Shown: positions 1 through 64,000 of the stretch, piece after piece
Layout: each line of letters begins with the position of its first letter
How positions within the stretch are numbered: position 1 is the stretch's first letter
Assembly (NCBI GenBank): GCA_000165345.1
Contig: CM000432.1
Coordinates: forward strand, 224,001-288,000
DNA length: 64,000 bases
Direction: 5' to 3'
Translations under genes and position numbers: made by a program
The notes under the pieces: model-generated
Databases searched by the model: none
What the model was told of the DNA's origin: nothing
Seen by the model: the letters and a program-made list of their open reading frames with translations, nothing else

Positions 1-978
1 ATTAACTGTATACAAATGCATCCTTTAGATGATCACTTTTTTGTTGGTACTCAAGATCCAATCTTAAGATTATACGATATTCATACAAATGACTCATTTA
101 CATCATCACATCCTATTCATCAACATTGTTCTGCTATTAATGATATTAAAATTTCTCAAGATGGATCAATTGTATGTACCTGTAGTGAAGATGGTACTAT
201 CAAATTCTGGGATTCTGTTAATTTATCTTGTATTAATACTATTTATGGATCTCATAGTGGATTTCCAGTACATTCTTTATCATTTTCTTTATCTCAAAAA
301 TATTTAATATCTTCAGGAGGAGATGGTATTGCTAGATTATGGGATCTTAGAATGGGAAGAGAATTAGTCAAGTATTCATCAGGATTAAGAAGTTCTTGTC
401 ATTCAAAAGTATCGTTTTTGATTGATGAAAGATATACTATTCTTTCTGCAATTGATGATACTGGTTCATCTTATAGTAATATAATGAATAATGTTTCAAA
501 TTTAATGGATGATCATAACTTAGGATTAGATAAAAATTCGGATTTAAGTAAAGATCATTCAATGTTAATTCAAAATAGGGATGAATTATTAGATCCTTTA
601 TCTACAAATATTGGATTAAGAGTAAATAATAAATCAAACTTATTTAACTCAAAAATGGTCAATGATATGTTAAAATCAAGAAACTTTAAAATATTGGATC
701 GTCAAATTAAACAGAATCCTATTGGTGATCTTTTAATATTTAATACTTTATCAGGAAATCTAATTGGGACAGTAGAAGGAATTCATGATGCTCCTATAAT
801 GAACTTTGAACTTTTATATAATAATAATCTAAATGGTAATATAAATGGAAACAATGTATCAACAAGTAATAATAATCAAAATAATCTTCCATGTTCAATT
901 TCAGATTGTTCATTAGTAACAGTAAGTGATGATGGGAAATGTAGAATCTTAGACTTGAATTATTCAAGTTTATTATAA
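1..978 (+). CDS. Cleavage stimulation factor 50 kDa subunit (CstF-50/CSTF1)-like WD40 protein, 5'-truncated at window edge
   Basis: The frame is open from nt 1 (the ATG at 16 is internal). WD40 repeats are visible. The stretch LRLYDIHT...DGTIKFWDSVNLSCINTIYGSHSGFPVHSLSFSLSQKYLISSGGDGIARLWDLRMGRELVKYSSG aligns by eye with the human CSTF1 C-terminal region (LRLYDINTFQCF...[22 protein letters not shown]...[30 protein letters not shown]). Confidence 0.6.
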   Translation: MNCIQMHPLDDHFFVGTQDPILRLYDIHTNDSFTSSHPIHQHCSAINDIKISQDGSIVCTCSEDGTIKFWDSVNLSCINTIYGSHSGFPVHSLSFSLSQKYLISSGGDGIARLWDLRMGRELVKYSSGLRSSCHSKVSFLIDERYTILSAIDDTGSSYSNIMNNVSNLMDDHNLGLDKNSDLSKDHSMLIQNRDELLDPLSTNIGLRVNNKSNLFNSKMVNDMLKSRNFKILDRQIKQNPIGDLLIFNTLSGNLIGTVEGIHDAPIMNFELLYNNNLNGNINGNNVSTSNNNQNNLPCSISDCSLVTVSDDGKCRILDLNYSSLL

Positions 979-1069
979 TAGAAGATATATAAATGTAATA
1001 TAGTATTAGATTAATTCCTAGTATATATTGGAAATTATATATTTAATATATAATTGAATTTTCTAATAA

Positions 1070-2047
1070 CTAGGTTATTCTTGAAAGACTTTGTTTACTA
1101 TTACCTTTGTAAGAATAAGAATCTCTTAGCTGATTATCAAAAAGTATATCACTTTTATTTAATCTTCTTAGAGCATTTTTAACAAGGGGGGACTTCATAA
1201 GTAAATTTTTAGAAGTCTTTTTGTTATCAAGAAATATAGGATTTAAGTTTTGAGCTTTATCGAGATGAATTTGTTTTCTTTTGGTTTGTATTTCTTTAAG
1301 AAGAAGCATTCTTTCATCTTTTTCAAAATCATCCATGTAATTATATCTTGTATTACTAGGATTAATAAGCTTTTCTCTATCTTGAGGAGTATTAACTTCT
1401 TTTTTTAGTTGATTATGATGATTGTGATTTGGAAACATAAAGTTACTTCTAGATTGACTTTTATTGAATATAAGTGATTTTTCATCAAAATCATTAATTT
1501 GATTAGAATTCTTTTGATTCATTTGAATGATGTTCATTTCTCTTTTAAGATTATGATTGAAGCTTTGGTGTTCTATCCAACTTTCCTTTTCTCTTCTTTG
1601 AATTAAATCTTGATTAGTCAAAGCTAAAAGATCTAAATGGCCTTTATGAGTATATTTAGATTGAAATTGAGTGATATTTGGTAACTTTTTACAGACTAAT
1701 AAATCTTTATTACTTTCATAATCTTCAATATGAGGAAAATCATTCATATTTAAGGTACCTGGAGGATTATTAATAATTGACTTAATACTTTCATGATCAT
1801 CTTTATTTTTATTCATATAATCTAGATCTGGATAATAATCTTGGCAAATTATTTGACTAAGGTTATTTTCATACTTGGTTTGATCAAGCTGTTTTTTTCT
1901 ATTCGTTTTTATCTGGTAAGGATTCTCTAATTCAGTTGCTCTTCTTAATCTTTCTAAAACATCACCTTGTATTTTCTGAAGCGCTCTTTCATTAGTATTA
2001 TATTTTCGAATAGACTTTCTTAACGCTAGTTCTTCATCTTTACTCAT
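1070..2047 (-). CDS. Splicing factor ESS-2/ES2 (DGCR14)-like protein
   Basis: 325-aa ORF. The motif LSQIICQDYYPDLDYM resembles the conserved ES2 block (IIQRDFFPDVEKL). The protein is rich in charged and basic residues. The call is recognition by memory only. Confidence 0.4.
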   Translation of the reverse strand: MSKDEELALRKSIRKYNTNERALQKIQGDVLERLRRATELENPYQIKTNRKKQLDQTKYENNLSQIICQDYYPDLDYMNKNKDDHESIKSIINNPPGTLNMNDFPHIEDYESNKDLLVCKKLPNITQFQSKYTHKGHLDLLALTNQDLIQRREKESWIEHQSFNHNLKREMNIIQMNQKNSNQINDFDEKSLIFNKSQSRSNFMFPNHNHHNQLKKEVNTPQDREKLINPSNTRYNYMDDFEKDERMLLLKEIQTKRKQIHLDKAQNLNPIFLDNKKTSKNLLMKSPLVKNALRRLNKSDILFDNQLRDSYSYKGNSKQSLSRIT

Positions 2048-2195
2048 TAATTAAACTTTGTTATATATAGAATAATGTTGTTTATATTTATATATATATG
2101 AATATATGGACATTAATGTTTTTACAATTTTTTTTTGTATTTTCAAATTTTTTTTTTCGATCTAATTAATATACTTGCTAAAAAAAATTCGGAGA

Positions 2196-2207
2196 TTTCC
2201 CGCCAAA
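2196..2207. promoter_or_regulatory. E2F-like box TTTCCCGCCAAA about 150 bp upstream of the ESS2-like gene, followed by GGTACCCGTG at 2224-2233
   Basis: GC-rich island in an AT-rich spacer. It matches the TTTSSCGC E2F consensus. The same 10-mer GGTACCCGTG recurs at 22195-22204 next to other E2F-like boxes. Confidence 0.45.
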
Positions 2208-2763
2208 GCGTGGAAAAAAATCCGGTACCCGTGATTTTCAGTGCATCATTAGGTAAGAAAAGGAAGAGACAACAAAAAGAATTAAAGACAGTATAATGTG
2301 AGAAAAGAAAAGAATTTGTATAAAAACATTAAAATAAACTACAAGAAAAATAATGATACCTATATAGGAAAGTTAATTTATCAGAGAGTTTATTATTAAT
2401 GATTAGTTTTGTTTATTTCAATAGAGTTTTCCTTTCAATCAAGAATATATGATGTTATTCCTTCTAGGGAGCTGAGTTAAATGCACACAGCTTCTAAACT
2501 AGTTGTGACCTCTGCAATTTTCAAAGGATTAATAGAAAAATAATAAAAATAAGAGTATTAGTATTGGAGTAGTAACACAATAATGATGTTAATGAATATT
2601 GCGAATAAATGCATGTTATTATTATTATCATAGTATCAAGATGTTAAGAAAAGTTAGTAATCCCTGAATGATGACATTTATCTTCATTAATATCATTATG
2701 AATTAATAAACAATATTGTATTTCTTTTTGTTTCCGTTTTTCTTTATCTCTCTATTAAATCCT

Positions 2764-3165
2764 TTACTTCCTGTTTGATTGCTTCTTTTTTTGTTGTCTA
2801 GCCTTAGCTTCAGACAAAGCAGCCTTTTGAGCAGCACCAGAATTGCTTTGGTTTTGAGCTCTCTTCTGTTTAATATCATCCAAAGACAATCCTTCAATTG
2901 CTTTGTGAAGTCTAACAGTCTTTTTGTTTCTTCTCTTTGAAGTTGCTCCTTGATTGGTCAACTTCTTGTTCATTCTTCTCCATCCAACTGACCATTTAAG
3001 TTTAACTGGTCTAATTTTTTGGTGGAACAAAGATGCACATTTTTGGTTTAAAAATGTGGAGACTCTTCCATCTCTAGCAACAAACTTTCTTCCTCTTCCT
3101 GGGTATATACGGTATTCACTGTAAGAACAGAGATCCGTCTTGATTGTGGTTTTGACGGTAGACAT
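2764..3165 (-). CDS. RPL24: 60S ribosomal protein L24e (RPL24)
   Basis: 133 aa. DLCSYSEYRIYPGRGRKFVARDGRVSTFLNQKCASLFHQKIRPVKLKWSVGWRRMNKK matches the RPL24 consensus ([58 protein letters not shown]). Confidence 0.85.
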   Translation of the reverse strand: MSTVKTTIKTDLCSYSEYRIYPGRGRKFVARDGRVSTFLNQKCASLFHQKIRPVKLKWSVGWRRMNKKLTNQGATSKRRNKKTVRLHKAIEGLSLDDIKQKRAQNQSNSGAAQKAALSEAKARQQKKKQSNRK

Positions 3166-3558
3166 CCTTCAAATTTTTAATTTACTCCTTTTTTTTTGTT
3201 TTTCTTCTCCCTGAATTTTTTCTTGATTAGGAAAAAATTTTGTAATTTTTCCTGTCTTGGAAATTTATTTTACTTTTTTTTTCCTTCCTTAATTATTTAT
3301 ATTTATATTTTAATAATATTAATAATAATTAATCATTTATATATTTGATTAATACCGCCCCAAAAATTGACAATTAATTACTTTTGAATACTAGACCAAA
3401 TATTATTTTACAATTTGCTATTTTTACTTAGACGCCATTAATTTTAGCTATTAAAATAATTAATTCTTTTTCTCTTATTTATTCCTTTATTAATATTTAA
3501 TAATTTTTTTAATTACTTTTAATTTTCTAATTCGCATGAACCCGCCCAACAATGCCGC

Positions 3559-3570
3559 CGTCTCGAGACG
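3559..3570. promoter_or_regulatory. Perfect 12-bp palindrome CGTCTCGAGACG inside a GC-rich island (3533-3575) in the RPL24 upstream region
   Basis: Seen directly in the sequence. The flanking CCCGCCCAACAATGCCGCCG is also GC-rich. A TGCATGCA box lies at 3653-3660. Confidence 0.3.
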
Positions 3571-3782
3571 AGACATTTGTTGGACTAATATTACGAGAAA
3601 AAAGTGGGAAAAAAAGCGATGAAAAAAAAATGGGAAAAAAGAGAAGAAATATTGCATGCAAAATCTAATATTTATTTATTTTAAAATATAAAATTTAATA
3701 TGAAAATGATTTTACTACTGGAAATATACAATGATGATTATAATAATATTTCATGTTTATTTCTAAATTTTTCTAATTTGGT

Positions 3783-6700
3783 CTAATTTTGTCTATTCTT
3801 TCTATTACTATTCTTACCTTTAATATGACTTCTTCTTGATACATATTCAGGTAAAAGTGCTTTATAACCATCATTTGAGCCTACATGATGTACTTCTATA
3901 TTATTAAAGTGACTATCTTGAGAATCTGTAGTAATCGGCTCACTATTTTCCAGTTCTTCAGGTGATATTTCAGAATTTTCAATTATGTTACCAGCAACAA
4001 TTCTCTGTTTTGAAATGATTTGATGAAGAGGTTTCTTTTCACCCTCTACATGAATTAACCTTCCTGCTCTATGTACTGCTTTTCCCTTATTGCCTTGACT
4101 TCCAATTCCTGCTCTATTTCCACTTGAAGATGATCTACTTGTTAATTCGTATGTTCTAGATGCTGATCTTGTACAATGTGTTCTAATATGAGATAATCTT
4201 TCAATATAGTTACCTTTAATTGAAATATTGTAATCTTCTATATTTTTTTCATTTGAGAAAAAGTTTACGCATCTTCTTATCATTGTTTCTTTATTAAATA
4301 TATCCTTAAATCCTTTATCACCATACTCAGAAGGCCTATCTTTTGGGAGATTTAACAATACATAGCTCTTAAAAGTTCGAATATTCAACCATTCAGAATC
4401 TAATTTTCTGAAATTTCTTTCCATATTTTTACCTAATACTTTTGAAGCTTTATTTTGATCTTTTATTTTCTTAAACCTTAATGTTTCATTATTACCTACT
4501 TTATCCCACCTTGTATCTAATCTTGCCAAAATCTTTCCTGAGCCTTTACTACCATGAACTATATTGTCTTCGTTCCTACCAATTCTTCCAGATAACATTG
4601 GTATTGAAACTTTCCCCAATGCTATAGTATTCCTCTCTTCAGCTGGTAGTTCTTTTCTAATTCTAATCTTTTCCAATATTTCATTATTACCTATTTGATT
4701 ATTTAATAGCAAATCTCTCTCCTCTGTTTCTTTTTGTAACTTTAATAATGCTTGATCTGTGATTTCTCTCTTCTTTTCTTTTGTTGTTAAATGAGCAATT
4801 GAAGGAAGTACCTGATTTACTATTCCATCTACTATTGAACTAATCCTCATATTATCCTTTTCTCTCATAACCAACTTTTCATGATCTGTTAGCTCTCTAA
4901 CTCTTTTTGGTATACCTCTTGAATGTAATCCTTTATTCAACATATCCAATGCATTGTCATCCTTTGAATATGGATCTCCAAATACATTCACTCCTGTTAA
5001 ATCAAAGTATTCATTATCAGTTCTCTCATCTGCTAAATATCTTATTACTAACTCTCTAATCCAATTATACAAACCTTCTTCTGATGATCTCAATGAATTA
5101 ATCTTTTGAATCTTTCTCATTGCTTTAATAAATACCCCTATTATATGACTTGGAGTATCTATTGGACTGCATACATCCATAATCTCTTTAAGAGCAATAA
5201 AACGAATATTACTATCTAATACTGTGCTCATAATACCTCCTGATCTGATATTATTATTACCATCTCCCATTAAACTATTCATACCAGGTAAGCCCATTTC
5301 ACTTTCAAAACCTAAATCTAAATCCATATCTATTAATTTATTTGATCCATTTGTAATATCAAACTTTTCATTTCCTAATGTTGAATACGTTGATAATATT
5401 TTATTTTTTAATGCATTAGGTACCGAATTTCTAAGTAAAGTCCAAATTCTCATACATCTTGTTCTTGAATCCAATTTTAATGGATTTCCTATTGGGGTAT
5501 CCATATAGTACTCAGATATCATTTCCTCTAATCTTGCTCTTTCAATATTACAATTAAACTTGCCTGTTTCATCTTCCTTACATATATTCTCTGCAGCATC
5601 TTTACAAAATTGTGAAGCATTCTTACTAAGTATCTTAATTTTATTTCTCTTATCCAATTCTTCTAAAGCATCACCGCACTGATCTTCAACTTCATCAACA
5701 GTCTTACCTCCTTTGTAAATTTTATGACTAACTGTTGGAGGAATACCTGTAATTCTGTAACTTCCTAACTCTTTTAAATCAATATCCATCTGTGTATATA
5801 TCTGATTCCATTGCCATTTTCTCATTGATTCATTTACACATCCTGAATATGAAAAATCCAAAGACAATACTTTATCAGGCTCTCTTTGTAATGAAATCAA
5901 AGTATCTAAAGCATCTTCACAAAAATTCTGTATATATCCTCTCTCACCTTGTCCTTGAGTATTAAAAGATATAAAAGGAGGATTAGTCTTTAACTTCTTT
6001 AAAGTTTCAGTACATAATAAAACAAACTCCTGTTCATTATTTGCTCCTGACCAAATTTCTCTAGGAGGTGGACTTCCTATCAAACCAATTATTCTTGGAT
6101 TTCCTGATTTAATATCTTTAATAGATTGTAAATAAATAGCTCCCCAAGTTGCTTCTATACTTACTGTTGTATCTTTATCAAAAAGTCCTGAAGTCATTAA
6201 AAATCCTTGCGGAGAAATCCCTTGTAAATGTCTTTGTATACTCATAAAAGTCTCTTTATCTACCTCTCTTAATAATAATTCTAAGTAATGCCAATCTCCT
6301 TTTCTTTGACCCCATTTGATTGCTTTAGATAAAGTTTCTCTATCACCTGGATTTTTAAGGTTCATTACGCTTTCCATCCACTTAAATAATGGATATCCTT
6401 CATCTGATAATTCCTTAAGTGTACTTAGAAGTTCCTCTAGTATTTTTCTTCCTATTCCTTCAGAATCCCCTTCATATCCAAGTTCATCTTCTTTTAATTC
6501 ATCATTAGTCTTTTCCTGAAGATCAGAGAATACATAAAATTTAGATTCTTCACAGAATCTCTCTATTGTGTATTCTCTATCATTCAAATTATGACTTGAA
6601 ATGATTGCTAATCTTAACTTTAATAGCTCATCTAACACTTTAATACAATGTTCTGTGAAGACTAATTCTGCTACTGGGCTAGGCCATAATGTATATAAAG

Positions 6701-9700
6701 TTTGATCATACTCCGGAAGCTTAACAAAGCGAATATAATTCATGTTAATATCTCTTTTTAACTGTTGTTTAAGTTGATCCCATTGTCTTTTAGCTTCTTT
6801 CTTCTCAGTAGTCTTAAATTCTTCCTCCTCTAAATCACTCTCTTTTTCATCAATATCGCTTGCACTATATTCATCCGTATCTGCATTTGAAAGATCAAAA
6901 CCTGACTGCTGAGGACTCATTGTTTTATTCTTTCTCTCATTCTTTGGTAAATCATCTCCAATCACATCAAGTTCAACCTTCCTTGTCTTTTTACGCATTT
7001 GATGAATTCCTACCAACAATTTGTGTTCCATACTTAAAACATTTCTTTGAGGAAGTAATTTTGGTTCCAACTTAAAAAGCTTTATAGATGATGTAGTACA
7101 AAACTCTTCCAATATTACTTTTGCCATATCCAAGCTCTTGCATTTCTCAAAGTTTGTTCCATCTATATATAAATTTCGATATATTCCACTTTCCCATACT
7201 CTCCATATATGCGAAAAGCAGTCATCCCTATAAAGATCTGGCCTTTCTCTGCCAATAAATACCAGTGATGAAGGAGATTTGATTGGAGGCCAAGGAATAC
7301 CTTGAATAGATCCAGATTTATTAGAACCTGGAGTAATTGGAAGATGAGAGGAAATTGAGTATGGATTTTTTGCCAATGGATCTAGCCAATTCTTAGATTC
7401 ATTATACATTGTAATGTACTCTACTGCCGTATAATACCTTTTGGAAGCTCTTTTACAGAAATCTGTAATTAAGTTATTCAATTCACCTTTAATTGTTTCC
7501 TCATTCTTTTCTTGTTCTTCACTGAAATTAGTGGAAATTAATACTCTTGGAGGAACAGAAATATATCCATGGTAAATTGTACTTATACATTGATACTCAA
7601 AATCCAATTTTTCTACAGCTGGATAGAAGTCATTTGGTAACAATGGAGAAACCTCTGTAATCCTATTTTCCAGACCTGAAATATAATCAATGATAACTTG
7701 TTCTTGAATAATTGACCATTTTGAAGATACCTTATTTTCATCCATTAAAGGCTCCCCATTGTTTGAAGCAGATATTACATCGAATAAGTGTTTATATTCT
7801 TGAAAGTATCTATTTGTTGCATCTCTACAGAAAATCTTTATTGTTTCTTTTGCTTTATCTTGAAAACCATCTAATTCTGCTCCATGTTGTAAGTTAATTT
7901 TAACTTTAGATTGAGACAAAAGTGAACCAATCAATTCAAAACAAACAAAGAGGAACTTTTCACTAGAGTATTGAGGTGTATTCCACTCCCTTGGCTGATC
8001 GATTGGAAGTTCAGAAATGGTTGGTAATTTGTGATTACTTTCATCTATTGTCATTTGTAATATAATTGCTTTCCATTGTTGAAAAGCCACCAATGATTCT
8101 CTTGGGCTAATTTTATAAATTGATTCATATTTTAAAGTGTTTTGGTTTGTCTCTCCGACAGTTAGTCCAATAGAAACCCCTTGTGTTAATATTTCACTTA
8201 CGCTTCTTGTAGTTCCAAACAAACGTCTTGAATTCTTTTGTTGTTCCATTAATGGTTTATTTAAGCTTTGATTGCTCTTGAATACGTGATATCCTGTTGG
8301 AGAAGTTTTGAATGAAACCTGATAAACTTCATCATCAAGTGGTTGTGCCAAGAATTGTTGCTTTTCAGGGCGTACCTGTTCATAATTTTCCATTTCTTCT
8401 TCTTCCTGCTTTTTCTTTTCAAAATCATAAACTTTTGGATTATAAATATGAGCAGAATCTTCACCTTTTCTTTCAGCATTTTCTCTATAATCACTAGATT
8501 CTTGTTCATCCAAAGAAATTTCTCCCTGGAAAAAGGCAACTGAAGCAAAGTGACAAAAAGATTCAATATTCTTCTTTACTAGATTAATATCAAATTTACC
8601 AGACTTTGAATGACCATCAATATAAAGATCTTTAGATACCTTGTTAACATATAAATCCCAAATACATCCAGCACAATTATTTCTCATCTCATATACATCT
8701 CTTCCAAAAGTAAATTTGAAAGGCATGAAAGGCCTTCCAGAAGGTAATCCATATATTCTGTAGTTTTGTCTTTCAATAATTTTATTCCATTGTCTATTAC
8801 CTATGAAAATATCCACAGAATCTGTACAAAACTGAAAAATGACAAATTGGTGACTAATAAAGTCCATATCAATATTATCAGGTCCGACGGTCTTGTCTGT
8901 ATCTAGACTTTTAAATTTGAGAAATTCCTGGAACTTCTCCTCATTTATTTCCTGCGAATGTTTAACAATAGGTAATTTCTTTGATTCATTCAAAGCGGAC
9001 TCTGAAATATCTAATAAATCTTGCTTAAGAAGTGAAAATAATGTTTGATTACATAACCTCAACAATTTTTTTGGATTATATGTAAAGTCACTCAATTCAA
9101 TTGGGAAACTCTGACTCAATATAGTAAGTCTTCTATTACCTATGGATTGATCCCGGCTTTCCTGTTGTAATAAAGATCTCCAAAAATTCCAAGCTCCTTT
9201 TGATACGTGAACAGAATCTGGAGGTAAATTATAAAGCGAAACTTTTGATAACTTCTCATAATCAATTCCAGTCCTTACTATTTCATCTCCTCCTTTAACT
9301 CTATGAACTTTTAATGGAACATCCTCCAATGTAGTTTCTAAGAATTCCAACTGAGATTCTAAGTCCTTTCCAAGCTTCGGGAAGCTCACCTTGTTCTTTT
9401 CAATACGTTTCGATCGAATTCTCTCCTCCATCAAAGGATGATGCTGGGGCTTGCCATAATCTGGATCTTCCTGTAATAATTTCAAATCCTCTTTATCCCC
9501 AAGTCGTTCAATCTCTTCTTTTTCTCTCTCACTAATTTGTTTTTCCTTTGACTCCAAGATAGCCTCTCTTGCTTTCTCTGAAACCTTTGTAAAGTAGTCC
9601 TTAACTACATTAAGTCTACCTTTTATTGGATAGCAATACTCTGCAGCTGAAATACAAAATGTCTTTCTTGAATAATTTTTCTCAAGCTCATCCTCATAAC

Positions 9701-10058
9701 CTGGCATTATCACCCTTTTTGCTTCTAAAACTTTTAGTATTCCAATGCAACCCAAATAAAACTTTCTTGGATCTAGAATATCAACATTCTGCAACTGTTC
9801 CTTCATTACTGATGGAAAAACTATAGGCATTGAATCATATCTTCCAATTCTATGTACTCTATTCCACGAAAACTTATCTCTAATAACTTGTGTAGATATA
9901 CAATTCCAGAAATCACTCAATTCTGTAATATCTTCATTCCTAGATTCCAATGCCTGCCTTATCTGTTCATTATTATCATCTGTACAAAATACTCCATCTA
10001 ATACTAATGCTCCACCCAAAAATATTAAATTAAGTAACTTTAGAAAATTCTTTCTCAT
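3783..10058 (-). CDS. Giant (2091 aa) secreted protein with at least 9 internal repeats carrying a conserved FC motif; function unknown
   Basis: Uninterrupted 6.3-kb ORF. The N-terminus MRKNFLKLLNLIFLGGALVLDGVFC looks like a signal peptide. Recurrent blocks occur every 130-200 aa: VFCTDD, KTFCISAAEYCY, ESFCHFASVAFF, KIFCRDATNRYF, TDFCKRASKRYY, EEFCTTSSIKLF, ERFCEESKFYVF, QNFCEDALDTLI, SQFCKDAAENIC. The C-terminal tail is basic. Confidence 0.6.
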   Translation of the reverse strand: MRKNFLKLLNLIFLGGALVLDGVFCTDDNNEQIRQALESRNEDITELSDFWNCISTQVIRDKFSWNRVHRIGRYDSMPIVFPSVMKEQLQNVDILDPRKFYLGCIGILKVLEAKRVIMPGYEDELEKNYSRKTFCISAAEYCYPIKGRLNVVKDYFTKVSEKAREAILESKEKQISEREKEEIERLGDKEDLKLLQEDPDYGKPQHHPLMEERIRSKRIEKNKVSFPKLGKDLESQLEFLETTLEDVPLKVHRVKGGDEIVRTGIDYEKLSKVSLYNLPPDSVHVSKGAWNFWRSLLQQESRDQSIGNRRLTILSQSFPIELSDFTYNPKKLLRLCNQTLFSLLKQDLLDISESALNESKKLPIVKHSQEINEEKFQEFLKFKSLDTDKTVGPDNIDMDFISHQFVIFQFCTDSVDIFIGNRQWNKIIERQNYRIYGLPSGRPFMPFKFTFGRDVYEMRNNCAGCIWDLYVNKVSKDLYIDGHSKSGKFDINLVKKNIESFCHFASVAFFQGEISLDEQESSDYRENAERKGEDSAHIYNPKVYDFEKKKQEEEEMENYEQVRPEKQQFLAQPLDDEVYQVSFKTSPTGYHVFKSNQSLNKPLMEQQKNSRRLFGTTRSVSEILTQGVSIGLTVGETNQNTLKYESIYKISPRESLVAFQQWKAIILQMTIDESNHKLPTISELPIDQPREWNTPQYSSEKFLFVCFELIGSLLSQSKVKINLQHGAELDGFQDKAKETIKIFCRDATNRYFQEYKHLFDVISASNNGEPLMDENKVSSKWSIIQEQVIIDYISGLENRITEVSPLLPNDFYPAVEKLDFEYQCISTIYHGYISVPPRVLISTNFSEEQEKNEETIKGELNNLITDFCKRASKRYYTAVEYITMYNESKNWLDPLAKNPYSISSHLPITPGSNKSGSIQGIPWPPIKSPSSLVFIGRERPDLYRDDCFSHIWRVWESGIYRNLYIDGTNFEKCKSLDMAKVILEEFCTTSSIKLFKLEPKLLPQRNVLSMEHKLLVGIHQMRKKTRKVELDVIGDDLPKNERKNKTMSPQQSGFDLSNADTDEYSASDIDEKESDLEEEEFKTTEKKEAKRQWDQLKQQLKRDINMNYIRFVKLPEYDQTLYTLWPSPVAELVFTEHCIKVLDELLKLRLAIISSHNLNDREYTIERFCEESKFYVFSDLQEKTNDELKEDELGYEGDSEGIGRKILEELLSTLKELSDEGYPLFKWMESVMNLKNPGDRETLSKAIKWGQRKGDWHYLELLLREVDKETFMSIQRHLQGISPQGFLMTSGLFDKDTTVSIEATWGAIYLQSIKDIKSGNPRIIGLIGSPPPREIWSGANNEQEFVLLCTETLKKLKTNPPFISFNTQGQGERGYIQNFCEDALDTLISLQREPDKVLSLDFSYSGCVNESMRKWQWNQIYTQMDIDLKELGSYRITGIPPTVSHKIYKGGKTVDEVEDQCGDALEELDKRNKIKILSKNASQFCKDAAENICKEDETGKFNCNIERARLEEMISEYYMDTPIGNPLKLDSRTRCMRIWTLLRNSVPNALKNKILSTYSTLGNEKFDITNGSNKLIDMDLDLGFESEMGLPGMNSLMGDGNNNIRSGGIMSTVLDSNIRFIALKEIMDVCSPIDTPSHIIGVFIKAMRKIQKINSLRSSEEGLYNWIRELVIRYLADERTDNEYFDLTGVNVFGDPYSKDDNALDMLNKGLHSRGIPKRVRELTDHEKLVMREKDNMRISSIVDGIVNQVLPSIAHLTTKEKKREITDQALLKLQKETEERDLLLNNQIGNNEILEKIRIRKELPAEERNTIALGKVSIPMLSGRIGRNEDNIVHGSKGSGKILARLDTRWDKVGNNETLRFKKIKDQNKASKVLGKNMERNFRKLDSEWLNIRTFKSYVLLNLPKDRPSEYGDKGFKDIFNKETMIRRCVNFFSNEKNIEDYNISIKGNYIERLSHIRTHCTRSASRTYELTSRSSSSGNRAGIGSQGNKGKAVHRAGRLIHVEGEKKPLHQIISKQRIVAGNIIENSEISPEELENSEPITTDSQDSHFNNIEVHHVGSNDGYKALLPEYVSRRSHIKGKNSNRKNRQN

Positions 10059-10410
10059 TTTCTCTTGTCACTCAAAAATCCTGGTGTGTGTACAATTTCT
10101 CATGCAAATAATTTCCTCTCAACTGCATGTGCATGCAGCCACGTAAGCAATTATCTGCCCTTCTTAATTGATTTCTCTATATTAAATTTATTTCTTCTTT
10201 TATATTAATAGCTTCCAATCTTAAAATTAAAAAAAATCCTCACCTTCAAAAAACATTAATTGAATACCTATCCCTTATTCAATTAACTTCTTTGTCTTTA
10301 GATTTTTTTACTTTCCAAATTTTTGTTTTACTATTGTTTTTTTTTTAAATTAATTTCTCCTTCGTACTCTTCCTAATAGTTAATCTCCAAATTGTCCATG
10401 CAAAAATGTC

Positions 10411-10430
10411 TGCCCGCCAAAAGGCGCCTC
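10411..10430. promoter_or_regulatory. Paired E2F-like element TGCCCGCCAAAAGGCGCCTC upstream of the 2091-aa gene; TGCATGCA-type boxes at 10100-10140
   Basis: CCCGCCAAAA reads as TTTTGGCGGG on the other strand. ACTGCATGTGCATGCAGCC lies 60-80 bp upstream of the ATG. Confidence 0.4.
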
Positions 10431-10709
10431 GTGTGGGGAATGTTTGGTGCATAAGACCTGGGTAAATCTTGAATTAAGAGAGCCTGAGTAATGAGAGGAA
10501 GTAATATTTTAATCAAGAAAAAAAAGGAGTAAAAGAAATTTATAATCTATGATAAGCTTAAGATATTACTGAAAATAATTGTAACAAGAAAGAATTTTGC
10601 AGATTTAATTGAATAAATAAAAACTAAAATTATTACTATATTATATATTAGGATTATGTGTAGGATTTATCAGACAGGCTAAGCCAATGATAGAAAGAGG
10701 GAAAACTTA

Positions 10710-13700
10710 TTAGCTGAGATTTATAGTATCAAAGATAAAGTTTTGTAGATGACTAGAAATACAAACCTTTATCTTAACATCATTCAGCGAATTATGATTA
10801 GCCTTGGACTTTGCTGAAAACTTCTGGTAGAAAGGGTCAAAATTAAAGATATTCTTTGATATTGCAATATCACAATCAACTGCATTAACACTTCCTTCAG
10901 ATCCAAAACTGATTGCACTACCATTATTTAAGCATTCAGTTTCAGTAATCGCTTGACCATTATAAAAATGTTTAGATTTTTGACCATTTAATTTATCTCC
11001 AATACCATAATAAACATTACTATTATCTCTATAAGTAGAATTATTGCTATTATGGTTATTATTAACTTTTAATTCAAGGTATCTAGACGTAACATATAAA
11101 TTAACATGTAGAATTTCTATTGAATCACAACATACATATTTATCTAGCCAAGTAGAGAATTCATCAATCCAAGAATCAATTGAGTTGTAAAGTTGCTGAA
11201 AACAGTAGCTATCAGAATCTTGTTTAATATCCTGATTCTTTCCTTCTGGTACTTTTGTAAAAGAGATAGATTCGATCCCATCTTTGGAGTTATTATTTCT
11301 TATGAAAAGTCCCAATTCGGTCTTGTCTATATTTAAATCTAAAAACAAGTCCAAGTTTCGGACTTTAAAAAACTTAAAAGGAAGATACTTACAAGAAAAT
11401 ACTATTGAATCCACTCTAAGCTTTTTAACATTCTTAGATGACGATGATTCAGATTGATTATCAATTTCTCCTCCAATAATAATATTTTGAATTGAATGTG
11501 ACTGAATAATTAACAATGGTAAAATTAAATTAGCTGTCATTATCACAAACTCTGCTCCTCTTGAAAGTTCCCCAATATTGTTAATTCCATAGTTACCTTG
11601 TGAATCCTTATGGTCATATAAAAAACGAGAATTATCTCGGAGATTCCTGGAATTAAATGATGGAACTACCATTATATTATGTGGATCTATAATACATTTG
11701 ACAAGTATAGGAGTTCTTAATACAAATTCATCAACAAAATTTGAAATAGCAAGCCATGGACAAATTTTCACGTGGTTGTACTTTCTAAATATATCCAAAT
11801 GGACATGACTGCAAGTAGAATAGTCTCCAGAATATGCTAAATGTTTTCTTCCTCTAGTTATTCCATATCTATTACGTCTTTTAATATGACTACATGGATT
11901 CTGAGATAAGTGTAAATTTATAACTTGGATTGTTTGAAGACCTGTATTTGGGAGTTCATCATCATTACAAATTAGTGAAAATGAAAATGTTGAAGCAGCC
12001 GGTACTGGGAAACGTGTCAATAATAAAGAAAATATTGAAATTGGAATAATTGATTGAACAATATAAAGCTCTTCAAGAGAAATTGGAATGATGTTATTGA
12101 GTTCAGTAAAGCAAAATTCGGAGATTTTTGGGAATTCTGACTTGTTTGGCTTTAAGCCAATAATTTCTAGGCTTTTTAGTCCTAACAAAACATGAGTAGA
12201 AATTCCAGAAACTTGGTTATTTGGAAGTAGTTTTCTAACGATTGGAATTTGGTCATCCATATACCCAGTAAGAAGTGGTTTTAGAAGAGGAATAATTTCA
12301 AGTGAAGTAGATTTATTATTAAAGTTGTTTTCACAATTAAACTTAACGGTAATGTGTCGGACGCTATGGTTAAACCACCAATTAATTGGTCGAGGTTTTC
12401 CTGTGTTATTATCAAAGTTTCCCAAGCTAATTAACTTTCTTGAGTCTTCATCAACTAGAAATCTAGCATCAGTATCTGAAGCAGTTTTATCATCTTCAAA
12501 ATCATTGAGATCCATAGATATTCTTTGACTACTAAATTCCCTTTCTGACATTGTTTCAAAAAATTCATTTTGCATTTTTCCAATTCTATTCCAGCTATTC
12601 AAAACACGGAGGTAACCCCCGGCACCCTCATTATTAGATACAATTCCTCCAGTTCCAACTCCAATCCCAGATCCTGTTACTTTTACTTTTTCGATTCCCC
12701 TACCCCCATCAAATATTGAAACTGGCTTGTTTTCAGAAATATCAAAAGGAATTGCATCTTCATTCAAAATAATAAAAGCAGATTTGACAGAAAATGCTTT
12801 AAGATTATCAGTTTTGGTAGAATTAGAATTCGCACTTTCAGATAAAGTTTGACTAGAATTATCCAATAAAGGGCTACTACTATAGGATTCGCTTCCTGCA
12901 ACTTCCTTTGAAACTTCCAAATCGCGCTTCTTTTTTGATTGACCTTCTTTTGAAGAGTTAGAATTCACTCTCCTAGGAGTACCTATATAACCTCCCAAAG
13001 TATGTTTGGATTGGTCTGGAGACATTAATCCACAATTGAACCGTACATATTTGTTTTTTGTTTCCTTCTCTGAATTCTTTGTAGTTTTCTTATTGTTAAA
13101 CTTGGAAGACAAAATCCTGGGAACGATGATACCCACGCTCTTCCTATATTTATGAGGAGTAAAAAAGAATAAACTTTTAGATCCAGACTGAGATTTTGAA
13201 CCAGACTTTTCACCCTCTTCTTTATTTGTCTCGCCAAATTTACTCATAGAACTATTCGAAATAGTATTAGATGATGATGATGGCGATACATCAGTATTTA
13301 GTTTAACATTTTTTGTCGGGATATTGCTTCCAAGAACACCATGAAAGTATATTCTAGGAATCTTGATCTCATCATCCAGACCAGTATCTGGGGAAAAAGA
13401 TGAAAGTTGGCCATCTTTTTTTTCTTCTTTAGTGCAATCTTCAAAGCATACAGACATGTCAGAACGATTTCTTCTACTATCTCTTATTTCATTATCATTG
13501 GTAGCAACATTTGTTGTACTTGCAACGTCACTTTGCACTACTCTGTTGCAAGCATTAACCCTACACTTATTTGTTACATTAATTCCAGATTTTGTCGGAG
13601 ATTTAATCATATATCCTCCAGTTGGAGATAATGTTGCTTCTATATGAGAATCTGTATTAATTGTTGAATCTGATAATAAATTCCCTTTACAGTTCTCAAT

Positions 13701-14450
13701 TTGTAATCTTGGTATAATTAATTGCTTTCTATCAAGATTGCCGCCATTTGGGGGTTTGGCGGCAAAGGTGCGATCGATTTGCAAAGTGGTGTTGCATCTA
13801 TGATAATTATTATTAGAGCTAAGGAAATTGAATATATTTCGAATGACTCCAGATGTATTGAGGGATAGCAAATTAAGTAGAGGGTCAATCACTACTAAGT
13901 CCTTGTTTACTTTATCTCTATTTATCGACAAGTTGTTTTTGTCGCATCTCAGGATACGTCTTTCAGTGCCTGTTAAAAGGTTCGTTTGAATAAAGCTTAT
14001 AAAATCGATTTGATAGGGGTAGATAACAATTGTTTCTATTTTACTCCTATATTTGGATTCTATGTAGACATTATTTCTTTCTGAAAAGGGCATCCAACCT
14101 CTTTCACTTCTATACATCCAGTGTACAGAACATTCGAGCTTTTTTTTAGGACTATTAAGTTCCCCATCATAGTTTCTATCACAAAACTCTGATTTTCCTA
14201 CAAGAACTGTTCCTGGAGTTAATTTCTTATTAGAATTTATAAAGCTTTCATTAACAAAGTTTGTTTGTTTATTAGATATACTCGAATCAAATACTGGACT
14301 CACATTAGTGCATGAGTCATTGTTAGTTGAATCAACTTTATGATCTTTACAATAATTTATGGATACATCATGCATTTTGCACTGTATATAACTATCATCT
14401 TTCTTGCTAAGTTCTCTATAATTATCAAATACATGTTCATCGATTTTCAT
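10710..14450 (-). CDS. Large (1246 aa) protein with an N-terminal WWE domain; remainder unassigned
   Basis: Residues ~97-160, VHWMYRSERGWMPFSERNNVYIESKYRSKIETIVIYPYQIDFISFIQTNLLTGTERRILR, fit the WWE consensus (W.W...gW.pY......iE.ay.......Y.iDf..m.Q.N..Tg..R.irR). The rest is S/N-rich low-complexity sequence plus an unrecognised C-terminal globular part. Confidence 0.5.
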   Translation of the reverse strand: MKIDEHVFDNYRELSKKDDSYIQCKMHDVSINYCKDHKVDSTNNDSCTNVSPVFDSSISNKQTNFVNESFINSNKKLTPGTVLVGKSEFCDRNYDGELNSPKKKLECSVHWMYRSERGWMPFSERNNVYIESKYRSKIETIVIYPYQIDFISFIQTNLLTGTERRILRCDKNNLSINRDKVNKDLVVIDPLLNLLSLNTSGVIRNIFNFLSSNNNYHRCNTTLQIDRTFAAKPPNGGNLDRKQLIIPRLQIENCKGNLLSDSTINTDSHIEATLSPTGGYMIKSPTKSGINVTNKCRVNACNRVVQSDVASTTNVATNDNEIRDSRRNRSDMSVCFEDCTKEEKKDGQLSSFSPDTGLDDEIKIPRIYFHGVLGSNIPTKNVKLNTDVSPSSSSNTISNSSMSKFGETNKEEGEKSGSKSQSGSKSLFFFTPHKYRKSVGIIVPRILSSKFNNKKTTKNSEKETKNKYVRFNCGLMSPDQSKHTLGGYIGTPRRVNSNSSKEGQSKKKRDLEVSKEVAGSESYSSSPLLDNSSQTLSESANSNSTKTDNLKAFSVKSAFIILNEDAIPFDISENKPVSIFDGGRGIEKVKVTGSGIGVGTGGIVSNNEGAGGYLRVLNSWNRIGKMQNEFFETMSEREFSSQRISMDLNDFEDDKTASDTDARFLVDEDSRKLISLGNFDNNTGKPRPINWWFNHSVRHITVKFNCENNFNNKSTSLEIIPLLKPLLTGYMDDQIPIVRKLLPNNQVSGISTHVLLGLKSLEIIGLKPNKSEFPKISEFCFTELNNIIPISLEELYIVQSIIPISIFSLLLTRFPVPAASTFSFSLICNDDELPNTGLQTIQVINLHLSQNPCSHIKRRNRYGITRGRKHLAYSGDYSTCSHVHLDIFRKYNHVKICPWLAISNFVDEFVLRTPILVKCIIDPHNIMVVPSFNSRNLRDNSRFLYDHKDSQGNYGINNIGELSRGAEFVIMTANLILPLLIIQSHSIQNIIIGGEIDNQSESSSSKNVKKLRVDSIVFSCKYLPFKFFKVRNLDLFLDLNIDKTELGLFIRNNNSKDGIESISFTKVPEGKNQDIKQDSDSYCFQQLYNSIDSWIDEFSTWLDKYVCCDSIEILHVNLYVTSRYLELKVNNNHNSNNSTYRDNSNVYYGIGDKLNGQKSKHFYNGQAITETECLNNGSAISFGSEGSVNAVDCDIAISKNIFNFDPFYQKFSAKSKANHNSLNDVKIKVCISSHLQNFIFDTINLS

Positions 14451-15016
14451 TATTCATTCAATAGAGCACAAGGATCAAAAATTACTATATTAAAGCTTTT
14501 AAAATTAATTATATCCATAATCAATGCTAAACTAGTTAATTTGTTTCTTCTTTGTCAAAAATTATTGTTTGCTTAGCTGTTAATTTCTTATACAAGTATT
14601 TATATACATATGCATATATTTACATGCAAAAATATTTGCTAAATTTACCATATATAATACTAAATTTAATTCCTAAAATTAGTAAATTAAAAATTCCTAT
14701 AAACTTGGGTCTCTTATTTCTCAATTTTATAGCTTTCACTTATTTGTTTAATTCAATCTTCTTAATTCACTAATTGTATTTAATTCGGATCTTCAACTAC
14801 TTATTCTGAAAATATATTATTGCAATTTATTAGCTTAATAATTATCAATATTAATATATTATTAATACCAATATTATTATTTTAATGTGTTATCATTCAA
14901 CTCTCTATAATTCTTCCTTATCCAATTTAATACATGCTGCGTTTGTACTATCTCATTAATTCAATGTTATTTCTTTTTCCGCCAATTTTGAAATTTATCT
15001 CTTATTAATTCCCTAT

Positions 15017-15118
15017 CCGCCCGCCCCCCCTATTTCTTTCATATCTCCATGCTAATTTATTGCTTTAAATCTGTATTTAAAATGGCCATGGCGCGGGCGC
15101 CACAGAAGTGGCGCCGAG
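15017..15118. promoter_or_regulatory. GC-rich bidirectional promoter island (CCGCCCGCCCCCCC ... GGCCATGGCGCGGGCGCCACAGAAGTGGCGCCGAG) between divergent genes starting at 14450 (-) and 15477 (+)
   Basis: This is the most GC-rich 100 bp in the window. It contains GGCGCC twice and sits centrally in a 1-kb divergent spacer. Confidence 0.4.
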
Positions 15119-15476
15119 AATGTTTTTGTGTGTATTATATGCATACACAAAATAATTGTAAGTGAAGAAAAAAGAAGATTAAAAAGAATAAGTCCCGAAG
15201 ACTCCTTCTGGGGTTAAAGTACATAATTCTATGTATCTGTATGCGAATGAGTTACATTAAGGGCATTTCAAATTGAAAAGAAGAAAGTTTTAAAGAATAT
15301 TATATAAAAGTAAGGAATGACATTTTGATAGTAGCTGGCAAGTTAGTGGAATAAATAATAAAACACTTGAAAAAGAAAGACTAAGGTAAAGTTATACATT
15401 TGGGTACATTTTTTTAAAACTTTGCCTTGTCCATACGTAAATTACTGTTACTATTACAAAAAATTAATTCTTAATT

Positions 15477-18400
15477 ATGACATTAACTATGACAAAAGTA
15501 TTTATAATTTGGATCTTACAATGGTATTTCTTTGTTTTACTAGTAATACTTATGGCGGGTAGAATATATGGTGAAAGTTCACGAGAATTATCAGAGTCTT
15601 CAAATTTTTTCCTAGAAGGAGGCTCAAAAACAGAATTTACTAATGAAATTACATTCGATGATGAGCACGTATTGAGTTTAGATTTTAGTCAAACAGGAAG
15701 AAGTTATGAAGAAAACTACTCAATTGAATCGCCATTAAAAGGGGATGAATCTACTTTAAGTTCTTTATATTATAATCCTTTTCTTTATGAGTTTGAATTG
15801 AATACAAAAATTGTATGTCATGAACAATTTTGTAAAAAAGGATTACATAGTAAAAGATCATCCAAATTATTTAAATCTTATACAAAATCAGTTTTAAAGC
15901 ATTATATTCTTGAATCCAAAGTTAGATCGTGGTTCTTTAGATTATGGAGTGAATCTACTGTATTAACTTCTCCTGTATTATATATTGAAAAAAAACAGGA
16001 ATTTAAAGATATATACAAAATTGCTAGAAACTATTACCATAAGCTTAAAGATTCTGCTGTTATAATTATACTCAAAGTATTAACAAAAAAGGTTTCCAAA
16101 GAACTTGCCTTAGAGGAAATGGAAGAAGAGGAAGTATCTAAATCAATCTCTAATACATCAGAAAATGAAGAACATTCTTATTCTTCTGAAAATGGAGAAG
16201 AAACTAGAGCTTATGGTAAAAATAGCTCTGCAGGAGTTTCATATTCCATTAGTCAGGCTGTGAAGAATCTTTGTGTTAAACTTAGAGGCCTAAGTAAACA
16301 TAGAACAAGTGATAATGGTCAATCATACTTGTTTGTTATTGAAGCTCATGAAATTACTGATCGAATCATCTTTTCAAAGTTAATGACTAGCTTGATACAG
16401 ACTTCATGTTGGAATAGAGCAAATGTGAATAAGTCTAGAGTTATTATTCCAATCATTGTTGGTAACTTTAAGTATAATCCTGAAAACCAAAGTATTCTTA
16501 GTGATGTTTATTATACAGAAATGGGATCTGGAAATAGAAAATCTAAGTCAAATATTAAACAAACTTCAAAATCAAAATCTAGATCTGAATCTTCGGTAAA
16601 TCTAGAAGATGATGATTTAATTGAGAATTTTGACCAGTCAAACTTGAATTTATCTGTTGATTTGAAACCAGAATATAATGAACTATTTATTAAATGGCTT
16701 AAAAGATGTAATGAATCCAAAGTTATCCATCAAAAGTACCAACTTACTAGTCCTGGTCTCTTTGAGAAACTTCTAAATCAGTATCTTGTATATGCAATTA
16801 ATAATAACTCTATTACACGTGAGCTTTCTAAGCATAATCAAGGATCTCGTCATTTTATGAGTCAATATCCGAAAAATTGTCATCATTCTTGGAATGATTT
16901 GTTAAAGTTTATTGAAACTGAATATAATTCTACTGATGTCAAATTCAAAATTATTCTTATTAGTACAATACTTGAATCTCTACATGTTGCAAACTTTACC
17001 CTATTTAAAGAAGCTGATATTCAATCAAGTACTGAATCTGATCAAAAAGAAGAGGAAATTCCATCAAAGGAACAAAAAGGTAAAGAAAATGATATAGAGA
17101 AAGAAACTGAAGGTATTCATTCTACTGGAAATGATTCCAATCATTTCAACCAAGGTCAGATTAGGTCCAAAATTGAAAATCATCCAGAAGTTAGTGATCT
17201 ATATAGTATTCTCTCTTCAAAAGAACAAAAACCTATTACATTATTACAAGCAAGAATAATGGATGATTTAATCAATAGGCTTCAAGAACTTCCTGATCAA
17301 AGAAAATCAAGGCTTGAGTTCAAAAACTATATTTCAAGCTTAAAACTTGATCATCAATCTCTTAACCAAGTACTTGAGCTTTTTGAAGCTATTGATCATG
17401 TACAAAATTCTTTTCATTTACTTAGAGTTATGTTCATTACTAATATTGATTTGGGTCTTACATTAAATCCTTTAGAAATCATTATTTCTGTATGTAGAAA
17501 TGCTAAAATGGTTCCAATCGATTCTCAAAGTGTGGGAGAAAGGTCAAATAAAAGCTTAAGAAAGAAAAAGAGTAAAAAAGGAAGAAAAGATCAAAAAAAC
17601 CATAATATTGAAGATAGTCCTATAGAACAAAGTATTTATGAAGTAGAAGAAGAATATTCTGAGGAAGAAAAGAGTCAAAATGCTCAAGATGAATTACAAT
17701 CTGATCATAATAATGAAAATAACCAAGATATATTGGAAGAATGTGATCCTTTCAAATATTTAAGTAAAGATTTATTATCTGAAGATTACGATGGTGATGT
17801 TATGGAATCTATTCAAAAGTCATCCATAAAATTTGCTTCATTAATACTTGGATTATCACAATACAATACAAAGATCTTGAATATACATATATCTAATTTG
17901 GTCATTAAGACTGAGAGACTTATGTTAAGTAATATACTAGAAAACCAAAAGATCTCTACTATGGTTTTAATCTTGAGTGAAAAAATTCGAACTTTTCCAT
18001 TTAATACATTATCATCTTTTTCATATTTGAAAGAAATTTCTGAGACAAGAACTATAGCTTTATTAAAACCATTTATTCCTCTATTTCCTTCATATACTTT
18101 AATTGGTCTATTTGGTGATTCTATAGAATTTAAAAATCCAAAGCAATTTGGTAAAATATTAATCATGGAAATATGTATTCTTTATTATGATCCAAAATCA
18201 TTTTTGGACCAAGAATTTGTCGATTTATGTATTAGTACTTGGGAGTCTAATAGTAAAGATGAAGAATATAATAAAAGTATTTCTAAAGCTAATTCAAAAT
18301 GTAAGAAACTTTCTAAAGAAGTAAAAGGTTTAGAAATTGGTAATAAAGTAGGAAATAGTTCACCTACAGTATTTTTATTCTGTGATCTCCTTGATAAACT

Positions 18401-18551
18401 TGTAAATGGTCCAAGTTCAAGAAACGAGCAAAGCTTTAATGAGATTAAGGAATTGTATGTTTCAAAAGAGTTTAACAATAAATGTGAGAATATTAAATCA
18501 TATAGTATTCAACAATCAGGGAATTTATATAATATGTTAGTTAAGCTATAA
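15477..18551 (+). CDS. Hypothetical 1024-aa protein with an N-terminal hydrophobic segment and acidic/Ser-rich low-complexity regions
   Basis: Long uninterrupted ORF with coding-like composition. No family recognised by eye. Confidence 0.5.
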   Translation: MTLTMTKVFIIWILQWYFFVLLVILMAGRIYGESSRELSESSNFFLEGGSKTEFTNEITFDDEHVLSLDFSQTGRSYEENYSIESPLKGDESTLSSLYYNPFLYEFELNTKIVCHEQFCKKGLHSKRSSKLFKSYTKSVLKHYILESKVRSWFFRLWSESTVLTSPVLYIEKKQEFKDIYKIARNYYHKLKDSAVIIILKVLTKKVSKELALEEMEEEEVSKSISNTSENEEHSYSSENGEETRAYGKNSSAGVSYSISQAVKNLCVKLRGLSKHRTSDNGQSYLFVIEAHEITDRIIFSKLMTSLIQTSCWNRANVNKSRVIIPIIVGNFKYNPENQSILSDVYYTEMGSGNRKSKSNIKQTSKSKSRSESSVNLEDDDLIENFDQSNLNLSVDLKPEYNELFIKWLKRCNESKVIHQKYQLTSPGLFEKLLNQYLVYAINNNSITRELSKHNQGSRHFMSQYPKNCHHSWNDLLKFIETEYNSTDVKFKIILISTILESLHVANFTLFKEADIQSSTESDQKEEEIPSKEQKGKENDIEKETEGIHSTGNDSNHFNQGQIRSKIENHPEVSDLYSILSSKEQKPITLLQARIMDDLINRLQELPDQRKSRLEFKNYISSLKLDHQSLNQVLELFEAIDHVQNSFHLLRVMFITNIDLGLTLNPLEIIISVCRNAKMVPIDSQSVGERSNKSLRKKKSKKGRKDQKNHNIEDSPIEQSIYEVEEEYSEEEKSQNAQDELQSDHNNENNQDILEECDPFKYLSKDLLSEDYDGDVMESIQKSSIKFASLILGLSQYNTKILNIHISNLVIKTERLMLSNILENQKISTMVLILSEKIRTFPFNTLSSFSYLKEISETRTIALLKPFIPLFPSYTLIGLFGDSIEFKNPKQFGKILIMEICILYYDPKSFLDQEFVDLCISTWESNSKDEEYNKSISKANSKCKKLSKEVKGLEIGNKVGNSSPTVFLFCDLLDKLVNGPSSRNEQSFNEIKELYVSKEFNNKCENIKSYSIQQSGNLYNMLVKL

Positions 18552-18652
18552 AAGTAGATGATTTTAATTAATTAGTAATAATTTAATTATAATATACATT
18601 ATTAAAAGATTGATAAATATATACTTGAAATAGTTCCTTTGTAAGATTGATG

Positions 18653-20674
18653 TTATTTGTCAACAAAAGATAGACAAAAATCGTAAAGTTGTCCAGCTCT
18701 TTGTGCATCTAATCTAATAACTCTAGAGAATTCATCCTTAGAAAGATGAGGTATTCCATTTGTTGAGATATCTTGTATACCAGAAAGGTTATTATTGCTT
18801 GAATGATTAGTTGATCCTTTTCTAGTTTTACTATTAAGGCTTAAATGGTATTTGGCTTCTTGAATAAGAATTCTCTTAGAGAGTATATAGAAAATTGGCG
18901 GGAGTTGTATTTGATCACAAAAGAGCTTTTCCTGATCAGTAAGTAAGGAAGCACCAGGATAACTTTCAATAGGTACAGCAGATGAAGAATTAGAATTGGA
19001 TGTAGTAGAGATAGTATTAATGGACTGTTGATTAGTAAGTGGAAGAGAAGATGAATTAGAAGAGTTAGTATTAAGAGGAAGATTAGGATTGGAAATAGAG
19101 ATTTGGCTTTTTTGTTGTTTCTTAATGGCTCTAGCTTGGCCTTCATATACAAAAGGAGTGGAAATTCCTGATTTAGGAACAGTTTTAATATTTCCAAGTC
19201 CAAGTCCAGCAGGAGCAATAAGATTTCCCGATTGAGTTTGGTTAATGATTTTACATTTAATATCTTCGCGTCTCTTCTTTTCTTCTTCATACCTTTTAAC
19301 TTCTTCCAAAGTTCGAATTCCTAAACTGCACCATTCTTGTACTTTTTGGAGATGATTTCTAATTCTTTTTTCTTCAATAAGTAAAGAAACAAGCTTTTCT
19401 TGTTCTTCTTCAGTTTGGAATCTAGAAATAGGTTTTAAGAATGAGTGCAAATCTCTTTCATCCTTGGTTCTCTTTTTCTCCTTTTGTTGTTGTAATTTAA
19501 TATCCAAAAGATTACGTTCAATAACAAACCTTTTTCTATATGTTCTTTCGTCAAGCTTGGAATTATAGATCTCAAGTATTTGAAGTTTAAGTTCTTTTTC
19601 TTGAGGAGTGTCAGAATCTCTAAACTCCATATCAGCTAATAAAAGTTCAGCATCATTATCATATTCGACATCGAAATCTCCTCTTAAAGGCATATATCCA
19701 ATAACGCTAGTACTAGGTTTGGATTGGCTTCCATTACTTGTACTAGTAGTTTTATTACCAGTATTACCACCAGAAGCTCTTCCATAAGGTTGTTTTTTGA
19801 CTTGAGGATTTTCTAATTCTTGTTTGAGTTTAGAATCATTTTCTGTATTAATAGAGTTAGATGATGAATCTTTATGAGATGATTGATCAGTAATTTTCGA
19901 TTCGGAGTCATCTTTTTCTTGTCCAGATTTGTTTAAAAGATTGAGATCTTGTTTAATAGCTTCTAATTCTGGAGAATTAGCAATATCTTGGGTTTTTTGT
20001 ATAAGATTAAGATAATTTCTAGTATCTGGTAAAGGTTTAGTTTTACTATTCAAATAGAAATTATTATAATGTTTTTCGCATTCGTCAGCTGTATGACTTC
20101 CAAATCCTGGTTTTTGAGTCTTTTGGTACATAGTTAGAGCTCCAGCTGGACCTTCAGTAATATATTTGGAAATTTCAGACCAGTTTCCTAATCCATATCT
20201 TGAAACTGCTTCCATTAAAAGAAGTTCCTCTTCTGCTGTCCAGTTTTCAGTTAGTAAGTTAAATGTATATCTTCCTACAGGAATGTATTTATGATTAGGT
20301 TTATGATCGTTACTTGACTTTCCTTGACAGAAACAATCCAAACATAGATCATATTCAATACATTCTGCACATCTTATTCTATAATCCCATGTATCTTTTT
20401 TGCATACATCACATCTAAATTTTCCATCGATAATGTTTAAGTCATTAACTCTGGTTTCATCATCCATTTGATCAAGAGCTCCACTCTTTTCTTTTAATTC
20501 TTCTAATCCTTTTTTCATAATTTCAGATAAATCTTCTTTGATAATAGATGAATCACTTAGAGTAGAAATCTCAACAGTATTTAATAAATTTACTCCATCA
20601 GGATGAATTGTTTCCTCACCTAATAAGTTCATAGCCTCCTCTGGAGCACTTTCATTTTCTTTTTCTCCAGACAT
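18653..20674 (-). CDS. ADA2: Transcriptional adaptor Ada2 (ZZ zinc finger + SANT/Myb + C-terminal SWIRM)
   Basis: CDVCKKDTWDYRIRCAECIEYDLCLDCFCQG is a ZZ finger. WTAEEELLLMEAVSRYGLGNWSEISKY is a SANT domain. The C-terminus LTDQEKLFCDQIQLPPIFYILSKRILIQEA is SWIRM-like. Confidence 0.8.
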   Translation of the reverse strand: MSGEKENESAPEEAMNLLGEETIHPDGVNLLNTVEISTLSDSSIIKEDLSEIMKKGLEELKEKSGALDQMDDETRVNDLNIIDGKFRCDVCKKDTWDYRIRCAECIEYDLCLDCFCQGKSSNDHKPNHKYIPVGRYTFNLLTENWTAEEELLLMEAVSRYGLGNWSEISKYITEGPAGALTMYQKTQKPGFGSHTADECEKHYNNFYLNSKTKPLPDTRNYLNLIQKTQDIANSPELEAIKQDLNLLNKSGQEKDDSESKITDQSSHKDSSSNSINTENDSKLKQELENPQVKKQPYGRASGGNTGNKTTSTSNGSQSKPSTSVIGYMPLRGDFDVEYDNDAELLLADMEFRDSDTPQEKELKLQILEIYNSKLDERTYRKRFVIERNLLDIKLQQQKEKKRTKDERDLHSFLKPISRFQTEEEQEKLVSLLIEEKRIRNHLQKVQEWCSLGIRTLEEVKRYEEEKKRREDIKCKIINQTQSGNLIAPAGLGLGNIKTVPKSGISTPFVYEGQARAIKKQQKSQISISNPNLPLNTNSSNSSSLPLTNQQSINTISTTSNSNSSSAVPIESYPGASLLTDQEKLFCDQIQLPPIFYILSKRILIQEAKYHLSLNSKTRKGSTNHSSNNNLSGIQDISTNGIPHLSKDEFSRVIRLDAQRAGQLYDFCLSFVDK

Positions 20675-20955
20675 TTTTTATGATTTGGTTAGTATAGTCA
20701 AATAAATGATTCTTTTTAATTGTTGATATAATAAACCTTCAATAAGACCTTCATTAAAGTGAAACAAGTCTTTCCAACTCTTCTTGTCCTATTGACTACC
20801 CTCCAGTGTGTGTATTATTGGGTAGAATTCGTATTTTCATACAACAATTGGGTACAAGTTATTTAAAATTCAATATTAGCAGAAAATTTTCATTTAAAAT
20901 GATTTTATTCAACCTTTTTATTTATTGAAATTTCTCTATTTTCAATTTATCTTAT

Positions 20956-21038
20956 TTGGCGCCAAACCCATTTTTTTTTAATTTGAAAGAAATCGTACCG
21001 ATACAGTCAAAAAATTGTCGGGGTAGTTGGCGCCATTT
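20956..21038. promoter_or_regulatory. Two E2F-like boxes (TTTGGCGCCAAA at 20956-20967, TTGGCGCCATTT at 21027-21038) 280-360 bp upstream of ADA2
   Basis: Seen directly. The first is a palindromic double E2F site. Confidence 0.45.
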
Positions 21039-21111
21039 ATGATTAAAGTTAAAAAATAAACTAAAGAAAATGAAAAAAAGATGTTTATATACAAATAAAA
21101 TAAATAAATAA

Positions 21112-21149
<38 letters not shown>

Positions 21150-21556
21150 TGATAAGAATGAACATAATGTTTTCTTAATATTCATATTTTAATGTTTTTA
21201 CAATTATGTATGGAGTGTAAGAAAAATATTGGTTTTGTTTGATCTCACATTCATACACAAATAATATTATGAGCCATATTAATAGTATTTGAATTTAGAG
21301 ATTAAATAAATAAAAAATTGAGAATGATCTAGAAAATTAAATTATATCTCAGAAAAAAAAGAGAAATTGGTTTCAACTAGTATGAAAATTATTTCTAGTT
21401 TTGTAATAGGAATTAATTATAATATATAAATGCCTTAAAGCTGTAAGATTAGCTTTAATATTTATTAGTTATATATCAGATGAAGAATATAAAAATGTTG
21501 GCGCTTTTTTACTTTTATTAAAATAAGAAATTTGATTTGATCACCAAATGAAGTTT

Positions 21557-21885
21557 TTACTGTTCTCTCTTCTTCAAACTTGCTGGTATCATTGATTCTA
21601 ACATTCTAAAGCTTATTCTAGCTTTGCTAGTATTTTCAGCTATTGCAAAATATGATATTCTAGATTGATGCATTATATTGGAAGATGCTGTATCCCTTAA
21701 GATGTTATCTCCCCACTCACTATAAAGAGTTCATACAAAGTAGTTATTGTAAGATTATTAATTCATAAGAAATTAAAATAATAATAAACTCACCTTCTTT
21801 TAGTATTAATATGTCCAGTTCCTTGATACTTACTATGCAATTGCTCTAATTGAAAATATATTGTTGATCTGTTTTCCCCATCCAT
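21557..21885 (-). CDS. SF3B5: Splicing factor 3B subunit 5 (SF3b5/SF3b10), 2 exons; absent from the ORF track
   Basis: Exons on the minus strand are 21885..21794 and 21719..21557. The intron 21793..21720 (74 nt) runs GTGAGT...TTTATAG. The spliced product MDGENRSTIYFQLEQLHSKYQGTGHINTKRSEWGDNILRDTASSNIMHQSRISYFAIAENTSKARISFRMLESMIPASLKKREQ (84 aa) aligns with human SF3B5 (YTIHSQLEHLQSKYIGTGHADTTKWEW...NYFAIAENESKARVRFNLMEKM). Confidence 0.75.
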
Positions 21886-22146
21886 TTCTCCCAAATAACA
21901 AAAAAAGAAAATATTATATTTGTTTTTAATAATTAATTTTGAATTATTTTTTTTTTTTTTAACCTATGAATTTGGAAAATAATTCTATCAGGAACTTGCT
22001 TTTTATTATAATACTATATACAATTGGACTTCTCCCTTATCTTTCTATAATCTAATATTAATAAACTACTTCCCACTCAAATTATTCTCACTACTAGATT
22101 CTTTTTTCTTTGTAATTTTCTTTTTAATCTTCATCTTGATTTTGGG

Positions 22147-22220
22147 TTTGCGCGCCAAAATTCTACGATTTTAATATTAATTAAATATTATTTGGGTACC
22201 CGTGTAATAGGCGCCAAATG
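22147..22220. promoter_or_regulatory. Divergent SF3b5/UTP13 promoter: E2F-like TTTGCGCGCCAAAA (22147-22160), GGTACCCGTG (22195-22204), GGCGCCAAATG (22209-22220)
   Basis: Seen directly. The element arrangement mirrors the one upstream of the ESS2-like gene (2196-2233). Confidence 0.45.
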
Positions 22221-22361
22221 TCAAATTTGAAATTTTATAATGTAAATAATTGGTCGAATTTTTTTTAGTTGCTAATTTAAACAATATTTAAAAAAAAAGG
22301 AAAAGCAAATAAAAAGTTCTCTTTTTGATTGGAAGTGCATTTATTATATTAAAATTATATA

Positions 22362-22411
<50 letters not shown>

Positions 22412-22569
22412 TCATTAAAGATTTGTTTTCTTACATTAATTTAAGCGACAAAATTGGAAAATATATATATTGAAATAATTTAATTTCCGGATCTAAAGAA
22501 ACACCAACATTCAACAAATACACTCATGAATAATTAAATCTTCTAAAATTTTGGCTAACACTTTTTATT

Positions 22570-22616
<47 letters not shown>

Positions 22617-22697
22617 ATTCTTTAAGAACAAAAGTAATAAAATCTATAATACTAAATAAACTCAACTCAAAAGTAATCGTTATAAAAGGTCAATAAA

Positions 22698-25600
22698 ATG
22701 AATACAGGTCTTGTAACAAGTAGTGATCCAATACTTTCATCCTCTTGGACAAAATACAAAGTTTTTAAAAAACTATATTCTGGTGGAAAAGTGGAATATG
22801 ATAATTATTCAAAAGTACTTTTTATGCTTTGTGATGGTTGTATTTTAGCTGTTTCAATAGAAAAAGGCCCATTCGTTATTTCAACAATTGGGCCTTATAA
22901 CGAAGATGAAAGTTTGGGAACTGAACATTCTGAAGAAATTGTCACTTTTGGATATTTTAATAAAAACATTAATAATAGATTAATACTTACAATTGGATCA
23001 AAAGGAATCTTTCGACTTTGGAAAGTTATTATTAAACATGATGAATTAGGAATTCTTAATTCTGTCCAATTTGAGTATTTGAGATCTTGGAAATCTGGTC
23101 AAGCTAGCATAGCAGAAATAGAATTTGACTCTACTGGACAATATGTTTCAACTGGTGGTACTGATGGTACAATTCAAATATATGATGCAATTGGAGGATT
23201 TACAACACATAATTTTAAGGCTCATAAATCTCTAATTACCAAATTAAAGTTTCATAATAAAAGGTGGCTTTTATTTTCAACTTGTGTTGAAGGATTTATT
23301 ATCATTTATGATTTAACAACAAATAAAATTATTGTAGAAACTAATTGTCATTATAGTTTAATCCATTCATTTGATTTATTTGAAATTAATTCAAATAGTA
23401 ATTCTCTTGGAGGATTAGTTACTTCTGGAGCTGATAATATGATTAATATTTGGGATCTTGATCAAATACCTTGTTCAGATTCAATTGGAGTATTTAATAA
23501 TAATACTTATAAGGATAACCAAGGAGACTTAAATGTTTCCAATAAGAAAAGAAAAAAGGACCATCATTCCAAATCTGAAAAAGACATGAATAAATTTGAG
23601 TTAAAACCAATAAAACAAATCCATACAACAGAGACTGCATTTTCTTTAAAATGTACCCCAAACGAACTTAATCTTAAAGATAATGGTGATAATGATAAAA
23701 TTAATCATAAAAATAGTCATAAAGTTAATTCAAAAAAGAAATGTCCATGGATTATTTTATCTGGTAATGAAAAATCTGGACTTCAAATTTGGAATCCAAT
23801 TGAAGGTTCTTCAATTAAAACTTTATCACCAAGCAGCTATTCTTCTAACCAGTCTGCAATTCTATACATGTTTTTAGACCATCAAAAAGAATCATTAAAT
23901 AGTAGGAGATCAGCAAATAGCTTTTTAATTTTGGTTACTGAAGATAGAAATATTGTAATTTTATCCTATCCAAGTCTTAAATTATTTACAACATTCTTTG
24001 GTAATACTCCTGATTACATCCAATTAGCTCTTTTTATTAATAATGATCCAAATAATCAGAGCTGTCTAGATTCAAAAGATAATTGTAATGTTGATATCAA
24101 TGACGATGATGATGATAATAATAATAATAATAATAATAGTGTTGGTACCGGTGATCATGATCGTGATAATATATTATCATTCAATGATAATAGCAAATCA
24201 ATAAGCTGTGTAATTCTAGATAGTACAGAAACTCCACAAATTATGTCTTTAAATAAATATCCATTTTATAAAAGCACTCTAATTGGTCATACAAGTACTG
24301 TTTTAACCATGGATATTTCCAAATGCTCCAATATCATTGCAACTGGTAGTAAAGATGAAACTATTCGAATTTGGTCCACTTATAACCAAGAATGTCTTTC
24401 AGTACTTACTGGACATACATCATTAATTACTGCATTATCTTTCCAAAAAAAGCCTTTTATACGTGGAAATACCAGCTTCTACTTATTTTCTGCTTCAAAT
24501 GATAATACTTTAAAGGCTTGGAATATTGCTAATGTAATGTCAAAAGACTTATCAAAATCTTGTAATAATGAATCAAATTCTATTATTGCTATACATAATG
24601 TAATAGCTCATAAGAAAGAAATTAACCATATTAATATATCCCATAATGATAAATTAATTTCAACATGTTCTGAGGATAAAACTATCAAAATTTGGTCTTT
24701 TCCTGATCTTAAACTTCAAGGAACTTGCAAAGGTCATCTTAGTGGTGTATGGCAATCTAGTTTCTCCCCAATTGAAAAAATTGTTGCAAGTGCTTCATCA
24801 GATTCTACCATTAAAATTTGGAATTTAAATAACTTTCAATGTACTAAAACTTTACAAGGCCATGATGGTTCAGTTCTACAAGTTGACTTTCTTGGAAATG
24901 GTCTTCAAATTATTTCTTGTGGATCTGATAATCTTATTAAACTGTGGAATATTAATACTGGTGAATGTATTAAGTCATTTTCTGGACATAATGATCGTAT
25001 TTGGACATTAAATCTACTTAAAGAATCAAATTTTACCCAATCTTCAATTAATAATAATAATCAAAAATCCAATCAATCCATATTAAATGATACTGGATCA
25101 TCATCTAGTTTACAAAAAACTAGATTTATGGTGACTGGTGGATCTGATTCTCAACTTATTCTTTGGATGGATAATACTAAACAAGTTGAAGATGAAAAAA
25201 ATCTTCAAAATCTTAAAAGAATTGAAGATCTTAATGAAATTGATATGCTTTTTAATAGAAAAGAGTATATTAATGCTTTAAATCTTTCTCTTGGACAAAA
25301 ATTACAATATAAAACTTATTTGATTCTTGAAAATCTCTTAAAGCCTTGTTTTAATCATGAAGAATTATTTAAAACACTCAATTCTGAGGAAAATTCCAAT
25401 GATACTACTACTCAAAATGAAATTAATTGCATTAAAAGTGTTGTTGAATGGATTAAGAGCTTACAAACTCAAGAATTATCAACTTTATTCACTTTTATGC
25501 TAGAATGGATTACGATTTCAAAGACTGTATGGATCTCTAATTCACTCATGTATATTATTTTATCAAAGATTGAAGCCAATAAACTTTATCAAATTGAAGG

Positions 25601-25826
25601 TTTTGTACAAATTGTGCAAGCATTTAGATCTTATAATACTAAGATCCAAGTTCATTTGTCTTCAATTTATCAGAAATCTTACATTTTAGATTATTTATTT
25701 CTTTCAAACCAAATTTCCCAGGCTAATGATCCCATTAACTTTAATAAAAAAGGAATTAATAATCAAAATAATTTAAAAGATCAAGCTCTTGGATTGACTT
25801 TAGATACTTTATTTAAAAACCAGTAA
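22698..25826 (+). CDS. U3 snoRNP / SSU processome component UTP13 (TBL3-like): WD40 repeats plus C-terminal Utp13 domain
   Basis: 1042 aa. Multiple WD40 units appear (e.g. GHTSTVLTMDIS...TGSKDETIRIWS, KIWSFPDLKLQGTCKGHLSGVW, IKIWNLNNFQCTKTLQGHDGSVL, IKLWNINTGECIKSFSGHNDRIW). The C-terminal ~250 aa are helical, as in TBL3/Utp13. Confidence 0.7.
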   Translation: MNTGLVTSSDPILSSSWTKYKVFKKLYSGGKVEYDNYSKVLFMLCDGCILAVSIEKGPFVISTIGPYNEDESLGTEHSEEIVTFGYFNKNINNRLILTIGSKGIFRLWKVIIKHDELGILNSVQFEYLRSWKSGQASIAEIEFDSTGQYVSTGGTDGTIQIYDAIGGFTTHNFKAHKSLITKLKFHNKRWLLFSTCVEGFIIIYDLTTNKIIVETNCHYSLIHSFDLFEINSNSNSLGGLVTSGADNMINIWDLDQIPCSDSIGVFNNNTYKDNQGDLNVSNKKRKKDHHSKSEKDMNKFELKPIKQIHTTETAFSLKCTPNELNLKDNGDNDKINHKNSHKVNSKKKCPWIILSGNEKSGLQIWNPIEGSSIKTLSPSSYSSNQSAILYMFLDHQKESLNSRRSANSFLILVTEDRNIVILSYPSLKLFTTFFGNTPDYIQLALFINNDPNNQSCLDSKDNCNVDINDDDDDNNNNNNNSVGTGDHDRDNILSFNDNSKSISCVILDSTETPQIMSLNKYPFYKSTLIGHTSTVLTMDISKCSNIIATGSKDETIRIWSTYNQECLSVLTGHTSLITALSFQKKPFIRGNTSFYLFSASNDNTLKAWNIANVMSKDLSKSCNNESNSIIAIHNVIAHKKEINHINISHNDKLISTCSEDKTIKIWSFPDLKLQGTCKGHLSGVWQSSFSPIEKIVASASSDSTIKIWNLNNFQCTKTLQGHDGSVLQVDFLGNGLQIISCGSDNLIKLWNINTGECIKSFSGHNDRIWTLNLLKESNFTQSSINNNNQKSNQSILNDTGSSSSLQKTRFMVTGGSDSQLILWMDNTKQVEDEKNLQNLKRIEDLNEIDMLFNRKEYINALNLSLGQKLQYKTYLILENLLKPCFNHEELFKTLNSEENSNDTTTQNEINCIKSVVEWIKSLQTQELSTLFTFMLEWITISKTVWISNSLMYIILSKIEANKLYQIEGFVQIVQAFRSYNTKIQVHLSSIYQKSYILDYLFLSNQISQANDPINFNKKGINNQNNLKDQALGLTLDTLFKNQ

Positions 25827-25946
25827 AATAAGTACTTTAATTTCTTCTTATTTCTTTCTTTATTTTTTTTCATCACTTTTTATTAGATATACTTTGAGTT
25901 GTATTATTTTATATAAGTATTTATTTATTAAATAAGCTTAAAACTT

Positions 25947-28022
25947 TTATAATGCTTGATAATTGTTTGCTGTATTATTATTACCATAATTACTATTCAT
26001 ATTAAATCCACTCAAAACTGAAATGATAAATCTCACTCCCTAAATAAATTAACATTGAATAAAGTGAATATAATTGTAAAAAAAAAGTTAGTTATTTGTT
26101 TTGTTAACTTACCTTTAAAACATATAATAATACAATACATGTAATAAAACCAATCAAAAACCAGACAATGTAACCTGCATTATATAAAGAATTTTCATTT
26201 AACATTTCAACAGAAATATTCTCAAGACTTGAAGAATCATCAGAAATCTTAATTTTTTCAATATTAGCATTATTAAATTCCATACTTTCTTTCTTATTAA
26301 TCTTTTTCTGTTGAGCAAATTTACTCTTTTTAAAGAATGTTGAAACCTAAGAAAAAAAAAGTGAAATAGTTAATTTTTGTATGAAATTTTGTTTTCTCTA
26401 ATTAATATATCAGGTAAACTTACATGACAAATTTCTTCTCCATAACATTCTTTTAATCTATTTGTTATAACTTGTCCATTATAAAGCAATCTAATATAAT
26501 AAGGTAGAGATTCTTGAACTAATTCTGCCTCATTGTCATCAAAATAGTCATAATTTTGTCTTTTTTCTATACTTAGTATTGGATTATTATATATCTCAAT
26601 GATAAATGTTGAAGCATATGGTGGCCAATGTTCATCCCAAATCTCTAAAGAAGCCAAAGTTGGAATAACAGTTGTATCATGTCCTGAAAATAAGATAAAT
26701 TTAGGTACTTTAATATGAACACCATCATTTAAAGAATAATAATGTTCATATTTATTACATAATGGATTAAGTAAATATTCAAAATTGGTTAAAGAATCTT
26801 TACCCTTGAAATTTGTACGTTGATTAATAATAGAACATAATCTCTTAATATTAGAAAATTCATCACTTTTGTTTTCATTAAATAATATTACATCCATTAT
26901 ATAATCTCTGACATCAAATAATAATCTGCTCATTTCAGATTTAGATAAAATTGAATCATTCCAAGTATATATTACAGATAATTCTTTTTCTATTGCAGAA
27001 ATAGTTCTATTTAGTAGATTATTTTCTATAAAAGCTTTTGGAAGCTTATTATGATTTCTTGTACAAATAGTTGTCATAATACAGTCCATAATATCACCAG
27101 GCCATAAATCTTTTAATAATGGAGTTCTAATCTTTTCTTCTAATTCTTGATATAAACTTTGATGTTTATCTACAATATCAAAATAAGACTTAGAACTTAG
27201 TGCAGCTTGAAGATGATCTGTAATATTTTCTACATTAGAATTTGCAAACAAATAATCAGACTGAATATCCATTGTATGTAGTGGAAATTTTTGAAATACT
27301 TTAAAAGTTTCCTCTTTGCCAACAAATTCTTCCAATAAACTGGTTAATAATGCAGCAGCAGAAACTGTAGTTCTTTGCATATCTGAAGATCTAATATATA
27401 TTTCATCTCTATAATTATGACCAATTCTTAATCCATTTCTTGTTACAAGATTTTCACCTTGTTTAAAATAAGCCTCAGCAAGTAGTTTTCCATTAATTCG
27501 ATGTTGTTCGTATCCTTGTAAGATTAGTTGACCCATTTTACAAGTTCCATTCAAGTTATTTTCCCATTGTCTAATATCATAATGTTTTGAGAATTCTAAA
27601 GTTTGTGTTCTGTTTCTCATATCAAAAGCCGCTGCTTGAACTGTTGTTACTAATTCGTCACAATTCCAACTTTGATTTAAACCTTCCCAGCATTTATGAT
27701 ACTTGGTTGGAGTTCTTGCACCATGTCTTATAATTGATTGAACTTGAATTAACTTCATTGAATCATATAATTTTGAGTCATTAATTTTGGGGATTTTTCT
27801 GGTTTTCTCAAATACGCTTGGCTCTGCACAAAAATTATAATATTCTGGACATAATCCATTAATAATACACTCTTGATCATTTTCTATAAAAAATTTATCT
27901 TGAGTAACTTCTTTCCATCTTTTGTTACTTAAATCACTATATTCATCCCTGAATTTTCCAAATACAACAAATTGATTCAGTATTAATTCAATTATAAAAA
28001 GTAATAATACAATTCTTTTCAT
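25947..28022 (-). CDS. Histidine acid phosphatase, membrane-anchored, 3 exons (paralog 1 of a tandem pair)
   Basis: Exons on the minus strand are 28022..26424, 26346..26113 and 26039..25947. The introns are 26423..26347 (77 nt, GTAAGT...TTCTTAG) and 26112..26040 (73 nt, GTAAGT...contains ACTAAC...TTTAG). The catalytic signature IIRHGARTP is present. The signal peptide is MKRIVLLLFIIELILNQFVVFG. Exon 2 encodes a transmembrane helix YIVWFLIGFITCIVLLYVL. Confidence 0.75.
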
Positions 28023-28056
28023 TTCTTATTAGTTTCTGAGTTCCAGCTTTGCATAC

Positions 28057-28093
<37 letters not shown>

Positions 28094-28535
28094 AATATAT
28101 ATCTATATATAAATAAATAAATATATATATATATTAATATAATGTATATATTTATTTATATATTTTATTTAATATATACTTCCAATATTTATCTTCAATA
28201 ACTTTTTTTTTTACTTATTTTAACAAATATTCATATTATATTTCACGTGATGTTAATTTGAAGAAAAAAAAAATTATTAAAAAGTTATATTAACTTCTAC
28301 CTTTTTCTCTCTATTGCTTTTTTAATTTCTTTTTTGTTTAAATTTAGATTATTATTCACATTTTCACGATTTTGTAATTAATTCATAATTTTTTGTATAT
28401 TAAGTTAACATATTTTCATTAAATATTTATAATTTTTGTTTCTATAAATTTCAGATTTTTCCCTCTTTTTCTCATTTTTTTCCATATTAATTATTTATCC
28501 AAAAAAAACTTTCTGTTATTTCCTCTTTTTTTTTC

Positions 28536-28590
28536 TTGCATGCGCATATAATTCTTGAATGCATGCATGCATTTTCATGTGGACGAATTA
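28536..28590. promoter_or_regulatory. Cluster CTTGCATGCGCAT...GAATGCATGCATGCATTTTCATGTGGACGAA: three GCATGC boxes plus an ATGTGGAC motif, upstream of acid phosphatase paralog 1
   Basis: Seen directly. The same GCATGC plus ATGTGGAC combination recurs at 59228-59362 and 63567-63662. Confidence 0.4.
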
Positions 28591-29188
28591 TTAATAGGCG
28601 GAAAAAAAAGTCAGTAGATTGTAGAGAGAAGAAAACAAAAAAAAATAAATAACTGATAATGAACTAATATAAAGTATAATTCGGTTTTTACATTAATTTG
28701 GACAAAATTGGTAAATTAATATACTAAACAGACCTCTAGTTTATCTAGAAAACTAATACTGTATGCTTAGAATATTCATTTTTAAAACACATATGATTAA
28801 ACATAATATTATTATTAAAAGAATAATTTTTACAAATGAAAATTCAATCAAATTTAAATAGATTGAATTTTAACACTTTGATCTAGAATTAATTGAATCT
28901 ACAAATTTCAAAATGTTCAATAATATTTAATTCACGCATATTCAATTAATTTCAGAATTTTCGAGATAACATTGTAAGAACAACTGACAATTTTAAAAAT
29001 AAGTTACATACAATTCCTTTGCAATTCTTTGACATGCAATTTAAATTAAAAAAAAAAGATGAGAATTAGAAACCCTTTTTTTTTGTAGTACTTTCACATC
29101 CCCATTAATTTAAAATTAAAACAATAATTCCCTGTTTGATATTTTTGACAAGTTTTAAATATCTTTCAAAGTTTTTATTTAGACAAGA

Positions 29189-31159
29189 TTAATTTGATTT
29201 CGATCTCATAGCCTAATTTATTGTGTTAATAGTTTTCAATTATAAGAAAAAAAGGAATACTTTATATATAACCTACCTTAATTGAATACAATATTATTAG
29301 GGAAGTTAAAGCCCCAAGTAAGAAAGACAAAGAGTAACTTAGGAAAGGAGTATTGATACGATAAACTCCATTGAAATTACCCTCAAGATTCTTTTGGTTT
29401 TTATTAGAAGAACCTTTAACAGAATCTGTCTCATTTAAAGATTTTTCATATTTATTTGTTGATTCTAATATTTCTTTTTTACCAATTTTTTCAAATTTGG
29501 CAAATTTACTTGTTTCGAAAAATTTGTAAGCCTAAAATTAAAATATTAAGTTAATTTAAATGACTTTCCATTAAATTAAAGAAATAAAAAACTTACATGA
29601 CAAATTTCGTTTCCTTCACATCCTTTTAATTTATCTGTTATAACCAATCCATTATATAATAATCTAACATAGTAAGGAAGATTCTTTTGAACTGATTCAA
29701 GTTTTAAAAGACTATTTGCCTCCCCTTTGTATTCCTGTTTTTCATAAGGATCATAATAAATCTCAAAATTAATAGTAGAAGCATAAGGTGGTAAGTGCTC
29801 ATCCCAAGCATGTAACGAAGATAATAATGGAATAACTGTCAAATCATGCCCTGAGAAAAGAATAAATTTAGGTGCTTTAATTTCCTTCTTGGAAGAATTA
29901 TGATACTCATATTTATTACATAAAGGATTGAGCAAATATTCAAAATTCATTAAAAGATCTTGGCTCATAAAAGCTTTGTTTAGAGCAGAATTTGAACATA
30001 ATTCCTTTATGTTTGATAATCCGTCATTTTTATTTTCATAGAATAATATAGCATCAAGTATAAAATCTCTAATTTCATACATAAATCTACTAATATCTGA
30101 TTTGGCTATAATTGAATCATTCCATGTAAACACAGAAGATACTTCTTTTTCTATTGTTGCCATGGTTCTTTCAAGTAGATTATTTTTATAAAAAGCTTCT
30201 GGAAGCTTATTATCATCCCCAGAACATATTGTCATAGATATACAATCAAGTAATTCAAATGGCCAAGATCTATTAAGATCATTTAATTTAGCATCTTTTT
30301 CCAATTCCATATATAAATGTTTACGATCTTCCAACAATTCTTGAAAATTTTTGGAGGTGAAAACATATTTTAATACTCGAGAATTGTCTACGAGGTTCTT
30401 ATTTGCAAACAAATATTCAGAATGAAAATCCATTGTATAAATGGGTAAATTTCTAAATCTTTGGAAAGTTTCTTCTTTACCAAAAATATTTTCTAATAAA
30501 CTTGTAATTAATGCAGCAGCAGAAACTATGGTTCTTTGTGTATCGGATGATCTAATATACATTTGATTTTTAAAATCACTAATTTCCAATCCACTCTTTG
30601 TTACCAAATGTTCTCCTTTAAAATAAGCTTTAGCAAGTATTTTCCCATTAATTCTATGTTGTTCATATCCTTGTGAAATGAGCTGACCCATCTTACAAGT
30701 ATTAGTTAAATTATTTTGCCATTGTTTTGTTTCATAATGTTTTGAGAATTTCAATGTTCGAGTTTTACTTTGTTTTTCAAAAGCTGAAGCGGAAATTAAA
30801 GATTTTAAATCACTACAATCCCAGTTTTGTTTATACCCTTCCCAACATTTAAATGATTTTACTGGAGTTCTTGCTCCATGCCTAGAAACTACTTGTAATT
30901 GAATTAATTCCAATCTATTAAATAGCTCTTCATCTCTTAATCTCGGGATTTTTTTAATTTCTTCAAGGTTGCTAGTATCTGCACAAAGACTAAATTCGGC
31001 AGGATTCACAATTTTTCCCAAATATCCATTTTCATCTACAACAAGATCACTCTCTAATGCATCTGAATTTGATGAAATTGTTTGATTCTTTCGCTCTTGT
31101 TTAATTACACAACCAACAAGGCTGAAAAATGACAGAAGTACAACAACTCTCATTTCCAC
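29189..31159 (-). CDS. Histidine acid phosphatase, membrane-anchored (paralog 2 of tandem pair)
   Basis: Exon 1 is 31159..29597 (VVSRHGARTP signature, signal peptide MEMRVVVLLSFFSLVGC). The first intron 29596..29532 sits at the identical position after ...EICH. Exon 2 is 29531..29277 and encodes a TM helix LSYSLSFLLGALTSLIILY. A putative short last exon 29212..29189 follows the intron 29276..29213, but this last exon is uncertain. The gene has the same orientation and the same exon structure as the gene at 25947-28022. Confidence 0.7.
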
Positions 31160-31790
31160 AGGAATCTTAATGTAACTGGATTCAATAAAACAAAAAAAAG
31201 ATTATTCGAAGTTATTTTAATAACTAAATTCTTGTCCTATTTTTCTCTAAGATTAGTTCGTATAGAATTTCAAATTTCTTTTCTTTCCAAAAAATTCCTT
31301 CAATTGATCTGACAAAAAAGGTGAGTAGAAAGAAAAATTAAACAAAGAAATTCTCCTTAAATGGTGTGTTTTTGTTAATATTAATCTGCTATTTCGAAAT
31401 CAAAACAACTAAATGTAATTAAAAACTAAACATGTTTTAAAATTCTTCAATCGTCTCCGTCTTGTCTTTAGCATTCATTTATTTTCAAATAAAAAATAAT
31501 TGAGCACAATTTTTGTATTTATTAAGTGGTTAAATTTTACATTGAACCACTTTTAATTTAACAAGTAATAAATTTACTGAATTTTAATAATTTTATCCAC
31601 ATTAAAATTTTAATTACGTGTTTGCATGCACATTTTTTTAAAAAATTATTAAATATACAAAATATTATTTTTCTTTTAAGAAGATTTTAATTAAAGAAAA
31701 AAACGAAAATTAATTATTAAAAAAATCGACGTTCAATTAAGTTTGAAAATGAATAATTATAGATAAAAACCAAAATTTGGATGTTTTGAA

Positions 31791-33890
31791 CTACTTTTTT
31801 TTTGACATATTTATTCTTAATGTAAATGGTTGTCTATTGTTGATATTTTTAATAAGATTTGGAACATTGTTAATGTTATTTCCATTATTATTATTATTAT
31901 TATTATTATTAGAATCTGTAATTTCAGAATAATTGTTACTAATATCACCAAATTCTTTTAATTTATCACAATTATTTTCAATGCATGATGTTTCGGATTC
32001 ATTTGAAATAATATTTGGGGTCTTTAAAGGTAGAACTTTAAGCTTTTTGCTAATATTATTGAGTTCATTATCACAATGAGTATCTGTCTGGATACTATTA
32101 TTAACATCACTTTTCAAATCATTTCCAACATTATTTAATTGACTTTTATTATTATTATTTAAACTCAAATCTCTTGTAATAGTATTATTTAGTTCATCCT
32201 CATTTCTAGCTCTTTTGTTAGAAGAACTTGTTGATTGTTGCGAAGAAATAAAGTTTGAAGTGGCCTCCTTAACTGAATTATGTACATTATTATTTATTGA
32301 AGCTTTAATAGCTTTAGCATTAATTCTAGATTGTTCTCTAAGATGTTTGGGAAGATCTTTGGCTCTCAAATGTCTAACTTTTAAATCGATCGAATCTTTA
32401 TAATTCTCGACTTCACTCCAATTCATAATAAAACCAACAAAATCTAATATTGCTCCTCTTAAATCTACAACTGGAGCAGTCCCTGAAGAATTTGAAACCC
32501 CTGTAACTCCTGTTGAACTTGAACCATTATTGCTATTACTATTATTTAAAACTAAACCAATATACATACTTTGAGCAAAAATAAATCCATCTTTAGCTTC
32601 ATCCTGTTCTTGAATAGCTTTTGGCCAAGGCCTAACTTGAAGACCCTTAAATGTTTCAAGTTTTCTGACCAAAAATCTTAATTTACTTTCAATCCATCCA
32701 ATCCATTTATGAAAAGCTTGTTCATTATTTGATAACATTTTTACCTGTATAAAATGTTTATGCTTTTCAAAAAATAAAAATGGTGACCAAACATCATGCC
32801 AAGTTGCTTTGTCATTTTCAATATCTTGAATTATACGATAAGCTCTTTGAAGTTCATCTGTTATTACTCCTAAAGTTGTATGTGTAACATTATGTGTTGA
32901 ATTCATTGAAGGAAATGCTGGTGTAATTATAGGCATTACATGTGCTCTATCTTGTGGATTTAAATTAGGATTCCATACTCTGAAACCCATTAATCCTGGT
33001 GTATTCTTAGGTACTTCTTTAATTTCACAGAGTATTACAGGATTTTTCCACTGCCATGTTTTATATATATAAAAGAATCGATTAATTATTTGACTTGGAG
33101 CAGCATTTGGATATAATTGACAAATTCTTGCTGTTAGTATTGCCCATGATATTCCACCTAAATAACCAAGTACATTACTATATATTCCTCTTGCCTTACT
33201 CCAATGTTTTACAAATCTTAAAGCTGTTCTAAATGATTCTTTATTTGGTACAAGTTGTAAAATCATATCATTTACTCTACAACCATTCAATGATCTTGCT
33301 GTTTTATCATCCACATTTTTAAGTAAATCATCATCCAGGGTATTTAAATCATTTGGAATTCTTGATAGATTTAAACATGCAAATAATAAATCCATTTCCA
33401 TTCCATGATAAACCATCTTAATAATTGGTGTATAAGCATCAGGTACCGGTTGTACTTTTGTTACATTAATATCTTGTTGTAATTTTGCTAAAAAGAATGA
33501 AAAAAATGATTCTCTTGAAATATGTCTTGGTGCTATACATAAAGTATCAATATCAGATCCTGCTGCTACAACTCCTAATCTGTATGATCCAAATGTAAAT
33601 ATTCCTCCACCAGCAGAAAGAGCTTCTTCTTCATTCATACTATGTTCTAGACTTGCTTCATATATCCATTCTCTAACTAATTTATTTAAAGAAGCTAATA
33701 CATATTCTCTTTTTTTCATACCTTCTACACTTTCATATAAATTCTCTTGTCTCATTGCAATTATTAAGTTTTCTGTTAATTTATAATCTTGAGGAGTTGC
33801 CATAGCTTCTGATATTGGTGGAGTCACACCATATTGCTTTTTAGGTACCGAAGTTAAACCTTTAGATAATTCCAAATTTACTAGATCCAT
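31791..33890 (-). CDS. PAP: Nuclear poly(A) polymerase (canonical PAP)
   Basis: 699 aa. QYGVTPPIS...GGIFTFGSYRLGVVAAGSDIDTLCIAPRH...LNGCRVNDMILQLVPN...SNVLGYLGGISWAILTARICQLYPN...HVMPIITPAFPSMNSTHNV aligns along its length with human PAPOLA, including the catalytic Asp triad region. The C-terminal tail is Ser/Asn-rich and non-conserved. Confidence 0.9.
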   Translation of the reverse strand: MDLVNLELSKGLTSVPKKQYGVTPPISEAMATPQDYKLTENLIIAMRQENLYESVEGMKKREYVLASLNKLVREWIYEASLEHSMNEEEALSAGGGIFTFGSYRLGVVAAGSDIDTLCIAPRHISRESFFSFFLAKLQQDINVTKVQPVPDAYTPIIKMVYHGMEMDLLFACLNLSRIPNDLNTLDDDLLKNVDDKTARSLNGCRVNDMILQLVPNKESFRTALRFVKHWSKARGIYSNVLGYLGGISWAILTARICQLYPNAAPSQIINRFFYIYKTWQWKNPVILCEIKEVPKNTPGLMGFRVWNPNLNPQDRAHVMPIITPAFPSMNSTHNVTHTTLGVITDELQRAYRIIQDIENDKATWHDVWSPFLFFEKHKHFIQVKMLSNNEQAFHKWIGWIESKLRFLVRKLETFKGLQVRPWPKAIQEQDEAKDGFIFAQSMYIGLVLNNSNSNNGSSSTGVTGVSNSSGTAPVVDLRGAILDFVGFIMNWSEVENYKDSIDLKVRHLRAKDLPKHLREQSRINAKAIKASINNNVHNSVKEATSNFISSQQSTSSSNKRARNEDELNNTITRDLSLNNNNKSQLNNVGNDLKSDVNNSIQTDTHCDNELNNISKKLKVLPLKTPNIISNESETSCIENNCDKLKEFGDISNNYSEITDSNNNNNNNNNGNNINNVPNLIKNINNRQPFTLRINMSKKK

Positions 33891-34306
33891 TTTTAATCTA
33901 ATAATAATTAATTAATAGAATATTTATTATATATTGATTTCAATAATTTAGTTATTATAGTATTCTTTTAATACTTTGTAATATACTACTTTCTCACTCT
34001 TTTTCTTTCCCCTTTTAAATCGAGAATAATGCCAGAGATGTAACTAAATAATCCAATAATATCTTTCAAGAACAAATTTTCTTAGATTCTTTTTTCTTCT
34101 CTTGTAAAATTCTCTATATATAATAATTATACCAACTTAATTTCCTATTTTTAAAATATGAGCTTTATATTTAAATTTACTCAGTCACAATTTTAGTTTA
34201 TTATAATAATTAAAATGTTAAAATAATAATATATTATTGATATATGTATACACGAATACTATTTAATCAATGTATACTAATTATATAGAAATATTAATAT
34301 AATTAA

Positions 34307-34338
<32 letters not shown>

Positions 34339-34888
34339 TTACACAAATAAGTATATAAATACAAATATAAATATATATATAAATACATATATGTATTTAT
34401 ATTTATGAATTCATATATATAAACATGTAAGAATCTATTTATTATTAAGCTTATTTTCTACTTGCTCTCAAAAATTCATCAATAGAGCCATCACGTTCTT
34501 TGTTTTGTTTTGATTAGAGTATATTATTATAAGACTATATAATGATTATGCACTTTTTCAAAGGGCCAGGATTAATTATTTATGATAAATTTAAACAAGA
34601 ATTCACTTTTATTTCTACTCTATATTAGGCTTTAAACAGCTCTTGAAAAGAAAAATCACAATTTTGATATGTTTAAACTCTTAATTTCTTTGAATTATAT
34701 CGATCACTCCTTCTTTTAATGTGAATTATCTTAATACTTTAATATTAGTAAGATATTCTTATTTAAATATAAAAAAATAAACTTCTCACAATTTTAAGTA
34801 ATTTATATTTCTTTTCGGTAATTGCATTAATTAATTATTCAACTTGTATATTGAATATATTGAATATGAACATTTTTGTCCAGAGTTA

Positions 34889-34911
34889 CCGCCAAATATT
34901 TGGCGCCAAAG
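34889..34911. promoter_or_regulatory. Tandem/inverted E2F-like boxes CCGCCAAATATTTGGCGCCAAAG about 80 bp upstream of the gene at 34992
   Basis: GCCAAATATTTGGC is an internal palindrome. Two TTTGGCGS half-sites lie in opposite orientation. Confidence 0.45.
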
Positions 34912-34991
34912 TCAATAATTCTGTATTTATTTGACAATAAAAAAACAAATCAGGAAAAAAAAAAAAAAAAAGAAAAGTAAATAAGGGACAA

Positions 34992-35873
34992 ATGAGTAAG
35001 TTAAATGAGTTCTTTGAAAAGAAGAAACAAAAGTCGAAAGGTTTGGGTGACTTGAGTAGTACAAAGAAACCAATAATAGGAGGATTGAAAGGTGCAACAG
35101 GTGATCCAAATATATCATCAGTAATATCAGAAGGCAATATAGACGATTGGTCAATTAATACTGATGTAAAAGATACTTCAGACTTTTTAATTTCTAGTAA
35201 GAATTTATCGGTAGATGGTTTGAGAAAACCATCAAATTCTCATATGGTTGTTGCAGTAAAGACATCAAAACCTGATTTTGATTCTAATATATGGAAATCA
35301 AAGACAGGTGATTCTTCGGGAATGAATGGATTATCTTTATCAAAAAAGAATGCCGGAGAAGATGAGGATGGGAAGAATATGAATGATGAGGAGAAGGAAA
35401 AACCTAAAGAAACTTTAAAGTATAATGTAAGAGCAAGGTTAGCAGCAAGAGGACAAAAAGTTGATTTTTTGAATGCAAAGGATGCAATTAGTTCAATGCC
35501 TACGTTAGCAGCAGCAGTAGCCACTACAAACAAGCCAAGAGGTTCAAATTTGACTCCATTAAATCCTGTTGGTACATCAGGAAATGATTCAGATGCATTA
35601 GGTGTTGCAACTTCTACTAATACATTTACAGAGAAACAAGCTACTAGCACAGCTTCAGCAACAATAGTTGAACAAAAGGATAATTCATGTGAAAGTACTG
35701 ATATGAAAAATGAAGAAAAGCATTCAGAAAATGATGAGAAGAGTGATTTGGAAGTTATTAAGCAGTTGAGAAACTGTAATTTATTATATTTTAATAAGGA
35801 GGTTGTATTTAATTGTATTGTAGATATTGAACAAAGCAAATTAAAGTATTCAAATATTGTTAAAGATTTTTAA
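34992..35873 (+). CDS. Hypothetical 293-aa disordered Ser/Thr/Lys-rich protein
   Basis: The ORF has coding-like codon usage but no recognisable domain. It may have additional exons. Confidence 0.35.
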   Translation: MSKLNEFFEKKKQKSKGLGDLSSTKKPIIGGLKGATGDPNISSVISEGNIDDWSINTDVKDTSDFLISSKNLSVDGLRKPSNSHMVVAVKTSKPDFDSNIWKSKTGDSSGMNGLSLSKKNAGEDEDGKNMNDEEKEKPKETLKYNVRARLAARGQKVDFLNAKDAISSMPTLAAAVATTNKPRGSNLTPLNPVGTSGNDSDALGVATSTNTFTEKQATSTASATIVEQKDNSCESTDMKNEEKHSENDEKSDLEVIKQLRNCNLLYFNKEVVFNCIVDIEQSKLKYSNIVKDF

Positions 35874-36136
35874 ATGAAATTTAAATTAGTTTAGATTATT
35901 TTTAATTTTATTCAAACAATTATTTATCAATTAATATTTTAGTGTATTTATTCGAATTTTTTTTTTAAATTTATTTCAATGATTTATATATCCGGTACCT
36001 TTATTTAGATCTTGTATACCGGCATTTACGTGGTAATAAAAAAAAAAAAAAATATTCTTTTTTTATTATTGGAAAAAAGTAGATTTTAAAAAAAGAGAAT
36101 TAATGCAAAGAATGATATGAGTAGATTATTACAAGA

Positions 36137-37792
36137 ATGAATCTCGGATCTAAGTACGAGAATTTGGAGATCCCAGAAAATATATATTCTCTTTTTGGAA
36201 GGAAGAAGTTAAAGACTAATAAAAATAGGCAAGTGGGGACCTTTGATACAGCAATTTTTAAGAATAAAAGAATACACCCTGTTTTGCAGAAAGACCATTT
36301 TAAGGCAGGCTTACTTTTTTATAAGAAAAAATATCATGAAGTGGTAACTCCAAGTCTACTTAAGAATGTATCCTTTAATAATAAAAAAAATTCTTCAATG
36401 ATAACTTCAATCTCAAGTCACAAAGGTTTGTTAGCAATAAGTAACACAAAAGGTTCTATTGGGATTTATAACATCAGTGAAGTTCTGAAATACAGAGACC
36501 TGAACAATGGTAAAGGCCCAGAATTAAAATTCCCATTAGGATATGTATTAACAGAAAAAGAACAAAACAGGGTAAAAAGAGGTCGAAGTTTTAAGCTGGA
36601 ACCTGTCAATTACTTAAACCCTGGAGAAAATGAAAATCATAGAGGGGTGATTTCTACTATTCATTTAAGTCCTTTTGATGGACAATTATTTATAACAAGT
36701 GGTTGGGATGGAAATATTAAAATATGGGATACTTTTGATGGAACCTGTGTATTTACTTTAAAATCTCGTAGTAAAATTAACTATTCGGTCATCAATCAAA
36801 CAAATCCAAATATTGTAGGCTCAGCTCTACAGAATGGAAATGTTGGGATTCTAGACTTGAGAATTGGAGGAGAATTCTCTCAGACATTATTTTTGGACAA
36901 AAAAACTACAAATCTCAATTTAGACAGACCAGATTCACCTGTTCTAAGCATAGCTTGGAGAACAGATTCTGAACACATTTTAGCCAGTACATCCCAGAAT
37001 GGTTTTATTCGACTTTGGGATCTCAGATTTGCACAACAACCTTTTCTATATATGAATAGTAATCTAACAGATTGGGAATTTGTACAAGAAACTAATAGTA
37101 TAACCCCTTTATTGATTAGACAACAAATGATCTTGGAGGAAGGGAAAGATATCCATACCAAACAAATTAATCAAGAAAGAGAACAAAAACAAATTTGGAA
37201 ACATCAAAATATGAAAATAGAGCTAAATGAAGACGAAAAGAAATTTCTCAAAATTGGTAAGGAAAGCAATTGTGAGGAAAAAAGTACCCCTAAAGAAAGT
37301 TCTAATGACTTCTTTAATTCTTATCAAAGCCATTTTGGAATTAGTGCACCCAAAACTATTGGCTATGCTCATGAAAGTGGAGTAGGGTTTTGTCAATTCC
37401 TTAAGAATGGTAGATACCTAATCTCCTCAGCTCATGATGGAACCATTAAACTTTGGAATTCTTTAAATGGAAAGAATTGTTATATTAATTATGATAATTT
37501 TGAATCTCAAACTTTCTGGGAGGGAGACGGACTAGTTGAACCAGGAATTGATGACCAAATTCAAAAATACTTTAAAAGGTTTTCAGTAGATTCTGGAGAT
37601 CAAGATACCTTATTTCATCCAAATGGAAATGATATAGGTATTTGGAATATTAGAACAGGTAAATGCTTAAAAAGACTTTCTGCACATATTAATGCTAAAT
37701 CTGTATCTGTAATTCACTTAAGTCACTACTCTAATTTAATGTTTTCGGGAGACCAAAGTGGATTTGTACATATATGGAATACCAGCTATTAG
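36137..37792 (+). CDS. WD40-repeat protein (551 aa), family unassigned
   Basis: Canonical WD units are present: ISTIHLSPFDGQLFITSGWDGNIKIWDTFDG, SQNGFIRLWDLRFAQQP, SSAHDGTIKLWNSLNG, SGDQSGFVHIWNTS. ATCCGGTACC lies 140 bp upstream (35990-36000). Confidence 0.6.
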   Translation: MNLGSKYENLEIPENIYSLFGRKKLKTNKNRQVGTFDTAIFKNKRIHPVLQKDHFKAGLLFYKKKYHEVVTPSLLKNVSFNNKKNSSMITSISSHKGLLAISNTKGSIGIYNISEVLKYRDLNNGKGPELKFPLGYVLTEKEQNRVKRGRSFKLEPVNYLNPGENENHRGVISTIHLSPFDGQLFITSGWDGNIKIWDTFDGTCVFTLKSRSKINYSVINQTNPNIVGSALQNGNVGILDLRIGGEFSQTLFLDKKTTNLNLDRPDSPVLSIAWRTDSEHILASTSQNGFIRLWDLRFAQQPFLYMNSNLTDWEFVQETNSITPLLIRQQMILEEGKDIHTKQINQEREQKQIWKHQNMKIELNEDEKKFLKIGKESNCEEKSTPKESSNDFFNSYQSHFGISAPKTIGYAHESGVGFCQFLKNGRYLISSAHDGTIKLWNSLNGKNCYINYDNFESQTFWEGDGLVEPGIDDQIQKYFKRFSVDSGDQDTLFHPNGNDIGIWNIRTGKCLKRLSAHINAKSVSVIHLSHYSNLMFSGDQSGFVHIWNTSY

Positions 37793-37815
37793 TACTATTG
37801 TTGAGTAGTTTCTAG

Positions 37816-38718
37816 TCATATTAATCTACTTAGCTGTTGAATTGTATCATTTGGATTTATTACATTATGTCCAATAACTCTTTTATCATTATAGATTTCG
37901 TGATCATTTCCACCAGGGTATGTTTTATCCCCAAAGAAGTGGATTTCATCAAACTTATTCTCAACATGTCTTAAACAATATCTTTTGTCCCATCCCTAAA
38001 TGAAGAAGAAAGTTAAAAACAAATAAAATATCACTAAATTTGAATTCTAGAAATTTCTCGACTTACCTGTGGGAATACATCTATTGATATCTGCCCTCCA
38101 ATAGAATATTGAAGATCAAGATCTGAAAACTCTTTTGATAAATCCTGAATAAACTTTTCTCTGATTCCATTCTTTTTGTCAAGCTCAAAGAATTCTAATC
38201 TCTCATCATAGGAACAATTTCTTCCAATTGGGGAAATATTCAACATTCCTGTTCTATATTCAATAAATGTACCTCTTTTGATTGGAATATCTAGATCTGC
38301 AATGTATCTTAAACAGAAATTGACAAATCTCTTGATGTTATCTTCTCCCAAATGTTTTGAAATGCTTTCTGAACTCACTTTTACTCCTTCATCGTGAAAT
38401 ACAACTCCATTTTCACTAAATATATAGTGACTACAAGCTAGCTCTAAAGATCAATATTAAATAAATTCCATTATAGAATAAAAAAAAAGAAAAAGGAAAT
38501 AAATATACAGTAAACTTACCATTATTCTGTAATTGCTCACATATTTTACTATAATCTGACCCACTAACTACTCCTATCTTAACTTTGCTCTTCGCATTTT
38601 TAAGAGTCATTACCATGTCCTCCATTATTGGTTTTCGTGGTAAAGTGAGGGTCCCATCTAAATCAAACAAAAATAACTTTTTTGAATCCATTTGATTATT
38701 TTTTGTGTGTAAACTCAA
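37816..38718 (-). CDS. PMM: Phosphomannomutase (PMM/Sec53), 3 exons
   Basis: Exons on the minus strand are 38718..38520, 38443..38067 and 37995..37816. The introns are 38519..38444 (76 nt, GTAAGT..TTTAG) and 38066..37996 (71 nt, GTAAGT..ATTTAG). The spliced protein carries the HAD motif [11 protein letters not shown], ...SENG...[22 protein letters not shown]...[19 protein letters not shown]...[18 protein letters not shown], and is collinear with human PMM2. Confidence 0.85.
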
Positions 38719-38824
38719 TTTCTATTGAACATTTATCTTAAAAAATAATAATAATAATAAATATTAAGCTAAATTCAAGCTTATTTATTTTTGCAATTAA
38801 AAATAGTTACCATTTATTTTGATG

Positions 38825-38838
38825 CTTGGCGCCAAAAC
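38825..38838. promoter_or_regulatory. E2F-like box CTTGGCGCCAAAAC in the divergent PMM/MCM7 promoter
   Basis: It lies 215 bp upstream of the MCM7 ATG and 110 bp upstream of the PMM ATG. MCM genes are classical E2F targets (established knowledge). Confidence 0.5.
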
Positions 38839-39049
38839 ATGCCGGTATGTAGGCTATTAAGCAAAAAAAGGCCGACCCCACACTACGATTAATATTATTA
38901 AGTAATGAGGATTTGAAATTAAGATAAAGTTGGTGAAAAATTATTAAAAGAAATTGCATTCAAGAGGTAATAAAATCAAAAAAAAGCAACGCTTAGAGAT
39001 CAGTCAGAACAATTGAATTACCCTTAGAAAGCGTATTTTAAAGTCCAAG

Positions 39050-41638
39050 TTGGAAAGTACTAACATGGCAATAGGAGTGGATAATGCTCACGAAAAAGTG
39101 AGAGCATACAATGATCACATTAAAGATATTCAGAATTTTTTGGAGAATTTTGAAGAATATAATGAGAATGAAAATTCAGGAGAAGATGTAGTAATGTCAA
39201 ATGCTAGGGAAGAAACGGAAAAGGAAGGATCTATTTGGAAACATAAAAAGTATATGAAATCCTTACAGAGTATATCTAATAGGGAAAAAAATGTTTTATA
39301 TATTGAAGTTGACGATATATTGAGTTTTGGAAAATACGAAAATAAAGTAACAGAGTACAATAATTTGGTTCATTCAATTTTGTCAAATACTAAGAGATAT
39401 GTACAATTGATTTATATAGCAGCAGATAATTGTTTACCGGTACCTACTCGTACAAATATGATTGATTTTAAATTAGAAGAGATGAATAATACTAAAAGAT
39501 CTGAATCAATGAAGACATGTAATGTTCCAGCTTATTTGAGATCCAATTTTGAAGTTTACATTAAAGCAAGTAAGAGAATGCCTATTACGCCTTTAAGAGA
39601 AGTTAGAGCAGAGTATGTTGGGGGTTATGTACAGGTAAATTGTATAGTTACCCGTGTTTCTAATGTGAAGCCAAGAATACAAGTAGTTAATTATACATGT
39701 GAAGTTTGTGGTTCTTCAATTTGGCAATCTGTAGAAGGTACTAATTATATGCCTTTGTCTGATTGTGAATCAAGCCAATGCAAGAATAACAAAAGAACTG
39801 GAAATTTGAAGTGTAATATTAAAGAAAGTAAATTTACTAAGTTCCAGGAGATTCGAATCCAGGAGCCTGCTGATCAAGTACCGACAGGTAATGTACCTAG
39901 AACAATGAAAGTTATAGCAATGGGAGAGAATACAAGAAAATTACTACCTGGTATGTATGTTACTATTTCAGGAGTATTTCTTCCAGTAGTAAAGGAAGGA
40001 TTCCAAGCATTCAGATCAGGTTTAACGGCAGAAACGTATTTTGAAGTTCATAATGTTCATAGTTATATTTCTAACAAAGAGGTTTCCTTGACAGATTATG
40101 AGAAGAAGCTGGTAAAGCAGATGGAAGCTGATGAGGAAAAGAAGAATAGAGAGGAAGCCCTTAACAGTTCAGGAGGTGGAGCCTATGAAGTTCTTCATTC
40201 ACAATTTTATGATAAACTAGCAAATAGTATTGCTCCTGAAATTTTCGGAATGCTGGATGTAAAGAAAGGTCTCCTTTTGCAGTTAATTGGAGGGGTTACA
40301 AATCAAATGAATGATGGGATGAAAATTAGAGGAAATATCCACATACTACTAATGGGAGATCCTGGAGTTGCAAAGAGCCAGCTCTTGAATCAAATCACAA
40401 AAATTGCTCCAAGATCAATTTATGCTACAGGAAAAGGTAGTAGTGGAGTAGGTTTAACAGCTTCCGTAGTTAGAGATCAGAACACCTCAGAAGTAACTCT
40501 GGAGGGAGGAGCCTTAGTTCTGGCAGATAACGGGATCTGTTGTATTGATGAGTTTGATAAAATGGATGAATCCGATAGAACAGCAATTCATGAAGTTATG
40601 GAGCAGCAAACAGTTTCTATTGCAAAAGCTGGAATTACTACAACTTTGAATGCAAGATCATCAGTCTTGGCAGCAGCAAACCCTGTTTCAGGAAGATACG
40701 ATCCCAGGAAATCCCCTGTGGCCAATATGAACCTCCCAGATTCTCTTCTTTCTCGTTTTGATCTTCAATTCTTACTTTTAGATATTCCTGATAAGGAGAA
40801 GGATCTTAAACTTGCTCGTCATGTACTTTACGTACATAAGAATGAAAAGGCTCCAAGCGGTGATTTTGAGCTTGATAGATCCTTATCTTCTATTCAGAGG
40901 CCTGGAATGGGAGTAAATCAAACAAGGAGCTCAGCAAAAAAAGTAAGAAGACGAAGAAACAATGATGATAGAGAAGAAGATGCTGAGAGTGAGAATCAAG
41001 ATAAATCCAAATCTGATCAAGAACAGAGGGTTTTTTCCACAGTATTTATGAGATACTTTATTGAAAAGGCTCAAACTTATACCCCATTGGTTCCAAAAGA
41101 ACTAGTTTCTGAGATTGTTGAACATTATGTTGAGCTCAGAAGAAGGGAAAAGATTGAACAGACTAGGGAAGATTGGAGAAAGACTTATACAACTCCAAGA
41201 ACTTTGTTAGGTATTTTGAGACTCTCTCAAGCCCTAGCTAGGCTCAGATTCAGTAATATAGTAGAAAGAGCTGATTTTGAGGAGGCAACCAGATTAATGA
41301 TTGAAAGCAAGAAGAGTGTTACAAAGCCAGGAAATACGAGTGGATTTTCAAATCCTGGAGCAAAGAATAAGAAGCACGATTTTAGAGACCAAATTATTGA
41401 GATTATTAAGGATTTACATAATAGACAAGCTGAGAGAACTACAAGAGGAGGTGAAGATGACGAATCAATGACTGATGGAATGATTGAGATTTCAATTTCT
41501 GAGATTGAAACAAGAATAGCTCATAGAGGGCTGCTTAAGCAGCAACTTGAGTTAGTTATTGATGAATACATAGAATTGGGAGTATTGTCCAAAAGTAAAG
41601 ATGGACAATTTATTTCATTTATCACAGATTTTTCGTAG
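39050..41638 (+). CDS. MCM7: DNA replication licensing factor MCM7
   Basis: 862 aa. IREVRAEYVGGYVQVNCIVTRVSNVKPRIQVVNYTCEVCG...FQEIRIQEPADQVPTGNVPRTMKV matches the MCM7 N-terminal OB/Zn region. The Walker A motif GDPGVAKSQLL, the Walker B/arginine finger CCIDEFDKM...SVLAAANP and SRFDLQFLLLD are present. Confidence 0.9.
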   Translation: MESTNMAIGVDNAHEKVRAYNDHIKDIQNFLENFEEYNENENSGEDVVMSNAREETEKEGSIWKHKKYMKSLQSISNREKNVLYIEVDDILSFGKYENKVTEYNNLVHSILSNTKRYVQLIYIAADNCLPVPTRTNMIDFKLEEMNNTKRSESMKTCNVPAYLRSNFEVYIKASKRMPITPLREVRAEYVGGYVQVNCIVTRVSNVKPRIQVVNYTCEVCGSSIWQSVEGTNYMPLSDCESSQCKNNKRTGNLKCNIKESKFTKFQEIRIQEPADQVPTGNVPRTMKVIAMGENTRKLLPGMYVTISGVFLPVVKEGFQAFRSGLTAETYFEVHNVHSYISNKEVSLTDYEKKLVKQMEADEEKKNREEALNSSGGGAYEVLHSQFYDKLANSIAPEIFGMLDVKKGLLLQLIGGVTNQMNDGMKIRGNIHILLMGDPGVAKSQLLNQITKIAPRSIYATGKGSSGVGLTASVVRDQNTSEVTLEGGALVLADNGICCIDEFDKMDESDRTAIHEVMEQQTVSIAKAGITTTLNARSSVLAAANPVSGRYDPRKSPVANMNLPDSLLSRFDLQFLLLDIPDKEKDLKLARHVLYVHKNEKAPSGDFELDRSLSSIQRPGMGVNQTRSSAKKVRRRRNNDDREEDAESENQDKSKSDQEQRVFSTVFMRYFIEKAQTYTPLVPKELVSEIVEHYVELRRREKIEQTREDWRKTYTTPRTLLGILRLSQALARLRFSNIVERADFEEATRLMIESKKSVTKPGNTSGFSNPGAKNKKHDFRDQIIEIIKDLHNRQAERTTRGGEDDESMTDGMIEISISEIETRIAHRGLLKQQLELVIDEYIELGVLSKSKDGQFISFITDFS

Positions 41639-41692
41639 ATTAAAGAATAACAGAAGCTGAGATAACTAGAATAGGGAGTAAAAGTATTAGAA

Positions 41693-42892
41693 TTAGTAGA
41701 TTCGTGTATAGCATCTAAAATTATCTTGTACATTATTATTATGTTGGTTATAACTTTTATCAATTGTATCACCTAAGAATGAGTTCTTACTACTCCAAAA
41801 TCCGTATATTAAAGCTATGGACGGAATTGTCTCGGCAAAAAACGTATATAATGCAGTCCATACAGTGTTTAAAAGGATTTCTGGGTTAGAATTAACAATA
41901 CCAAATCCTCTAAGTAGGTAGTATAGACTAGAGATTAGTAATGAAATTGGGCATACTAGAGTAAGAACTTGAATCTTGAACCTGAGTTTATTAATAGAGG
42001 AACTATAGGCTTTATTATAAATAAATAATCCTGAGAGTATTGAACTATTAGAATTATTTGACGATGAAGCAGTATTAACAGTATTTGCTGTATTTGCAGA
42101 TGAATCCTGATTAAATTGTATAATAGATACCTGACCACTGTTCAACATTCCATATTGAAGGCAATTTGTACCTCTAACTTGATTAAAACCAGAATTAATA
42201 ATATTAGAGTTTGTATTCCATGTAAAATTGGCATTTTTCGAAATTAAATCTTTTTGCAAGTCCTTATGCATGGCTTGGCGCCTATTGATTTGTGTAAATA
42301 AAGATGATCCATAATGTACCCAAAAATAGGAAAATAATAAATGTAAAAGACCCATTAGAATATATAGAACATTAAAAAGTACGGGGAACTTTTGAGTAAT
42401 TAAAAGAGTAATGACTATTATTCCTCCACCAGTTAAGTATAATGCAAAATTGAGTAATGTGATGATTGTAAATTCAAAGCTTCTGGAATGTGTGAAAATT
42501 GAGCTCCATAATGCTATTACTATAGAGTAGGATGCAAGAAATACAATATTGATTAAATAATCAAACATTCTTAATATATTAAGTTTATTAATCAGTCCAT
42601 TTTCAATAAATTTGGGTAAAATATTTATTGCCAAATAAACAATAATATAAAGTAATCTGAAAATAATTCCAATAGAGAATGTACTTAGAAAATAAGGCCT
42701 AATTTTTATTCCATTGGTTTCAAATACATTTTCTGTTGTATTTGACTCTAATGCTGATAAAGATTGAAATACAGAAAGTGCACCAAGCACAAAGTAGATT
42801 AAAACCAACAAGGTATTTAAAAGCAATCCAAAAAAAGATGAGTGCCCGAATAATGAATCATCGAGTTGTGATTTGATAGGAGAGAAGTCCAT
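41693..42892 (-). CDS. Multi-pass (about 7 TM) integral membrane protein, family unknown
   Basis: 399 aa with at least 7 hydrophobic helices (e.g. LLNTLLVLIYFVLGALSVF, IIFRLLYIIVYLAINIL, IVFLASYSIVIALWSSIF, GGGIIVITLLITQKF, LYILMGLLHLLFSYFWV) and an Asn/Ser-rich loop. Confidence 0.5.
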   Translation of the reverse strand: MDFSPIKSQLDDSLFGHSSFFGLLLNTLLVLIYFVLGALSVFQSLSALESNTTENVFETNGIKIRPYFLSTFSIGIIFRLLYIIVYLAINILPKFIENGLINKLNILRMFDYLINIVFLASYSIVIALWSSIFTHSRSFEFTIITLLNFALYLTGGGIIVITLLITQKFPVLFNVLYILMGLLHLLFSYFWVHYGSSLFTQINRRQAMHKDLQKDLISKNANFTWNTNSNIINSGFNQVRGTNCLQYGMLNSGQVSIIQFNQDSSANTANTVNTASSSNNSNSSILSGLFIYNKAYSSSINKLRFKIQVLTLVCPISLLISSLYYLLRGFGIVNSNPEILLNTVWTALYTFFAETIPSIALIYGFWSSKNSFLGDTIDKSYNQHNNNVQDNFRCYTRIY

Positions 42893-43343
42893 TTTTTTGT
42901 TATAATATTAGTGGATGCATGTGCAATGAAATCTTTATTTCCTGTTCATTCCAATCTTTAGTATATTTAAAATGGCTTAATAATTGTACATAAAATTTGA
43001 AAACTCATTCGTTAAATATTAAAGAGTAATAAGATATTTCTCTTAATATATTTAAATTTGAATTGATTTATCCAATTATTTTATTTTAAATAGTTTTGTA
43101 TCATTAATTTAAAATTGTGTGTGCAAATAAATAAGTGGTTTATACAAATAATATACCCATTAATTTCATTCCATTAAATATTTTTCTTCATTCAAAAAGT
43201 GGAATAATTGGAAAATAATTACTTAATAAAAGTAATTAAATCCCTAAAATTATTGGGTTGCACAAATACTTTCAATCATTATTTCATTCCACTTAATGTT
43301 TATATTAACATGAAAATATTAGAAAATAACTCGACTAAAATAT

Positions 43344-43367
43344 GGCGCCAAAGCGCTTTGGCGCCAA
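43344..43367. promoter_or_regulatory. Perfect 24-bp palindrome TGGCGCCAAAGCGCTTTGGCGCCA (two inverted E2F-like boxes) followed by TGCATGCA at 43392-43399
   Basis: Seen directly in the divergent spacer between the membrane-protein gene (ATG 42892, minus strand) and the kinase gene (ATG 43836). The 70-aa ORF 43208..43420 covering it is probably spurious. Confidence 0.5.
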
Positions 43368-43835
43368 AACGAGCGGTATCTAAAAAAGAAAATGCATGCA
43401 ATATTAAAGAAAAAAAATAATGTATGGCAAAATTTGAGGAAACAAAAATTAAATAGAATTAATAAGTATTAAAGAAGTAATAGTTGTTTTAGATATTTAA
43501 TTATTATTTATTATTAAATCAAAATTTTTATAATTGAAGAGGAAATAAGTATAAAATATTTGACTAATAATGAATAAGATTTGAAAGAAAAGGGAAATAT
43601 AGATCAAGTTTCTAATAAATCTGGCCTTATTTATTTCAGATTTTTACATTCTTTGTTATAAAATAATTCTTAATTAGTATTACATATTACTATTGCAAAA
43701 TTAATTAATTAATAATTAATTAAAGTTATAAATATTAGTAGAAACGACTTCTGGAATATATTAAAAGTAAGGGAGTGGTTTTCTTTTTTCTTTTTTTTTT
43801 GAAATAACTAAATTATTATTGGAATATTAGAAGTT

Positions 43836-44789
43836 ATGGAACTAAGTGAAACAAAATTGGAAGATATAAATCACAATTCTGAGTTTAATAAAGATAATTA
43901 TTATAATGAAAAAAATAATTTGAATCATAATTTGGAGGTAAACAATTTAGATATTCAAGAAGTAAATAATAGAAGAAGTTCTACAAGATGTAGCATTAAA
44001 ATGAGAACATCTTTGGTAGATGACCTTCATCAATTAATGCCAAGAGTAGTAACATTAGAAAGAAATGATCAAGGTCAAATTAAATATAATTTAAAAGTTC
44101 CTGCTGGAGAATTAATAAACTCAAGTCAATTTGAATTTGTTAATTTAATTAGTTCAGGAGGATTTGGTGTTGTTAATCTTTGTAAAAGTAATAATCTGGG
44201 AAATTTACCCAATGGAAGAGAAATTGCAGTAAAATTATTTACAAGAGGAGGTAAAGAAGGTGGGAGTAATCAACTTTCAGATGAAAGACTAAAATCAATA
44301 GAATCTGAGTTAAATTATGTTCGTATGTTTAAGCATCCAAATATTATAGAATATTATGGTATTTTAAATCCATCAACTGGTCAAATAGGATTTGCAATGG
44401 AATATTTGGATGGTGGAACAGTTTTTGAAGTTTTATATTCTAAAATTAATATTATTCCTTTAGAAATTAGGAAGATGTGGTGTGTACAATTAGTTAAAGC
44501 TGTGGCTTATTTACATGAAGGATGCGCTCCTTATAGATTTATACATAGAGATATTAAAACAATTAATATGTTAATCAATAGAAAGGATCTTAGCATTCGA
44601 TTATGCGACTTTGGTAATGTTAGAGAGAGAACTTTTTCGTATTACAGACTAAATTATATGGGGACAGTAAGATATCTCCCCAGATCAGCAAAGTGGTTCA
44701 TTATTATGAAAAACAGAGTATGGCAATGGTCTGGAGATGAGATTTTGAAGTGGGATCCCTTATCAAAATTTAATGATGATAATCTTTAA
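43836..44789 (+). pseudogene. Ser/Thr protein kinase, catalytic domain truncated/frameshifted after subdomain VIII (possible pseudogene or mis-assembled gene)
   Basis: The Gly loop ISSGGFGVV, AVK, HRDIK and DFG are intact. After GTVRY the expected (S/A)PE segment is only recoverable in the +2 frame (KISPQISKVVHYYEKQSMAMVW). The reading then returns to frame 0 (VWSGDEIL...). The ORF ends without subdomains IX-XI, and no downstream exon encoding them was found. Confidence 0.45.
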
Positions 44790-45069
44790 TTAGTTGATAG
44801 AGAAGGAGTCCTCCAGAAATACCCTCATTTTTTCCACGTGTTTAAAAAAGTGTGTCAAAATGTCTACAACTGACCCTAATATGAGACCAAATAGTCAGCA
44901 TTACTAAGAGATGTTATTACACTTGACATGAAGTATTAGAAATCTAAAGCTTGGTAGGCTTGATAAGTACCCAAAAGTCTGATAAAATGTTGCTAATATT
45001 TGAACCAAGTATTTGATAATAGCACAAGTAAGCAAGTCATCTCTTTTTCGTTCCTCGCATACTTATACT

Positions 45070-45470
45070 GATACTAATACTACTGTTACTACAACAACAA
45101 CTACCACTACAACAACAACTACAACAACAACTACTACTACCACTACAGCAACTACTTCTACCACTACTACCACTGTTACCATTGCTATCACTGCTACCGC
45201 TGCTACTGCTACCACTGCTACTGCTACCACTGCTACTGCTACCATTGCTACTGCTACCATTGCTACTGCTACCATTGCTACTGCTACCATTGCTACTGCT
45301 ACCATTGCTACTGCTACCATTGCTACTGCTACCACTGCTACTGCTACCACTGCTGCCACTATCATATTTGCCTCTCGCTCTTCCCATTCTCCTCCTCATC
45401 TTCCTCCTTTTCATCCTCCTTTTCATCCTCCCCCTCCCCTCTTTTGCTCCCCTTTCCTCTCTTCCAGGAT
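45070..45470. repeat. Triplet-periodic minisatellite: (ACA/ACT/ACC)n, then 15-bp unit GCTACTGCTACCATT x about 8 with CAC variants flanking, then a CT-rich tract
   Basis: Seen directly. It would translate as poly-Thr / (ATATI)n on the plus strand, or (SSSNG)n / (VAVAM)n on the minus strand. It is preceded by an unusually GC-balanced 270 bp (44790-45060). Confidence 0.85.
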
Positions 45471-46168
45471 TGTTAATAACTAAAATCATTTCAAGCATTT
45501 TAATTTGGCTATTATTAATTATAATTGATCCAATATTTCGATATGGTATTTAACTATTTATTTTGAAAAGAAGAAAAAATATTAACTTTTCAATCTGTTG
45601 GATTCAATTTCTCATTACTTAATATATTTCTAATTATATTAATAATATTAACAATTTTAGGGTCAGAAATTTATACCATAAATTGAAATTATTTTTGCAT
45701 GTACTAATAAATTATTACGCTTATTATTTACAATGTCAAAAAAAAAAAGCGAAGTAGCGCCAAACCTGTTTTAATAGTTATTTTTTGACACGTAATAAAA
45801 AATTATTAAAACAATAATCGATTAAAATAGTATTTGACTTACAAAGTTAGGCAGCGAACAAGAAAAGCTATAATTCAGACATTTGAATATTAAAGTTTAG
45901 TTTTCTTCATATTCTCTTTCTTTTTAATAATTGTTTGGATTAATCGATCAACAATAAAAGTTGAAATGAATTGATAAAGGTTTATAAGATTTTTATTGAA
46001 TAAAGGAGGAATATTTGAATTTTATCAACTTTGAGGGAAGACAAATTTTCTTTATATATTTTGCCTTTAGATTTAAACAATTTTAAATTAATAAAGCTGA
46101 TTATTTGAATAAAGTGGAAGAAAGTTTTCTTTCTTTTATTTAATTAATTTAGTGGAATATAACTTAAA

Positions 46169-54476
<8,308 letters not shown>

Positions 54477-55250
54477 TTCTAAAACTAATTATTAATTTAC
54501 TTATTCAACATTTTTTTGAAAATTATAAATTAACATATCATTAATAATTATAGATATTTGTAGAAATCTTATATTAAGAAATTAAGCTTATTCTCTATAT
54601 TTTACTATTCATTTACTTACTTATGTTTACTAAATTTGATTTTCCTAATAAAAGATGATTAGAAACTTACTTAACTAAAATATTCTTAAAAAAAAAAGAA
54701 TCAAAGAAATAATCTAATAATAATCAAAAATGACTTGTAACATGTAATATTTATTTTTATTATTATTATTATTTGCACAATTAAAATTAATTATTTTTGA
54801 GACAGCCCGCCAATTTAATATAATTTAATATATTATTTAATTAATATTATTAAGTACCTTGAATAGTGTCTGGAAGAAGAGAAGTAAAGGAAAAGGAGAA
54901 ATTTTTTTTTTTACATTAAAAATAGGTAAAAAGGATCATATCAGTAAAAAACTTCCTTGAAATTAAACAGATATACAGATATATATATATATATATATAT
55001 ATAGAAGAATCTAAATACAAATAGTTTATTGTAACATATAATTTACAATCGACTATTTTGAAGAAAATTAGAAAGAAAAGGAATAAGAAGAAAAGAAAAA
55101 CAAGGTCTTGAATTTTCTTTTTAGTAATCTCAAGTCAAGGAAGAACTTAGTAAATTACTAATAACTGATACAATCCCAAGTAAAATAAGAAGAGAAGTCT
55201 ATTTAAAAAAAAAAAAAAAAGAATATTATTTTAAAAAATTTGTAATTCTT

Positions 55251-56315
55251 GTGATCATGAGTACCGACTTTATGAATGTAAGAAGAAGTGCTTGGGCTGA
55301 TGAGGATATTGACGACTTTGAACCATCATTTGATGAACCATTAAAAGGTTTTGAATCAAAACCTGATAAAGATGGTATTAAACATGTAATTAGTTATATT
55401 AAAGATAGTAAAGGTTCTACTATTAAAATCACAAAAAAAATTAAAGAAGTTAGAAATATTATAAAAATTAATAAGAATGTTGTGAATAGAAGATTAATTA
55501 TGGAAAGAAATCTTGCAGATAGATTCAATTCTGATACAGATGTTCCAAAACTTGGAGATGAAATATCTATTGATATTCCAAAGAATACAGATTCAATGAA
55601 CTTTCAAGATAAAGATAATGATGATGATTATTATTTCATGGATTTACCCACATCTAATAATAATAAACTATCAATGTTTAAAAAATCTGGAAATAATTAT
55701 CCATTCATTCTTGGTGATGAACAGATTGAAAAAATTACTTATGGACAACAAAATAACTCTATGAATGATATGAATTCATCTTTTACTGGTGGATTTGGAT
55801 CTAATGCTTCCTCTTCTAATGGACTAAATCTTGGATTTGGTACATCACTTACAAACAAAGGTGGAATGAGTGATGTTAAAACAACAGTTGGAAGTGGTAT
55901 AATCACTTCAAATATTAACTCCAGTAACAATACTGGAATTAATACTATTGGTACAAGCATTGCTAGTAATAATGCTAACAGATATCAACCTCCATTCCTT
56001 AGAACCACTTCCAGTAGTGCATTTGAAAGAGGATCAAATTTACAATCATCACATAGAGATGATTGTACAGTCAGAGTTGCAAATCTTTCTGAAGATGCAA
56101 CTGAAGAAGATCTACAAGAACTCTTTAAAACTGCTGGAAGAGTTGTAAAAGTCTTTCTTGCTAAGAATAAAAATAATTCCAAGAATACTAAAGGTTTTGC
56201 ATTTATTACTTATTCTAAGAGAGAAGAGGCCCAAAATGCTATTAGAAAACTTAATCGTCATGGATATGATAACTTGCTACTTAATGTAGAATGGGCAAAA
56301 ACTAAAGAAAAGTGA
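55251..56315 (+). CDS. EIF3G: Translation initiation factor eIF3 subunit G (eIF3g/TIF35), lacking the usual CCHC zinc knuckle
   Basis: The C-terminal RRM CTVRVANLSEDATEEDLQELFKTAGRVVKVFLAKNKNNSKNTKGFAFITY...YDNLLLNVEWAK is nearly identical in pattern to the human EIF3G RRM (ATIRVTNLSEDTRETDLQELFRPFG...KGFAFISF...YDHLILNVEWAK). The N-terminal SAWADEDIDD...IKITKKIKEV matches the eIF3g N-domain. No C-x2-C-x4-H-x4-C motif is present. Confidence 0.85.
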   Translation: MIMSTDFMNVRRSAWADEDIDDFEPSFDEPLKGFESKPDKDGIKHVISYIKDSKGSTIKITKKIKEVRNIIKINKNVVNRRLIMERNLADRFNSDTDVPKLGDEISIDIPKNTDSMNFQDKDNDDDYYFMDLPTSNNNKLSMFKKSGNNYPFILGDEQIEKITYGQQNNSMNDMNSSFTGGFGSNASSSNGLNLGFGTSLTNKGGMSDVKTTVGSGIITSNINSSNNTGINTIGTSIASNNANRYQPPFLRTTSSSAFERGSNLQSSHRDDCTVRVANLSEDATEEDLQELFKTAGRVVKVFLAKNKNNSKNTKGFAFITYSKREEAQNAIRKLNRHGYDNLLLNVEWAKTKEK

Positions 56316-56699
56316 ATTAAGGCAGGATAGAGACTCATGTCTGAGCCCGCCATTTATCAAGTTTTAATATAATGATCAATTTTATATTTATTATTATAGT
56401 TATTTTCGATACGAAAAATTATCACAAATTCATTAATTTACTATAATTTTAGAAAAAAATCGACTATTTGTTTAATTAATTAATTACATATACTTATTAC
56501 CTCTAGATTCTACAATTTTCTATATTATTATTCATAATGTTAATAATAAGCATGCTCGCTTTTGCGTAAACATTTGTTTACATGTCAGCTCTACACCTAA
56601 TTATCATTCGCTCTCTTTTATTCTTTTCTTCTTTTTTTATTCTTCTTTTCTCTATCGATTTATACTTATACTTGTACTATAGTTTTTTATCATATTAAA

Positions 56700-58742
56700 T
56701 TATCCAAATATGTGTTTATATCTCCTTAATAGACCATAATTTGTACCACATGCAATTTCCATTCCATCACTATCGTAATGTAATAAAACTACATCCTCAG
56801 AATCATCATTAATGTCATCACAAAAAATTGTACCTAAATTAGATCCATCATACAGTGAATGTATATATATTGCTTTTCTTAAAGAATTTTTATTTTTGGA
56901 AAAAAAAGCATTTTCATCGTCAATTATAGGACAGAATGGCGCCAATTGTCCATCATGTTGATTTAAATAGCAACTTGTATCTAATTCAAAATCAATAATC
57001 TGATTTTGACTTTGATTTTGGCAAGAATAATTCGTATTATTTATTGAATTATTATTAGTAATAGTTATAATTTCTTGTTCATTCTCAGATATTGTTTCAC
57101 CAGTAATAGTTGTTGTCAATGACATATTATGATTAGATCTATTAACTAAAGAAGAATTTTCAATATTATTTGATCCATAGAAACATGTGAAATATTTTGA
57201 TGCTTGAATAAATTGAGGTATAAAACCACTCATACTCATATAGCTACTATTTTCATGATTATTGTAATTTTCATTCAAATGTTGTATATTATTTGTATCT
57301 TCATTTTCTTGTTCGTATTCATTTAATATTAATCCATTGCAGTAAGTCATAATTATTCCTTTACTAAAACAAACATTTACACAATCAGCAGTTTGTATTC
57401 CTGGTAATGAAATTCTGAATTTAATTTCTACTTCACCCAAATTATTACATGTCCATACATTAATTTCATCAGTAGAAACTGTTAAAAAATTAGTAAAGTT
57501 ATTAATTTCAGTAATTTGATCAAAAAAGATGAATGCTTTAGGATGAAAGTCTCTAGTTCTTGAAATCTTTTTGCTTGAATTTGTTAGTAAATTCCATACT
57601 CTAATTGAACAACTTTCTTGTTTTAATAGTAAATACTCTCTGTGTAATTCTAAAAATTGTATATCTAATGATGATCTTAATTTTACTATAGTTTTTTCCT
57701 ATAAATATTAATTTTTTTTAATATTCATTTTATTTTTGTTTTGAATAAAAAATCAACTTACAAGGTATTCCCCATTTGATATATTACATAAATGTGCTTC
57801 TATTGTTGAATATGATGGTTGTCTAATAAAAAATAGTAATTAATAAGAAAAAAAAAATCGCATATCATTGATAAAACTTACCTAAAAAACACAACAGTAC
57901 CATCAGATATTCTCATTTCCAAAAAATTTTGGCCTTTAATTTGATATAGTTTATTATAATTACTCATATCCCAAAAAGTAAAATAATCATTTTGCGGATC
58001 TGCTACTACTATTCTTCCATTCCCATCTAAAGGAAAAAGTTTATTTTTTTTTTTATTATTTTTTAAACTCACCATCGAATTCAATAAATCCTGGATTCCC
58101 TACTTTAATTTGTTGAAATTCCTTTCCAATATTACTTGAGATATTTCTTTTTAACATTACATCTTCTATATTAAAAATAGTACAATTCAACATTGATGGA
58201 TCATGATGAAATGCTATTACTATTGTATTATTCAACTTGTTGTAAAATAAAGATCTTATTGCTTTATTTAATAAATATTATGATTTATCTTTTAATTGAA
58301 TTCATTTAATTTTCAAACTTACTTTCTGATGGAGATCTATTTAAAATACATAATATTTTATTATTATGCCTATTATATGCTGTTCCTAAACCAGAATCAT
58401 TTCTTTTTATTGATTTTTAATTAATAAATTTAATTTGATTTAATTATTTAAAACTTACAATACAAAAAGTATCTCTTTACTAAATACAACCTCAATAATC
58501 TTAGATGGTTTACTTAATTTACAATGCCCACGTATTATTTGCGGTAAATCATTTGTTATATTAAGAATACTACTCAATTTCATTCTTTTGAATTCCAATG
58601 TTTGTGATAGTGTTGGGGGTATTCTAAACTCATTGCTTTGTGCTCCTCCATAGTATTTATTTTGTATAATATTTTTCACTATTGATAAATTAACCCTTTT
58701 GTTTGTAACATTGTAATTTCTTATACTTTTCTTCTTTGTCAT
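56700..58742 (-). CDS. Six-exon gene encoding a protein of about 570 aa with WD-like beta-strand motifs and an Asn-rich insert; function unknown
   Basis: Exons on the minus strand are 58742..58459, 58402..58323, 58261..58073, 58026..57882, 57822..57762 and 57698..56700. All five introns are 46-63 nt and all begin GTAAGT or GTGAGT and end AAG/TAG. The frame is continuous across all junctions (…VFSKEILFV/LNDSGLG…SPSE/TIRSLFYNK…IEFD/DGNGRIVVADPQNDYFTFWDM…TVVFF/RQPSYSTIEAHLCNISNGEYL/EKTIVKL…SIRVWNLL…). Confidence 0.55.
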
Positions 58743-59227
58743 TTATTTAATTTTTTTAAAAATAATTCCTCTTTTAATTTATAACGAAAAAAAAAAAAAT
58801 TAGAAGTAAATGTTAATTCTAATAAAAAACCTCTTTGACCCTTAATTTTAATTCAATGCTTTATACTTAATTAATTTATTATCATTAATTTCACTATTGA
58901 CATATAATTTTTTTCAAAGTATTAGAACAAAATATTTATTTTATTTTATTTTATTTTTTTCAATTGATCAACTCTTTCTGTAATTAATTAATCAAAATAT
59001 TTTTTTTTTTAATAAAATAGTTGTAAAAAAAAGATATTTATATTTATTACACTGATCCCTTCTATATTAACGCATTTACTTCACATATTAAATATATTTC
59101 TTTGTCTTATTATTATTCTAATTTTTTTATTCCTATCTATTTAAAATTAATTAAAAAAAAAAATCTTTAGTGGTCAAAAAATGACGTGGCAATATTAAAT
59201 ATTTTTTTAAAAATTAATTTAAATAAT

Positions 59228-59362
59228 TTTATGTGGACGAAGATTCTCCAATAAAATATTTTTTTTAATTCAAGATGGATTATATGGACATATTAATTAA
59301 CAAGTTGCAATAGTTCCTATACCGGTGTTTGACAATTTACATGCAGATTTGCATGCACACCA
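59228..59362. promoter_or_regulatory. Upstream module TTATGTGGACGAA ... ACATGCAGATTTGCATGCACACC in the divergent spacer between the 6-exon gene and the MYND gene
   Basis: YATGTGGAC plus GCATGC boxes, the same pairing as at 28536-28590. Confidence 0.4.
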
Positions 59363-59698
59363 CAACAAAAAAATTGACCTAAAAAAATATCTAAAATATA
59401 AAAGTTAAAGAGGAAAAAGGAAAGCTTTCCAATTTTTTCTTCAAGAAGAAGGAATTAATTTGAACTAATTTTGGTAAGTAAAAATTTTTTTTAAAAATTA
59501 ATATTACTTTATTTTTTAATTCGCAAATGTATATAATCATGTGCAATTTATATCAATTAAAAAAAAAAAAATTAAACTTAAATGGCGGTAACACGAGTTT
59601 CAATGATTTAATTAAAATTTATTATTAGAATTTTTTTTTTTACTGAAATAATATCATCGTTATAGTTTATATAATAAGAAGTTAATTAAACAAATAAG

Positions 59699-60403
59699 AT
59701 GGATTCTTTAGATGAAGTGATTCACGAGAAATTTACATATGTTTTTATTCCATACCATGACTCTGACAAAATAGAAGTTAGAGAATTTTCTGGTAAGGAA
59801 GTCAACTTCAAGAATTTAATGCGCTCACATTTTTCCAGTAAATTAAGGAGTAGTGAAGTTTCTAAACTCCAAGAAACATTTAACAAGGAATCAAAAGCTT
59901 CAGACCAACTTGTTGAACAAGCAATCTTAAATAGTCAAAATTATGAAATTATTAGTCTTGTATTACCAAACAAAAGTAATAATTTTACAGCAACAAATGC
60001 ATATATTGATTCAATTGGAAGAATTAAAGAAATGCCTATTAATCCAAGAGCATCCAAAATTTGTTCAACTGATGTAAGAGGGGATTGCTTTATTTCATCT
60101 TCATTTGACGATGAATATGTATTTAAGAGAGTCAGTTTTGGTGAGGAAGAATATAATAAGCTTTGCAAAAATCCTCCATCTGCAGAAAATAGGTGGGATG
60201 CTTCAAAGATTTCAACAATGTTAAATAATCCAACAGATTTACTAAAAAGTAAAGAAGAAGATAAGATTTTAAATAGATGTGAGAGTTGTAGAAAAGAATC
60301 TGAAAAGACTTTACTAATTTGTAGTAGGTGTAAGAAAGTAGCATACTGCAATGTTGATTGCCAAAGAAAAGATTGGAGTTATCACAAACAATTTTGCAAA
60401 TAA
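59699..60403 (+). CDS. MYND-type zinc finger protein
   Basis: The C-terminal CESCRKESEKTLLICSRCKKVAYCNVDCQRKDWSYHKQFC is a canonical MYND finger (C-x2-C...C-x2-C...C-x3-C...H-x3-C). A GTAAGT at 59476 suggests a possible 5' UTR intron. Confidence 0.7.
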   Translation: MDSLDEVIHEKFTYVFIPYHDSDKIEVREFSGKEVNFKNLMRSHFSSKLRSSEVSKLQETFNKESKASDQLVEQAILNSQNYEIISLVLPNKSNNFTATNAYIDSIGRIKEMPINPRASKICSTDVRGDCFISSSFDDEYVFKRVSFGEEEYNKLCKNPPSAENRWDASKISTMLNNPTDLLKSKEEDKILNRCESCRKESEKTLLICSRCKKVAYCNVDCQRKDWSYHKQFCK

Positions 60404-60543
60404 TCTAATTAAAAAATGAAAAAGTAAGAAAAATCCATAAATTAATTTATAAAAATAGTTATTAATAAATACTAGAAAAAAAAACTAAATTAAATATAGA
60501 ACAATATACTTGTAATTATTATTATTACAAATTAATAATAAAT

Positions 60544-62583
60544 CTAAAGCTCATCACGAGCAGTATGTATCCAAATAAAGTCTAAAATAGAATTAACTTC
60601 TCTTTCTCCATCAAAATCTATTGGATTTGCCTTTTCTCTCTTCTTGTACAATTTTATTGTTGGAAATCTAAAGATTTTTCGACCAATTTGATCGTCTGGA
60701 ATAAAATTTGCTGACATGTCAATCTTTGCAACAAGAACATTAGTCTTTGATGTTACAATGTTAGCAACTTCATTATATATTGGGTCAAAGGTCTTACAAT
60801 GTCCGCACCATGGAGTATAAAATAACACTAATACATCTCTAGTAGAATCATAAACTATTTCTTTGAATGTGTTACCAACCAGAATAAAAACTGGTCCATT
60901 TTGTTTTGAAGGAGTTACTTGGGAATGATAAGTAATGTTCACCATTCCTGATCTTACTTCATCTATAAAATCACTAATAATGTTTGGTGAAAAATTAATT
61001 GAAGTATGGTTATTTAAAATAATCCAGTTTGATTCATTTGGTTTTCCTATTGATAAAATCTCTGCATTATTATTACTACTAGTAATACCACCAATACCTG
61101 TATTGCTTTCTAAATTATTTAAGTAAATCTTTGGTAAATCTAAATGATATTTCTTTGGAGGTGATACATTAAGGTCATTAATCATAATTATTGATGGAAG
61201 TAAGTCATCATCAATATGTAGAAAGTCCATAAATCTTCGATTAATTGGACCTTCATTTCCAGACATTACAAATAATGGTCTTTCTTCAAGATATTTATTA
61301 GATTTATCAGCTTTTTCGTTTCTAATAGCAATCACTCTCTGTAAAATATTATAAAATTGATGAATAATTGAAGATTCTTTATTAAGTTCTTCAATATAAT
61401 TTTCACTATTTCCACTAAAAATTAATAATAATATTGTGCCACCATTATCAATCAAATTACCTATAGTGTCTTTATTTAAAAATATAATATTTTCTTGTTT
61501 ATAATAATCAATAGTATTTAAAATTAATGCTTCTTCTTTAAAAGGGCCATTAATTGTTTTTACATGTTTTCCAGAATTAAATAAAAGTATTTTGGATTTT
61601 TTTTCATGATTTTCTATTATATCCGTAATATTAAATTGAAATTCATTTTTATCAAGAATATCTTTGTTAATTAATAAACTCTTTTTAAGGTCATTATAAT
61701 TAGCTTCACCAAATATAACATCATCATATATTTTACAAATATCAACAACTAATAAGTATTCTGTATTATTATATTTTTTTTGAGATTCAAATTCATGTAA
61801 ATATATTACTGAATATCCACTAATTTCCAAAAAGAATTTAATATTATCTATAGTAGAAAGTTGAATTAATTGTGATTTTGGGTTATTTTCTAATCTAGAA
61901 ATTTGTTGTATAATCCAAGAAATAACTTTCTTATGATATATATTCCCATAAAAATCAATAATTTTTAATTTTTGATTTTCTTCTTTTTTAACTAATTTAA
62001 TAGTTGGATAATCTAAAACATTAAGCTTCATTGATAAATTTGGGAATTCTGGAACATTTACTAAACCTATTAATAACTTTTTTGAATAGAAAAATCGATT
62101 AGGATGTTCTATAGAAAAATCATTAGAATGCTCAAAATACTTTACCATTTCATGTATTTGATTAATAGCTCTTTTGCTCATTCCACACCATGGTGCTGTA
62201 AATAGAATGATTAGATAGTCATTATTAGCTAATAAGTTTTCAAAAGATTCATCTGTTTGTATGGTAACAATTTCAAATATTTTATTAGTAATATTTTCAT
62301 TTACATGACTATTATCATCGATAACTTCTTCAAGGTCAATTCCTTTAGCTGATGTAAAATGCGATTCAATAAACGGAATAAGATCTTCTGTATTATCTTT
62401 ATTTGATTTATTACTACTTAGATTTATAAACTTTGTATTTGAATTTAATGTATCATTTAGTTCAGAAGTATTATCTGAAACTACATGTTTAGTTTCAAAT
62501 AAAAGCAATAAAAAAAGTAGTGAAGTTATATATATTAGTATAAATGAAGTGGTTGAACGATTTATATTATTTAATCCCCACAT
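60544..62583 (-). CDS. ER-resident protein disulfide isomerase family member (two thioredoxin-like active-site domains, C-terminal RDEL)
   Basis: N-terminal signal/anchor. The first site FTAPWCGMSKRA is CxxS-type. The second site FYTPWCGHCKTF is canonical CGHC. The C-terminus ...IHTARDEL is a KDEL-type ER retrieval signal. Confidence 0.8.
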   Translation of the reverse strand: MWGLNNINRSTTSFILIYITSLLFLLLLFETKHVVSDNTSELNDTLNSNTKFINLSSNKSNKDNTEDLIPFIESHFTSAKGIDLEEVIDDNSHVNENITNKIFEIVTIQTDESFENLLANNDYLIILFTAPWCGMSKRAINQIHEMVKYFEHSNDFSIEHPNRFFYSKKLLIGLVNVPEFPNLSMKLNVLDYPTIKLVKKEENQKLKIIDFYGNIYHKKVISWIIQQISRLENNPKSQLIQLSTIDNIKFFLEISGYSVIYLHEFESQKKYNNTEYLLVVDICKIYDDVIFGEANYNDLKKSLLINKDILDKNEFQFNITDIIENHEKKSKILLFNSGKHVKTINGPFKEEALILNTIDYYKQENIIFLNKDTIGNLIDNGGTILLLIFSGNSENYIEELNKESSIIHQFYNILQRVIAIRNEKADKSNKYLEERPLFVMSGNEGPINRRFMDFLHIDDDLLPSIIMINDLNVSPPKKYHLDLPKIYLNNLESNTGIGGITSSNNNAEILSIGKPNESNWIILNNHTSINFSPNIISDFIDEVRSGMVNITYHSQVTPSKQNGPVFILVGNTFKEIVYDSTRDVLVLFYTPWCGHCKTFDPIYNEVANIVTSKTNVLVAKIDMSANFIPDDQIGRKIFRFPTIKLYKKREKANPIDFDGEREVNSILDFIWIHTARDEL

Positions 62584-62816
62584 AATTTTTCAACAGGAAT
62601 TGCCATAAGCTTTGAATTGATAAATTAGAATTGGCATAAATTCAATGCTGAGATTTAAGAATAAATAAGTGCAATTCACTCAGATCAATTACACTTTTCT
62701 TCTCTTATCTATAAATATACATATATAATTTATACATTCACTTTTTTTTTAGTAGTGAAATAATTTAATTTTTTTTTATCCTTATTTTGGTCAAATTACA
62801 TAATTATTAAATGAGT

Positions 62817-62838
62817 TTTGGCGGTACTTGCGCCGCCA
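62817..62838. promoter_or_regulatory. E2F-like element TTTTGGCGGTACTTGCGCCGCC in the divergent PDI/Bud13 promoter
   Basis: TTTTGGCGG matches TTTSSCGS. The inverted partner is GCGCCGCC. Confidence 0.4.
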
Positions 62839-62945
62839 CATGCTGATTTTGAATATATGTAAAATTTAATAAGGATAAAAAAAATGCGGAGATTGGGTCA
62901 TTACACTAAATATTCATATTCCAAAAGTTGTTTCCTTAGATAAGA

Positions 62946-63479
62946 ATGAAAGGAAGTGTAGTATATAGAGATGAAGAAGGAAGAATTATTGATAAGGAGT
63001 TATGGTACGAGAAGAAAATAAATGAAAAAAGGAAATCGAAGAAAAGAAGTATTAAAAACGAAAATAAGTTCACAAAAGATCCAGAATTCGTTAAATATAG
63101 TGGTGGTATTATTCAATATGAGGAAGCCAAGAAAAAATATGCGGGTGAGAACAATCCGGTAATTCAGGATGAAATAATAGATGGAGGGCGTTATTACTTG
63201 AGTAAAAGTTATGATGATGAATTAAAGAAAAAAGATATTTGGGATGACCCGATTAAACTAATAAATGCGCAGGATAACAATATAAATAATTCTGGTTTGA
63301 GGAGTGATTTTGTTGATTTGGAAGCTAAAAGGCTTAAGTGCAAATTTATTACTCCTCAAAATAGATTTTCCATTGAAAGCGGTTATCGTTGGGATGGAGT
63401 GATTAGAGGTAATGGTTTTGAAGAAAATTATCTTATTAAAAAAAATGAAAAAAATAATACTATTTATAATATCGACTGA
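62946..63479 (+). CDS. BUD13: Bud13/CWC26 (RES complex) family splicing factor, short form
   Basis: The C-terminal RFSIESGYRWDGVIRGNGFEENYL matches the Bud13 signature (RF.I.PGYRWDGVDRSNGFE). The N-terminus is Lys-rich. Confidence 0.6.
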   Translation: MKGSVVYRDEEGRIIDKELWYEKKINEKRKSKKRSIKNENKFTKDPEFVKYSGGIIQYEEAKKKYAGENNPVIQDEIIDGGRYYLSKSYDDELKKKDIWDDPIKLINAQDNNINNSGLRSDFVDLEAKRLKCKFITPQNRFSIESGYRWDGVIRGNGFEENYLIKKNEKNNTIYNID

Positions 63480-63566
63480 TTTCATTTAAGTTAAAAACTA
63501 TTTTATTTTATTTTATTTTTTAATCATTAATCCATTATAATTAACATAAATTTATAATTTTTTCTT

Positions 63567-63662
63567 GTCCACATGAAAAAATAAATATGAATTCCGGACA
63601 CGTAATTTAATTACTTGCATTTGCATGTTGCATGCAAATTTTGGAAAAAATGGTCCACATAA
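63567..63662. promoter_or_regulatory. 3'-flank module: GTCCACATGAAAAAAT ... CTTGCATTTGCATGTTGCATGCAAATTTT ... GGTCCACATAAAAAAT (two ATGTGGAC motifs in reverse orientation bracketing GCATGC boxes)
   Basis: Seen directly downstream of the Bud13-like gene. It probably serves a gene beyond the window end. Confidence 0.35.
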
Positions 63663-64000
63663 AAAATATAGCAAATAAATAATTCGTTTTTTAAAGAACA
63701 AAATACAAATTAAAACTCTATTAAGAATTTTTTTAATATCTATTTTTTTTTTATTATTTTTTTTTTGAGTTAATATTAAATCAATACTATTTAAGCCAAG
63801 TAAAACTATTAATGTGAAATTATTGGGTAAAAGGTAATAATAAAAAAAAATTGATACTATTTAAACAAATTAAGTGCTGAAGAAATACAACTATACATAA
63901 AATAATTTAATATTAATAGTGATAAAAATAGTAAATACTGTCAAAATATTTCAATTGAAAGTATAATGCACATTTATTTATAAATTATTAATTAATATAT

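What the first reader, a model, noticed from the sequence alone, without database searches (positions are those of the whole stretch)
2196..62838. Near-universal E2F-like GGCGCCAAA / CCCGCCAAA promoter boxes, often palindromic or paired
GC-rich 9-12-mers matching the E2F/DP consensus TTTSSCGC stand out in almost every AT-rich intergenic spacer. They occur at 2196-2207, 10411-10430, 15084-15118, 20956-20967, 21027-21038, 21497-21510, 22147-22160, 22209-22220, 34889-34911, 38825-38838, 43344-43371, 45755-45767 and 62817-62838. Weaker CCCGCCA boxes lie at 54801-54813 and 56345-56357. Several are perfect palindromes, for example TGGCGCCAAAGCGCTTTGGCGCCA at 43344-43367. One sits in the shared PMM/MCM7 promoter, and MCM genes are classical E2F targets. 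Finding them in front of ribosomal, splicing, acid phosphatase and unknown genes alike suggests a general promoter-defining element rather than a cell-cycle-specific one. A pervasive TGGCGCCA motif together with TGCATGCA is, to my memory, the hallmark upstream lexicon reported for Cryptosporidium. The intron density and poly-Asn tracts here are not typical of C. parvum.
Basis: partly seen in the sequence, partly recalled or inferred. Interest (0 to 1): 0.8.

Follow-up and report, generated by a model that had tools for sequence, protein, structure and literature searches.

The report
Known E2F-like promoter boxes, Cryptosporidium parvum
The GC-rich TTGGCGCCAA boxes between genes are real, far above chance and conserved across species, but the window is Cryptosporidium parvum chromosome 4, and these boxes are the already published "E2F" upstream motif of that parasite.

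Summary
All 15 listed sites exist. GGCGCCAAA occurs 9 times against 0.02 expected. Of 27 relaxed E2F-like sites, 21 lie in the 22% of the window that is intergenic (p=9e-10). De novo k-mer ranking of the spacers returns GGCGCCA(A) and TGCATGCA as the top non-repeat words.

The window is C. parvum chromosome 4. It is 100% identical over 22 kb to CP029783.1, and MCM7 is cgd4_970.

"Near-universal" is overstated. Eleven of 16 5' spacers carry a site, or 12 counting a bare GGCGGG core. Both acid-phosphatase promoters lack one, and one "weak box" sits in a 3'-3' spacer.

In four orthologous spacers from five intestinal-clade species, box core positions are conserved 36/44 against 658/3142 for the rest of the spacer.

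The motif, its genome-wide excess, its dominance in open-chromatin peaks and the two E2F plus two DP genes are all published (Bankier 2003, Mullapudi 2007, Oberstaller 2013, Xiao 2025). Direct E2F/DP binding has still not been shown.

Verdict: real, functional-looking, already known, low novelty.

The parts
2196..2207 (.). TTTCCCGCCAAA box, about 155 bp upstream of the ATG (2047) of the minus-strand 325-aa ORF. It lies downstream of RPL24e.
10411..10430 (.). Paired cores CCCGCCAAAA + GGCGCC, 10 bp apart, 362-371 bp upstream of the 2091-aa minus-strand ORF (ATG 10058).
15084..15118 (.). Cluster of three cores (GGCGCG 15090, GGCGCC 15096, GGCGCC 15110) in the divergent spacer between the WWE gene (-) and the 1024-aa ORF (+).
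20956..20967 (.). Palindromic TTGGCGCCAAAC, about 290 bp upstream of the ADA2 ATG (20674, -).
21027..21038 (.). TTGGCGCCATTT, about 360 bp upstream of ADA2.
21497..21510 (.). Half-site GTTGGCGCTTTTTT, 830 bp upstream of ADA2 and just 3' of SF3b10. Weaker.
22147..22160 (.). TTTGCGCGCCAAAA in the divergent SF3b10 (-) / Utp13 (+) spacer.
22209..22220 (.). AGGCGCCAAATG in the same SF3b10/Utp13 spacer.
34889..34911 (.). Pair CCGCCAAATATTTGGCGCCAAAG, cores 13 bp apart. It lies 89-103 bp upstream of the 293-aa ORF (+) and about 1 kb from the PAP ATG. The box is conserved in position in C. meleagridis, chipmunk genotype I, C. canis, C. bovis and C. ryanae, and remains a pair in the first three.
38825..38838 (.). 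CTTGGCGCCAAAAC in the 373-bp PMM (cgd4_960, -) / MCM7 (cgd4_970, +) divergent spacer. TTGGCGCCAA is invariant in five intestinal-clade species.
43343..43371 (.). 24-bp perfect palindrome TGGCGCCAAAGCGCTTTGGCGCCA (43343-43366), followed by AAACG. The two GGCGCC cores are 16 bp apart, in the centre of the cgd4_980 (-) / protein kinase (+) spacer. The paired architecture (12-16 bp) is conserved in six species.
45755..45767 (.). TAGCGCCAAACCT, 412 bp upstream of the Npa1/NopRA1 ATG (46169). The orthologous position holds a full GGCGCC core in all six other species compared, within TGGCGCCAA in four of them.
54801..54813 (.). Weaker GACAGCCCGCCAA, 442 bp upstream of eIF3g (+).
62817..62838 (.). TTTGGCGGTACTTGCGCCGCCA (two cores 14 bp apart) in the 361-bp PDI (-) / Bud13 (+) divergent spacer.
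56345..56357 (.). Probably not a promoter box.
3541..3549 (.). It is the only E2F-like candidate for the ribosomal gene.

Best explanation
The boxes are instances of the published 'E2F' upstream motif family of Cryptosporidium parvum, with core [C/G]GCGC[C/G] or GGCGGG and full form TTTGGCGCCAAA. The window is C. parvum chromosome 4, around cgd4_960-980.

The boxes sit in the 5' spacers of a compact genome, often in spacers shared by two divergent genes, typically 100-500 bp from the ATG. They often come as pairs 10-16 bp apart.

The most likely mechanism is binding by the parasite's E2F/DP winged-helix heterodimers (two E2F and two DP genes). These would mark a nucleosome-depleted, orientation-independent promoter region used by many housekeeping genes, not only cell-cycle genes. 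The palindromic core with T/A flanks on both sides lets a heterodimer bind in either orientation, which suits bidirectional promoters.

Shown here: sequence match, enrichment, promoter-side location and purifying selection across species.

Taken from the literature: genome-wide over-representation, dominance in ATAC-seq peaks and the presence of E2F/DP genes.

Inferred only: that E2F/DP is the protein that binds, and that binding activates transcription.
For: Enrichment and location in the window:
- Enrichment against shuffles.
- 21 of 27 sites lie in 22% of the sequence.
- Consensus TTT-GGCGCC-AAA.
- De novo k-mer ranking of the spacers puts GGCGCCA/GGCGCCAA directly after simple repeats.

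Cross-species evidence:
- In syntenic 16-22.6-kb loci of seven other species, GGCGCC occurs 26 times in intergenic DNA and 4 times in genes, with 19% of the sequence intergenic (p=1e-15).
- Box core columns are conserved 36/44 against 658/3142 for other spacer columns (odds ratio 17, p=2e-17). The box is one of only one to four fully conserved runs of 6 or more bases in each spacer (alignment).
- Position relative to the ATG is kept from C. parvum to C. bovis and C. ryanae in three of the four spacers.

Literature:
- E2F 5'-TGGCGCCA-3' is the most over-represented upstream motif. It occurs upstream of 161 of 200 expression clusters, including ribosomal genes.
- It is the top motif in 888 upstream ATAC-seq peaks, and more than half of those are bidirectional promoters.
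- There are two E2F and two DP genes, retained in Cryptosporidium alone among apicomplexans.
- PMM and MCM7 share one box but fall in different expression clusters, 38 and 9. This fits a general element rather than one that sets timing.
Against: - No experiment has shown E2F/DP binding to these sites in Cryptosporidium. The 2025 review and the 2013 paper both say so.
- E2F/DP transcripts peak in early asexual stages, yet the motif precedes genes that peak at every time point.
- Four to five of the 16 5' spacers lack the box.
- In the PMM/MCM7 spacer the box is absent in C. bovis, C. ryanae and C. andersoni, while a CCCCACAC element is invariant.
- No TSS data were available here, so position relative to transcription starts is unknown.
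Confidence: 0.75

Rival explanations
1. The box is a functional promoter element, but a protein other than E2F/DP reads it, for example an uncharacterised DNA-binding protein or an ApiAP2 domain. The resemblance to the E2F site would then be coincidental.
For: There is no direct binding evidence for E2F/DP. The motif precedes genes of every expression class, while E2F/DP expression is stage-biased. Rb and most E2F partner proteins are absent.
Against: The full 12-bp form TTTGGCGCCAAA matches the E2F/DP site beyond the core. The phyletic pattern fits: Cryptosporidium is the only apicomplexan genus that keeps E2F/DP, and E2F is its most abundant upstream motif. The AP2 study classed the E2F motif as one recognised by known non-AP2 proteins and left it out of its figure of AP2-bound motifs; the AP2 motifs it reports are TGCAT, CACACA and the G-box.
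Confidence: 0.15
2. The boxes act mainly on chromatin or chromosome organisation, as a nucleosome-excluding, boundary or replication-origin element in AT-rich spacers, rather than as transcription-factor sites that drive the neighbouring genes.
For: They are short GC islands in spacers of 19-31% GC. They lie in ATAC-seq open regions whose accessibility does not always track transcript presence. Their distance from the ATG is loose, 90-1000 bp.
Against: The exact sequence, not merely GC content, is conserved across species. Other GC-rich words are not enriched to the same degree. No box was seen in 3'-3' spacers, although that test is weak.
Confidence: 0.07
3. The pattern is chance or a compositional artefact of a low-GC genome.
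For: None beyond the small size of the sample.
Against: None of the 100 or 1000 shuffles reaches the observed counts. The motif is conserved at orthologous positions in up to seven other species.
Confidence: 0.01

Closest known systems
C. parvum 'E2F' upstream motif family: 5'-TGGCGCCA-3' / [A/T][C/G]GCGC[G/C][A/T], with the GGCGGG variant (Bankier 2003; Mullapudi 2007; Oberstaller 2013; Xiao 2025)
   Same: Same organism and same chromosome region. cgd4_970 is in the 2007 gene table with a 374-bp upstream region. Same core and flanks, same excess in non-coding upstream DNA, and same co-occurrence with TGCATGCA.
   Different: Nothing essential. I did not see either described in the papers I read.
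Canonical E2F/DP sites of animals and plants (TTTSSCGC; Arabidopsis TTTCCCGCC, as cited; the overlapping inverted TTTCGCGCCAAA of the DHFR promoter, from my own knowledge)
   Same: A CG-containing symmetric core flanked by T and A runs. Palindromic or paired arrangements. Presence in an MCM gene promoter.
   Different: In C. parvum the site precedes most gene classes rather than a G1/S regulon. No Rb-family pocket protein is known in apicomplexans. Binding is unproven.
ApiAP2 site TGCATGCA (AP2_1)
   Same: It is the other strongly enriched palindromic 8-mer, found only in spacers: 8 of 8 intergenic, 8 observed against 0.10 expected.
   Different: A different sequence and a different factor family. 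In this window it marks four of the five 5' spacers that lack an E2F-like box (p=0.036, small sample).

Membership tests
C. parvum 'E2F' upstream motif family (Oberstaller 2013) | Core [C/G]GCGC[C/G] or GGCGGG, typically TGGCGCCA | tested here: met
   There are 14 SGCGCS cores and 8 GGCGGG/CCCGCC cores. The flanks give TTT-GGCGCC-AAA.
C. parvum 'E2F' upstream motif family (Oberstaller 2013) | Over-represented in upstream non-coding DNA relative to coding DNA and to chance | tested here: met
   21 of 27 sites lie in 22% of the window (p=9e-10). Within intergenic DNA there are 10 GGCGCC against 0.10 in shuffles.
C. parvum 'E2F' upstream motif family (Oberstaller 2013) | The sequence is from C. 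parvum | tested here: met
   100.000% identity over 22,022 bp to CP029783.1. The MCM7 protein clusters with the C. parvum Iowa II protein EAK87642.1. MCM7 is cgd4_970.
Eukaryotic E2F/DP binding site | Matches TTTSSCGC, with a symmetric CG core flanked by T/A | tested here: met
   13 matches against 0.67 expected, 12 of them intergenic.
Eukaryotic E2F/DP binding site | Cognate E2F and DP winged-helix proteins are encoded in the same genome | not testable with these tools
   Only the window and fetched loci can be searched. The literature reports two E2F genes (cgd1_1560/1570, cgd6_1430) and two DP genes (cgd7_3650, cgd8_1850).
Eukaryotic E2F/DP binding site | Direct, sequence-specific binding by the E2F-DP heterodimer | not testable with these tools
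   The papers read report no such experiment for Cryptosporidium.
Eukaryotic E2F/DP binding site | Preferential association with a G1/S or DNA-replication regulon under Rb control | tested here: not met
   A box precedes MCM7, but boxes also precede PMM, ADA2, SF3b10, Utp13, eIF3g, PDI, Bud13, a kinase and unknown genes. No Rb orthologue is reported in apicomplexans. This lowers the claim that it is a classical cell-cycle E2F element. It does not lower the claim that E2F/DP binds it.
Functional cis-regulatory element (generic) | Purifying selection relative to the surrounding non-coding DNA | tested here: met
   Core columns conserved 36/44 against 658/3142 in four spacers across four to five species. 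Positions are retained as far as C. bovis and C. ryanae in three of the four spacers.
Functional cis-regulatory element (generic) | Lies in accessible chromatin upstream of the TSS | not testable with these tools
   The literature reports E2F as the top motif in sporozoite ATAC-seq peaks. The peak tables were not available.

The most novel reading that the evidence does not exclude
Cryptosporidium E2F/DP may have been repurposed from a cell-cycle regulator into a general factor that defines bidirectional promoters, typically reading pairs of GGCGCC cores 12-16 bp apart. The genome's promoters would then fall into an E2F class (housekeeping) and an AP2/TGCATGCA class (stage-specific genes, such as the two acid phosphatases here). 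The general idea is already floated in the literature but untested. The conserved paired spacing and the complementarity seen here would be the new details.
Probability: 0.35. Interest if true: 0.45.

Novelty: already known. Interest (0 to 1): 0.15.

Why it matters
Cryptosporidium is a leading cause of childhood diarrhoea, and its gene regulation is poorly understood. The E2F-like box is the most abundant candidate promoter element in its genome, and the factor family is absent from other apicomplexans. The finding rediscovers this correctly from raw sequence, but it adds nothing a Cryptosporidium specialist does not know.

These support function and point to well-defined spacers, for example the 373-bp cgd4_960/970 spacer, for reporter mutagenesis.

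Tried and rejected
- A comparison of 5' spacers against 3'-3' spacers gave 0 relaxed sites in the 3'-3' spacers. These total only about 0.9 kb, against about 12.5 kb for 5' spacers, so the test has no power.
- I looked for ATAC-seq peak tables to map onto the window. No supplementary files are held.
- Templeton 2004, the original E2F/DP identification, is not held. I relied on how later papers cite it.
- I considered searching the protein database with a metazoan E2F DNA-binding domain to recover the Cryptosporidium E2F/DP proteins. The 120-row output would be filled with animal, plant and fungal sequences, and the answer is already in the literature, so I ran no further search on it.
- I looked for unannotated genes or RNAs in the box-rich 20675-21557 spacer. 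There is no convincing ORF, no tRNA and no Rfam hit anywhere in the window.
This was rejected.
Full report
**What the window is**

The window has 26.6% GC and carries long, closely packed ORFs. The MCM7 ORF (39065-41638) is 100% identical to a cluster representative whose cluster also holds the C. parvum Iowa II and C. hominis MCM7 proteins. It differs at 3 of 857 residues from C. parvum and at 10 of 857 from C. hominis.

At the DNA level, window 8653-30674 is 100.000% identical to C. parvum chromosome record CP029783.1. Window 50543-64000 differs from it by one mismatch and one extra base. C. meleagridis is 89% identical over the compared 22 kb.

Mullapudi 2007 lists MCM7 as cgd4_970 with a 374-bp upstream region, which matches the 373-bp spacer here. 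The Oberstaller 2013 supplement names cgd4_960 as phosphomannomutase and cgd4_980 as a 7-TM hypothetical protein.

**Gene map**

Pfam scans and the gene calls on the C. parvum records give 24 genes. In order they are:
- a WD40 gene fragment, a 325-aa ORF (-), RPL24e (-), a 2091-aa ORF (-), a WWE protein (-), a 1024-aa ORF (+), ADA2 (-);
- SF3b10 (-, 21558-21886), Utp13 (+), two histidine acid phosphatases (-), poly(A) polymerase (-), a 293-aa ORF (+), a WD40 protein (+);
- PMM (-), MCM7 (+), cgd4_980 (-), a protein kinase (+), Npa1/NopRA1 (+), eIF3g (+), DUF7899 (-), a MYND protein (+), a PDI-like thioredoxin protein (-) and Bud13 (+).

This leaves 13,956 intergenic bases, made up of 16 promoter-side (5') spacers and seven short 3'-3' spacers.

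**Checking the observation**

All 15 listed sites hold the stated sequences. The 24-bp perfect palindrome is at 43343-43366.

| Pattern | Scope | Observed | Expected from shuffles |
|---|---|---|---|
| GGCGCCAAA | whole window | 9 | 0.02 |
| TTTSSCGC | whole window | 13 | 0.67 |
| GGCGCC | intergenic only | 10 | 0.10 |
| [C/G]GCGC[C/G] | intergenic only | 12 | 0.24 |
| relaxed TTSSCGS/SCGSSAA | intergenic only | 21 | 1.47 |

- The relaxed sites split 21 intergenic to 6 genic, although intergenic DNA is 22% of the window and has lower GC (p=9e-10).
- A de novo k-mer ranking of the spacers against a second-order Markov model returns three kinds of word: simple A/AT runs, one 15-bp coding-like tandem repeat, and then GGCGCCA(A) and (T)GCATGCA.
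- The ten intergenic GGCGCC sites give the consensus TTT-GGCGCC-AAA.

**Where the boxes sit**

Eleven of the 16 5' spacers have at least one site, or twelve counting the bare CCCGCC core at 3541 upstream of RPL24e. Five of the six spacers shared by divergent genes have one. Distances to the nearest ATG run from 89 to about 500 bp.

- Both acid-phosphatase spacers lack a box. So do the spacer between the 293-aa ORF and the WD40 gene (263 bp) and the DUF7899/MYND spacer.
- The box at 2196 is downstream of RPL24e and upstream of the next gene.
- The weak box at 56345 lies in a 3'-3' spacer.

The absence of relaxed sites from 3'-3' spacers carries no weight, because those spacers total only about 0.9 kb.

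**Evidence for function from related genomes**

I fetched the syntenic MCM7 neighbourhood from C. meleagridis, chipmunk genotype I, C. canis, C. felis, C. bovis, C. ryanae and C. andersoni.

- In these seven loci GGCGCC occurs 26 times in intergenic DNA and 4 times in genes, with 19% of the sequence intergenic (p=1e-15).
- I compared four orthologous spacers: PAP/293-aa ORF, PMM/MCM7, cgd4_980/kinase and kinase-to-Npa1. A GGCGCC-type core sits at nearly the same distance from the ATG in almost every intestinal-clade species. This holds as far as C. bovis and C. ryanae in three of the four spacers.
- In MAFFT alignments of four to five species, box core columns are fully conserved 36/44, against 658/3142 for the remaining spacer columns (odds ratio 17, p=2e-17). 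The box is one of only one to four fully conserved runs of 6 or more bases in each spacer (alignment).
- Cores are often paired. Five of the eleven box-bearing spacers in the window have two cores 10-16 bp apart. The pair in the cgd4_980/kinase spacer persists at 12-16 bp in C. parvum, chipmunk genotype I, C. canis, C. felis, C. bovis and C. ryanae, although the sequence between the cores changes.
- In C. andersoni the signal in this small sample is weak.

**What it most likely is**

These are instances of the published C. parvum E2F motif.

- Oberstaller 2013 reports 5'-TGGCGCCA-3' as the most over-represented upstream motif. It lists cores [C/G]GCGC[G/C] and GGCGGG, including upstream of ribosomal genes. 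It notes that Bankier 2003 had already seen the word on chromosome 6, and that Templeton 2004 found E2F/DP pairs in C. parvum that are absent from Plasmodium.
- The 2014 AP2 paper states that the motif lies upstream of 161 of 200 co-expression clusters.
- Xiao 2025 finds E2F as the single most prominent motif in 888 upstream ATAC-seq peaks of sporozoites. More than half of these are bidirectional promoters. The paper lists two E2F and two DP genes.
- The 2025 review tabulates the motif and stresses that almost none of this has been validated experimentally.

The mechanism I consider most likely is that E2F/DP heterodimers bind the palindromic box and mark an open, orientation-independent promoter. 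Sequence, location and conservation support this. The identity of the binding protein and its effect on transcription remain inferred.

PMM and MCM7 share one box yet belong to different expression clusters, 38 and 9. This fits a general element rather than one that sets expression timing.

**Rivals**

- A different protein may read the box. This cannot be excluded, but the 12-bp match and the phyletic coincidence with E2F/DP retention make it less likely.
- A purely chromatin-level role is possible, but the exact word is conserved, not just GC content.
- Chance is excluded.

**Verdict**

The session contributes only supporting detail.

Noticed in passing
window 44652-45042: A patch of about 400 bp in the 3' part of the protein-kinase gene carries about 35 single-base deletions relative to C. 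parvum CP029783.1 and CP141121.1. The 15.6 kb before it are identical to CP029783.1. The ORF is cut to 317 aa (43836-44789), whereas the reference gene is an uninterrupted 392 aa. This looks like low-quality sequence in the source assembly.
   Followed up: partly
window 51712: One extra T in a T-run, relative to CP029783.1, splits Npa1/NopRA1 into ORFs 46169-51757 and 51729-54476. The reference gene encodes 2764-2768 aa. This is a frameshift artefact, not an intron.
   Followed up: partly
window 45088-45431: Coding-like tandem repeats, including a 15-bp unit ACTGCTACCATTGCT repeated 12 times at 45172-45354. The array is about 390 bp shorter than in CP029783.1 and CP141121.1. One C. parvum annotation calls a 298-aa minus-strand gene here.
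   Followed up: partly
window 3653, 10130, 28560, 28564, 31623, 43393, 59350, 63629: TGCATGCA (the ApiAP2 AP2_1 box) occurs 8 times, all intergenic, against 0.10 expected. Four of the five 5' spacers without an E2F-like box have it, including both acid-phosphatase promoters (Fisher p=0.036, small sample).
   Followed up: partly
window about 38870-38890 (PMM/MCM7 spacer); alignment A1 columns 261-271: The element (G)ACCCCACAC, reverse complement GTGTGGGG(T), a G-box/CACACA-type AP2 motif, is nearly unchanged in seven of the eight Cryptosporidium species (CCCCACAC in each); C. andersoni keeps a recognisable but altered copy (CTCCAAAT), and six columns are identical in all eight. It is more deeply conserved than the E2F-like box, which is missing from C. 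bovis, C. ryanae and C. andersoni in this spacer.
   Followed up: partly
window 35874-36136: The 263-bp spacer between the 293-aa ORF and the WD40 gene (same strand) has neither an E2F-like box nor TGCATGCA. The only box serving this pair lies about 100 bp upstream of the first gene. The pair is a candidate dicistronic unit of the kind described by Xiao 2025. I did not check it against their list.
   Followed up: no
window 42275-42282 and 56937-56945: Two full boxes, TTGGCGCC and TGGCGCCAA, lie inside coding ORFs (cgd4_980 and DUF7899). They could be chance, or internal or antisense promoters.
   Followed up: no
L010 (C. andersoni) 14208-14240 and 14862-14895: GC-rich segments (GGTGTGAGGCCCGGTTAGTACT ... 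GGGGACC.CCCGGGAAGACC) are duplicated about 650 bp apart in the spacer downstream of the cgd4_980 orthologue. They look like a repeated small RNA or tRNA-like element. C. andersoni also lacks the kinase gene at this position.
   Followed up: no

Follow-up and report, generated by a model that had tools for sequence, protein, structure and literature searches.

Do the GCATGC-containing boxes that recur between genes in a 64,000-nucleotide stretch of DNA (the window) mark a regulatory element, and if so, which one? The window is Cryptosporidium parvum chromosome 4, genes cgd4_820 to cgd4_1090, and its PAP shows 100% identity to the Iowa II protein; cgd4 gene identifiers were assigned by gene order and functional anchors. 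We concluded that the recurring TGCATGCA boxes are very probably the AP2_1 cis-regulatory element of C. parvum, that is, putative ApiAP2 binding sites. The boxes in the window are real, conserved promoter elements, but the motif itself was published earlier; because the AP2_1 site is already in the literature, the observation of TGCATGCA is correct and ordinary.

Distribution of the box in the window

The initial annotation held that GCATGC boxes recur between genes and are essentially missing from coding sequence, and the counts agreed. Dinucleotide-preserving shuffles of the whole window predicted 2.67 ± 1.44 copies of GCATGC and 0.42 ± 0.61 of TGCATGCA; the observed numbers were 10 and 8, and neither was reached in any of 100 shuffles. 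All 10 lay outside open reading frames and annotated genes, where Markov models of order 0–2 for non-coding sequence predicted 0.38–0.59, and the coding sequence of the window contained 0 versus 1.6–2.4 expected. Over-representation in spacers was ~20-fold for GCATGC and ~100-fold for TGCATGCA, with genes lacking either (Poisson p 1e-10 to 1e-14 against the spacer Markov models). Thus, GCATGC frequency in the spacers of the window equalled neither the expectation from composition nor the frequency in coding sequence. Spacer enrichment of AP2_1 was also found at the C. meleagridis, C. ubiquitum, and C. canis loci.

When spacer k-mers were ranked without bias, only two non-trivial families emerged: (T)GCATGCA(A) and, E2F-like, TTGGCGCCAA. 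With A-run and TA-repeat words left out, the AP2_1 word ranked first or second alongside the E2F word at k = 6, 7, and 8. One-mismatch variants of GCATGC showed no window-wide excess (82 versus 83 expected), so the signal was specific to the exact core. The consensus [T/C]GCATGC[A/G], obtained by protein-binding microarray for the AP2 domain of cgd2_3490 (PMC3734150), fit 9 of the 10 cores, eight of them TGCATGCA and one TGCATGCG; the lone core off this consensus was AGCATGCT at 56550.

The boxes had further been described as frequently multimerised, which was borne out statistically. Beyond the cores themselves, 9 TGCAT/ATGCA 5-mers occurred within ±40 bp of the 7 core loci, compared with 0.93 expected from the remaining spacer sequence (p = 6e-7), and six of the nine stood clearly apart from a core. 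The AP2_1 word is often arranged in homotypic clusters of 2–3 cores or half-sites.

Conservation and architecture of individual sites

Orthologous spacers had a mean identity of only 58%. TGCATGCA loci were retained at 7 of 7 positions in C. ubiquitum, versus a null retention of 13% for GC-containing 8-mers of the same spacers, and at all three loci tested in C. meleagridis; C. canis kept a full core at 5 of the 7. Conserved blocks were centred on the AP2_1 motif in four multi-species alignments, and these comparisons indicate that AP2_1 sites are under purifying selection.

The box locations in the initial annotation were largely right, although several required small corrections and one core had been missed. 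The single TGCATGCA at 3653–3660 had been placed exactly; it lies 129 bp past the cgd4_850 stop, with the ATG of RPL24 (cgd4_840) 489 bp downstream, and GCATGCA is kept in C. ubiquitum and C. canis at an equal offset (116 bp) from the upstream stop. Three boxes had been listed at 10100–10140, where we found one full TGCATGCA (10130–10137) and two half-sites, CATGCA at 10101 and TGCATG at 10124. This triple cluster (10101–10137) is positioned 43–80 bp before the start codon of cgd4_850, which encodes a 2091-aa secreted CpLSP protein and carries a female-specific label; CACGTAA follows at 10140. C. ubiquitum has an identical GCTTACGTGGCTGCATGCACATGCAGT block, and three copies occur in C. canis as well. 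A composite module (10397–10438), ~340–380 bp upstream of the same ATG, comprises a CATGCA half-site, the E2F-like boxes CCCGCC and GGCGCC, and a G-box, GTGGGG; its element order is common to C. ubiquitum and C. canis, in which the half-site is a full GCATGC.

Three GCATGC cores (28538, 28561, 28565) do lie within 28536–28575, as had been claimed, but the string reads TGCATGCATGCAT and not CATGCATGCATGC. The cluster (28537–28571) consists of TGCATGCG at 28537–28544 and the overlapping TGCATGCATGCA at 28560–28571, 519–548 bp before the start codon of the histidine phosphatase gene cgd4_910, which is labelled female-specific, and the GTCCACATGAAAATGCATGCATG of this cluster is invariant in an alignment of four species. 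The box listed at 31619–31637 is one full site at 31623–31630, preceded by TCCACAT (31596) and TTACGTGT (31614). This element (31596–31630) lies 167 bp past the PAP stop, with the cgd4_920 ATG 470 bp downstream, and its TTGCATGCAAACACGTAA is kept in C. meleagridis and C. ubiquitum. Likewise, the box given as 43392–43399 is one full site at 43393–43400. It adjoins two GGCGCC E2F-like boxes (43344, 43360), and the spacer with these elements (43344–43400) separates two divergent genes, the female-specific cgd4_980 and the asexual-specific kinase gene cgd4_990. The module there, running TGCATGCAT, T run, AGATACC, GGCGCC, GGCGCC, GTCGAGTTATTTTCTAATATTTTCATG, is kept whole in four species, and the C. 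andersoni spacer at this locus also has TGCATGCA.

At 59339–59362, one of the two listed boxes is a full site (59350–59357) and the other a half-site, CATGCA (59340). The pair (59340–59357) is upstream of two genes, 348 bp from the ATG of zf-MYND (cgd4_1070) and ~609 bp from that of cgd4_1040; in C. ubiquitum the full site and the half-site have traded positions, and C. canis has half-sites only. The three boxes listed at 63615–63643 comprise one full site, with TGCATG and TGCAT as the others. They belong to a ~95-bp module (63567–63660) containing GTCCACAT (63567), CCGGACACGTAA (63594–63605), TGCAT (63616), TGCATG (63622), TGCATGCA (63629–63636), and again GTCCACAT (63653). It is found 88–181 bp past the Bud13 stop and 440–535 bp upstream of the ATG of cgd4_1100, a START-like gene with a female-specific label, and is the sole strongly conserved block of its spacer in the alignment of C. 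parvum, C. ubiquitum, and C. canis. The core missing from the earlier list, the off-consensus AGCATGCT (GCATGC at 56550–56555), occupies the convergent 3'-3' spacer of eIF3g and cgd4_1040. Neither C. ubiquitum nor C. canis has it in the orthologous spacer, and it is probably a chance occurrence.

Two further GTCCACAT boxes lie on the minus strand, reading ATGTGGAC on the plus strand. That at 28577–28584 stands 5 bp from the AP2_1 cluster and is unchanged in C. meleagridis, C. ubiquitum, and C. canis; that at 59231–59238, in the cgd4_1040/cgd4_1070 divergent spacer, is kept in C. ubiquitum and C. canis at an equal distance from the MYND gene ATG.

Expression classes and E2F-like boxes

We compared the sites with stage labels from published RNA-seq (supplement of PMC11078545). 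The motif was present in the 5' spacer of all four listed female-specific genes (cgd4_850, cgd4_910, cgd4_980, cgd4_1100), versus 5 of ~20 others (hypergeometric p = 0.012, a small sample among the genes listed). Triple clusters (n = 3) precede three of these four, cgd4_850, cgd4_910, and cgd4_1100, and late co-expression cluster 103 includes cgd4_910 and cgd4_1100 together with CpCCp1 and CpCCp2. The initial annotation had read TGCATGCA as an ApiAP2-type site; the apicomplexan host, the consensus fit at nine of ten cores, the purifying selection, and the link to all four listed female-specific genes argue for that reading. It also agrees with the published enrichment of TGCATG(T/C)(G/A) in 65 macrogamont gene promoters (PMC11078545). 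The AP2 motif is absent from sporozoite ATAC-seq peaks (PMC11761812), a result compatible with stage-specific use of AP2_1 and not positive support for it.

Co-occurrence of GCATGC with E2F-like boxes, proposed earlier as a two-letter promoter code, was no more frequent than chance. AP2_1 was found in 8 and E2F-like boxes in 11 of 23 spacers, and the two shared 4 spacers versus 3.8 expected (Fisher p = 1.0). The idea of a code held in part, since both words dominate the spacers in the k-mer ranking and at least one of them occurs in 14 of 17 promoter-bearing spacers. However, phylogenetic footprints contained further conserved words (GTCCACAT, CCGGACACGTAA, TGACGTGGCA, G-box, CGAGAC, AGATACC, GTCGAGTTATTTTCTAATATTTTCATG), so the promoter code has more than two letters. 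E2F-like boxes accompanied all four asexual-specific genes among those listed; the two words look like alternatives that track opposite expression classes.

Female-expressed AP2 factors would occupy the AP2_1 sites in macrogamonts, with clusters giving higher occupancy, and, because the site is palindromic, bound factors could activate one or more neighbouring genes irrespective of orientation. E2F-like boxes may act at other promoters, those of proliferative asexual-stage genes. In the divergent spacer at 43344–43400, the two box types plausibly serve its two oppositely regulated neighbours. The AP2 domains of cgd2_3490, cgd1_3520, and AP2-F bind the AP2_1 word (PMC3734150, PMC4117751, PMC12246861), and the gene for AP2-F (cgd4_1110) is located 4–7 kb past the window end.

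Alternative explanations and known systems

The upstream stop (129–167 bp) is nearer than the next ATG (~470–490 bp) at three of the seven loci, and one of these sites precedes RPL24, a ribosomal protein gene outside the listed female-specific set; the target gene is therefore ambiguous for those sites. It is possible, if doubtful, that some sites, chiefly the three found 116–167 bp past a stop codon (3653, 31623, 63629), are bidirectional or antisense promoter elements. AP2 factors bound there would drive an antisense lncRNA back into the end of the preceding gene, in place of the downstream mRNA or in addition to it. Their positions relative to the upstream stop are kept in C. ubiquitum and C. 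canis, and the 3653 site follows the female-specific cgd4_850 as it precedes the ribosomal protein gene. Among motifs ≤100 bp upstream of C. parvum lncRNAs, ApiAP2_1 and E2F take the first two places; these lncRNAs are mostly antisense, with starts at gene 3' ends, and bidirectional promoters have been proposed (PMC7840661). However, cgd4_1100 is itself female-specific, so an ordinary promoter role suffices at 63629, and the molecular mechanism would be unchanged, the target transcript alone being different. The junction of a gene 3' end and the next promoter, where several sites fall, might also suit an AP2-domain protein with an architectural function (chromatin tethering or boundary) like that proposed for PfSIP2 in Plasmodium, rather than an activator; PMC3734150 cites PfSIP2 in warning that motif presence does not prove regulatory binding. 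We consider this unlikely, given that the motif tracks expression class at the four listed female-specific genes, that copy number is greatest before female-specific genes, and that the motif is enriched genome-wide in macrogamont promoters (PMC11078545).

A role in RNA, as a GCAUG-type protein-binding element confined to spacers because UTRs are there, is more improbable still. Cryptosporidium UTRs extensively overlap spacers (PMC11761812) and three sites stand shortly past stop codons, but enrichment and conservation concern the full 8-bp palindrome and not merely GCAUG. Moreover, the 43393 and 59350 sites sit in the middle of divergent spacers, ~350–600 bp from either ATG, and in protein-binding microarrays recombinant AP2 domains bind the word as double-stranded DNA (PMC3734150, PMC4117751). 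Apart from the small sample of seven loci, nothing favours an artefact of chance or base composition, or an origin of the sites from a dispersed repeat, and we regard these readings as scarcely credible in view of the shuffles, the Poisson values, and the complete retention in C. ubiquitum against the 13% null. No string common to the ±60 bp contexts exceeded 13 nt, and the longest were A/T runs or the motif alone; the sites are thus neither dispersed-repeat copies nor mobile-element remnants. TRF did not find a tandem array at AP2_1 sites.

We therefore return to AP2_1 as the preferred identity of the boxes. This motif (BGCATGCAH / TGCATGCA) has been described in C. parvum by Bankier 2003, Mullapudi 2007, Oberstaller 2013 (PMC3734150) and 2014 (PMC4117751), and Hasan 2024 (PMC11078545). 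Organism, word, spacer-specific excess, and palindromic core are shared, as are one-to-several copies and association with late/female genes. There is no substantial difference, and the window sites are instances of that motif. What the window adds to the AP2_1 literature is conservation site by site in C. meleagridis, C. ubiquitum, and C. canis (and, at a single site, in C. andersoni), the precise arrangement of elements at each locus, and the association, within the window, of triple clusters with female-specific genes.

E2F/DP boxes ([A/T][C/G]GCGC[G/C][A/T], TTTGGCGGGAAA) resemble AP2_1 here in being palindromic, conserved, and dominant in spacers, but differ in factor family and gene class. 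E2F is the most abundant C. parvum upstream motif (PMC3734150, PMC12246861, PMC11761812), and the two have already been reported together as top spacer motifs. Eleven families of Cryptosporidium upstream motifs have been listed (PMC3734150), and A[T/A]G[T/A]GGA.A precedes genes for Class II oocyst wall proteins (Oberstaller 2013, PMC3734150). The reverse complement of GTCCACAT, ATGTGGAC(A/G)A, fits or nearly fits the latter, and both accompany AP2_1-like motifs before late genes; the literature surveyed does not describe, for that motif, the cross-species conservation of GTCCACAT or how closely it is spaced with AP2_1 and CCGGACACGTAA.

The same core word is known beyond Cryptosporidium. TGCATGCA is bound in Plasmodium (De Silva 2008 and Yuda 2010, as quoted in PMC3734150; PMC4117751), where the site of PF14_0633 (PF3D7_1466400) / P. 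berghei AP2-Sp shares the identical word and an orthologous AP2 domain. The same holds for the TRP-2 element, [T/C]GCATGC[G/A], of Toxoplasma ribosomal protein promoters; one window site precedes RPL24. The regulons differ, comprising sporozoite genes in Plasmodium, ribosomal protein genes in Toxoplasma, and, here as in published work, mainly macrogamont genes in Cryptosporidium.

Enrichment and placement of the AP2_1 word

The palindrome TGCATGCA, with the core GCATGC, is the Cryptosporidium motif named AP2_1 (BGCATGCAH) by Oberstaller 2013 (PMC3734150). GCATGC occurred 10 times in the window, compared with 2.67 ± 1.44 times in dinucleotide-preserving shuffles, none of which reached 10; the full palindrome occurred 8 times, where 0.42 ± 0.61 was expected. 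A first mask drawn from ORFs (46.9 kb coding, 17.1 kb non-coding) was refined with the gene calls of public assemblies to 50.1 kb of genic sequence and 13.9 kb of spacer (sequence between genes). All 10 cores were in spacers, for which Markov models of the spacers (order 0–2) predicted 0.38–0.59, and coding sequence held none (1.6–2.4 expected). Moreover, the ±40 bp around the seven core loci contained nine additional TGCAT/ATGCA 5-mers versus 0.93 expected (p = 6e-7), six of them plainly apart from a core. The initial annotation had described GCATGC boxes as recurrent in spacers, rare in coding sequence and frequently multimerised, and these counts agree on each point. Its positions were also correct, but several of its double and triple tallies mixed in the half-sites TGCATG, CATGCA and TGCAT; the string at 28560 is TGCATGCATGCAT, and the tenth core, at 56550, had been overlooked.

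We ranked every 6-, 7- and 8-mer of the non-coding fraction. A-runs and TA repeats aside, just two word families emerged: CATGCA/GCATGCA/TGCATGCA(A) (p from 5e-19 to 1e-14), and the E2F-like family GGCGCC/GGCGCCA/GGCGCCAA/TGGCGCCA (p from 8e-13 to 7e-19). One-mismatch variants of GCATGC were not enriched across the window (82 vs 83). Inside genes over the whole window, GCATG/CATGC numbered 6 + 6 against ~14–17 expected per strand (Markov order 0–2). We do not claim depletion of GCATG in coding sequence, as this deficit was mostly gone at order 3 (12 vs ~18); the shortfall may reflect codon usage rather than avoidance of spurious sites.

The ORFs of the window encode eukaryotic housekeeping proteins, e.g., MCM7, poly(A) polymerase (PAP), ADA2, Utp13, eIF3g and Bud13. 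The PAP matched its C. parvum Iowa II counterpart at 100% identity and was found on 1.1-Mb contigs of C. parvum assemblies, and the Bud13 gene has a C. hominis orthologue tagged CHM_4g1090. We assigned gene IDs by order and by anchors, the latter being functional labels that published tables supply for roughly a dozen points: cgd4_840 (ribosomal protein), 900 (WD40/rRNA processing), 910 (histidine phosphatase), 930 (RNA binding), 950 (WD repeat), 960 (sugar-nucleotide metabolism), 970 (DNA replication), 990 (kinase), 1020 (NopRA1), 1030 (eIF3g), 1070 (MYND), 1080 (thioredoxin) and 1090 (RES complex). Because the PAP identity, the CHM_4g1090 tag and the published labels point there together, we placed the window on chromosome 4, from cgd4_820 to cgd4_1090. 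Its rightward neighbours are cgd4_1100, cgd4_1103 and then the AP2-domain gene cgd4_1110 (AP2-F). On the separately fetched locus L004, an AP2-domain gene that is cgd4_1110 by gene order occupies 18242–20705, ~4.3–6.7 kb past the window's right end, and a conserved pair of TGCATGCA and TTCCCGCC lies 637 bp beyond its stop (L004 17605), upstream of cgd4_1103. Within the window, the ORFs at 46169–51757 and 51729–54476 are a single ~2764-aa gene in recent annotations, with halves joined near 51.7 kb via a short intron or frame change; older annotation split it into cgd4_1010 and cgd4_1020. Overlapping ORFs on both strands between this gene and the kinase contain a 15-nt repeat, ACTGCTACCATTGCT (12 copies, 94% identical, 45172–45354). 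The repeat region is probably cgd4_1000, which has near-zero expression in a published TPM table.

All seven TGCATGCA loci were in spacers holding at least one gene start. The cluster at 10130 is 43–80 bp upstream of the cgd4_850 ATG, and that at 28537–28571 is ~520–550 bp upstream of the cgd4_910 ATG. Three sites are upstream of one gene and close behind another: 3653 (489 bp upstream of RPL24, 129 bp past the cgd4_850 stop), 31623 (470 bp upstream of cgd4_920, 167 bp past the PAP stop) and 63629 (472 bp upstream of cgd4_1100, 151 bp past the Bud13 stop). The sites at 43393 and 59350 fall in divergent spacers, the former in the middle of cgd4_980/990 and the latter in cgd4_1040/1070. The core at 56550, the off-consensus AGCATGCT, was the sole core in a convergent 3'-3' spacer, a spacer type comprising just 886 of 13,898 spacer bases, which limits any 5' versus 3' comparison made by spacer type. 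Could such a distribution arise from copies of a larger element? The flanks shared among sites extended to at most 13 nt and contained nothing beyond the motif; since the contexts share nothing more, the sites are not copies of a dispersed repeat. Similarly, an RNA gene or tandem array is not the explanation, because a Rfam gathering search, a tRNA scan and Tandem Repeats Finder, all run over the whole window, returned no matches at or near the sites.

Retention across Cryptosporidium species

We compared the orthologous loci of C. meleagridis, C. ubiquitum, C. canis and C. andersoni, and gene order was conserved among those fetched. Spacers of C. parvum and C. ubiquitum were just 58% identical, with just 7% of aligned 8-mer windows unchanged. 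A five-species MAFFT alignment of the PAP/histidine phosphatase spacer (A2) put the C. ubiquitum motif ~40 columns off, and column-wise conservation undercounts three loci because full and half-sites have traded places inside a cluster. For these two reasons, we tested retention without alignment, against an empirical null: 13% of GC-containing C. parvum spacer 8-mers recur somewhere in the orthologous C. ubiquitum spacer. Results showed that the GCATGCA core was present in the orthologous C. ubiquitum spacer for 7/7 TGCATGCA loci, with a probability of about 7e-7 under the null. C. canis had the full GCATGC at five of the seven and half-sites at the other two, and the 43393 site had a counterpart in C. 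andersoni as well. No retention in orthologous spacers was seen for the 56550 core. Spacer-specific enrichment of AP2_1 was also evident in the C. meleagridis, C. ubiquitum and C. canis loci.

The alignments revealed that the most conserved blocks contain the AP2_1 motif. One of these, GTCCACATGAAAATGCATGCATG, precedes cgd4_910 and does not vary among four species (A3); the cgd4_980/990 spacer supplies another, TGCATGCAT-T run-AGATACC-GGCGCC-GGCGCC-GTCGAGTTATTTTCTAATATTTTCATG (A1). GCTTACGTGGCTGCATGCACATGCAGT precedes cgd4_850, and a ~95-bp module, GTCCACAT-CCGGACACGTAA-TTTGCATTTGCATG...GCATGCA...TGGTCCACAT, precedes cgd4_1100 (A4). The multi-copy layout was conserved too, with full and half-sites at times trading positions. 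Conserved promoter blocks were unaltered in C. canis despite the higher G+C of its loci (38–51%, vs 23–31% at the corresponding loci of the other species). The histidine-phosphatase genes cgd4_910 and cgd4_920 are a tandem pair (25943–31153), with both copies in C. parvum, C. meleagridis and C. ubiquitum and one in C. canis and C. andersoni. Both copies keep AP2_1 and TCCACAT upstream, so gene and promoter were duplicated together.

Expression classes of genes with AP2_1 sites and E2F-like boxes

Expression labels come from a supplementary table of differential expression in Hasan et al. 2024 (PMC11078545). Among the window-region genes listed there, cgd4_850, cgd4_910, cgd4_980 and cgd4_1100 are female-specific, and cgd4_870, cgd4_940, cgd4_990 and cgd4_1030 are asexual-specific. 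TGCATGCA occurred in the 5' spacer of 4/4 female-specific genes listed versus 5/~20 others (hypergeometric p = 0.012, in a small sample with IDs assigned by order and anchors). The three triple clusters are exactly those preceding cgd4_850, cgd4_910 and cgd4_1100. E2F-like boxes were present in the 5' spacers of all four asexual-specific genes listed. Thus, among the genes listed, the two words track opposite expression classes.

The initial annotation had proposed that the two words form a two-letter promoter code. They are indeed the dominant spacer words, at least one being present in 14 of the 17 promoter-bearing spacers. However, co-occurrence was not above chance (4 spacers with both versus 3.8 expected, Fisher p = 1.0), and conserved words other than AP2_1 and E2F were visible in the footprints. 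On these data, AP2_1 and E2F look like alternatives rather than partners. The E2F-like palindromes (TTTGGCGCCAAA, CCCGCC) are at 2199, 3541, 10413–10428, 15020–15115, 20958–21034, 22151–22215, 34902, 38828, 43344–43365 and 54806, including upstream of MCM7/PMM, ADA2, SF3b10/Utp13 and eIF3g. C. ubiquitum retained five of eight E2F-like boxes in the aligned spacers (21887–56699).

We concluded that the AP2_1 sites are spacer-specific, selected, clustered and upstream of female-specific genes. Female-expressed AP2 factors would sit on the predicted sites, homotypic clusters would increase their occupancy, and the bound factors would switch on adjacent genes in either orientation. At some of the 3'-proximal sites, antisense transcription may begin, in place of this role or in addition to it. 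Li 2021 (PMC7840661) ranked E2F and ApiAP2_1 as the two leading motifs upstream of antisense lncRNAs, with limited co-occurrence, and proposed bidirectional promoters.

Published motifs and a partner word

The element recognized here is a known one: earlier papers cover the motif, the factors that bind it, its enrichment in spacers and its pairing with E2F. Bankier 2003, as described in PMC3734150, found the AP2_1 and E2F words over-represented in the non-coding DNA of chromosome 6. The initial annotation was right to call the word an ApiAP2-type binding site, as published AP2 domains bind it: that of cgd2_3490, like its Plasmodium orthologue, binds [T/C]GCATGC[A/G] (PMC3734150), and further TGCAT-binding domains, cgd1_3520 among them, were described by Oberstaller 2014 (PMC4117751). 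A 2025 review (PMC12246861) tabulated AP2_1 and E2F, and gave AP2-F and cgd2_3490 as female-specific AP2_1-like binders. TGCATG(T/C)(G/A) was enriched in 65 macrogamont promoters (Hasan 2024, PMC11078545), and sporozoite open chromatin contained E2F but no AP2 motifs (Xiao 2025, PMC11761812). Co-expression cluster 103 of Oberstaller 2013 (PMC3734150) is common to cgd4_910, cgd4_1100 and the LCCL proteins CpCCp1 and CpCCp2. Our modest additions are per-site phylogenetic footprints, evidence for AP2_1 and E2F as alternatives, and the partner word GTCCACAT. Few Cryptosporidium regulatory words can, like AP2_1, be tied to a candidate factor as well as to an expression class. Oocyst production and transmission require sexual-stage gene control, and well-anchored, conserved AP2_1 instances make useful test promoters for studying it; the triple clusters before cgd4_850, cgd4_910 and cgd4_1100 are good choices.

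Other words were also seen near these sites or elsewhere in the spacers. (CCGG)ACACGTAA/CACGTAA recurs beside AP2_1 sites (10140–10146, 31614–31621, 45788–45795, 63594–63605), and CCGGACACGTAA upstream of cgd4_1100 does not differ among C. parvum, C. ubiquitum and C. canis (A4). The cgd4_1040/cgd4_1070 spacer holds CTAGTGGTCAAAAAATGACGTGGCA at ~59160–59185 (A5 columns 447–473), invariant in three species, whose core TGACGTGG looks bZIP/CRE-type. In the RPL24 upstream spacer, GTCTCGTCTCGAGACGGCGG at ~3555–3575 includes (A/T/C)GAGAC(A/G), a ribosomal-protein promoter motif in Hasan 2024 (PMC11078545), and CTCGAGACGGCGGG is found in C. canis as well.

The word GTCCACAT (ATGTGGAC)/TCCACAT occurs at 28577–28584, 31596–31602, 59231–59238, 63567–63574 and 63653–63660 and at L004 17023, with equivalent positions in L006, L007, L009 and L010. 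The four spacers of the window that carry it are exactly the AP2_1 spacers without E2F boxes (Fisher p = 0.008); the full 8-mer was found four times in spacers and never in genes, and the distance to the nearest AP2_1 site was always at most about 110 bp. All four of these 8-mer boxes were kept in C. ubiquitum and C. canis, and the one upstream of cgd4_910 in C. meleagridis too. It is possible, albeit rather doubtful, that AP2_1 in E2F-less promoters is part of a conserved composite 'female promoter' module, GTCCACAT - CCGGACACGTAA - (TGCAT)n - GTCCACAT, with GTCCACAT as the candidate site of a factor cooperating with AP2. The arrangement is clearest at 63567–63660 and recurs in part at 28537–28584, 31596–31630 and 59231–59357. 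Searching the literature for GTCCACAT/ATGTGGAC gave only primer-type matches in unrelated papers. GTCCACAT, as a conserved companion of AP2_1, may be worth surveying across the whole genome; it resembles the A[T/A]G[T/A]GGA.A motif of Oberstaller 2013 (PMC3734150), which in that study accompanied AP2_1-like motifs in front of late (Class II) oocyst wall protein genes.

Follow-up and report, generated by a model that had tools for sequence, protein, structure and literature searches.

A Ten-Copy Module of the Putative Secreted Protein cgd4_850 Appears Confined to a Small Cryptosporidium Gene Family

The Cryptosporidium parvum gene cgd4_850 encodes ten copies of one well-folding module. As judged by sequence searches, with one match set aside by eye, this module is restricted to Cryptosporidium, and it appears to build a small gene family made up of cgd4_850, a paralogue on chromosome 1, the gene for DG6, and a set of adjacent genes for large secreted proteins. 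Cryptosporidium ranks among the main causes of diarrhoea in children, and the extracytoplasmic niche in which it lives is assembled from secreted proteins that mostly lack recognisable domains. Several "uncharacterised secreted proteins" can now be described as one definable domain family, whose structure and location are testable; the gain is an improved description plus a hypothesis, and not a new kind of biology.

Within the window (the whole stretch of DNA analysed, 64,000 nucleotides), the gene is a single intact ORF that starts with ATG and encodes the same 2091 aa as C. parvum Iowa II EAK87652.1 / CPATCC_001569. We assign it to cgd4_850 because Ada2 (cgd4_880) and MCM7 (cgd4_970) lie in the same window and because of the product name, "large protein with signal peptide". 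It sits on chromosome 4 as a lone gene, with a WWE-domain gene and L24e as neighbours in four species. The orthology search that an earlier note on this DNA had proposed found orthologues across the genus, with strong conservation and synteny kept. That note had also called the protein novel, which holds for the description of the domain but not for the gene, since cgd4_850 is annotated and bears a gene family label (CpLSP). In the literature searched, we found no mention of it in the main texts of papers, nor in those supplementary files of the AP2-F paper that were examined. The gene is already annotated, yet unstudied, and is otherwise ordinary: annotated, conserved, syntenic, and equipped with a common promoter motif. 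Its features are as follows.

3783..10058, minus strand: ORF, intron-less and complete, with the stop codon at 3783-3785
9984..10058, minus strand: signal-peptide-like N-terminus, residues 1-25 (MRKNFLKLLNLIFLGGALVLDGVFC), from a hydropathy heuristic
9627..9923, minus strand: copy 1, residues 46-144 (HMM iE 1.7e-19; hhalign against copy 4, E 6e-5), with landmarks W51, C104 and FC134-135 and an additional Cys pair, C53/C142
8811..9185, minus strand: copy 2, residues 292-416 (hhalign E 3e-4 against copy 4 and 5e-4 against copy 8), with an insertion of ~40 aa ahead of the FC helix
8526..8801, minus strand: copy 3, residues 420-511 (hhalign against copy 6, E 1e-10; HMM iE 3e-20)
7797..8087, minus strand: copy 4, residues 658-754 (hhalign against copies 8 and 9, E 1e-7; AF2 model), with Cys at C706 and FC743-744
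7428..7736, minus strand: copy 5, residues 775-877 (hhalign against copy 4, E 6e-7; HMM iE 5e-24)
7071..7403, minus strand: copy 6, residues 886-996 (hhalign against copy 3, E 1e-10; HMM iE 5e-19)
6525..6797, minus strand: copy 7, residues 1088-1178 (hhalign E 2e-5 against copy 8 and 3e-5 against copy 9; HMM iE 5e-25)
5892..6161, minus strand: copy 8, residues 1300-1389 (hhalign against copy 4, E 1e-7; HMM iE 1e-24)
5574..5813, minus strand: copy 9, residues 1416-1495 (hhalign E 1e-7 against copy 4 and 1e-4 against copy 3), with additional Cys C1407/C1493
4407..5573, minus strand: conserved non-repeat region, residues 1496-1884, with many invariant columns in nine species
4146..4406, minus strand: copy 10, residues 1885-1971 (hhalign against copy 3, E 8e-5; HMM iE 2.5e-18), with HC1961-1962 in place of FC
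3786..4145, minus strand: C-terminal tail, residues 1972-2091, with a basic end, from composition

The internal repetition suspected in the earlier note is borne out by profile-profile comparison. All-against-all hhalign of ortholog profiles linked the ten segments with E values down to 1e-10, whereas the eight inter-repeat control segments gave nothing below 8e-3 in the same comparison, and an HMM from which copy 2 had been left out recovered that copy at iE 7.7e-7. Furthermore, the FC dipeptide occurs 10 times in the protein, against ~1.2 expected from its 86 Phe and 30 Cys; the one at residues 24-25 is part of the signal peptide and not a repeat, and the 9 in the mature part were reached in none of 100,000 shuffles. 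Several particulars have to be redrawn. The copies, first counted as at least nine, number ten, and the unit spans ~80-125 aa (core ~93 aa) instead of ~150 aa. Non-homologous, less conserved linkers separate the copies, with Cys-to-Cys distances of 91-477 aa where an interval of 130-200 aa had been proposed. The FC dipeptide is not invariant, being HC in copy 10 and YC in some orthologues, and the strict [DEK]-x-FC prefix is found in only about five copies, whereas [FH]C-x2-[AS] matches all ten. What is invariant in each unit is two Cys, joined by a Trp at ≥90% (80 copies from nine species). Copy 9 matches both copy 4 and copy 3 and so bridges two repeat subtypes. In agreement with the initial impression that the repeat resembles no nameable domain, a Pfam scan at E<=1 returned only a spurious hit to RLIG1 (0.18). 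The non-repeat region between copies 9 and 10 does not match the repeat profile and contains the conserved blocks DVCSPIDT, RYLADERTDNEY, NVFGDPYS and LTDNEK; its AF2 model was unusable (pLDDT 42.7).

An AlphaFold2 model of one unit, copy 4, reached pLDDT 94 and pTM 0.87, with secondary structure H2-19, E25-27, H44-60, E65-67 and H77-98, so that the module is predicted to adopt a helix-strand-helix-strand-helix fold. The near-invariant Trp lies in helix 1 and one invariant Cys in each of helices 2 and 3 (model positions 51, in helix 44-60, and 89, in helix 77-98), the latter mostly within F-C-x-x-[A/S]. Because these Cys are invariant and so placed, we infer that they may form an intradomain disulfide bracing helices 2 and 3, as would be expected of a module acting outside the cytosol.

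A domain-profile search of 1.84e9 proteins gave 13 matches, 12 of them from Cryptosporidium. The remaining match (P0030; E 3.4e-4, the weakest but one) is the one that was judged by eye to be a low-complexity tandem repeat and discounted. A search with the whole protein returned nine clusters; apart from one Logan assembly sequence, which is 69% identical, each is assigned to Cryptosporidium by its name or its 90% cluster membership. One member of the family is the paralogue on chromosome 1 (C. parvum EAK88460.1 / CPATCC_000293, 2443 aa), which gene numbering leads us to guess is cgd1_1250. Like cgd4_850, it carries ten domains in identical order, with a collinear alignment over residues 49-1546 (24-28% identity, E 1e-47); its N-terminal extension, in contrast, is longer and rich in proline, and it retains an extra FC-type helix (FCRDVC.KYF) where cgd4_850 has the non-repeat block. 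Since both intestinal and gastric species have this paralogue (C. muris CMU_035970; a C. felis "CpLSP family" protein), the duplication is older than the radiation of the genus.

The repeat HMM also matches four adjacent genes of an eight-gene cluster in C. canis and C. felis, with E values of 1e-17 to 2e-5 (listed for the four genes as 1e-17, 4e-12, 4e-8 and 3e-6), and two more genes of the cluster weakly (E 0.05-0.07). With divergent pairs at the ends and a small gene inside, its layout fits the published table of cgd7_3800-3870, and the cluster is probably the classical chromosome 7 cluster of CpLSP (Cryptosporidium parvum large secretory protein) genes, described as seven adjacent co-expressed genes (Abrahamsen 2004, as summarised in Mullapudi 2007, PMC1779779). 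In the literature searched, we found no description of a shared domain for the CpLSP family. DG6 (cgd7_4500) belongs to the same group: its ortholog profile gave three full-unit matches to the repeat profile, at 91, 87 and 78% probability (E 1e-6 to 2e-5). The C. hominis match (P0026) is the DG6 orthologue by synteny, lying between a gene for a 1633-aa secreted protein and a pair of ABC transporters.

As first supposed, the N-terminus is signal-peptide-like by heuristics. Residues 8-26 are the sole strongly hydrophobic 19-mer (Kyte-Doolittle 1.93; next highest 1.28), basic residues precede them, V and C occupy −3 and −1, and the hydrophobic leader is kept in orthologues; independent annotators also term the protein signal-peptide-containing or secreted. 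The tail is basic as described, with 8 K+R against 2 D+E in the last 32 aa. A hydropathy scan of the whole protein gave no TM segment and no GPI-type hydrophobic C-terminus, and inspection of the sequence showed no KDEL/HDEL at its end. Together, these properties suggest a soluble protein that would enter the secretory pathway.

We favour, with a probability of about 0.45, the reading that cgd4_850 is a secreted dense-granule-type multivalent scaffold at the host-parasite interface, built of the ten modules. The protein would be made by intracellular stages, packed into a dense-granule-type secretory organelle, and released to the parasitophorous vacuole or the host-parasite interface; its tandem modules would form a multivalent, non-enzymatic scaffold binding other secreted parasite proteins. 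This reading proceeds by analogy with DG6, through the module, and with the validated dense-granule protein DG2 (cgd5_1440), through the CpLSP label. DG6 is a validated dense-granule protein that reaches the host-parasite interface; when it is knocked out, parasite burden in vivo falls 85-fold, and it is reported to be highly polymorphic, with a dN/dS of 2.93 (Shaw et al., 2025, PMC12590416). Homology with DG6 is a lead and not a criterion of membership, and the common module does not settle the compartment of cgd4_850.

Expression bears on where the protein acts. The mRNA of cgd4_850 is at FPKM <=1.7 in 22 oocyst/sporozoite samples and at ~6-96 in 12 of 13 intracellular samples (0 in the other), and in the same table cgd7_4500 runs in the same direction, being expressed in intracellular stages and not in oocysts; both patterns favour the dense-granule reading. 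In sorted females, the transcript of cgd4_850 stands 3.7-fold above asexual stages (log2 CPM 8.02 vs 6.13, logFC 1.9). We counted this female excess against the dense-granule reading. It also favours a structural protein of the transmission stage, made by females, kept in wall-forming bodies or in what becomes the crystalloid body, and then placed in the oocyst wall or matrix or in a sporozoite organelle, as does the fact that the protein is large, secreted, modular and apparently cysteine-braced, like oocyst-wall and crystalloid proteins. We regard this as unlikely: the female bias is small beside those of COWP1 (logFC 10.9) and COWP8 (13.5), asexual-stage expression is clear, the Pfam scan gave no COWP-type Cys-rich repeats, LCCL or other adhesive domains, the gene is missing from the AP2-F supplementary files noted above, and its relative DG6, with the same module, acts in asexual infection.

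The earlier note had proposed a surface protein, adhesin or antigen, and the present data do not support this. A zoite surface or micronemal protein that binds host cells in attachment and invasion would account for the signal peptide, the large size and the tandem modules, and cgd1_650, which also bears the CpLSP label, is on a secreted-protein list and has a microneme/rhoptry-like transcript peak at 12 h. However, neither membrane anchor is present, the Pfam scan gave no TSP1, EGF, Apple, vWA or mucin-like domain, mRNA is almost nil in oocysts and sporozoites, and DG6 serves the host-parasite interface as a dense-granule protein and is not a zoite surface adhesin. Furthermore, cgd4_850 is under purifying selection. 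Its dN/dS against C. ubiquitum is 0.11 in the repeats and 0.18 outside, and the C. hominis protein is 96-98% identical, so that nothing points to immune-driven diversification; we consider an adhesin quite improbable. Stronger constraint on the modules than on the linkers fits a structural or binding role. DG6, in contrast to the strongly constrained cgd4_850, is reported to evolve fast; the two proteins may differ in job, which we counted against the dense-granule reading. Retention within the parasite's own secretory system (ER, Golgi or an endosome-like compartment), where the protein might, for instance, act as a luminal scaffold that sorts or packages granule cargo, would suit a soluble protein that has a leader, no obvious effector or adhesive domain, and the genus-wide conservation and synteny of housekeeping-type parasite proteins, but is very improbable given the C-terminus without a KDEL/HDEL-type signal and the secretion of DG6, the sole characterised relative.

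Upstream of the ATG, three TGCATGCA-type boxes had been reported; such boxes are present, but only one is perfect, and the others include CATGCA and TGCATG. A motif scan and comparison with C. ubiquitum delimit the following.

10084..10137, minus strand: proximal promoter module
10130-10137, minus strand: perfect TGCATGCA, at −79
10124-10129, minus strand: CATGCA, at −71
10101-10106, minus strand: TGCATG, at −48
10084-10091, minus strand: ACACACAC, at −33
10413..10428, minus strand: putative E2F-like sites, GGCGCC (−370) and TTGGCGGG (−362), which resemble the published motif TTTGGCGGGAAV

The C. ubiquitum promoter has matching order and spacing (−78, −70, −50, −36). The published AP2_1 ApiAP2 motif corresponds to TGCATGCA; it is common, being over-represented in front of ~1,000 C. 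parvum genes, and the boxes are no special feature of cgd4_850. For the CpLSP cluster, a motif common to the genes has been described that recurs 2-3 times in the 350 bp upstream (Mullapudi 2007, Fig. 2b, PMC1779779); AP2_1-like boxes recur only inconsistently among the promoters of the cluster in C. canis and C. felis.

A wider proposal, which we hold to be doubtful, is that the W...C...FC module is a genus-specific protein-protein interaction domain from which the unusual interface of Cryptosporidium with its host is built. Equally speculative is its corollary that cgd4_850 and the chromosome 1 paralogue would be giant multivalent scaffolds, with DG6 and the chromosome 7 cluster proteins as smaller members. 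If true, the module family would offer a conserved, defined, parasite-specific molecular handle on attachment and the feeder zone.

Among known systems, cgd4_850 resembles the CpLSP family in what marks that family: it is large (2091 aa) with an N-terminal signal peptide, the leader being judged heuristically, and is Cryptosporidium-only, without similarity outside the genus in the whole-protein and domain-profile searches, the match discounted by eye and the Logan sequence apart. Unlike the classical CpLSP genes, it lies on chromosome 4, outside the cluster, and belongs to the extended family only by its CryptoDB label, which has since been given to dispersed genes (also cgd1_140, cgd1_650 and cgd5_1440). 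With DG6 it has in common the W...C...FC module (three full-length and weaker matches), a signal peptide and the lack of a Pfam domain, but DG6 is shorter (~808 aa), with about five copies, strand-rich long insertions before the FC helix, and proline-rich linkers. COWP1-9 are likewise secreted, modular, cysteine-dependent and female-raised; they differ in being Cys-rich and female-specific by hundreds- to thousands-fold. We rejected COWP membership in view of the missing Pfam match, the low Cys content (30 in 2091 aa, 1.4%, two per module) and a logFC of 1.9 against 5.8-13.5 for COWP1, COWP8 and COWP9, and rejected the apicomplexan micronemal adhesin class (TRAP/TSP, EGF, Apple/PAN, vWA, mucins) for want of an adhesive domain and a second hydrophobic segment. 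For the module itself, the closest known systems include generic three-helix bundles in the PDB, such as HAD cap domains, DUF507 and the RIFIN V2 domain.

The gene under study, cgd4_850, is an uninterrupted ORF whose product is identical to C. parvum Iowa II EAK87652.1 / CPATCC_001569. We identified it as cgd4_850 because this number is reached when genes are counted from two other genes of the window with published numbers, MCM7 and an Ada2-type gene.

Features of the window
3783..10058, minus strand: cgd4_850 ORF, ATG start, 2091 codons
4407-5573, minus strand: conserved non-repeat region of its product, residues 1496-1884
18653-20674: Ada2-type gene, listed in the literature as cgd4_880
39050-41638: MCM7, listed in the literature as cgd4_970

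The gene is already annotated and carries a family label (CpLSP), its name in a supplementary table, "large protein with signal peptide", being the same as the UniRef name of the identical sequence; no mention of it was found in the main text of the literature searched. Within the ORF, in another frame, lies a lysine-rich, low-complexity 101-aa ORF with a TTG start (window 8261-8566, minus strand), which has almost certainly arisen by chance in AT-rich DNA (GC of the window 0.18-0.36). Elsewhere in the window, an 1862-aa ORF without a Pfam match (46169-54476, plus strand) sits in the lowest GC (0.18-0.21) and the highest GC skew (+0.3 to +0.49) and shares 29 nt with a 915-aa ORF of a different frame bearing a NopRA1 domain; the two look like a single URB1/Npa1-type nucleolar gene interrupted by a frameshift or short intron.

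cgd4_850 is built from ten copies of one module. FC dipeptides number 10 in the protein against ~1.2 expected; the one at residues 24-25 is part of the leader, and the nine in the mature sequence were not reached in any of 100,000 shuffles of it. From an alignment of cgd4_850 orthologues of nine species we cut ten candidate units, plus eight controls from between the units, and compared the profiles all-vs-all by hhalign. All ten units link up into a single network (copy 3 with copy 6, E 1e-10; copy 4 with copies 8 and 9, 1e-7, with copy 1, 6e-5, and with copy 2, 3e-4; copy 10 with copy 3, 8e-5), whereas no comparison including a control segment fell below 8e-3. Furthermore, an HMM of the nine other unit types recovered copy 2 at iE 8e-7, and the complete alignment, compared with itself in an unbiased way, gave off-diagonal matches at P ~1e-5. 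The internal repetition proposed in the earlier note is thereby confirmed, with different dimensions: the module spans ~80-125 residues (93 profile positions) and not about 150, the inter-copy linkers are unlike one another, and the second cysteines are spaced 91-477 residues apart instead of recurring at 130-200-aa intervals. The copies fall into two subtypes, 3/6/10 versus the rest, with copy 9 bridging both.

Across an alignment of 80 module copies, two columns are invariant, both Cys, and one Trp column is conserved at >=90%; the consensus reads W-x2-I-x2-Q...R-x4-P-x3-P...F-x3-C-x3-L-x2-L...I-x2-F-C-x2-A. Nine C. parvum copies have F before the second Cys, copy 10 has H and some orthologues have Y, so the "invariant FC" of the earlier note is nearly right: the Cys stands, as one of an invariant Cys pair, and the F does not. 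The AlphaFold2 model of copy 4 (residues 658-754), computed with the 80-copy alignment, has pLDDT 94 and pTM 0.87 and is predicted to contain helix 2-19, strand 25-27, helix 44-60, strand 65-67 and helix 77-98. In this model the invariant cysteines lie at positions 51 (helix 2) and 89 (helix 3) and presumably form a disulfide; in copies 1 and 9 the outer ends of helices 1 and 3 carry a further pair of conserved cysteines. The only Pfam match to the whole protein at E<=1 was a spurious one at 0.18, and the 80 single copies gave no meaningful match, in agreement with the earlier failure to name a domain. The module profile found nothing below 0.14 among all PDB sequences, and Foldseek of the module model against the PDB found nothing below E 3.9. 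The module is therefore uncatalogued, and it is without a clear structural relative within the PDB.

Residues 1496-1884 are the most conserved non-repeat part of the protein, with blocks invariant in nine species (DVCSPIDT, RYLADERTDNEY, NVFGDPYS and LTDNEK). The region has no family match, it is not a degenerate repeat when profiles are compared, and its AlphaFold2 model is unusable (pLDDT 42.7). An eleventh, degenerate copy at residues 1500-1700 had been considered because the chromosome 1 paralogue described below retains an FC-type helix (FCRDVC.KYF) at the equivalent place; we rejected it, as hhalign against the repeat profile gave E 0.26.

We scored the module profile on 1.84 billion representative proteins with a cut-off of E<=1e-3. 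Twelve of the 13 matches are from Cryptosporidium, and the remaining one, P0030, was judged by eye to be a low-complexity tandem repeat and excluded; with it excluded, the module family is restricted to the genus.

Module proteins in Cryptosporidium
(i) cgd4_850 orthologues
(ii) second giant protein, 2232-2541 aa, ten domains in the same order as in cgd4_850
(iii) P0031, ~1263 aa, and P0023/P0028, 1426-1466 aa; loci L005 4756-23792 and L006 1-18745 (C. canis, C. felis), eight adjacent genes with leaders and without Pfam domains
(iv) EAK90104.1, chromosome 6, 486 aa
(v) P0024, P0026, P0027 and P0029, ~800 aa

The second giant protein is collinear with cgd4_850 over residues 49-1546 and occurs in species ranging from C. 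parvum (EAK88460.1, chromosome 1) to C. muris, so that the whole-gene duplication predates the radiation of the genus. In the eight-gene cluster, four genes match the repeat HMM at E 1e-17 to 3e-6 (one of them at 2e-5 in the other species) and two further genes match weakly (E 0.05-0.07). Divergent gene pairs lie at both ends, and there is one small internal gene. This layout fits the published table of seven CpLSP genes, cgd7_3800-3870, in which LSP1/LSP2 and LSP6/LSP7 have common upstream lengths and cgd7_3850 is skipped (PMC1779779), and the cluster is therefore probably the classical CpLSP cluster. If so, the classical CpLSP family would be homologous to cgd4_850 and to the dense-granule protein DG6.

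The link to DG6 comes from group (v). The gene for P0026 (C. hominis) has as its neighbours a gene for a 1633-aa secreted protein and a pair of ABC transporters, which is an exact fit to the published cgd7_4490 / cgd7_4500 / ABC locus (PMC12590416); P0026 is therefore the orthologue of cgd7_4500 (DG6), and its two transporter neighbours exclude it from the classical chromosome 7 cluster. A profile of four DG6 orthologues gave three whole-unit matches to the module alignment (probabilities 91%, 87% and 78%; E 1e-6 to 2e-5) in which W, C and FC line up, and two extra, partial matches. DG5, the cgd7_4490 orthologue, was rejected as a family member, its E of 0.018 in a tiny search not being significant.

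Every Cryptosporidium lineage sampled has a full-length cgd4_850 orthologue. Those of C. hominis, C. meleagridis and C. tyzzeri belong to the 90% cluster of the C. parvum protein, and identity is 85% in chipmunk genotype I, 78% in C. ubiquitum, 69% in C. canis, 51% in C. bovis and 41% in the gastric species C. andersoni. The deposited C. felis model (P0006, 1956 aa) begins at a position corresponding to residue ~170 in the other orthologues, without leader and domain 1, and its start is probably mis-called. C. ubiquitum, C. bovis and C. andersoni all retain the order upstream gene, cgd4_850 orthologue, L24e; the upstream neighbour is a WWE-domain gene in C. ubiquitum and C. andersoni and one without a recorded Pfam match in C. 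bovis. Against C. ubiquitum (dS 0.78), dN/dS is 0.11 in the repeats and 0.18 outside them, and amino-acid identity is higher in the repeats in 8/8 comparisons; cgd4_850 is therefore under purifying selection, strongest in the modules.

Upstream of the gene, the proximal promoter carries four boxes.

Promoter sites, relative to the cgd4_850 ATG
-33: ACACACAC
-48: TGCATG
-71: CATGCA
-79: TGCATGCA
-362 and -370 (window 10413-10428, minus strand): E2F-like TTGGCGGG (-362) and GGCGCC (-370)

The E2F-like sites share their 651-bp spacer with the 3' end of the WWE-domain gene. In C. ubiquitum there is one E2F-like site (-354), together with the proximal module (-78, -70, -50 and -36); the module is absent from the upstream regions compared in C. 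bovis and C. andersoni. TGCATGCA occurs eight times in the window against 0.42 expected (0/100 shuffles reach eight), at 3653, 10130, 28560, 28564, 31623, 43393, 59350 and 63629, all off long ORFs, with one overlapping pair (TGCATGCATGCA, 28560-28571). It is the published AP2_1 motif, bound by the ApiAP2 protein cgd2_3490 and over-represented upstream of 55 expression clusters (~1,034 genes), and the sites in the window are consistent with this known genome-wide promoter element. The AP2_1 boxes of cgd4_850 are real, probably functional, but common. As a shared "LSP promoter motif" they were uninformative, the C. canis and C. felis cluster promoters having zero or one box.

cgd4_850 is transcribed in intracellular stages: FPKM is 0-1.7 in 22 extracellular (oocyst/sporozoite) samples and ~6-96 in 12/13 intracellular samples, with 0 in one (log2 ratio -5.1; Matos 2019). 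The gene belongs to expression cluster 112 with membership 0.58 (Oberstaller 2013). Its log2 CPM is 6.13 in sorted asexual stages, 8.02 in females in vitro and 6.60 in females in vivo, compared with a rise of 10.9 log2 units in females for the oocyst wall protein COWP1 (Tandel 2019). The main rival reading, that cgd4_850 is a female-made structural protein of the transmission stage, draws on the female values and has to be set against COWP1; we consider it unlikely.

In the N-terminus, MRKNFLKLLNLIFLGGALVLDGVFC-TDD, a basic start is combined with a hydrophobic core of 13 residues and with V/C at -3/-1, and equivalent leaders are found in the orthologues except one truncated gene model, which upholds, as a heuristic call, the secretion signal noted earlier. 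The next most hydrophobic 19-mers reach <=1.28 and lie inside modules. The C-terminus, which lacks a retention signal, is hydrophilic and, as had been claimed, basic (8 K+R versus 2 D+E among the final 32 residues). By these heuristics cgd4_850 is predicted to be a soluble secreted protein. That it is an adhesin or antigen, as the earlier note suggested, is quite improbable, since nothing specific speaks for such a role and several points speak against it, including the lack of an adhesive domain, of a TM segment and of a GPI-type C-terminus.

We tentatively favour a scaffold role, with a probability of about 0.45, because of the ten tandem non-enzymatic modules, the lack of a catalytic or adhesive domain and the precedent of DG6. 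In this scheme cgd4_850 would be secreted, stored in a dense-granule-type organelle and released to the vacuole or interface, where it may act as a scaffold. Among other genes with the CpLSP label, known here by label and not by module, cgd5_1440 is the validated dense-granule protein DG2, and cgd1_650 has secretome detection and a 12-h transcript peak. The DG6 paper mentions no domain or paralogues (PMC12590416). Tagged DG6 localizes to sporozoite dense granules and, after invasion, to the host-parasite interface, and deleting it reduces parasite burden by a factor of 85 in mice while leaving burden in culture unchanged, a defect rescued by complementation (PMC12590416).

Follow-up and report, generated by a model that had tools for sequence, protein, structure and literature searches.

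The word ATGTGGAC, which recurs upstream of genes on chromosome 4 of Cryptosporidium parvum, is probably a conserved cis-regulatory DNA element and, judged by its pattern of sequence conservation, most likely a site at which a sequence-specific transcription factor binds. To our knowledge, the targets of nearly all Cryptosporidium transcription factors have yet to be defined, and the listed promoter motif families of the genus number about six (AP2_1, AP2_2, G-box, E2F, GAGA and CAAT). ATGTGGAC very probably represents a so far unlisted promoter word that, going by alignments of these loci, is as well conserved there as the AP2_1 motif TGCATGCA. Neither the 25 motifs of Oberstaller 2013 nor the motif-family table of a 2025 review include it, the word is not contained in Mullapudi 2007 or Oberstaller 2013/2014, and full-text literature searches for GTGGAC or GTCCAC together with Cryptosporidium returned primers only. 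The remark in the earlier note that the motif could not be recognised from the literature thus agrees with the published Cryptosporidium motif lists that we examined.

The analysed window comprises 64,000 nucleotides of contig CM000432.1 and extends from cgd4_820 to cgd4_1090. An exact-match search of the window for YATGTGGAC, which had been reported to occur four times, returned exactly four matches (sites 1 to 4, Table 1), compared with a mean of 0.34 in shuffled versions of the window and with four or more copies in 0 of 100 shuffles. The extended strings described in the earlier note all exist and the ranges 59229-59241 and 63652-63662 are correct, but the other two were displaced by +3: TCATGTGGACGAA lies at 28575-28587 instead of 28578-28590, and TCATGTGGACAAG (reverse) at 63564-63576 instead of 63567-63579. 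Including the variants found here and in orthologous spacers, the fuller consensus consists of a T-rich run followed by C, T or A, the core ATGTGGA, a position that is mostly C, at times A and rarely T or G, and usually an A. A further conserved variant, TTTGCATGTGGAAAAAA, is present in the next spacer rightward (L002, about 13776).

Table 1. Copies and variants of ATGTGGAC and accompanying boxes, in positions of the window
Feature	Position	Strand	Sequence	Context
Site 1	28576..28584	+	CATGTGGAC	Adjoins TGCATGCATGCA-TTTT directly
Site 2	59230..59238	+	TATGTGGAC	Divergent spacer between DUF7899 gene and zf-MYND gene cgd4_1070
Site 3	63567..63575	-	CATGTGGAC	88 bp past stop codon of Bud13 (cgd4_1090)
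Site 4	63653..63661	-	TATGTGGAC	86 bp from site 3, same strand
Variant site	31595..31602	-	ATGTGGAT	Within string TGCATGCAAACACGTAATTAAAATTTTAATGTGGAT, upstream of paralog cgd4_920
One-mismatch copy	59282..59289	+	ATATGGAC	52 bp from site 2, same strand; alignment A3
GCATGC cluster, site 1 module	28538..28571		TTGCATGCGCAT ... TGCATGCATGCA	Known AP2_1 motif
CRE-like TGACGTGG block	59168..59189	+	TAGTGGTCAAAAAATGACGTGG	Near-invariant across five species; 41 bp ahead of site 2
AP2_1 boxes, site 2 module	59340..59357		CATGCAGATTTGCATGCA	
ACGT-core box	63594..63605	+	CCGGACACGTAA	Between site 3 and TGCAT boxes
AP2_1 boxes between sites 3 and 4	63617..63637		TGCATTTGCATGTTGCATGCA	

All four window copies of TGTGGAC are noncoding, while noncoding DNA makes up 26% of the window, and they occupy tandem or divergent, that is promoter-bearing, spacers with no copy in coding sequence. 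Together with the conservation in orthologs described below, this supports the proposal of a recurrent, specific motif tied to gene starts. The histidine acid phosphatase gene cgd4_910 (minus strand) has its ATG at 28022, ~555 bp downstream of site 1. Site 2 is flanked by the starts of the DUF7899 gene (ATG ~58742, minus strand) and of cgd4_1070 (ATG 59699), and sites 3 and 4 precede, by ~530 bp and ~445 bp respectively, the start codon of cgd4_1100, a START-like gene of 555 aa immediately outside the window. Distances to the ATG, at 280-560 bp, are large given the compact genome, a point against a regulatory site. Scanning the window against Rfam and for tRNAs revealed no RNA genes.

The earlier note had also held that four copies of such a word are not to be expected in 64 kb of AT-rich DNA. 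For a word chosen in advance this is correct, as four copies are observed in noncoding DNA against 0.14 expected (p = 1.3e-5), but the motif was picked post hoc, and the statement does not survive a look-elsewhere control. When noncoding segments were simulated with an order-2 Markov model, 52% of the simulated sets held at least one 8-mer with GC>=4 and at least four matches; recurrence within the window therefore proves nothing by itself, and count statistics were dropped as sole proof. Taken alone, this result would allow the copies to have arisen by chance and to lack a function. Against such a reading, the noncoding DNA of every one of five species has more copies of the word than expected, with observed over expected counts of 4/0.15, 3/0.08, 4/0.07, 5/0.18 and 1/0.13, whereas genic counts are 0, 0, 0, 1 and 0 with 0.45-1.0 expected each. 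Summed over the sample, which consisted of ~74 kb from C. parvum and ~44 kb per species from four relatives, 17 noncoding copies compare with ~0.6 expected and one genic copy with ~3.3. In addition, three diverged species have all kept the word in three independent spacers, for which the probability is ~3e-4 even at a generous background of 6.6% per instance, the joint-conservation rate of 8-mers with GC=4. Chance recurrence is thus hardly credible.

Looking at conservation in the orthologous spacers of related species, which the earlier note had suggested as a check, gave a positive answer: ATGTGGAC is kept in the orthologs of all three C. parvum motif spacers (3/3) in C. meleagridis, C. ubiquitum and C. 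canis, and the flanks of the conserved copies have diverged between species. Site 1 reads TTTCATGTGGAC in these three relatives and falls, in alignment A1, within the longest stretch of unchanged sequence, GTCCACATGAAA[A/G]TGCAT, shared by C. parvum, C. meleagridis, C. ubiquitum and C. canis. Sites 2 and 3 are likewise retained in all three, and site 4 is retained in C. ubiquitum and C. canis and reads ATGTGGAG in C. meleagridis. In C. felis, ATGTGGAC is inverted at site 1, and the remaining sites carry ATGTGGA[T/G] variants (CATGTGGAT at site 2, ATGTGGAG at site 3 and ATGTGGAT at site 4). The two additional copies are kept in part: at the position aligned with the 31595 variant, C. meleagridis has CATGTGGAA and C. 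ubiquitum retains the TGCATGCAAACACGTAA part only, and the 59282 copy is retained in C. meleagridis, with ATATGGAA in its place in C. ubiquitum and AAATGGAC in C. canis. When recurring conserved 8-mers were ranked without bias, ATGTGGAC took third place behind the E2F box and TGCATGCA (AP2_1), and TGCATGCA/ATTGCATG and ATGTGGAC were the only words conserved in all three species in at least three different spacers. Since ATGTGGAC is kept in matching spacers of four other species, it is very probably a real regulator binding site. The longer string TGTGGACGAA, reported as shared by two copies, is real at sites 1 and 2, but its GAA extension is coincidental, because the orthologs read ACA, AAA or AGA. 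Further out, C. bovis has lost site 1 and retains the adjacent TGCATGCATGCA, and ATGTGGAA is found in some matching spacers of C. bovis and C. muris. Conservation deeper than the five species in the form of ATGTGGAA is suggestive only and could partly be due to chance, because a 7-mer is expected ~0.03-0.2 times per spacer.

The inversion of site 1 relative to its gene in C. felis, together with the 31595 variant, which is oriented opposite to the others, is as expected of a site that acts at the DNA level independently of orientation, although only one such inversion was seen. The same observations speak against action at the RNA level, through a short upstream reading frame that the ATG within the motif would open or through a UTR element. 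It is true that, given long 5' UTRs, all four copies would read GUCCACAU on the sense strand of their presumed targets. However, the ATG is opposite in strand to the downstream gene at three of the four sites, and the frames that it opens span 5-15 codons and differ between species; we consider RNA-level action very improbable. The ATG was likewise rejected as the start of a small coding exon or an upstream frame, the 5-15-codon frames being unconserved and mostly on the wrong strand.

GCATGC occurs at 10 positions in the window (2.67 expected), and the edge-to-edge gaps between ATGTGGAC and the nearest GCATGC at sites 1 to 4 amount to 6, 112, 54 and 17 bp. The association of the motif with GCATGC boxes, which had been put at about 100 bp for every copy, holds as a feature of a promoter class, whereas no fixed composite is formed. 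When the core was relaxed to ATGTGGA, GCATGC was found in 5/5 motif-bearing promoter spacers and in 2/10 others (Fisher ~0.007, post hoc), and with strict ATGTGGAC in 3/3 motif spacers (p ~0.08). A fixed GCATGC-ATGTGGAC composite was discarded, as spacing and relative order vary away from site 1 and the exact GCATGC is sometimes lost in orthologs; the tight TGCATGCA-TTTT-CATGTGGAC juxtaposition is kept across species at site 1 only, where the TGCATGCA part of the GCATGC cluster is conserved out to C. bovis. More generally, the copies sit in compact modules of ~100-200 bp together with TGCATGCA and ACGT-core boxes (ACACGTAA, TGACGTGG). Within the module upstream of cgd4_1100, GGACACGTAA of the ACGT-core box is invariant in 5/5 species, and TTGCATTTGCATG of the neighbouring AP2_1 boxes is retained in C. 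meleagridis, C. ubiquitum and C. canis, with only TTG and TGCATG left in C. felis. All ATGTGGA-bearing spacers contain GCATGC and few E2F boxes, and none of the E2F-class spacers of the window contains the motif. The ATGTGGAC modules belong to a GCATGC promoter class, and neighbouring housekeeping genes to a separate one marked by E2F boxes.

Those genes downstream of the motif that are covered by published expression data are late or female. Both cgd4_910 and cgd4_1100 are members of Oberstaller cluster 103, together with the crystalloid CCp genes CCp1 and CCP2, and sorted females show elevated expression of the two (log2FC 5.4 and 3.1, respectively; Tandel 2019 supplement). Next to site 2, the DUF7899 gene probably includes cgd4_1050 as a fragment, as deduced from the numbering of gene IDs; cgd4_1050 falls into the 72 h-peaking cluster 44, where six of the co-members are all female-up. 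Two female-up genes of the window, cgd4_850 and cgd4_980, are without the motif. We regard it as possible, at somewhat below even chances, that ATGTGGAC contributes to switching on genes late in the female gamete or oocyst programme, a link drawn from three promoters only, one of them assigned to its gene by ID numbering. In such a mechanism, a putative protein would recognise ATGTGGAC, and the bound word would act with AP2_1 and ACGT boxes so that the genes are switched on late, in the female gamete or oocyst programme. More tentatively, ATGTGGA[C/A] might be the recognition site of an uncharacterised sexual-stage factor and form part of a combinatorial code that defines female-gamete/oocyst promoters, with TGCATGCA (through AP2-F and cgd2_3490) and ACGT-core boxes as its presumed partners.

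Yeast Reb1/Abf1-type factors keep promoters nucleosome-free, mark promoter boundaries or block read-through from the upstream gene. ATGTGGAC could in the same way be bound by a general architectural factor with no particular link to female genes. Sites 3 and 4 would suit such a role, lying only 88-175 bp past the stop codon of Bud13, at the distal end of the upstream region of the next gene, and so would the frequency of the motif, with 5-6 conserved sites in ~22 promoter spacers. Moreover, cgd4_1070, the other gene of the divergent spacer at site 2, is sporozoite-high, and the motif was missed by an expression-cluster-based search (Oberstaller 2013), as a non-stage-specific site might be. However, the distance to the upstream 3' end varies from 88 bp to at least 530 bp, with no such end in the divergent spacer, and sporozoite ATAC-seq peaks gave E2F and poly-T motifs only. 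The restriction of the motif to spacers outside the E2F class and the late or female expression downstream also weigh against a general factor, which we consider unlikely. On the little-defined targets of Cryptosporidium transcription factors, the word provides a concrete handle: it can be scanned for genome-wide, used as bait for its factor and mutated in reporter strains. Transmission requires sexual development and oocyst formation. If the female-stage link is true, the motif would help explain how the sexual and oocyst programme is switched on, and would aid the design of stage-specific promoters for parasite genetics.

Among known elements, the AP2_1 motif TGCATGCA is an in vitro target of several C. 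parvum ApiAP2 domains, among them those of the female-specific AP2 factors cgd2_3490 and AP2-F/cgd4_1110 (Oberstaller 2013/2014; PMC12246861). Both it and ATGTGGAC are short words of upstream spacers that are conserved across Cryptosporidium species and share the same promoters, and TGCATGCA directly touches site 1 (TGCATGCATTTTCATGTGGAC). In contrast to AP2_1, ATGTGGAC is non-palindromic and lacks a GCATGC core, and sites 2 and 4 (TATGTGGAC) are without CATG. The E2F box TTTGGCGCCAAA is the other strongly conserved promoter word of the window, but it is unrelated in sequence and marks the spacer class without ATGTGGAC. By inspection, motif 22 of Oberstaller 2013 (HTKWYGAC) does not match, as ATGTGGAC has G at the required Y; an E-box (CANNTG, CATGTG) was rejected too, since only about one instance in two has C before ATG, the rest having T or A.

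Closer in sequence is the G-box-like motif (Oberstaller motif 2, DTGTGGGG), which is tied to late-peaking clusters and bound by the female-specific AP2 factor cgd8_810, itself peaking at 72 h. ATGTGGAC would be a variant of this motif if the first six positions that both have in common ([A/G/T]TGTGG, or DTGTGG) sufficed. The G-box is, however, defined as G.GGGG, and ATGTGGAC lacks this run of four 3' G: positions 7-8 read AC, AA, AT or AG, never GG, in all of the ~24 orthologous instances compared, and true GTGTGGGG copies occur as distinct elements elsewhere in the window (10431 and 38876). A G-box variant is accordingly improbable.

Finally, a female-specific ten-base element of Plasmodium berghei, TGTRNNYACA, is bound by PFG with AP2-FG, and CCp/LCCL genes are among its dependants (eLife 2024, PMC10945693). 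PFG homologs are named there for Toxoplasma, Eimeria and Vitrella; Cryptosporidium is not named. The ten-mer is not enriched in the window (2 copies, 2.7 expected), and neither copy lies at a motif site. The Cryptosporidium word is not this palindromic ten-mer, because the 3' half ACA is absent and instances read TGTGGACAAG, GAA, CAT or AAA. Still, both would be female-stage promoter elements placed beside an AP2 factor, and TGTGGAC(A) fits TGTRNNY(A) over the first 7-8 positions. The candidate sexual-stage factor could be a non-AP2 protein, conceivably a counterpart of Plasmodium PFG/FD2, and we take the resemblance to the Plasmodium element as a possible lead rather than as membership.

An exact search of the window, which is AT-rich (GC content ~26%) and closely packed with long open reading frames, located four copies of YATGTGGAC (sites 1 to 4, see table), where shuffles of the window predict 0.34. 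The earlier note had reported these four copies with correct sequence strings; two of its coordinate ranges were correct and two were off by 3 bases. Every TGTGGAC copy lies in the noncoding part of the window (26% of its length), and the extended form common to all four copies consists of a T-run, Y and ATGTGGAC. Within this noncoding DNA the 8-mer was seen four times versus 0.14 expected (p = 1.3e-5) and ranked 44th among all 8-mers. Since 52% of simulated noncoding-segment sets contained at least one GC-rich 8-mer with four or more matches, the count is suggestive, supporting the motif without proving it; the view that four copies are unexpected in 64 kb of AT-rich DNA thus holds against shuffles but is weakened by these simulations.

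Coordinates of the motif copies, genes and other features in and next to the window
Feature	Position	Strand	Remark
Site 1, upstream of cgd4_910	28576-84	+	exact search
Site 2, DUF7899/cgd4_1070 spacer	59230-38	+	exact search
Site 3, Bud13/cgd4_1100 spacer	63567-75	-	exact search
Site 4, Bud13/cgd4_1100 spacer	63653-61	-	exact search
cgd4_910, histidine acid phosphatase	26370-28022	-	published tables
cgd4_920, paralog of cgd4_910	29576-31153	-	published tables
cgd4_910/cgd4_920 tandem duplication	26370-31159		
cgd4_1030, eIF3g			published tables
DUF7899 gene, multi-exon	56700 to ~58742	-	old models cgd4_1040-1060 by numbering
cgd4_1070, zf-MYND	59699-60403	+	
cgd4_1090, Bud13	62946-63479	+	
cgd4_1100, START-like, 555 aa	start ~100 bp past window end		
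cgd4_1110, AP2-F, 1159-aa AP2 gene	14993-18472 of fetched region L002 (~67.9-71.4 kb in window coordinates)		~4 kb outside window; ID numbering and Tandel table
E2F-box-rich spacers (examples)	14451-15476, 20675-22697, 33891-34991, 42893-43835		
Palindromic E2F boxes, TTTGGCGCCAAA	20955-20966, 34899-34910, 38826-38835, 43343-43366		
ACACGTAA(T)	63594-63605, 31614-31621, 45788-45795	+, -, +	3 matches vs 0.27 expected
TAGTGGTCAAAAAATGACGTGG	59168-59189	+	
CTATACCGGTG	59317-59327		DUF7899/zf-MYND spacer
AAATGGCGG[T/C]AACA	~59583-59596		DUF7899/zf-MYND spacer
GGCGGAAAAAAAA, E2F-like half site	28599-28611		15 bp past site 1
TGTGTGTACA, exact Plasmodium ten-base match	10085-10094	+	27 bp upstream of cgd4_850 ATG
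Tandem repeats, units 9-18 bp	45088-45431		12 copies of ACTGCTACCATTGCT at 45172-45354
Overlapping small ORFs around the repeats	45013-45483, 45037-45498	+, -	

Gene identifiers were fixed by published tables. The final 11 kb of the window are 99.99% identical to C. parvum chromosome 4 (GCA_031892065.1, CP029783.1), and the best relatives of the histidine acid phosphatase ORF come from Cryptosporidium. The tandem duplication of this gene is present in C. parvum, C. meleagridis and C. ubiquitum; a single phosphatase gene occupies the position in C. canis, C. felis, C. bovis and C. muris. Because the C. meleagridis ortholog of cgd4_910 has 89 more residues and reaches to within ~110 bp of the next gene, the 'spacer' 25827-26369 probably holds a 3' intron and an extra exon of the C. 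parvum gene, whose ORF ends at 26370. The tandem-repeat stretch was taken as noncoding in this analysis; it probably represents either a low-complexity repeat in coding sequence or a gene missing from the annotation.

For conservation, two matching chromosome regions each from C. meleagridis, C. ubiquitum, C. canis and C. felis were compared. ATGTGGAC is kept in the orthologous spacer of the first three species for all three motif spacers, which bears out the conservation that the earlier note had proposed as a check; C. felis carries it inverted at site 1 and has ATGTGGAT or ATGTGGAG at the remaining sites. Noncoding copies numbered 4 in C. parvum (0.15 expected), 3 in C. meleagridis (0.08), 4 in C. 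ubiquitum (0.07), 5 in C. canis (0.18) and 1 in C. felis (0.13), and genic copies, expected at 0.45-1.0 per species, were seen once in C. canis and in none of the other four. TGTGGAC is otherwise rare, with one to four copies in most 16-22 kb loci and seven in one C. canis locus, and the remaining copies in the relatives are mostly coding, e.g. codons for thioredoxin WCGHC. The longest invariant block at site 1 is GTCCACATGAAA[A/G]TGCAT, in a spacer where alignment is otherwise difficult; site 2 is preceded by the 22-base block TAGTGGTCAAAAAATGACGTGG, nearly invariant across five species, and sites 3 and 4 lie on either side of the conserved blocks CCGGACACGTAA and TTGCATTTGCATG.

In an unbiased ranking, recurring 8-mers in 12 kb of C. 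parvum spacer DNA were scored by reappearance in the orthologous spacer. The E2F box led this ranking, followed by the TGCATGCA family and then ATGTGGAC. Only TGCATGCA/ATTGCATG and ATGTGGAC were conserved jointly in C. meleagridis, C. ubiquitum and C. canis for at least three different spacers. Background joint conservation of words of equal GC content is 6.6% per instance, which gives ~3e-4 for three spacers. Farther out in the genus, conservation is uneven: site 1 is gone from C. bovis, which retains the neighbouring TGCATGCATGCA and carries ATGTGGAA beside TGCATGCA in the Bud13/START spacer, with another copy in the DUF7899/MYND spacer. In C. muris, ATGTGGAA lies 564 bp ahead of the phosphatase gene. 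A further conserved variant, TTTGCATGTGGAAAAAA, occurs in the next spacer rightward of the window, and the upstream region of cgd4_920, the cgd4_910 paralog, contains ATGTGGAT/A beside TGCATGCAAACACGTAA. From this pattern the core of the motif is ATGTGGA, the eighth base being mostly C within the C. parvum-to-C. canis group.

GCATGC occurs at 10 positions versus 2.67 expected in the window, 6, 112, 54 and 17 bp from sites 1 to 4, respectively. Promoter-bearing spacers are of two kinds, one rich in E2F boxes and one that carries GCATGC, with E2F boxes scarce or absent; the two kinds are not sharply separated, because 42893-43835 carries E2F boxes and one GCATGC. GCATGC was present in 5/5 ATGTGGA spacers versus 2/10 others (Fisher ~0.007, post hoc), and in 3/3 spacers for strict ATGTGGAC (~0.08). 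Order and spacing are variable and fixed only at site 1. The tie to GCATGC claimed initially is real for the type of promoter but does not amount to a rigid composite.

Other conserved words were recorded nearby. The palindromic E2F boxes mark a separate set of spacers without ATGTGGAC, and the E2F word was the best-conserved spacer 8-mer in the sample (6/6 instances in all four relatives). ACACGTAA(T), a second recurring word, was not found in the published motif lists consulted. GGACACGTAA is unchanged across five species in the Bud13/cgd4_1100 spacer, and TGCATGCAAACACGTAA upstream of cgd4_920 is retained in three. In the divergent DUF7899/zf-MYND spacer the strongest footprint is TAGTGGTCAAAAAATGACGTGG, which contains the CRE-like TGACGTGG and is almost unchanged between C. 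parvum and all four relatives, C. meleagridis, C. ubiquitum, C. canis and C. felis. Both C. meleagridis and C. ubiquitum retain CTATACCGGTG, which C. canis has with a single change, and AAATGGCGG[T/C]AACA occurs in four species with small changes. Conservation of GGCGGAAAAAAAA is partial (CCGCC in C. parvum, CCGAC in C. meleagridis).

Published tables give the expression of the downstream genes. cgd4_910 and cgd4_1100 belong to Oberstaller cluster 103, shared with CpCCp1 and CpCCP2, which are AP2-F-dependent crystalloid proteins (2025 review); in the Tandel 2019 tables the two genes stay close to background in sorted asexual stages and are high in females (log2FC 5.4 and 3.1). cgd4_1050, by numbering one of the old models of the DUF7899 gene, falls into cluster 44 (72 h peak), and six fellow members of this cluster are all female-up. 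The other site 2 gene, cgd4_1070, and Bud13 are sporozoite-high, and the female-expressed cgd4_850 and cgd4_980 have GCATGC without ATGTGGA. Sporozoite ATAC-seq peaks contain E2F and poly-T motifs without AP2 motifs, consistent with promoters of the GCATGC class being closed in sporozoites. The spacer upstream of cgd4_1110, which encodes the female-specific factor AP2-F, retains TGCATGCA and lacks ATGTGGA. It is reasonable to suggest, though on thin support, that the motif acts late or in the female programme; the finding would gain in interest if the link to female stages and a factor of its own were confirmed.

No RNA gene overlaps the motif, Rfam and tRNA scans of the window having given no hits. 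A coding exon or an upstream ORF was also rejected, since the frames are short, lack conservation and mostly run on the wrong strand, and the motif fails the definitions of AP2_1, G-box, E2F box, E-box and Oberstaller motif 22. Judged from its conservation, it is a real conserved promoter word and a further example of a known element type, most likely a transcription-factor binding site inside conserved promoter modules. The earlier note did not recognise the motif from the literature, and the word is missing from the text of the literature consulted, namely all 25 Oberstaller 2013 motifs, the table of motifs in the 2025 review, Mullapudi 2007 and the AP2 binding study; earlier sightings in figures are possible, as logos are not text-searchable. 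In Plasmodium berghei, the female element TGTRNNYACA is bound by PFG with AP2-FG (eLife 2024, PMC10945693). This ten-mer shows no enrichment in the window; the exact match TGTGTGTACA, upstream of the female-expressed CpLSP gene cgd4_850, is a lone instance compatible with chance. The P. berghei element is the nearest functional analogue of the motif: although the 3' half differs, the first 7-8 positions of TGTGGAC(A) match TGTRNNYACA.
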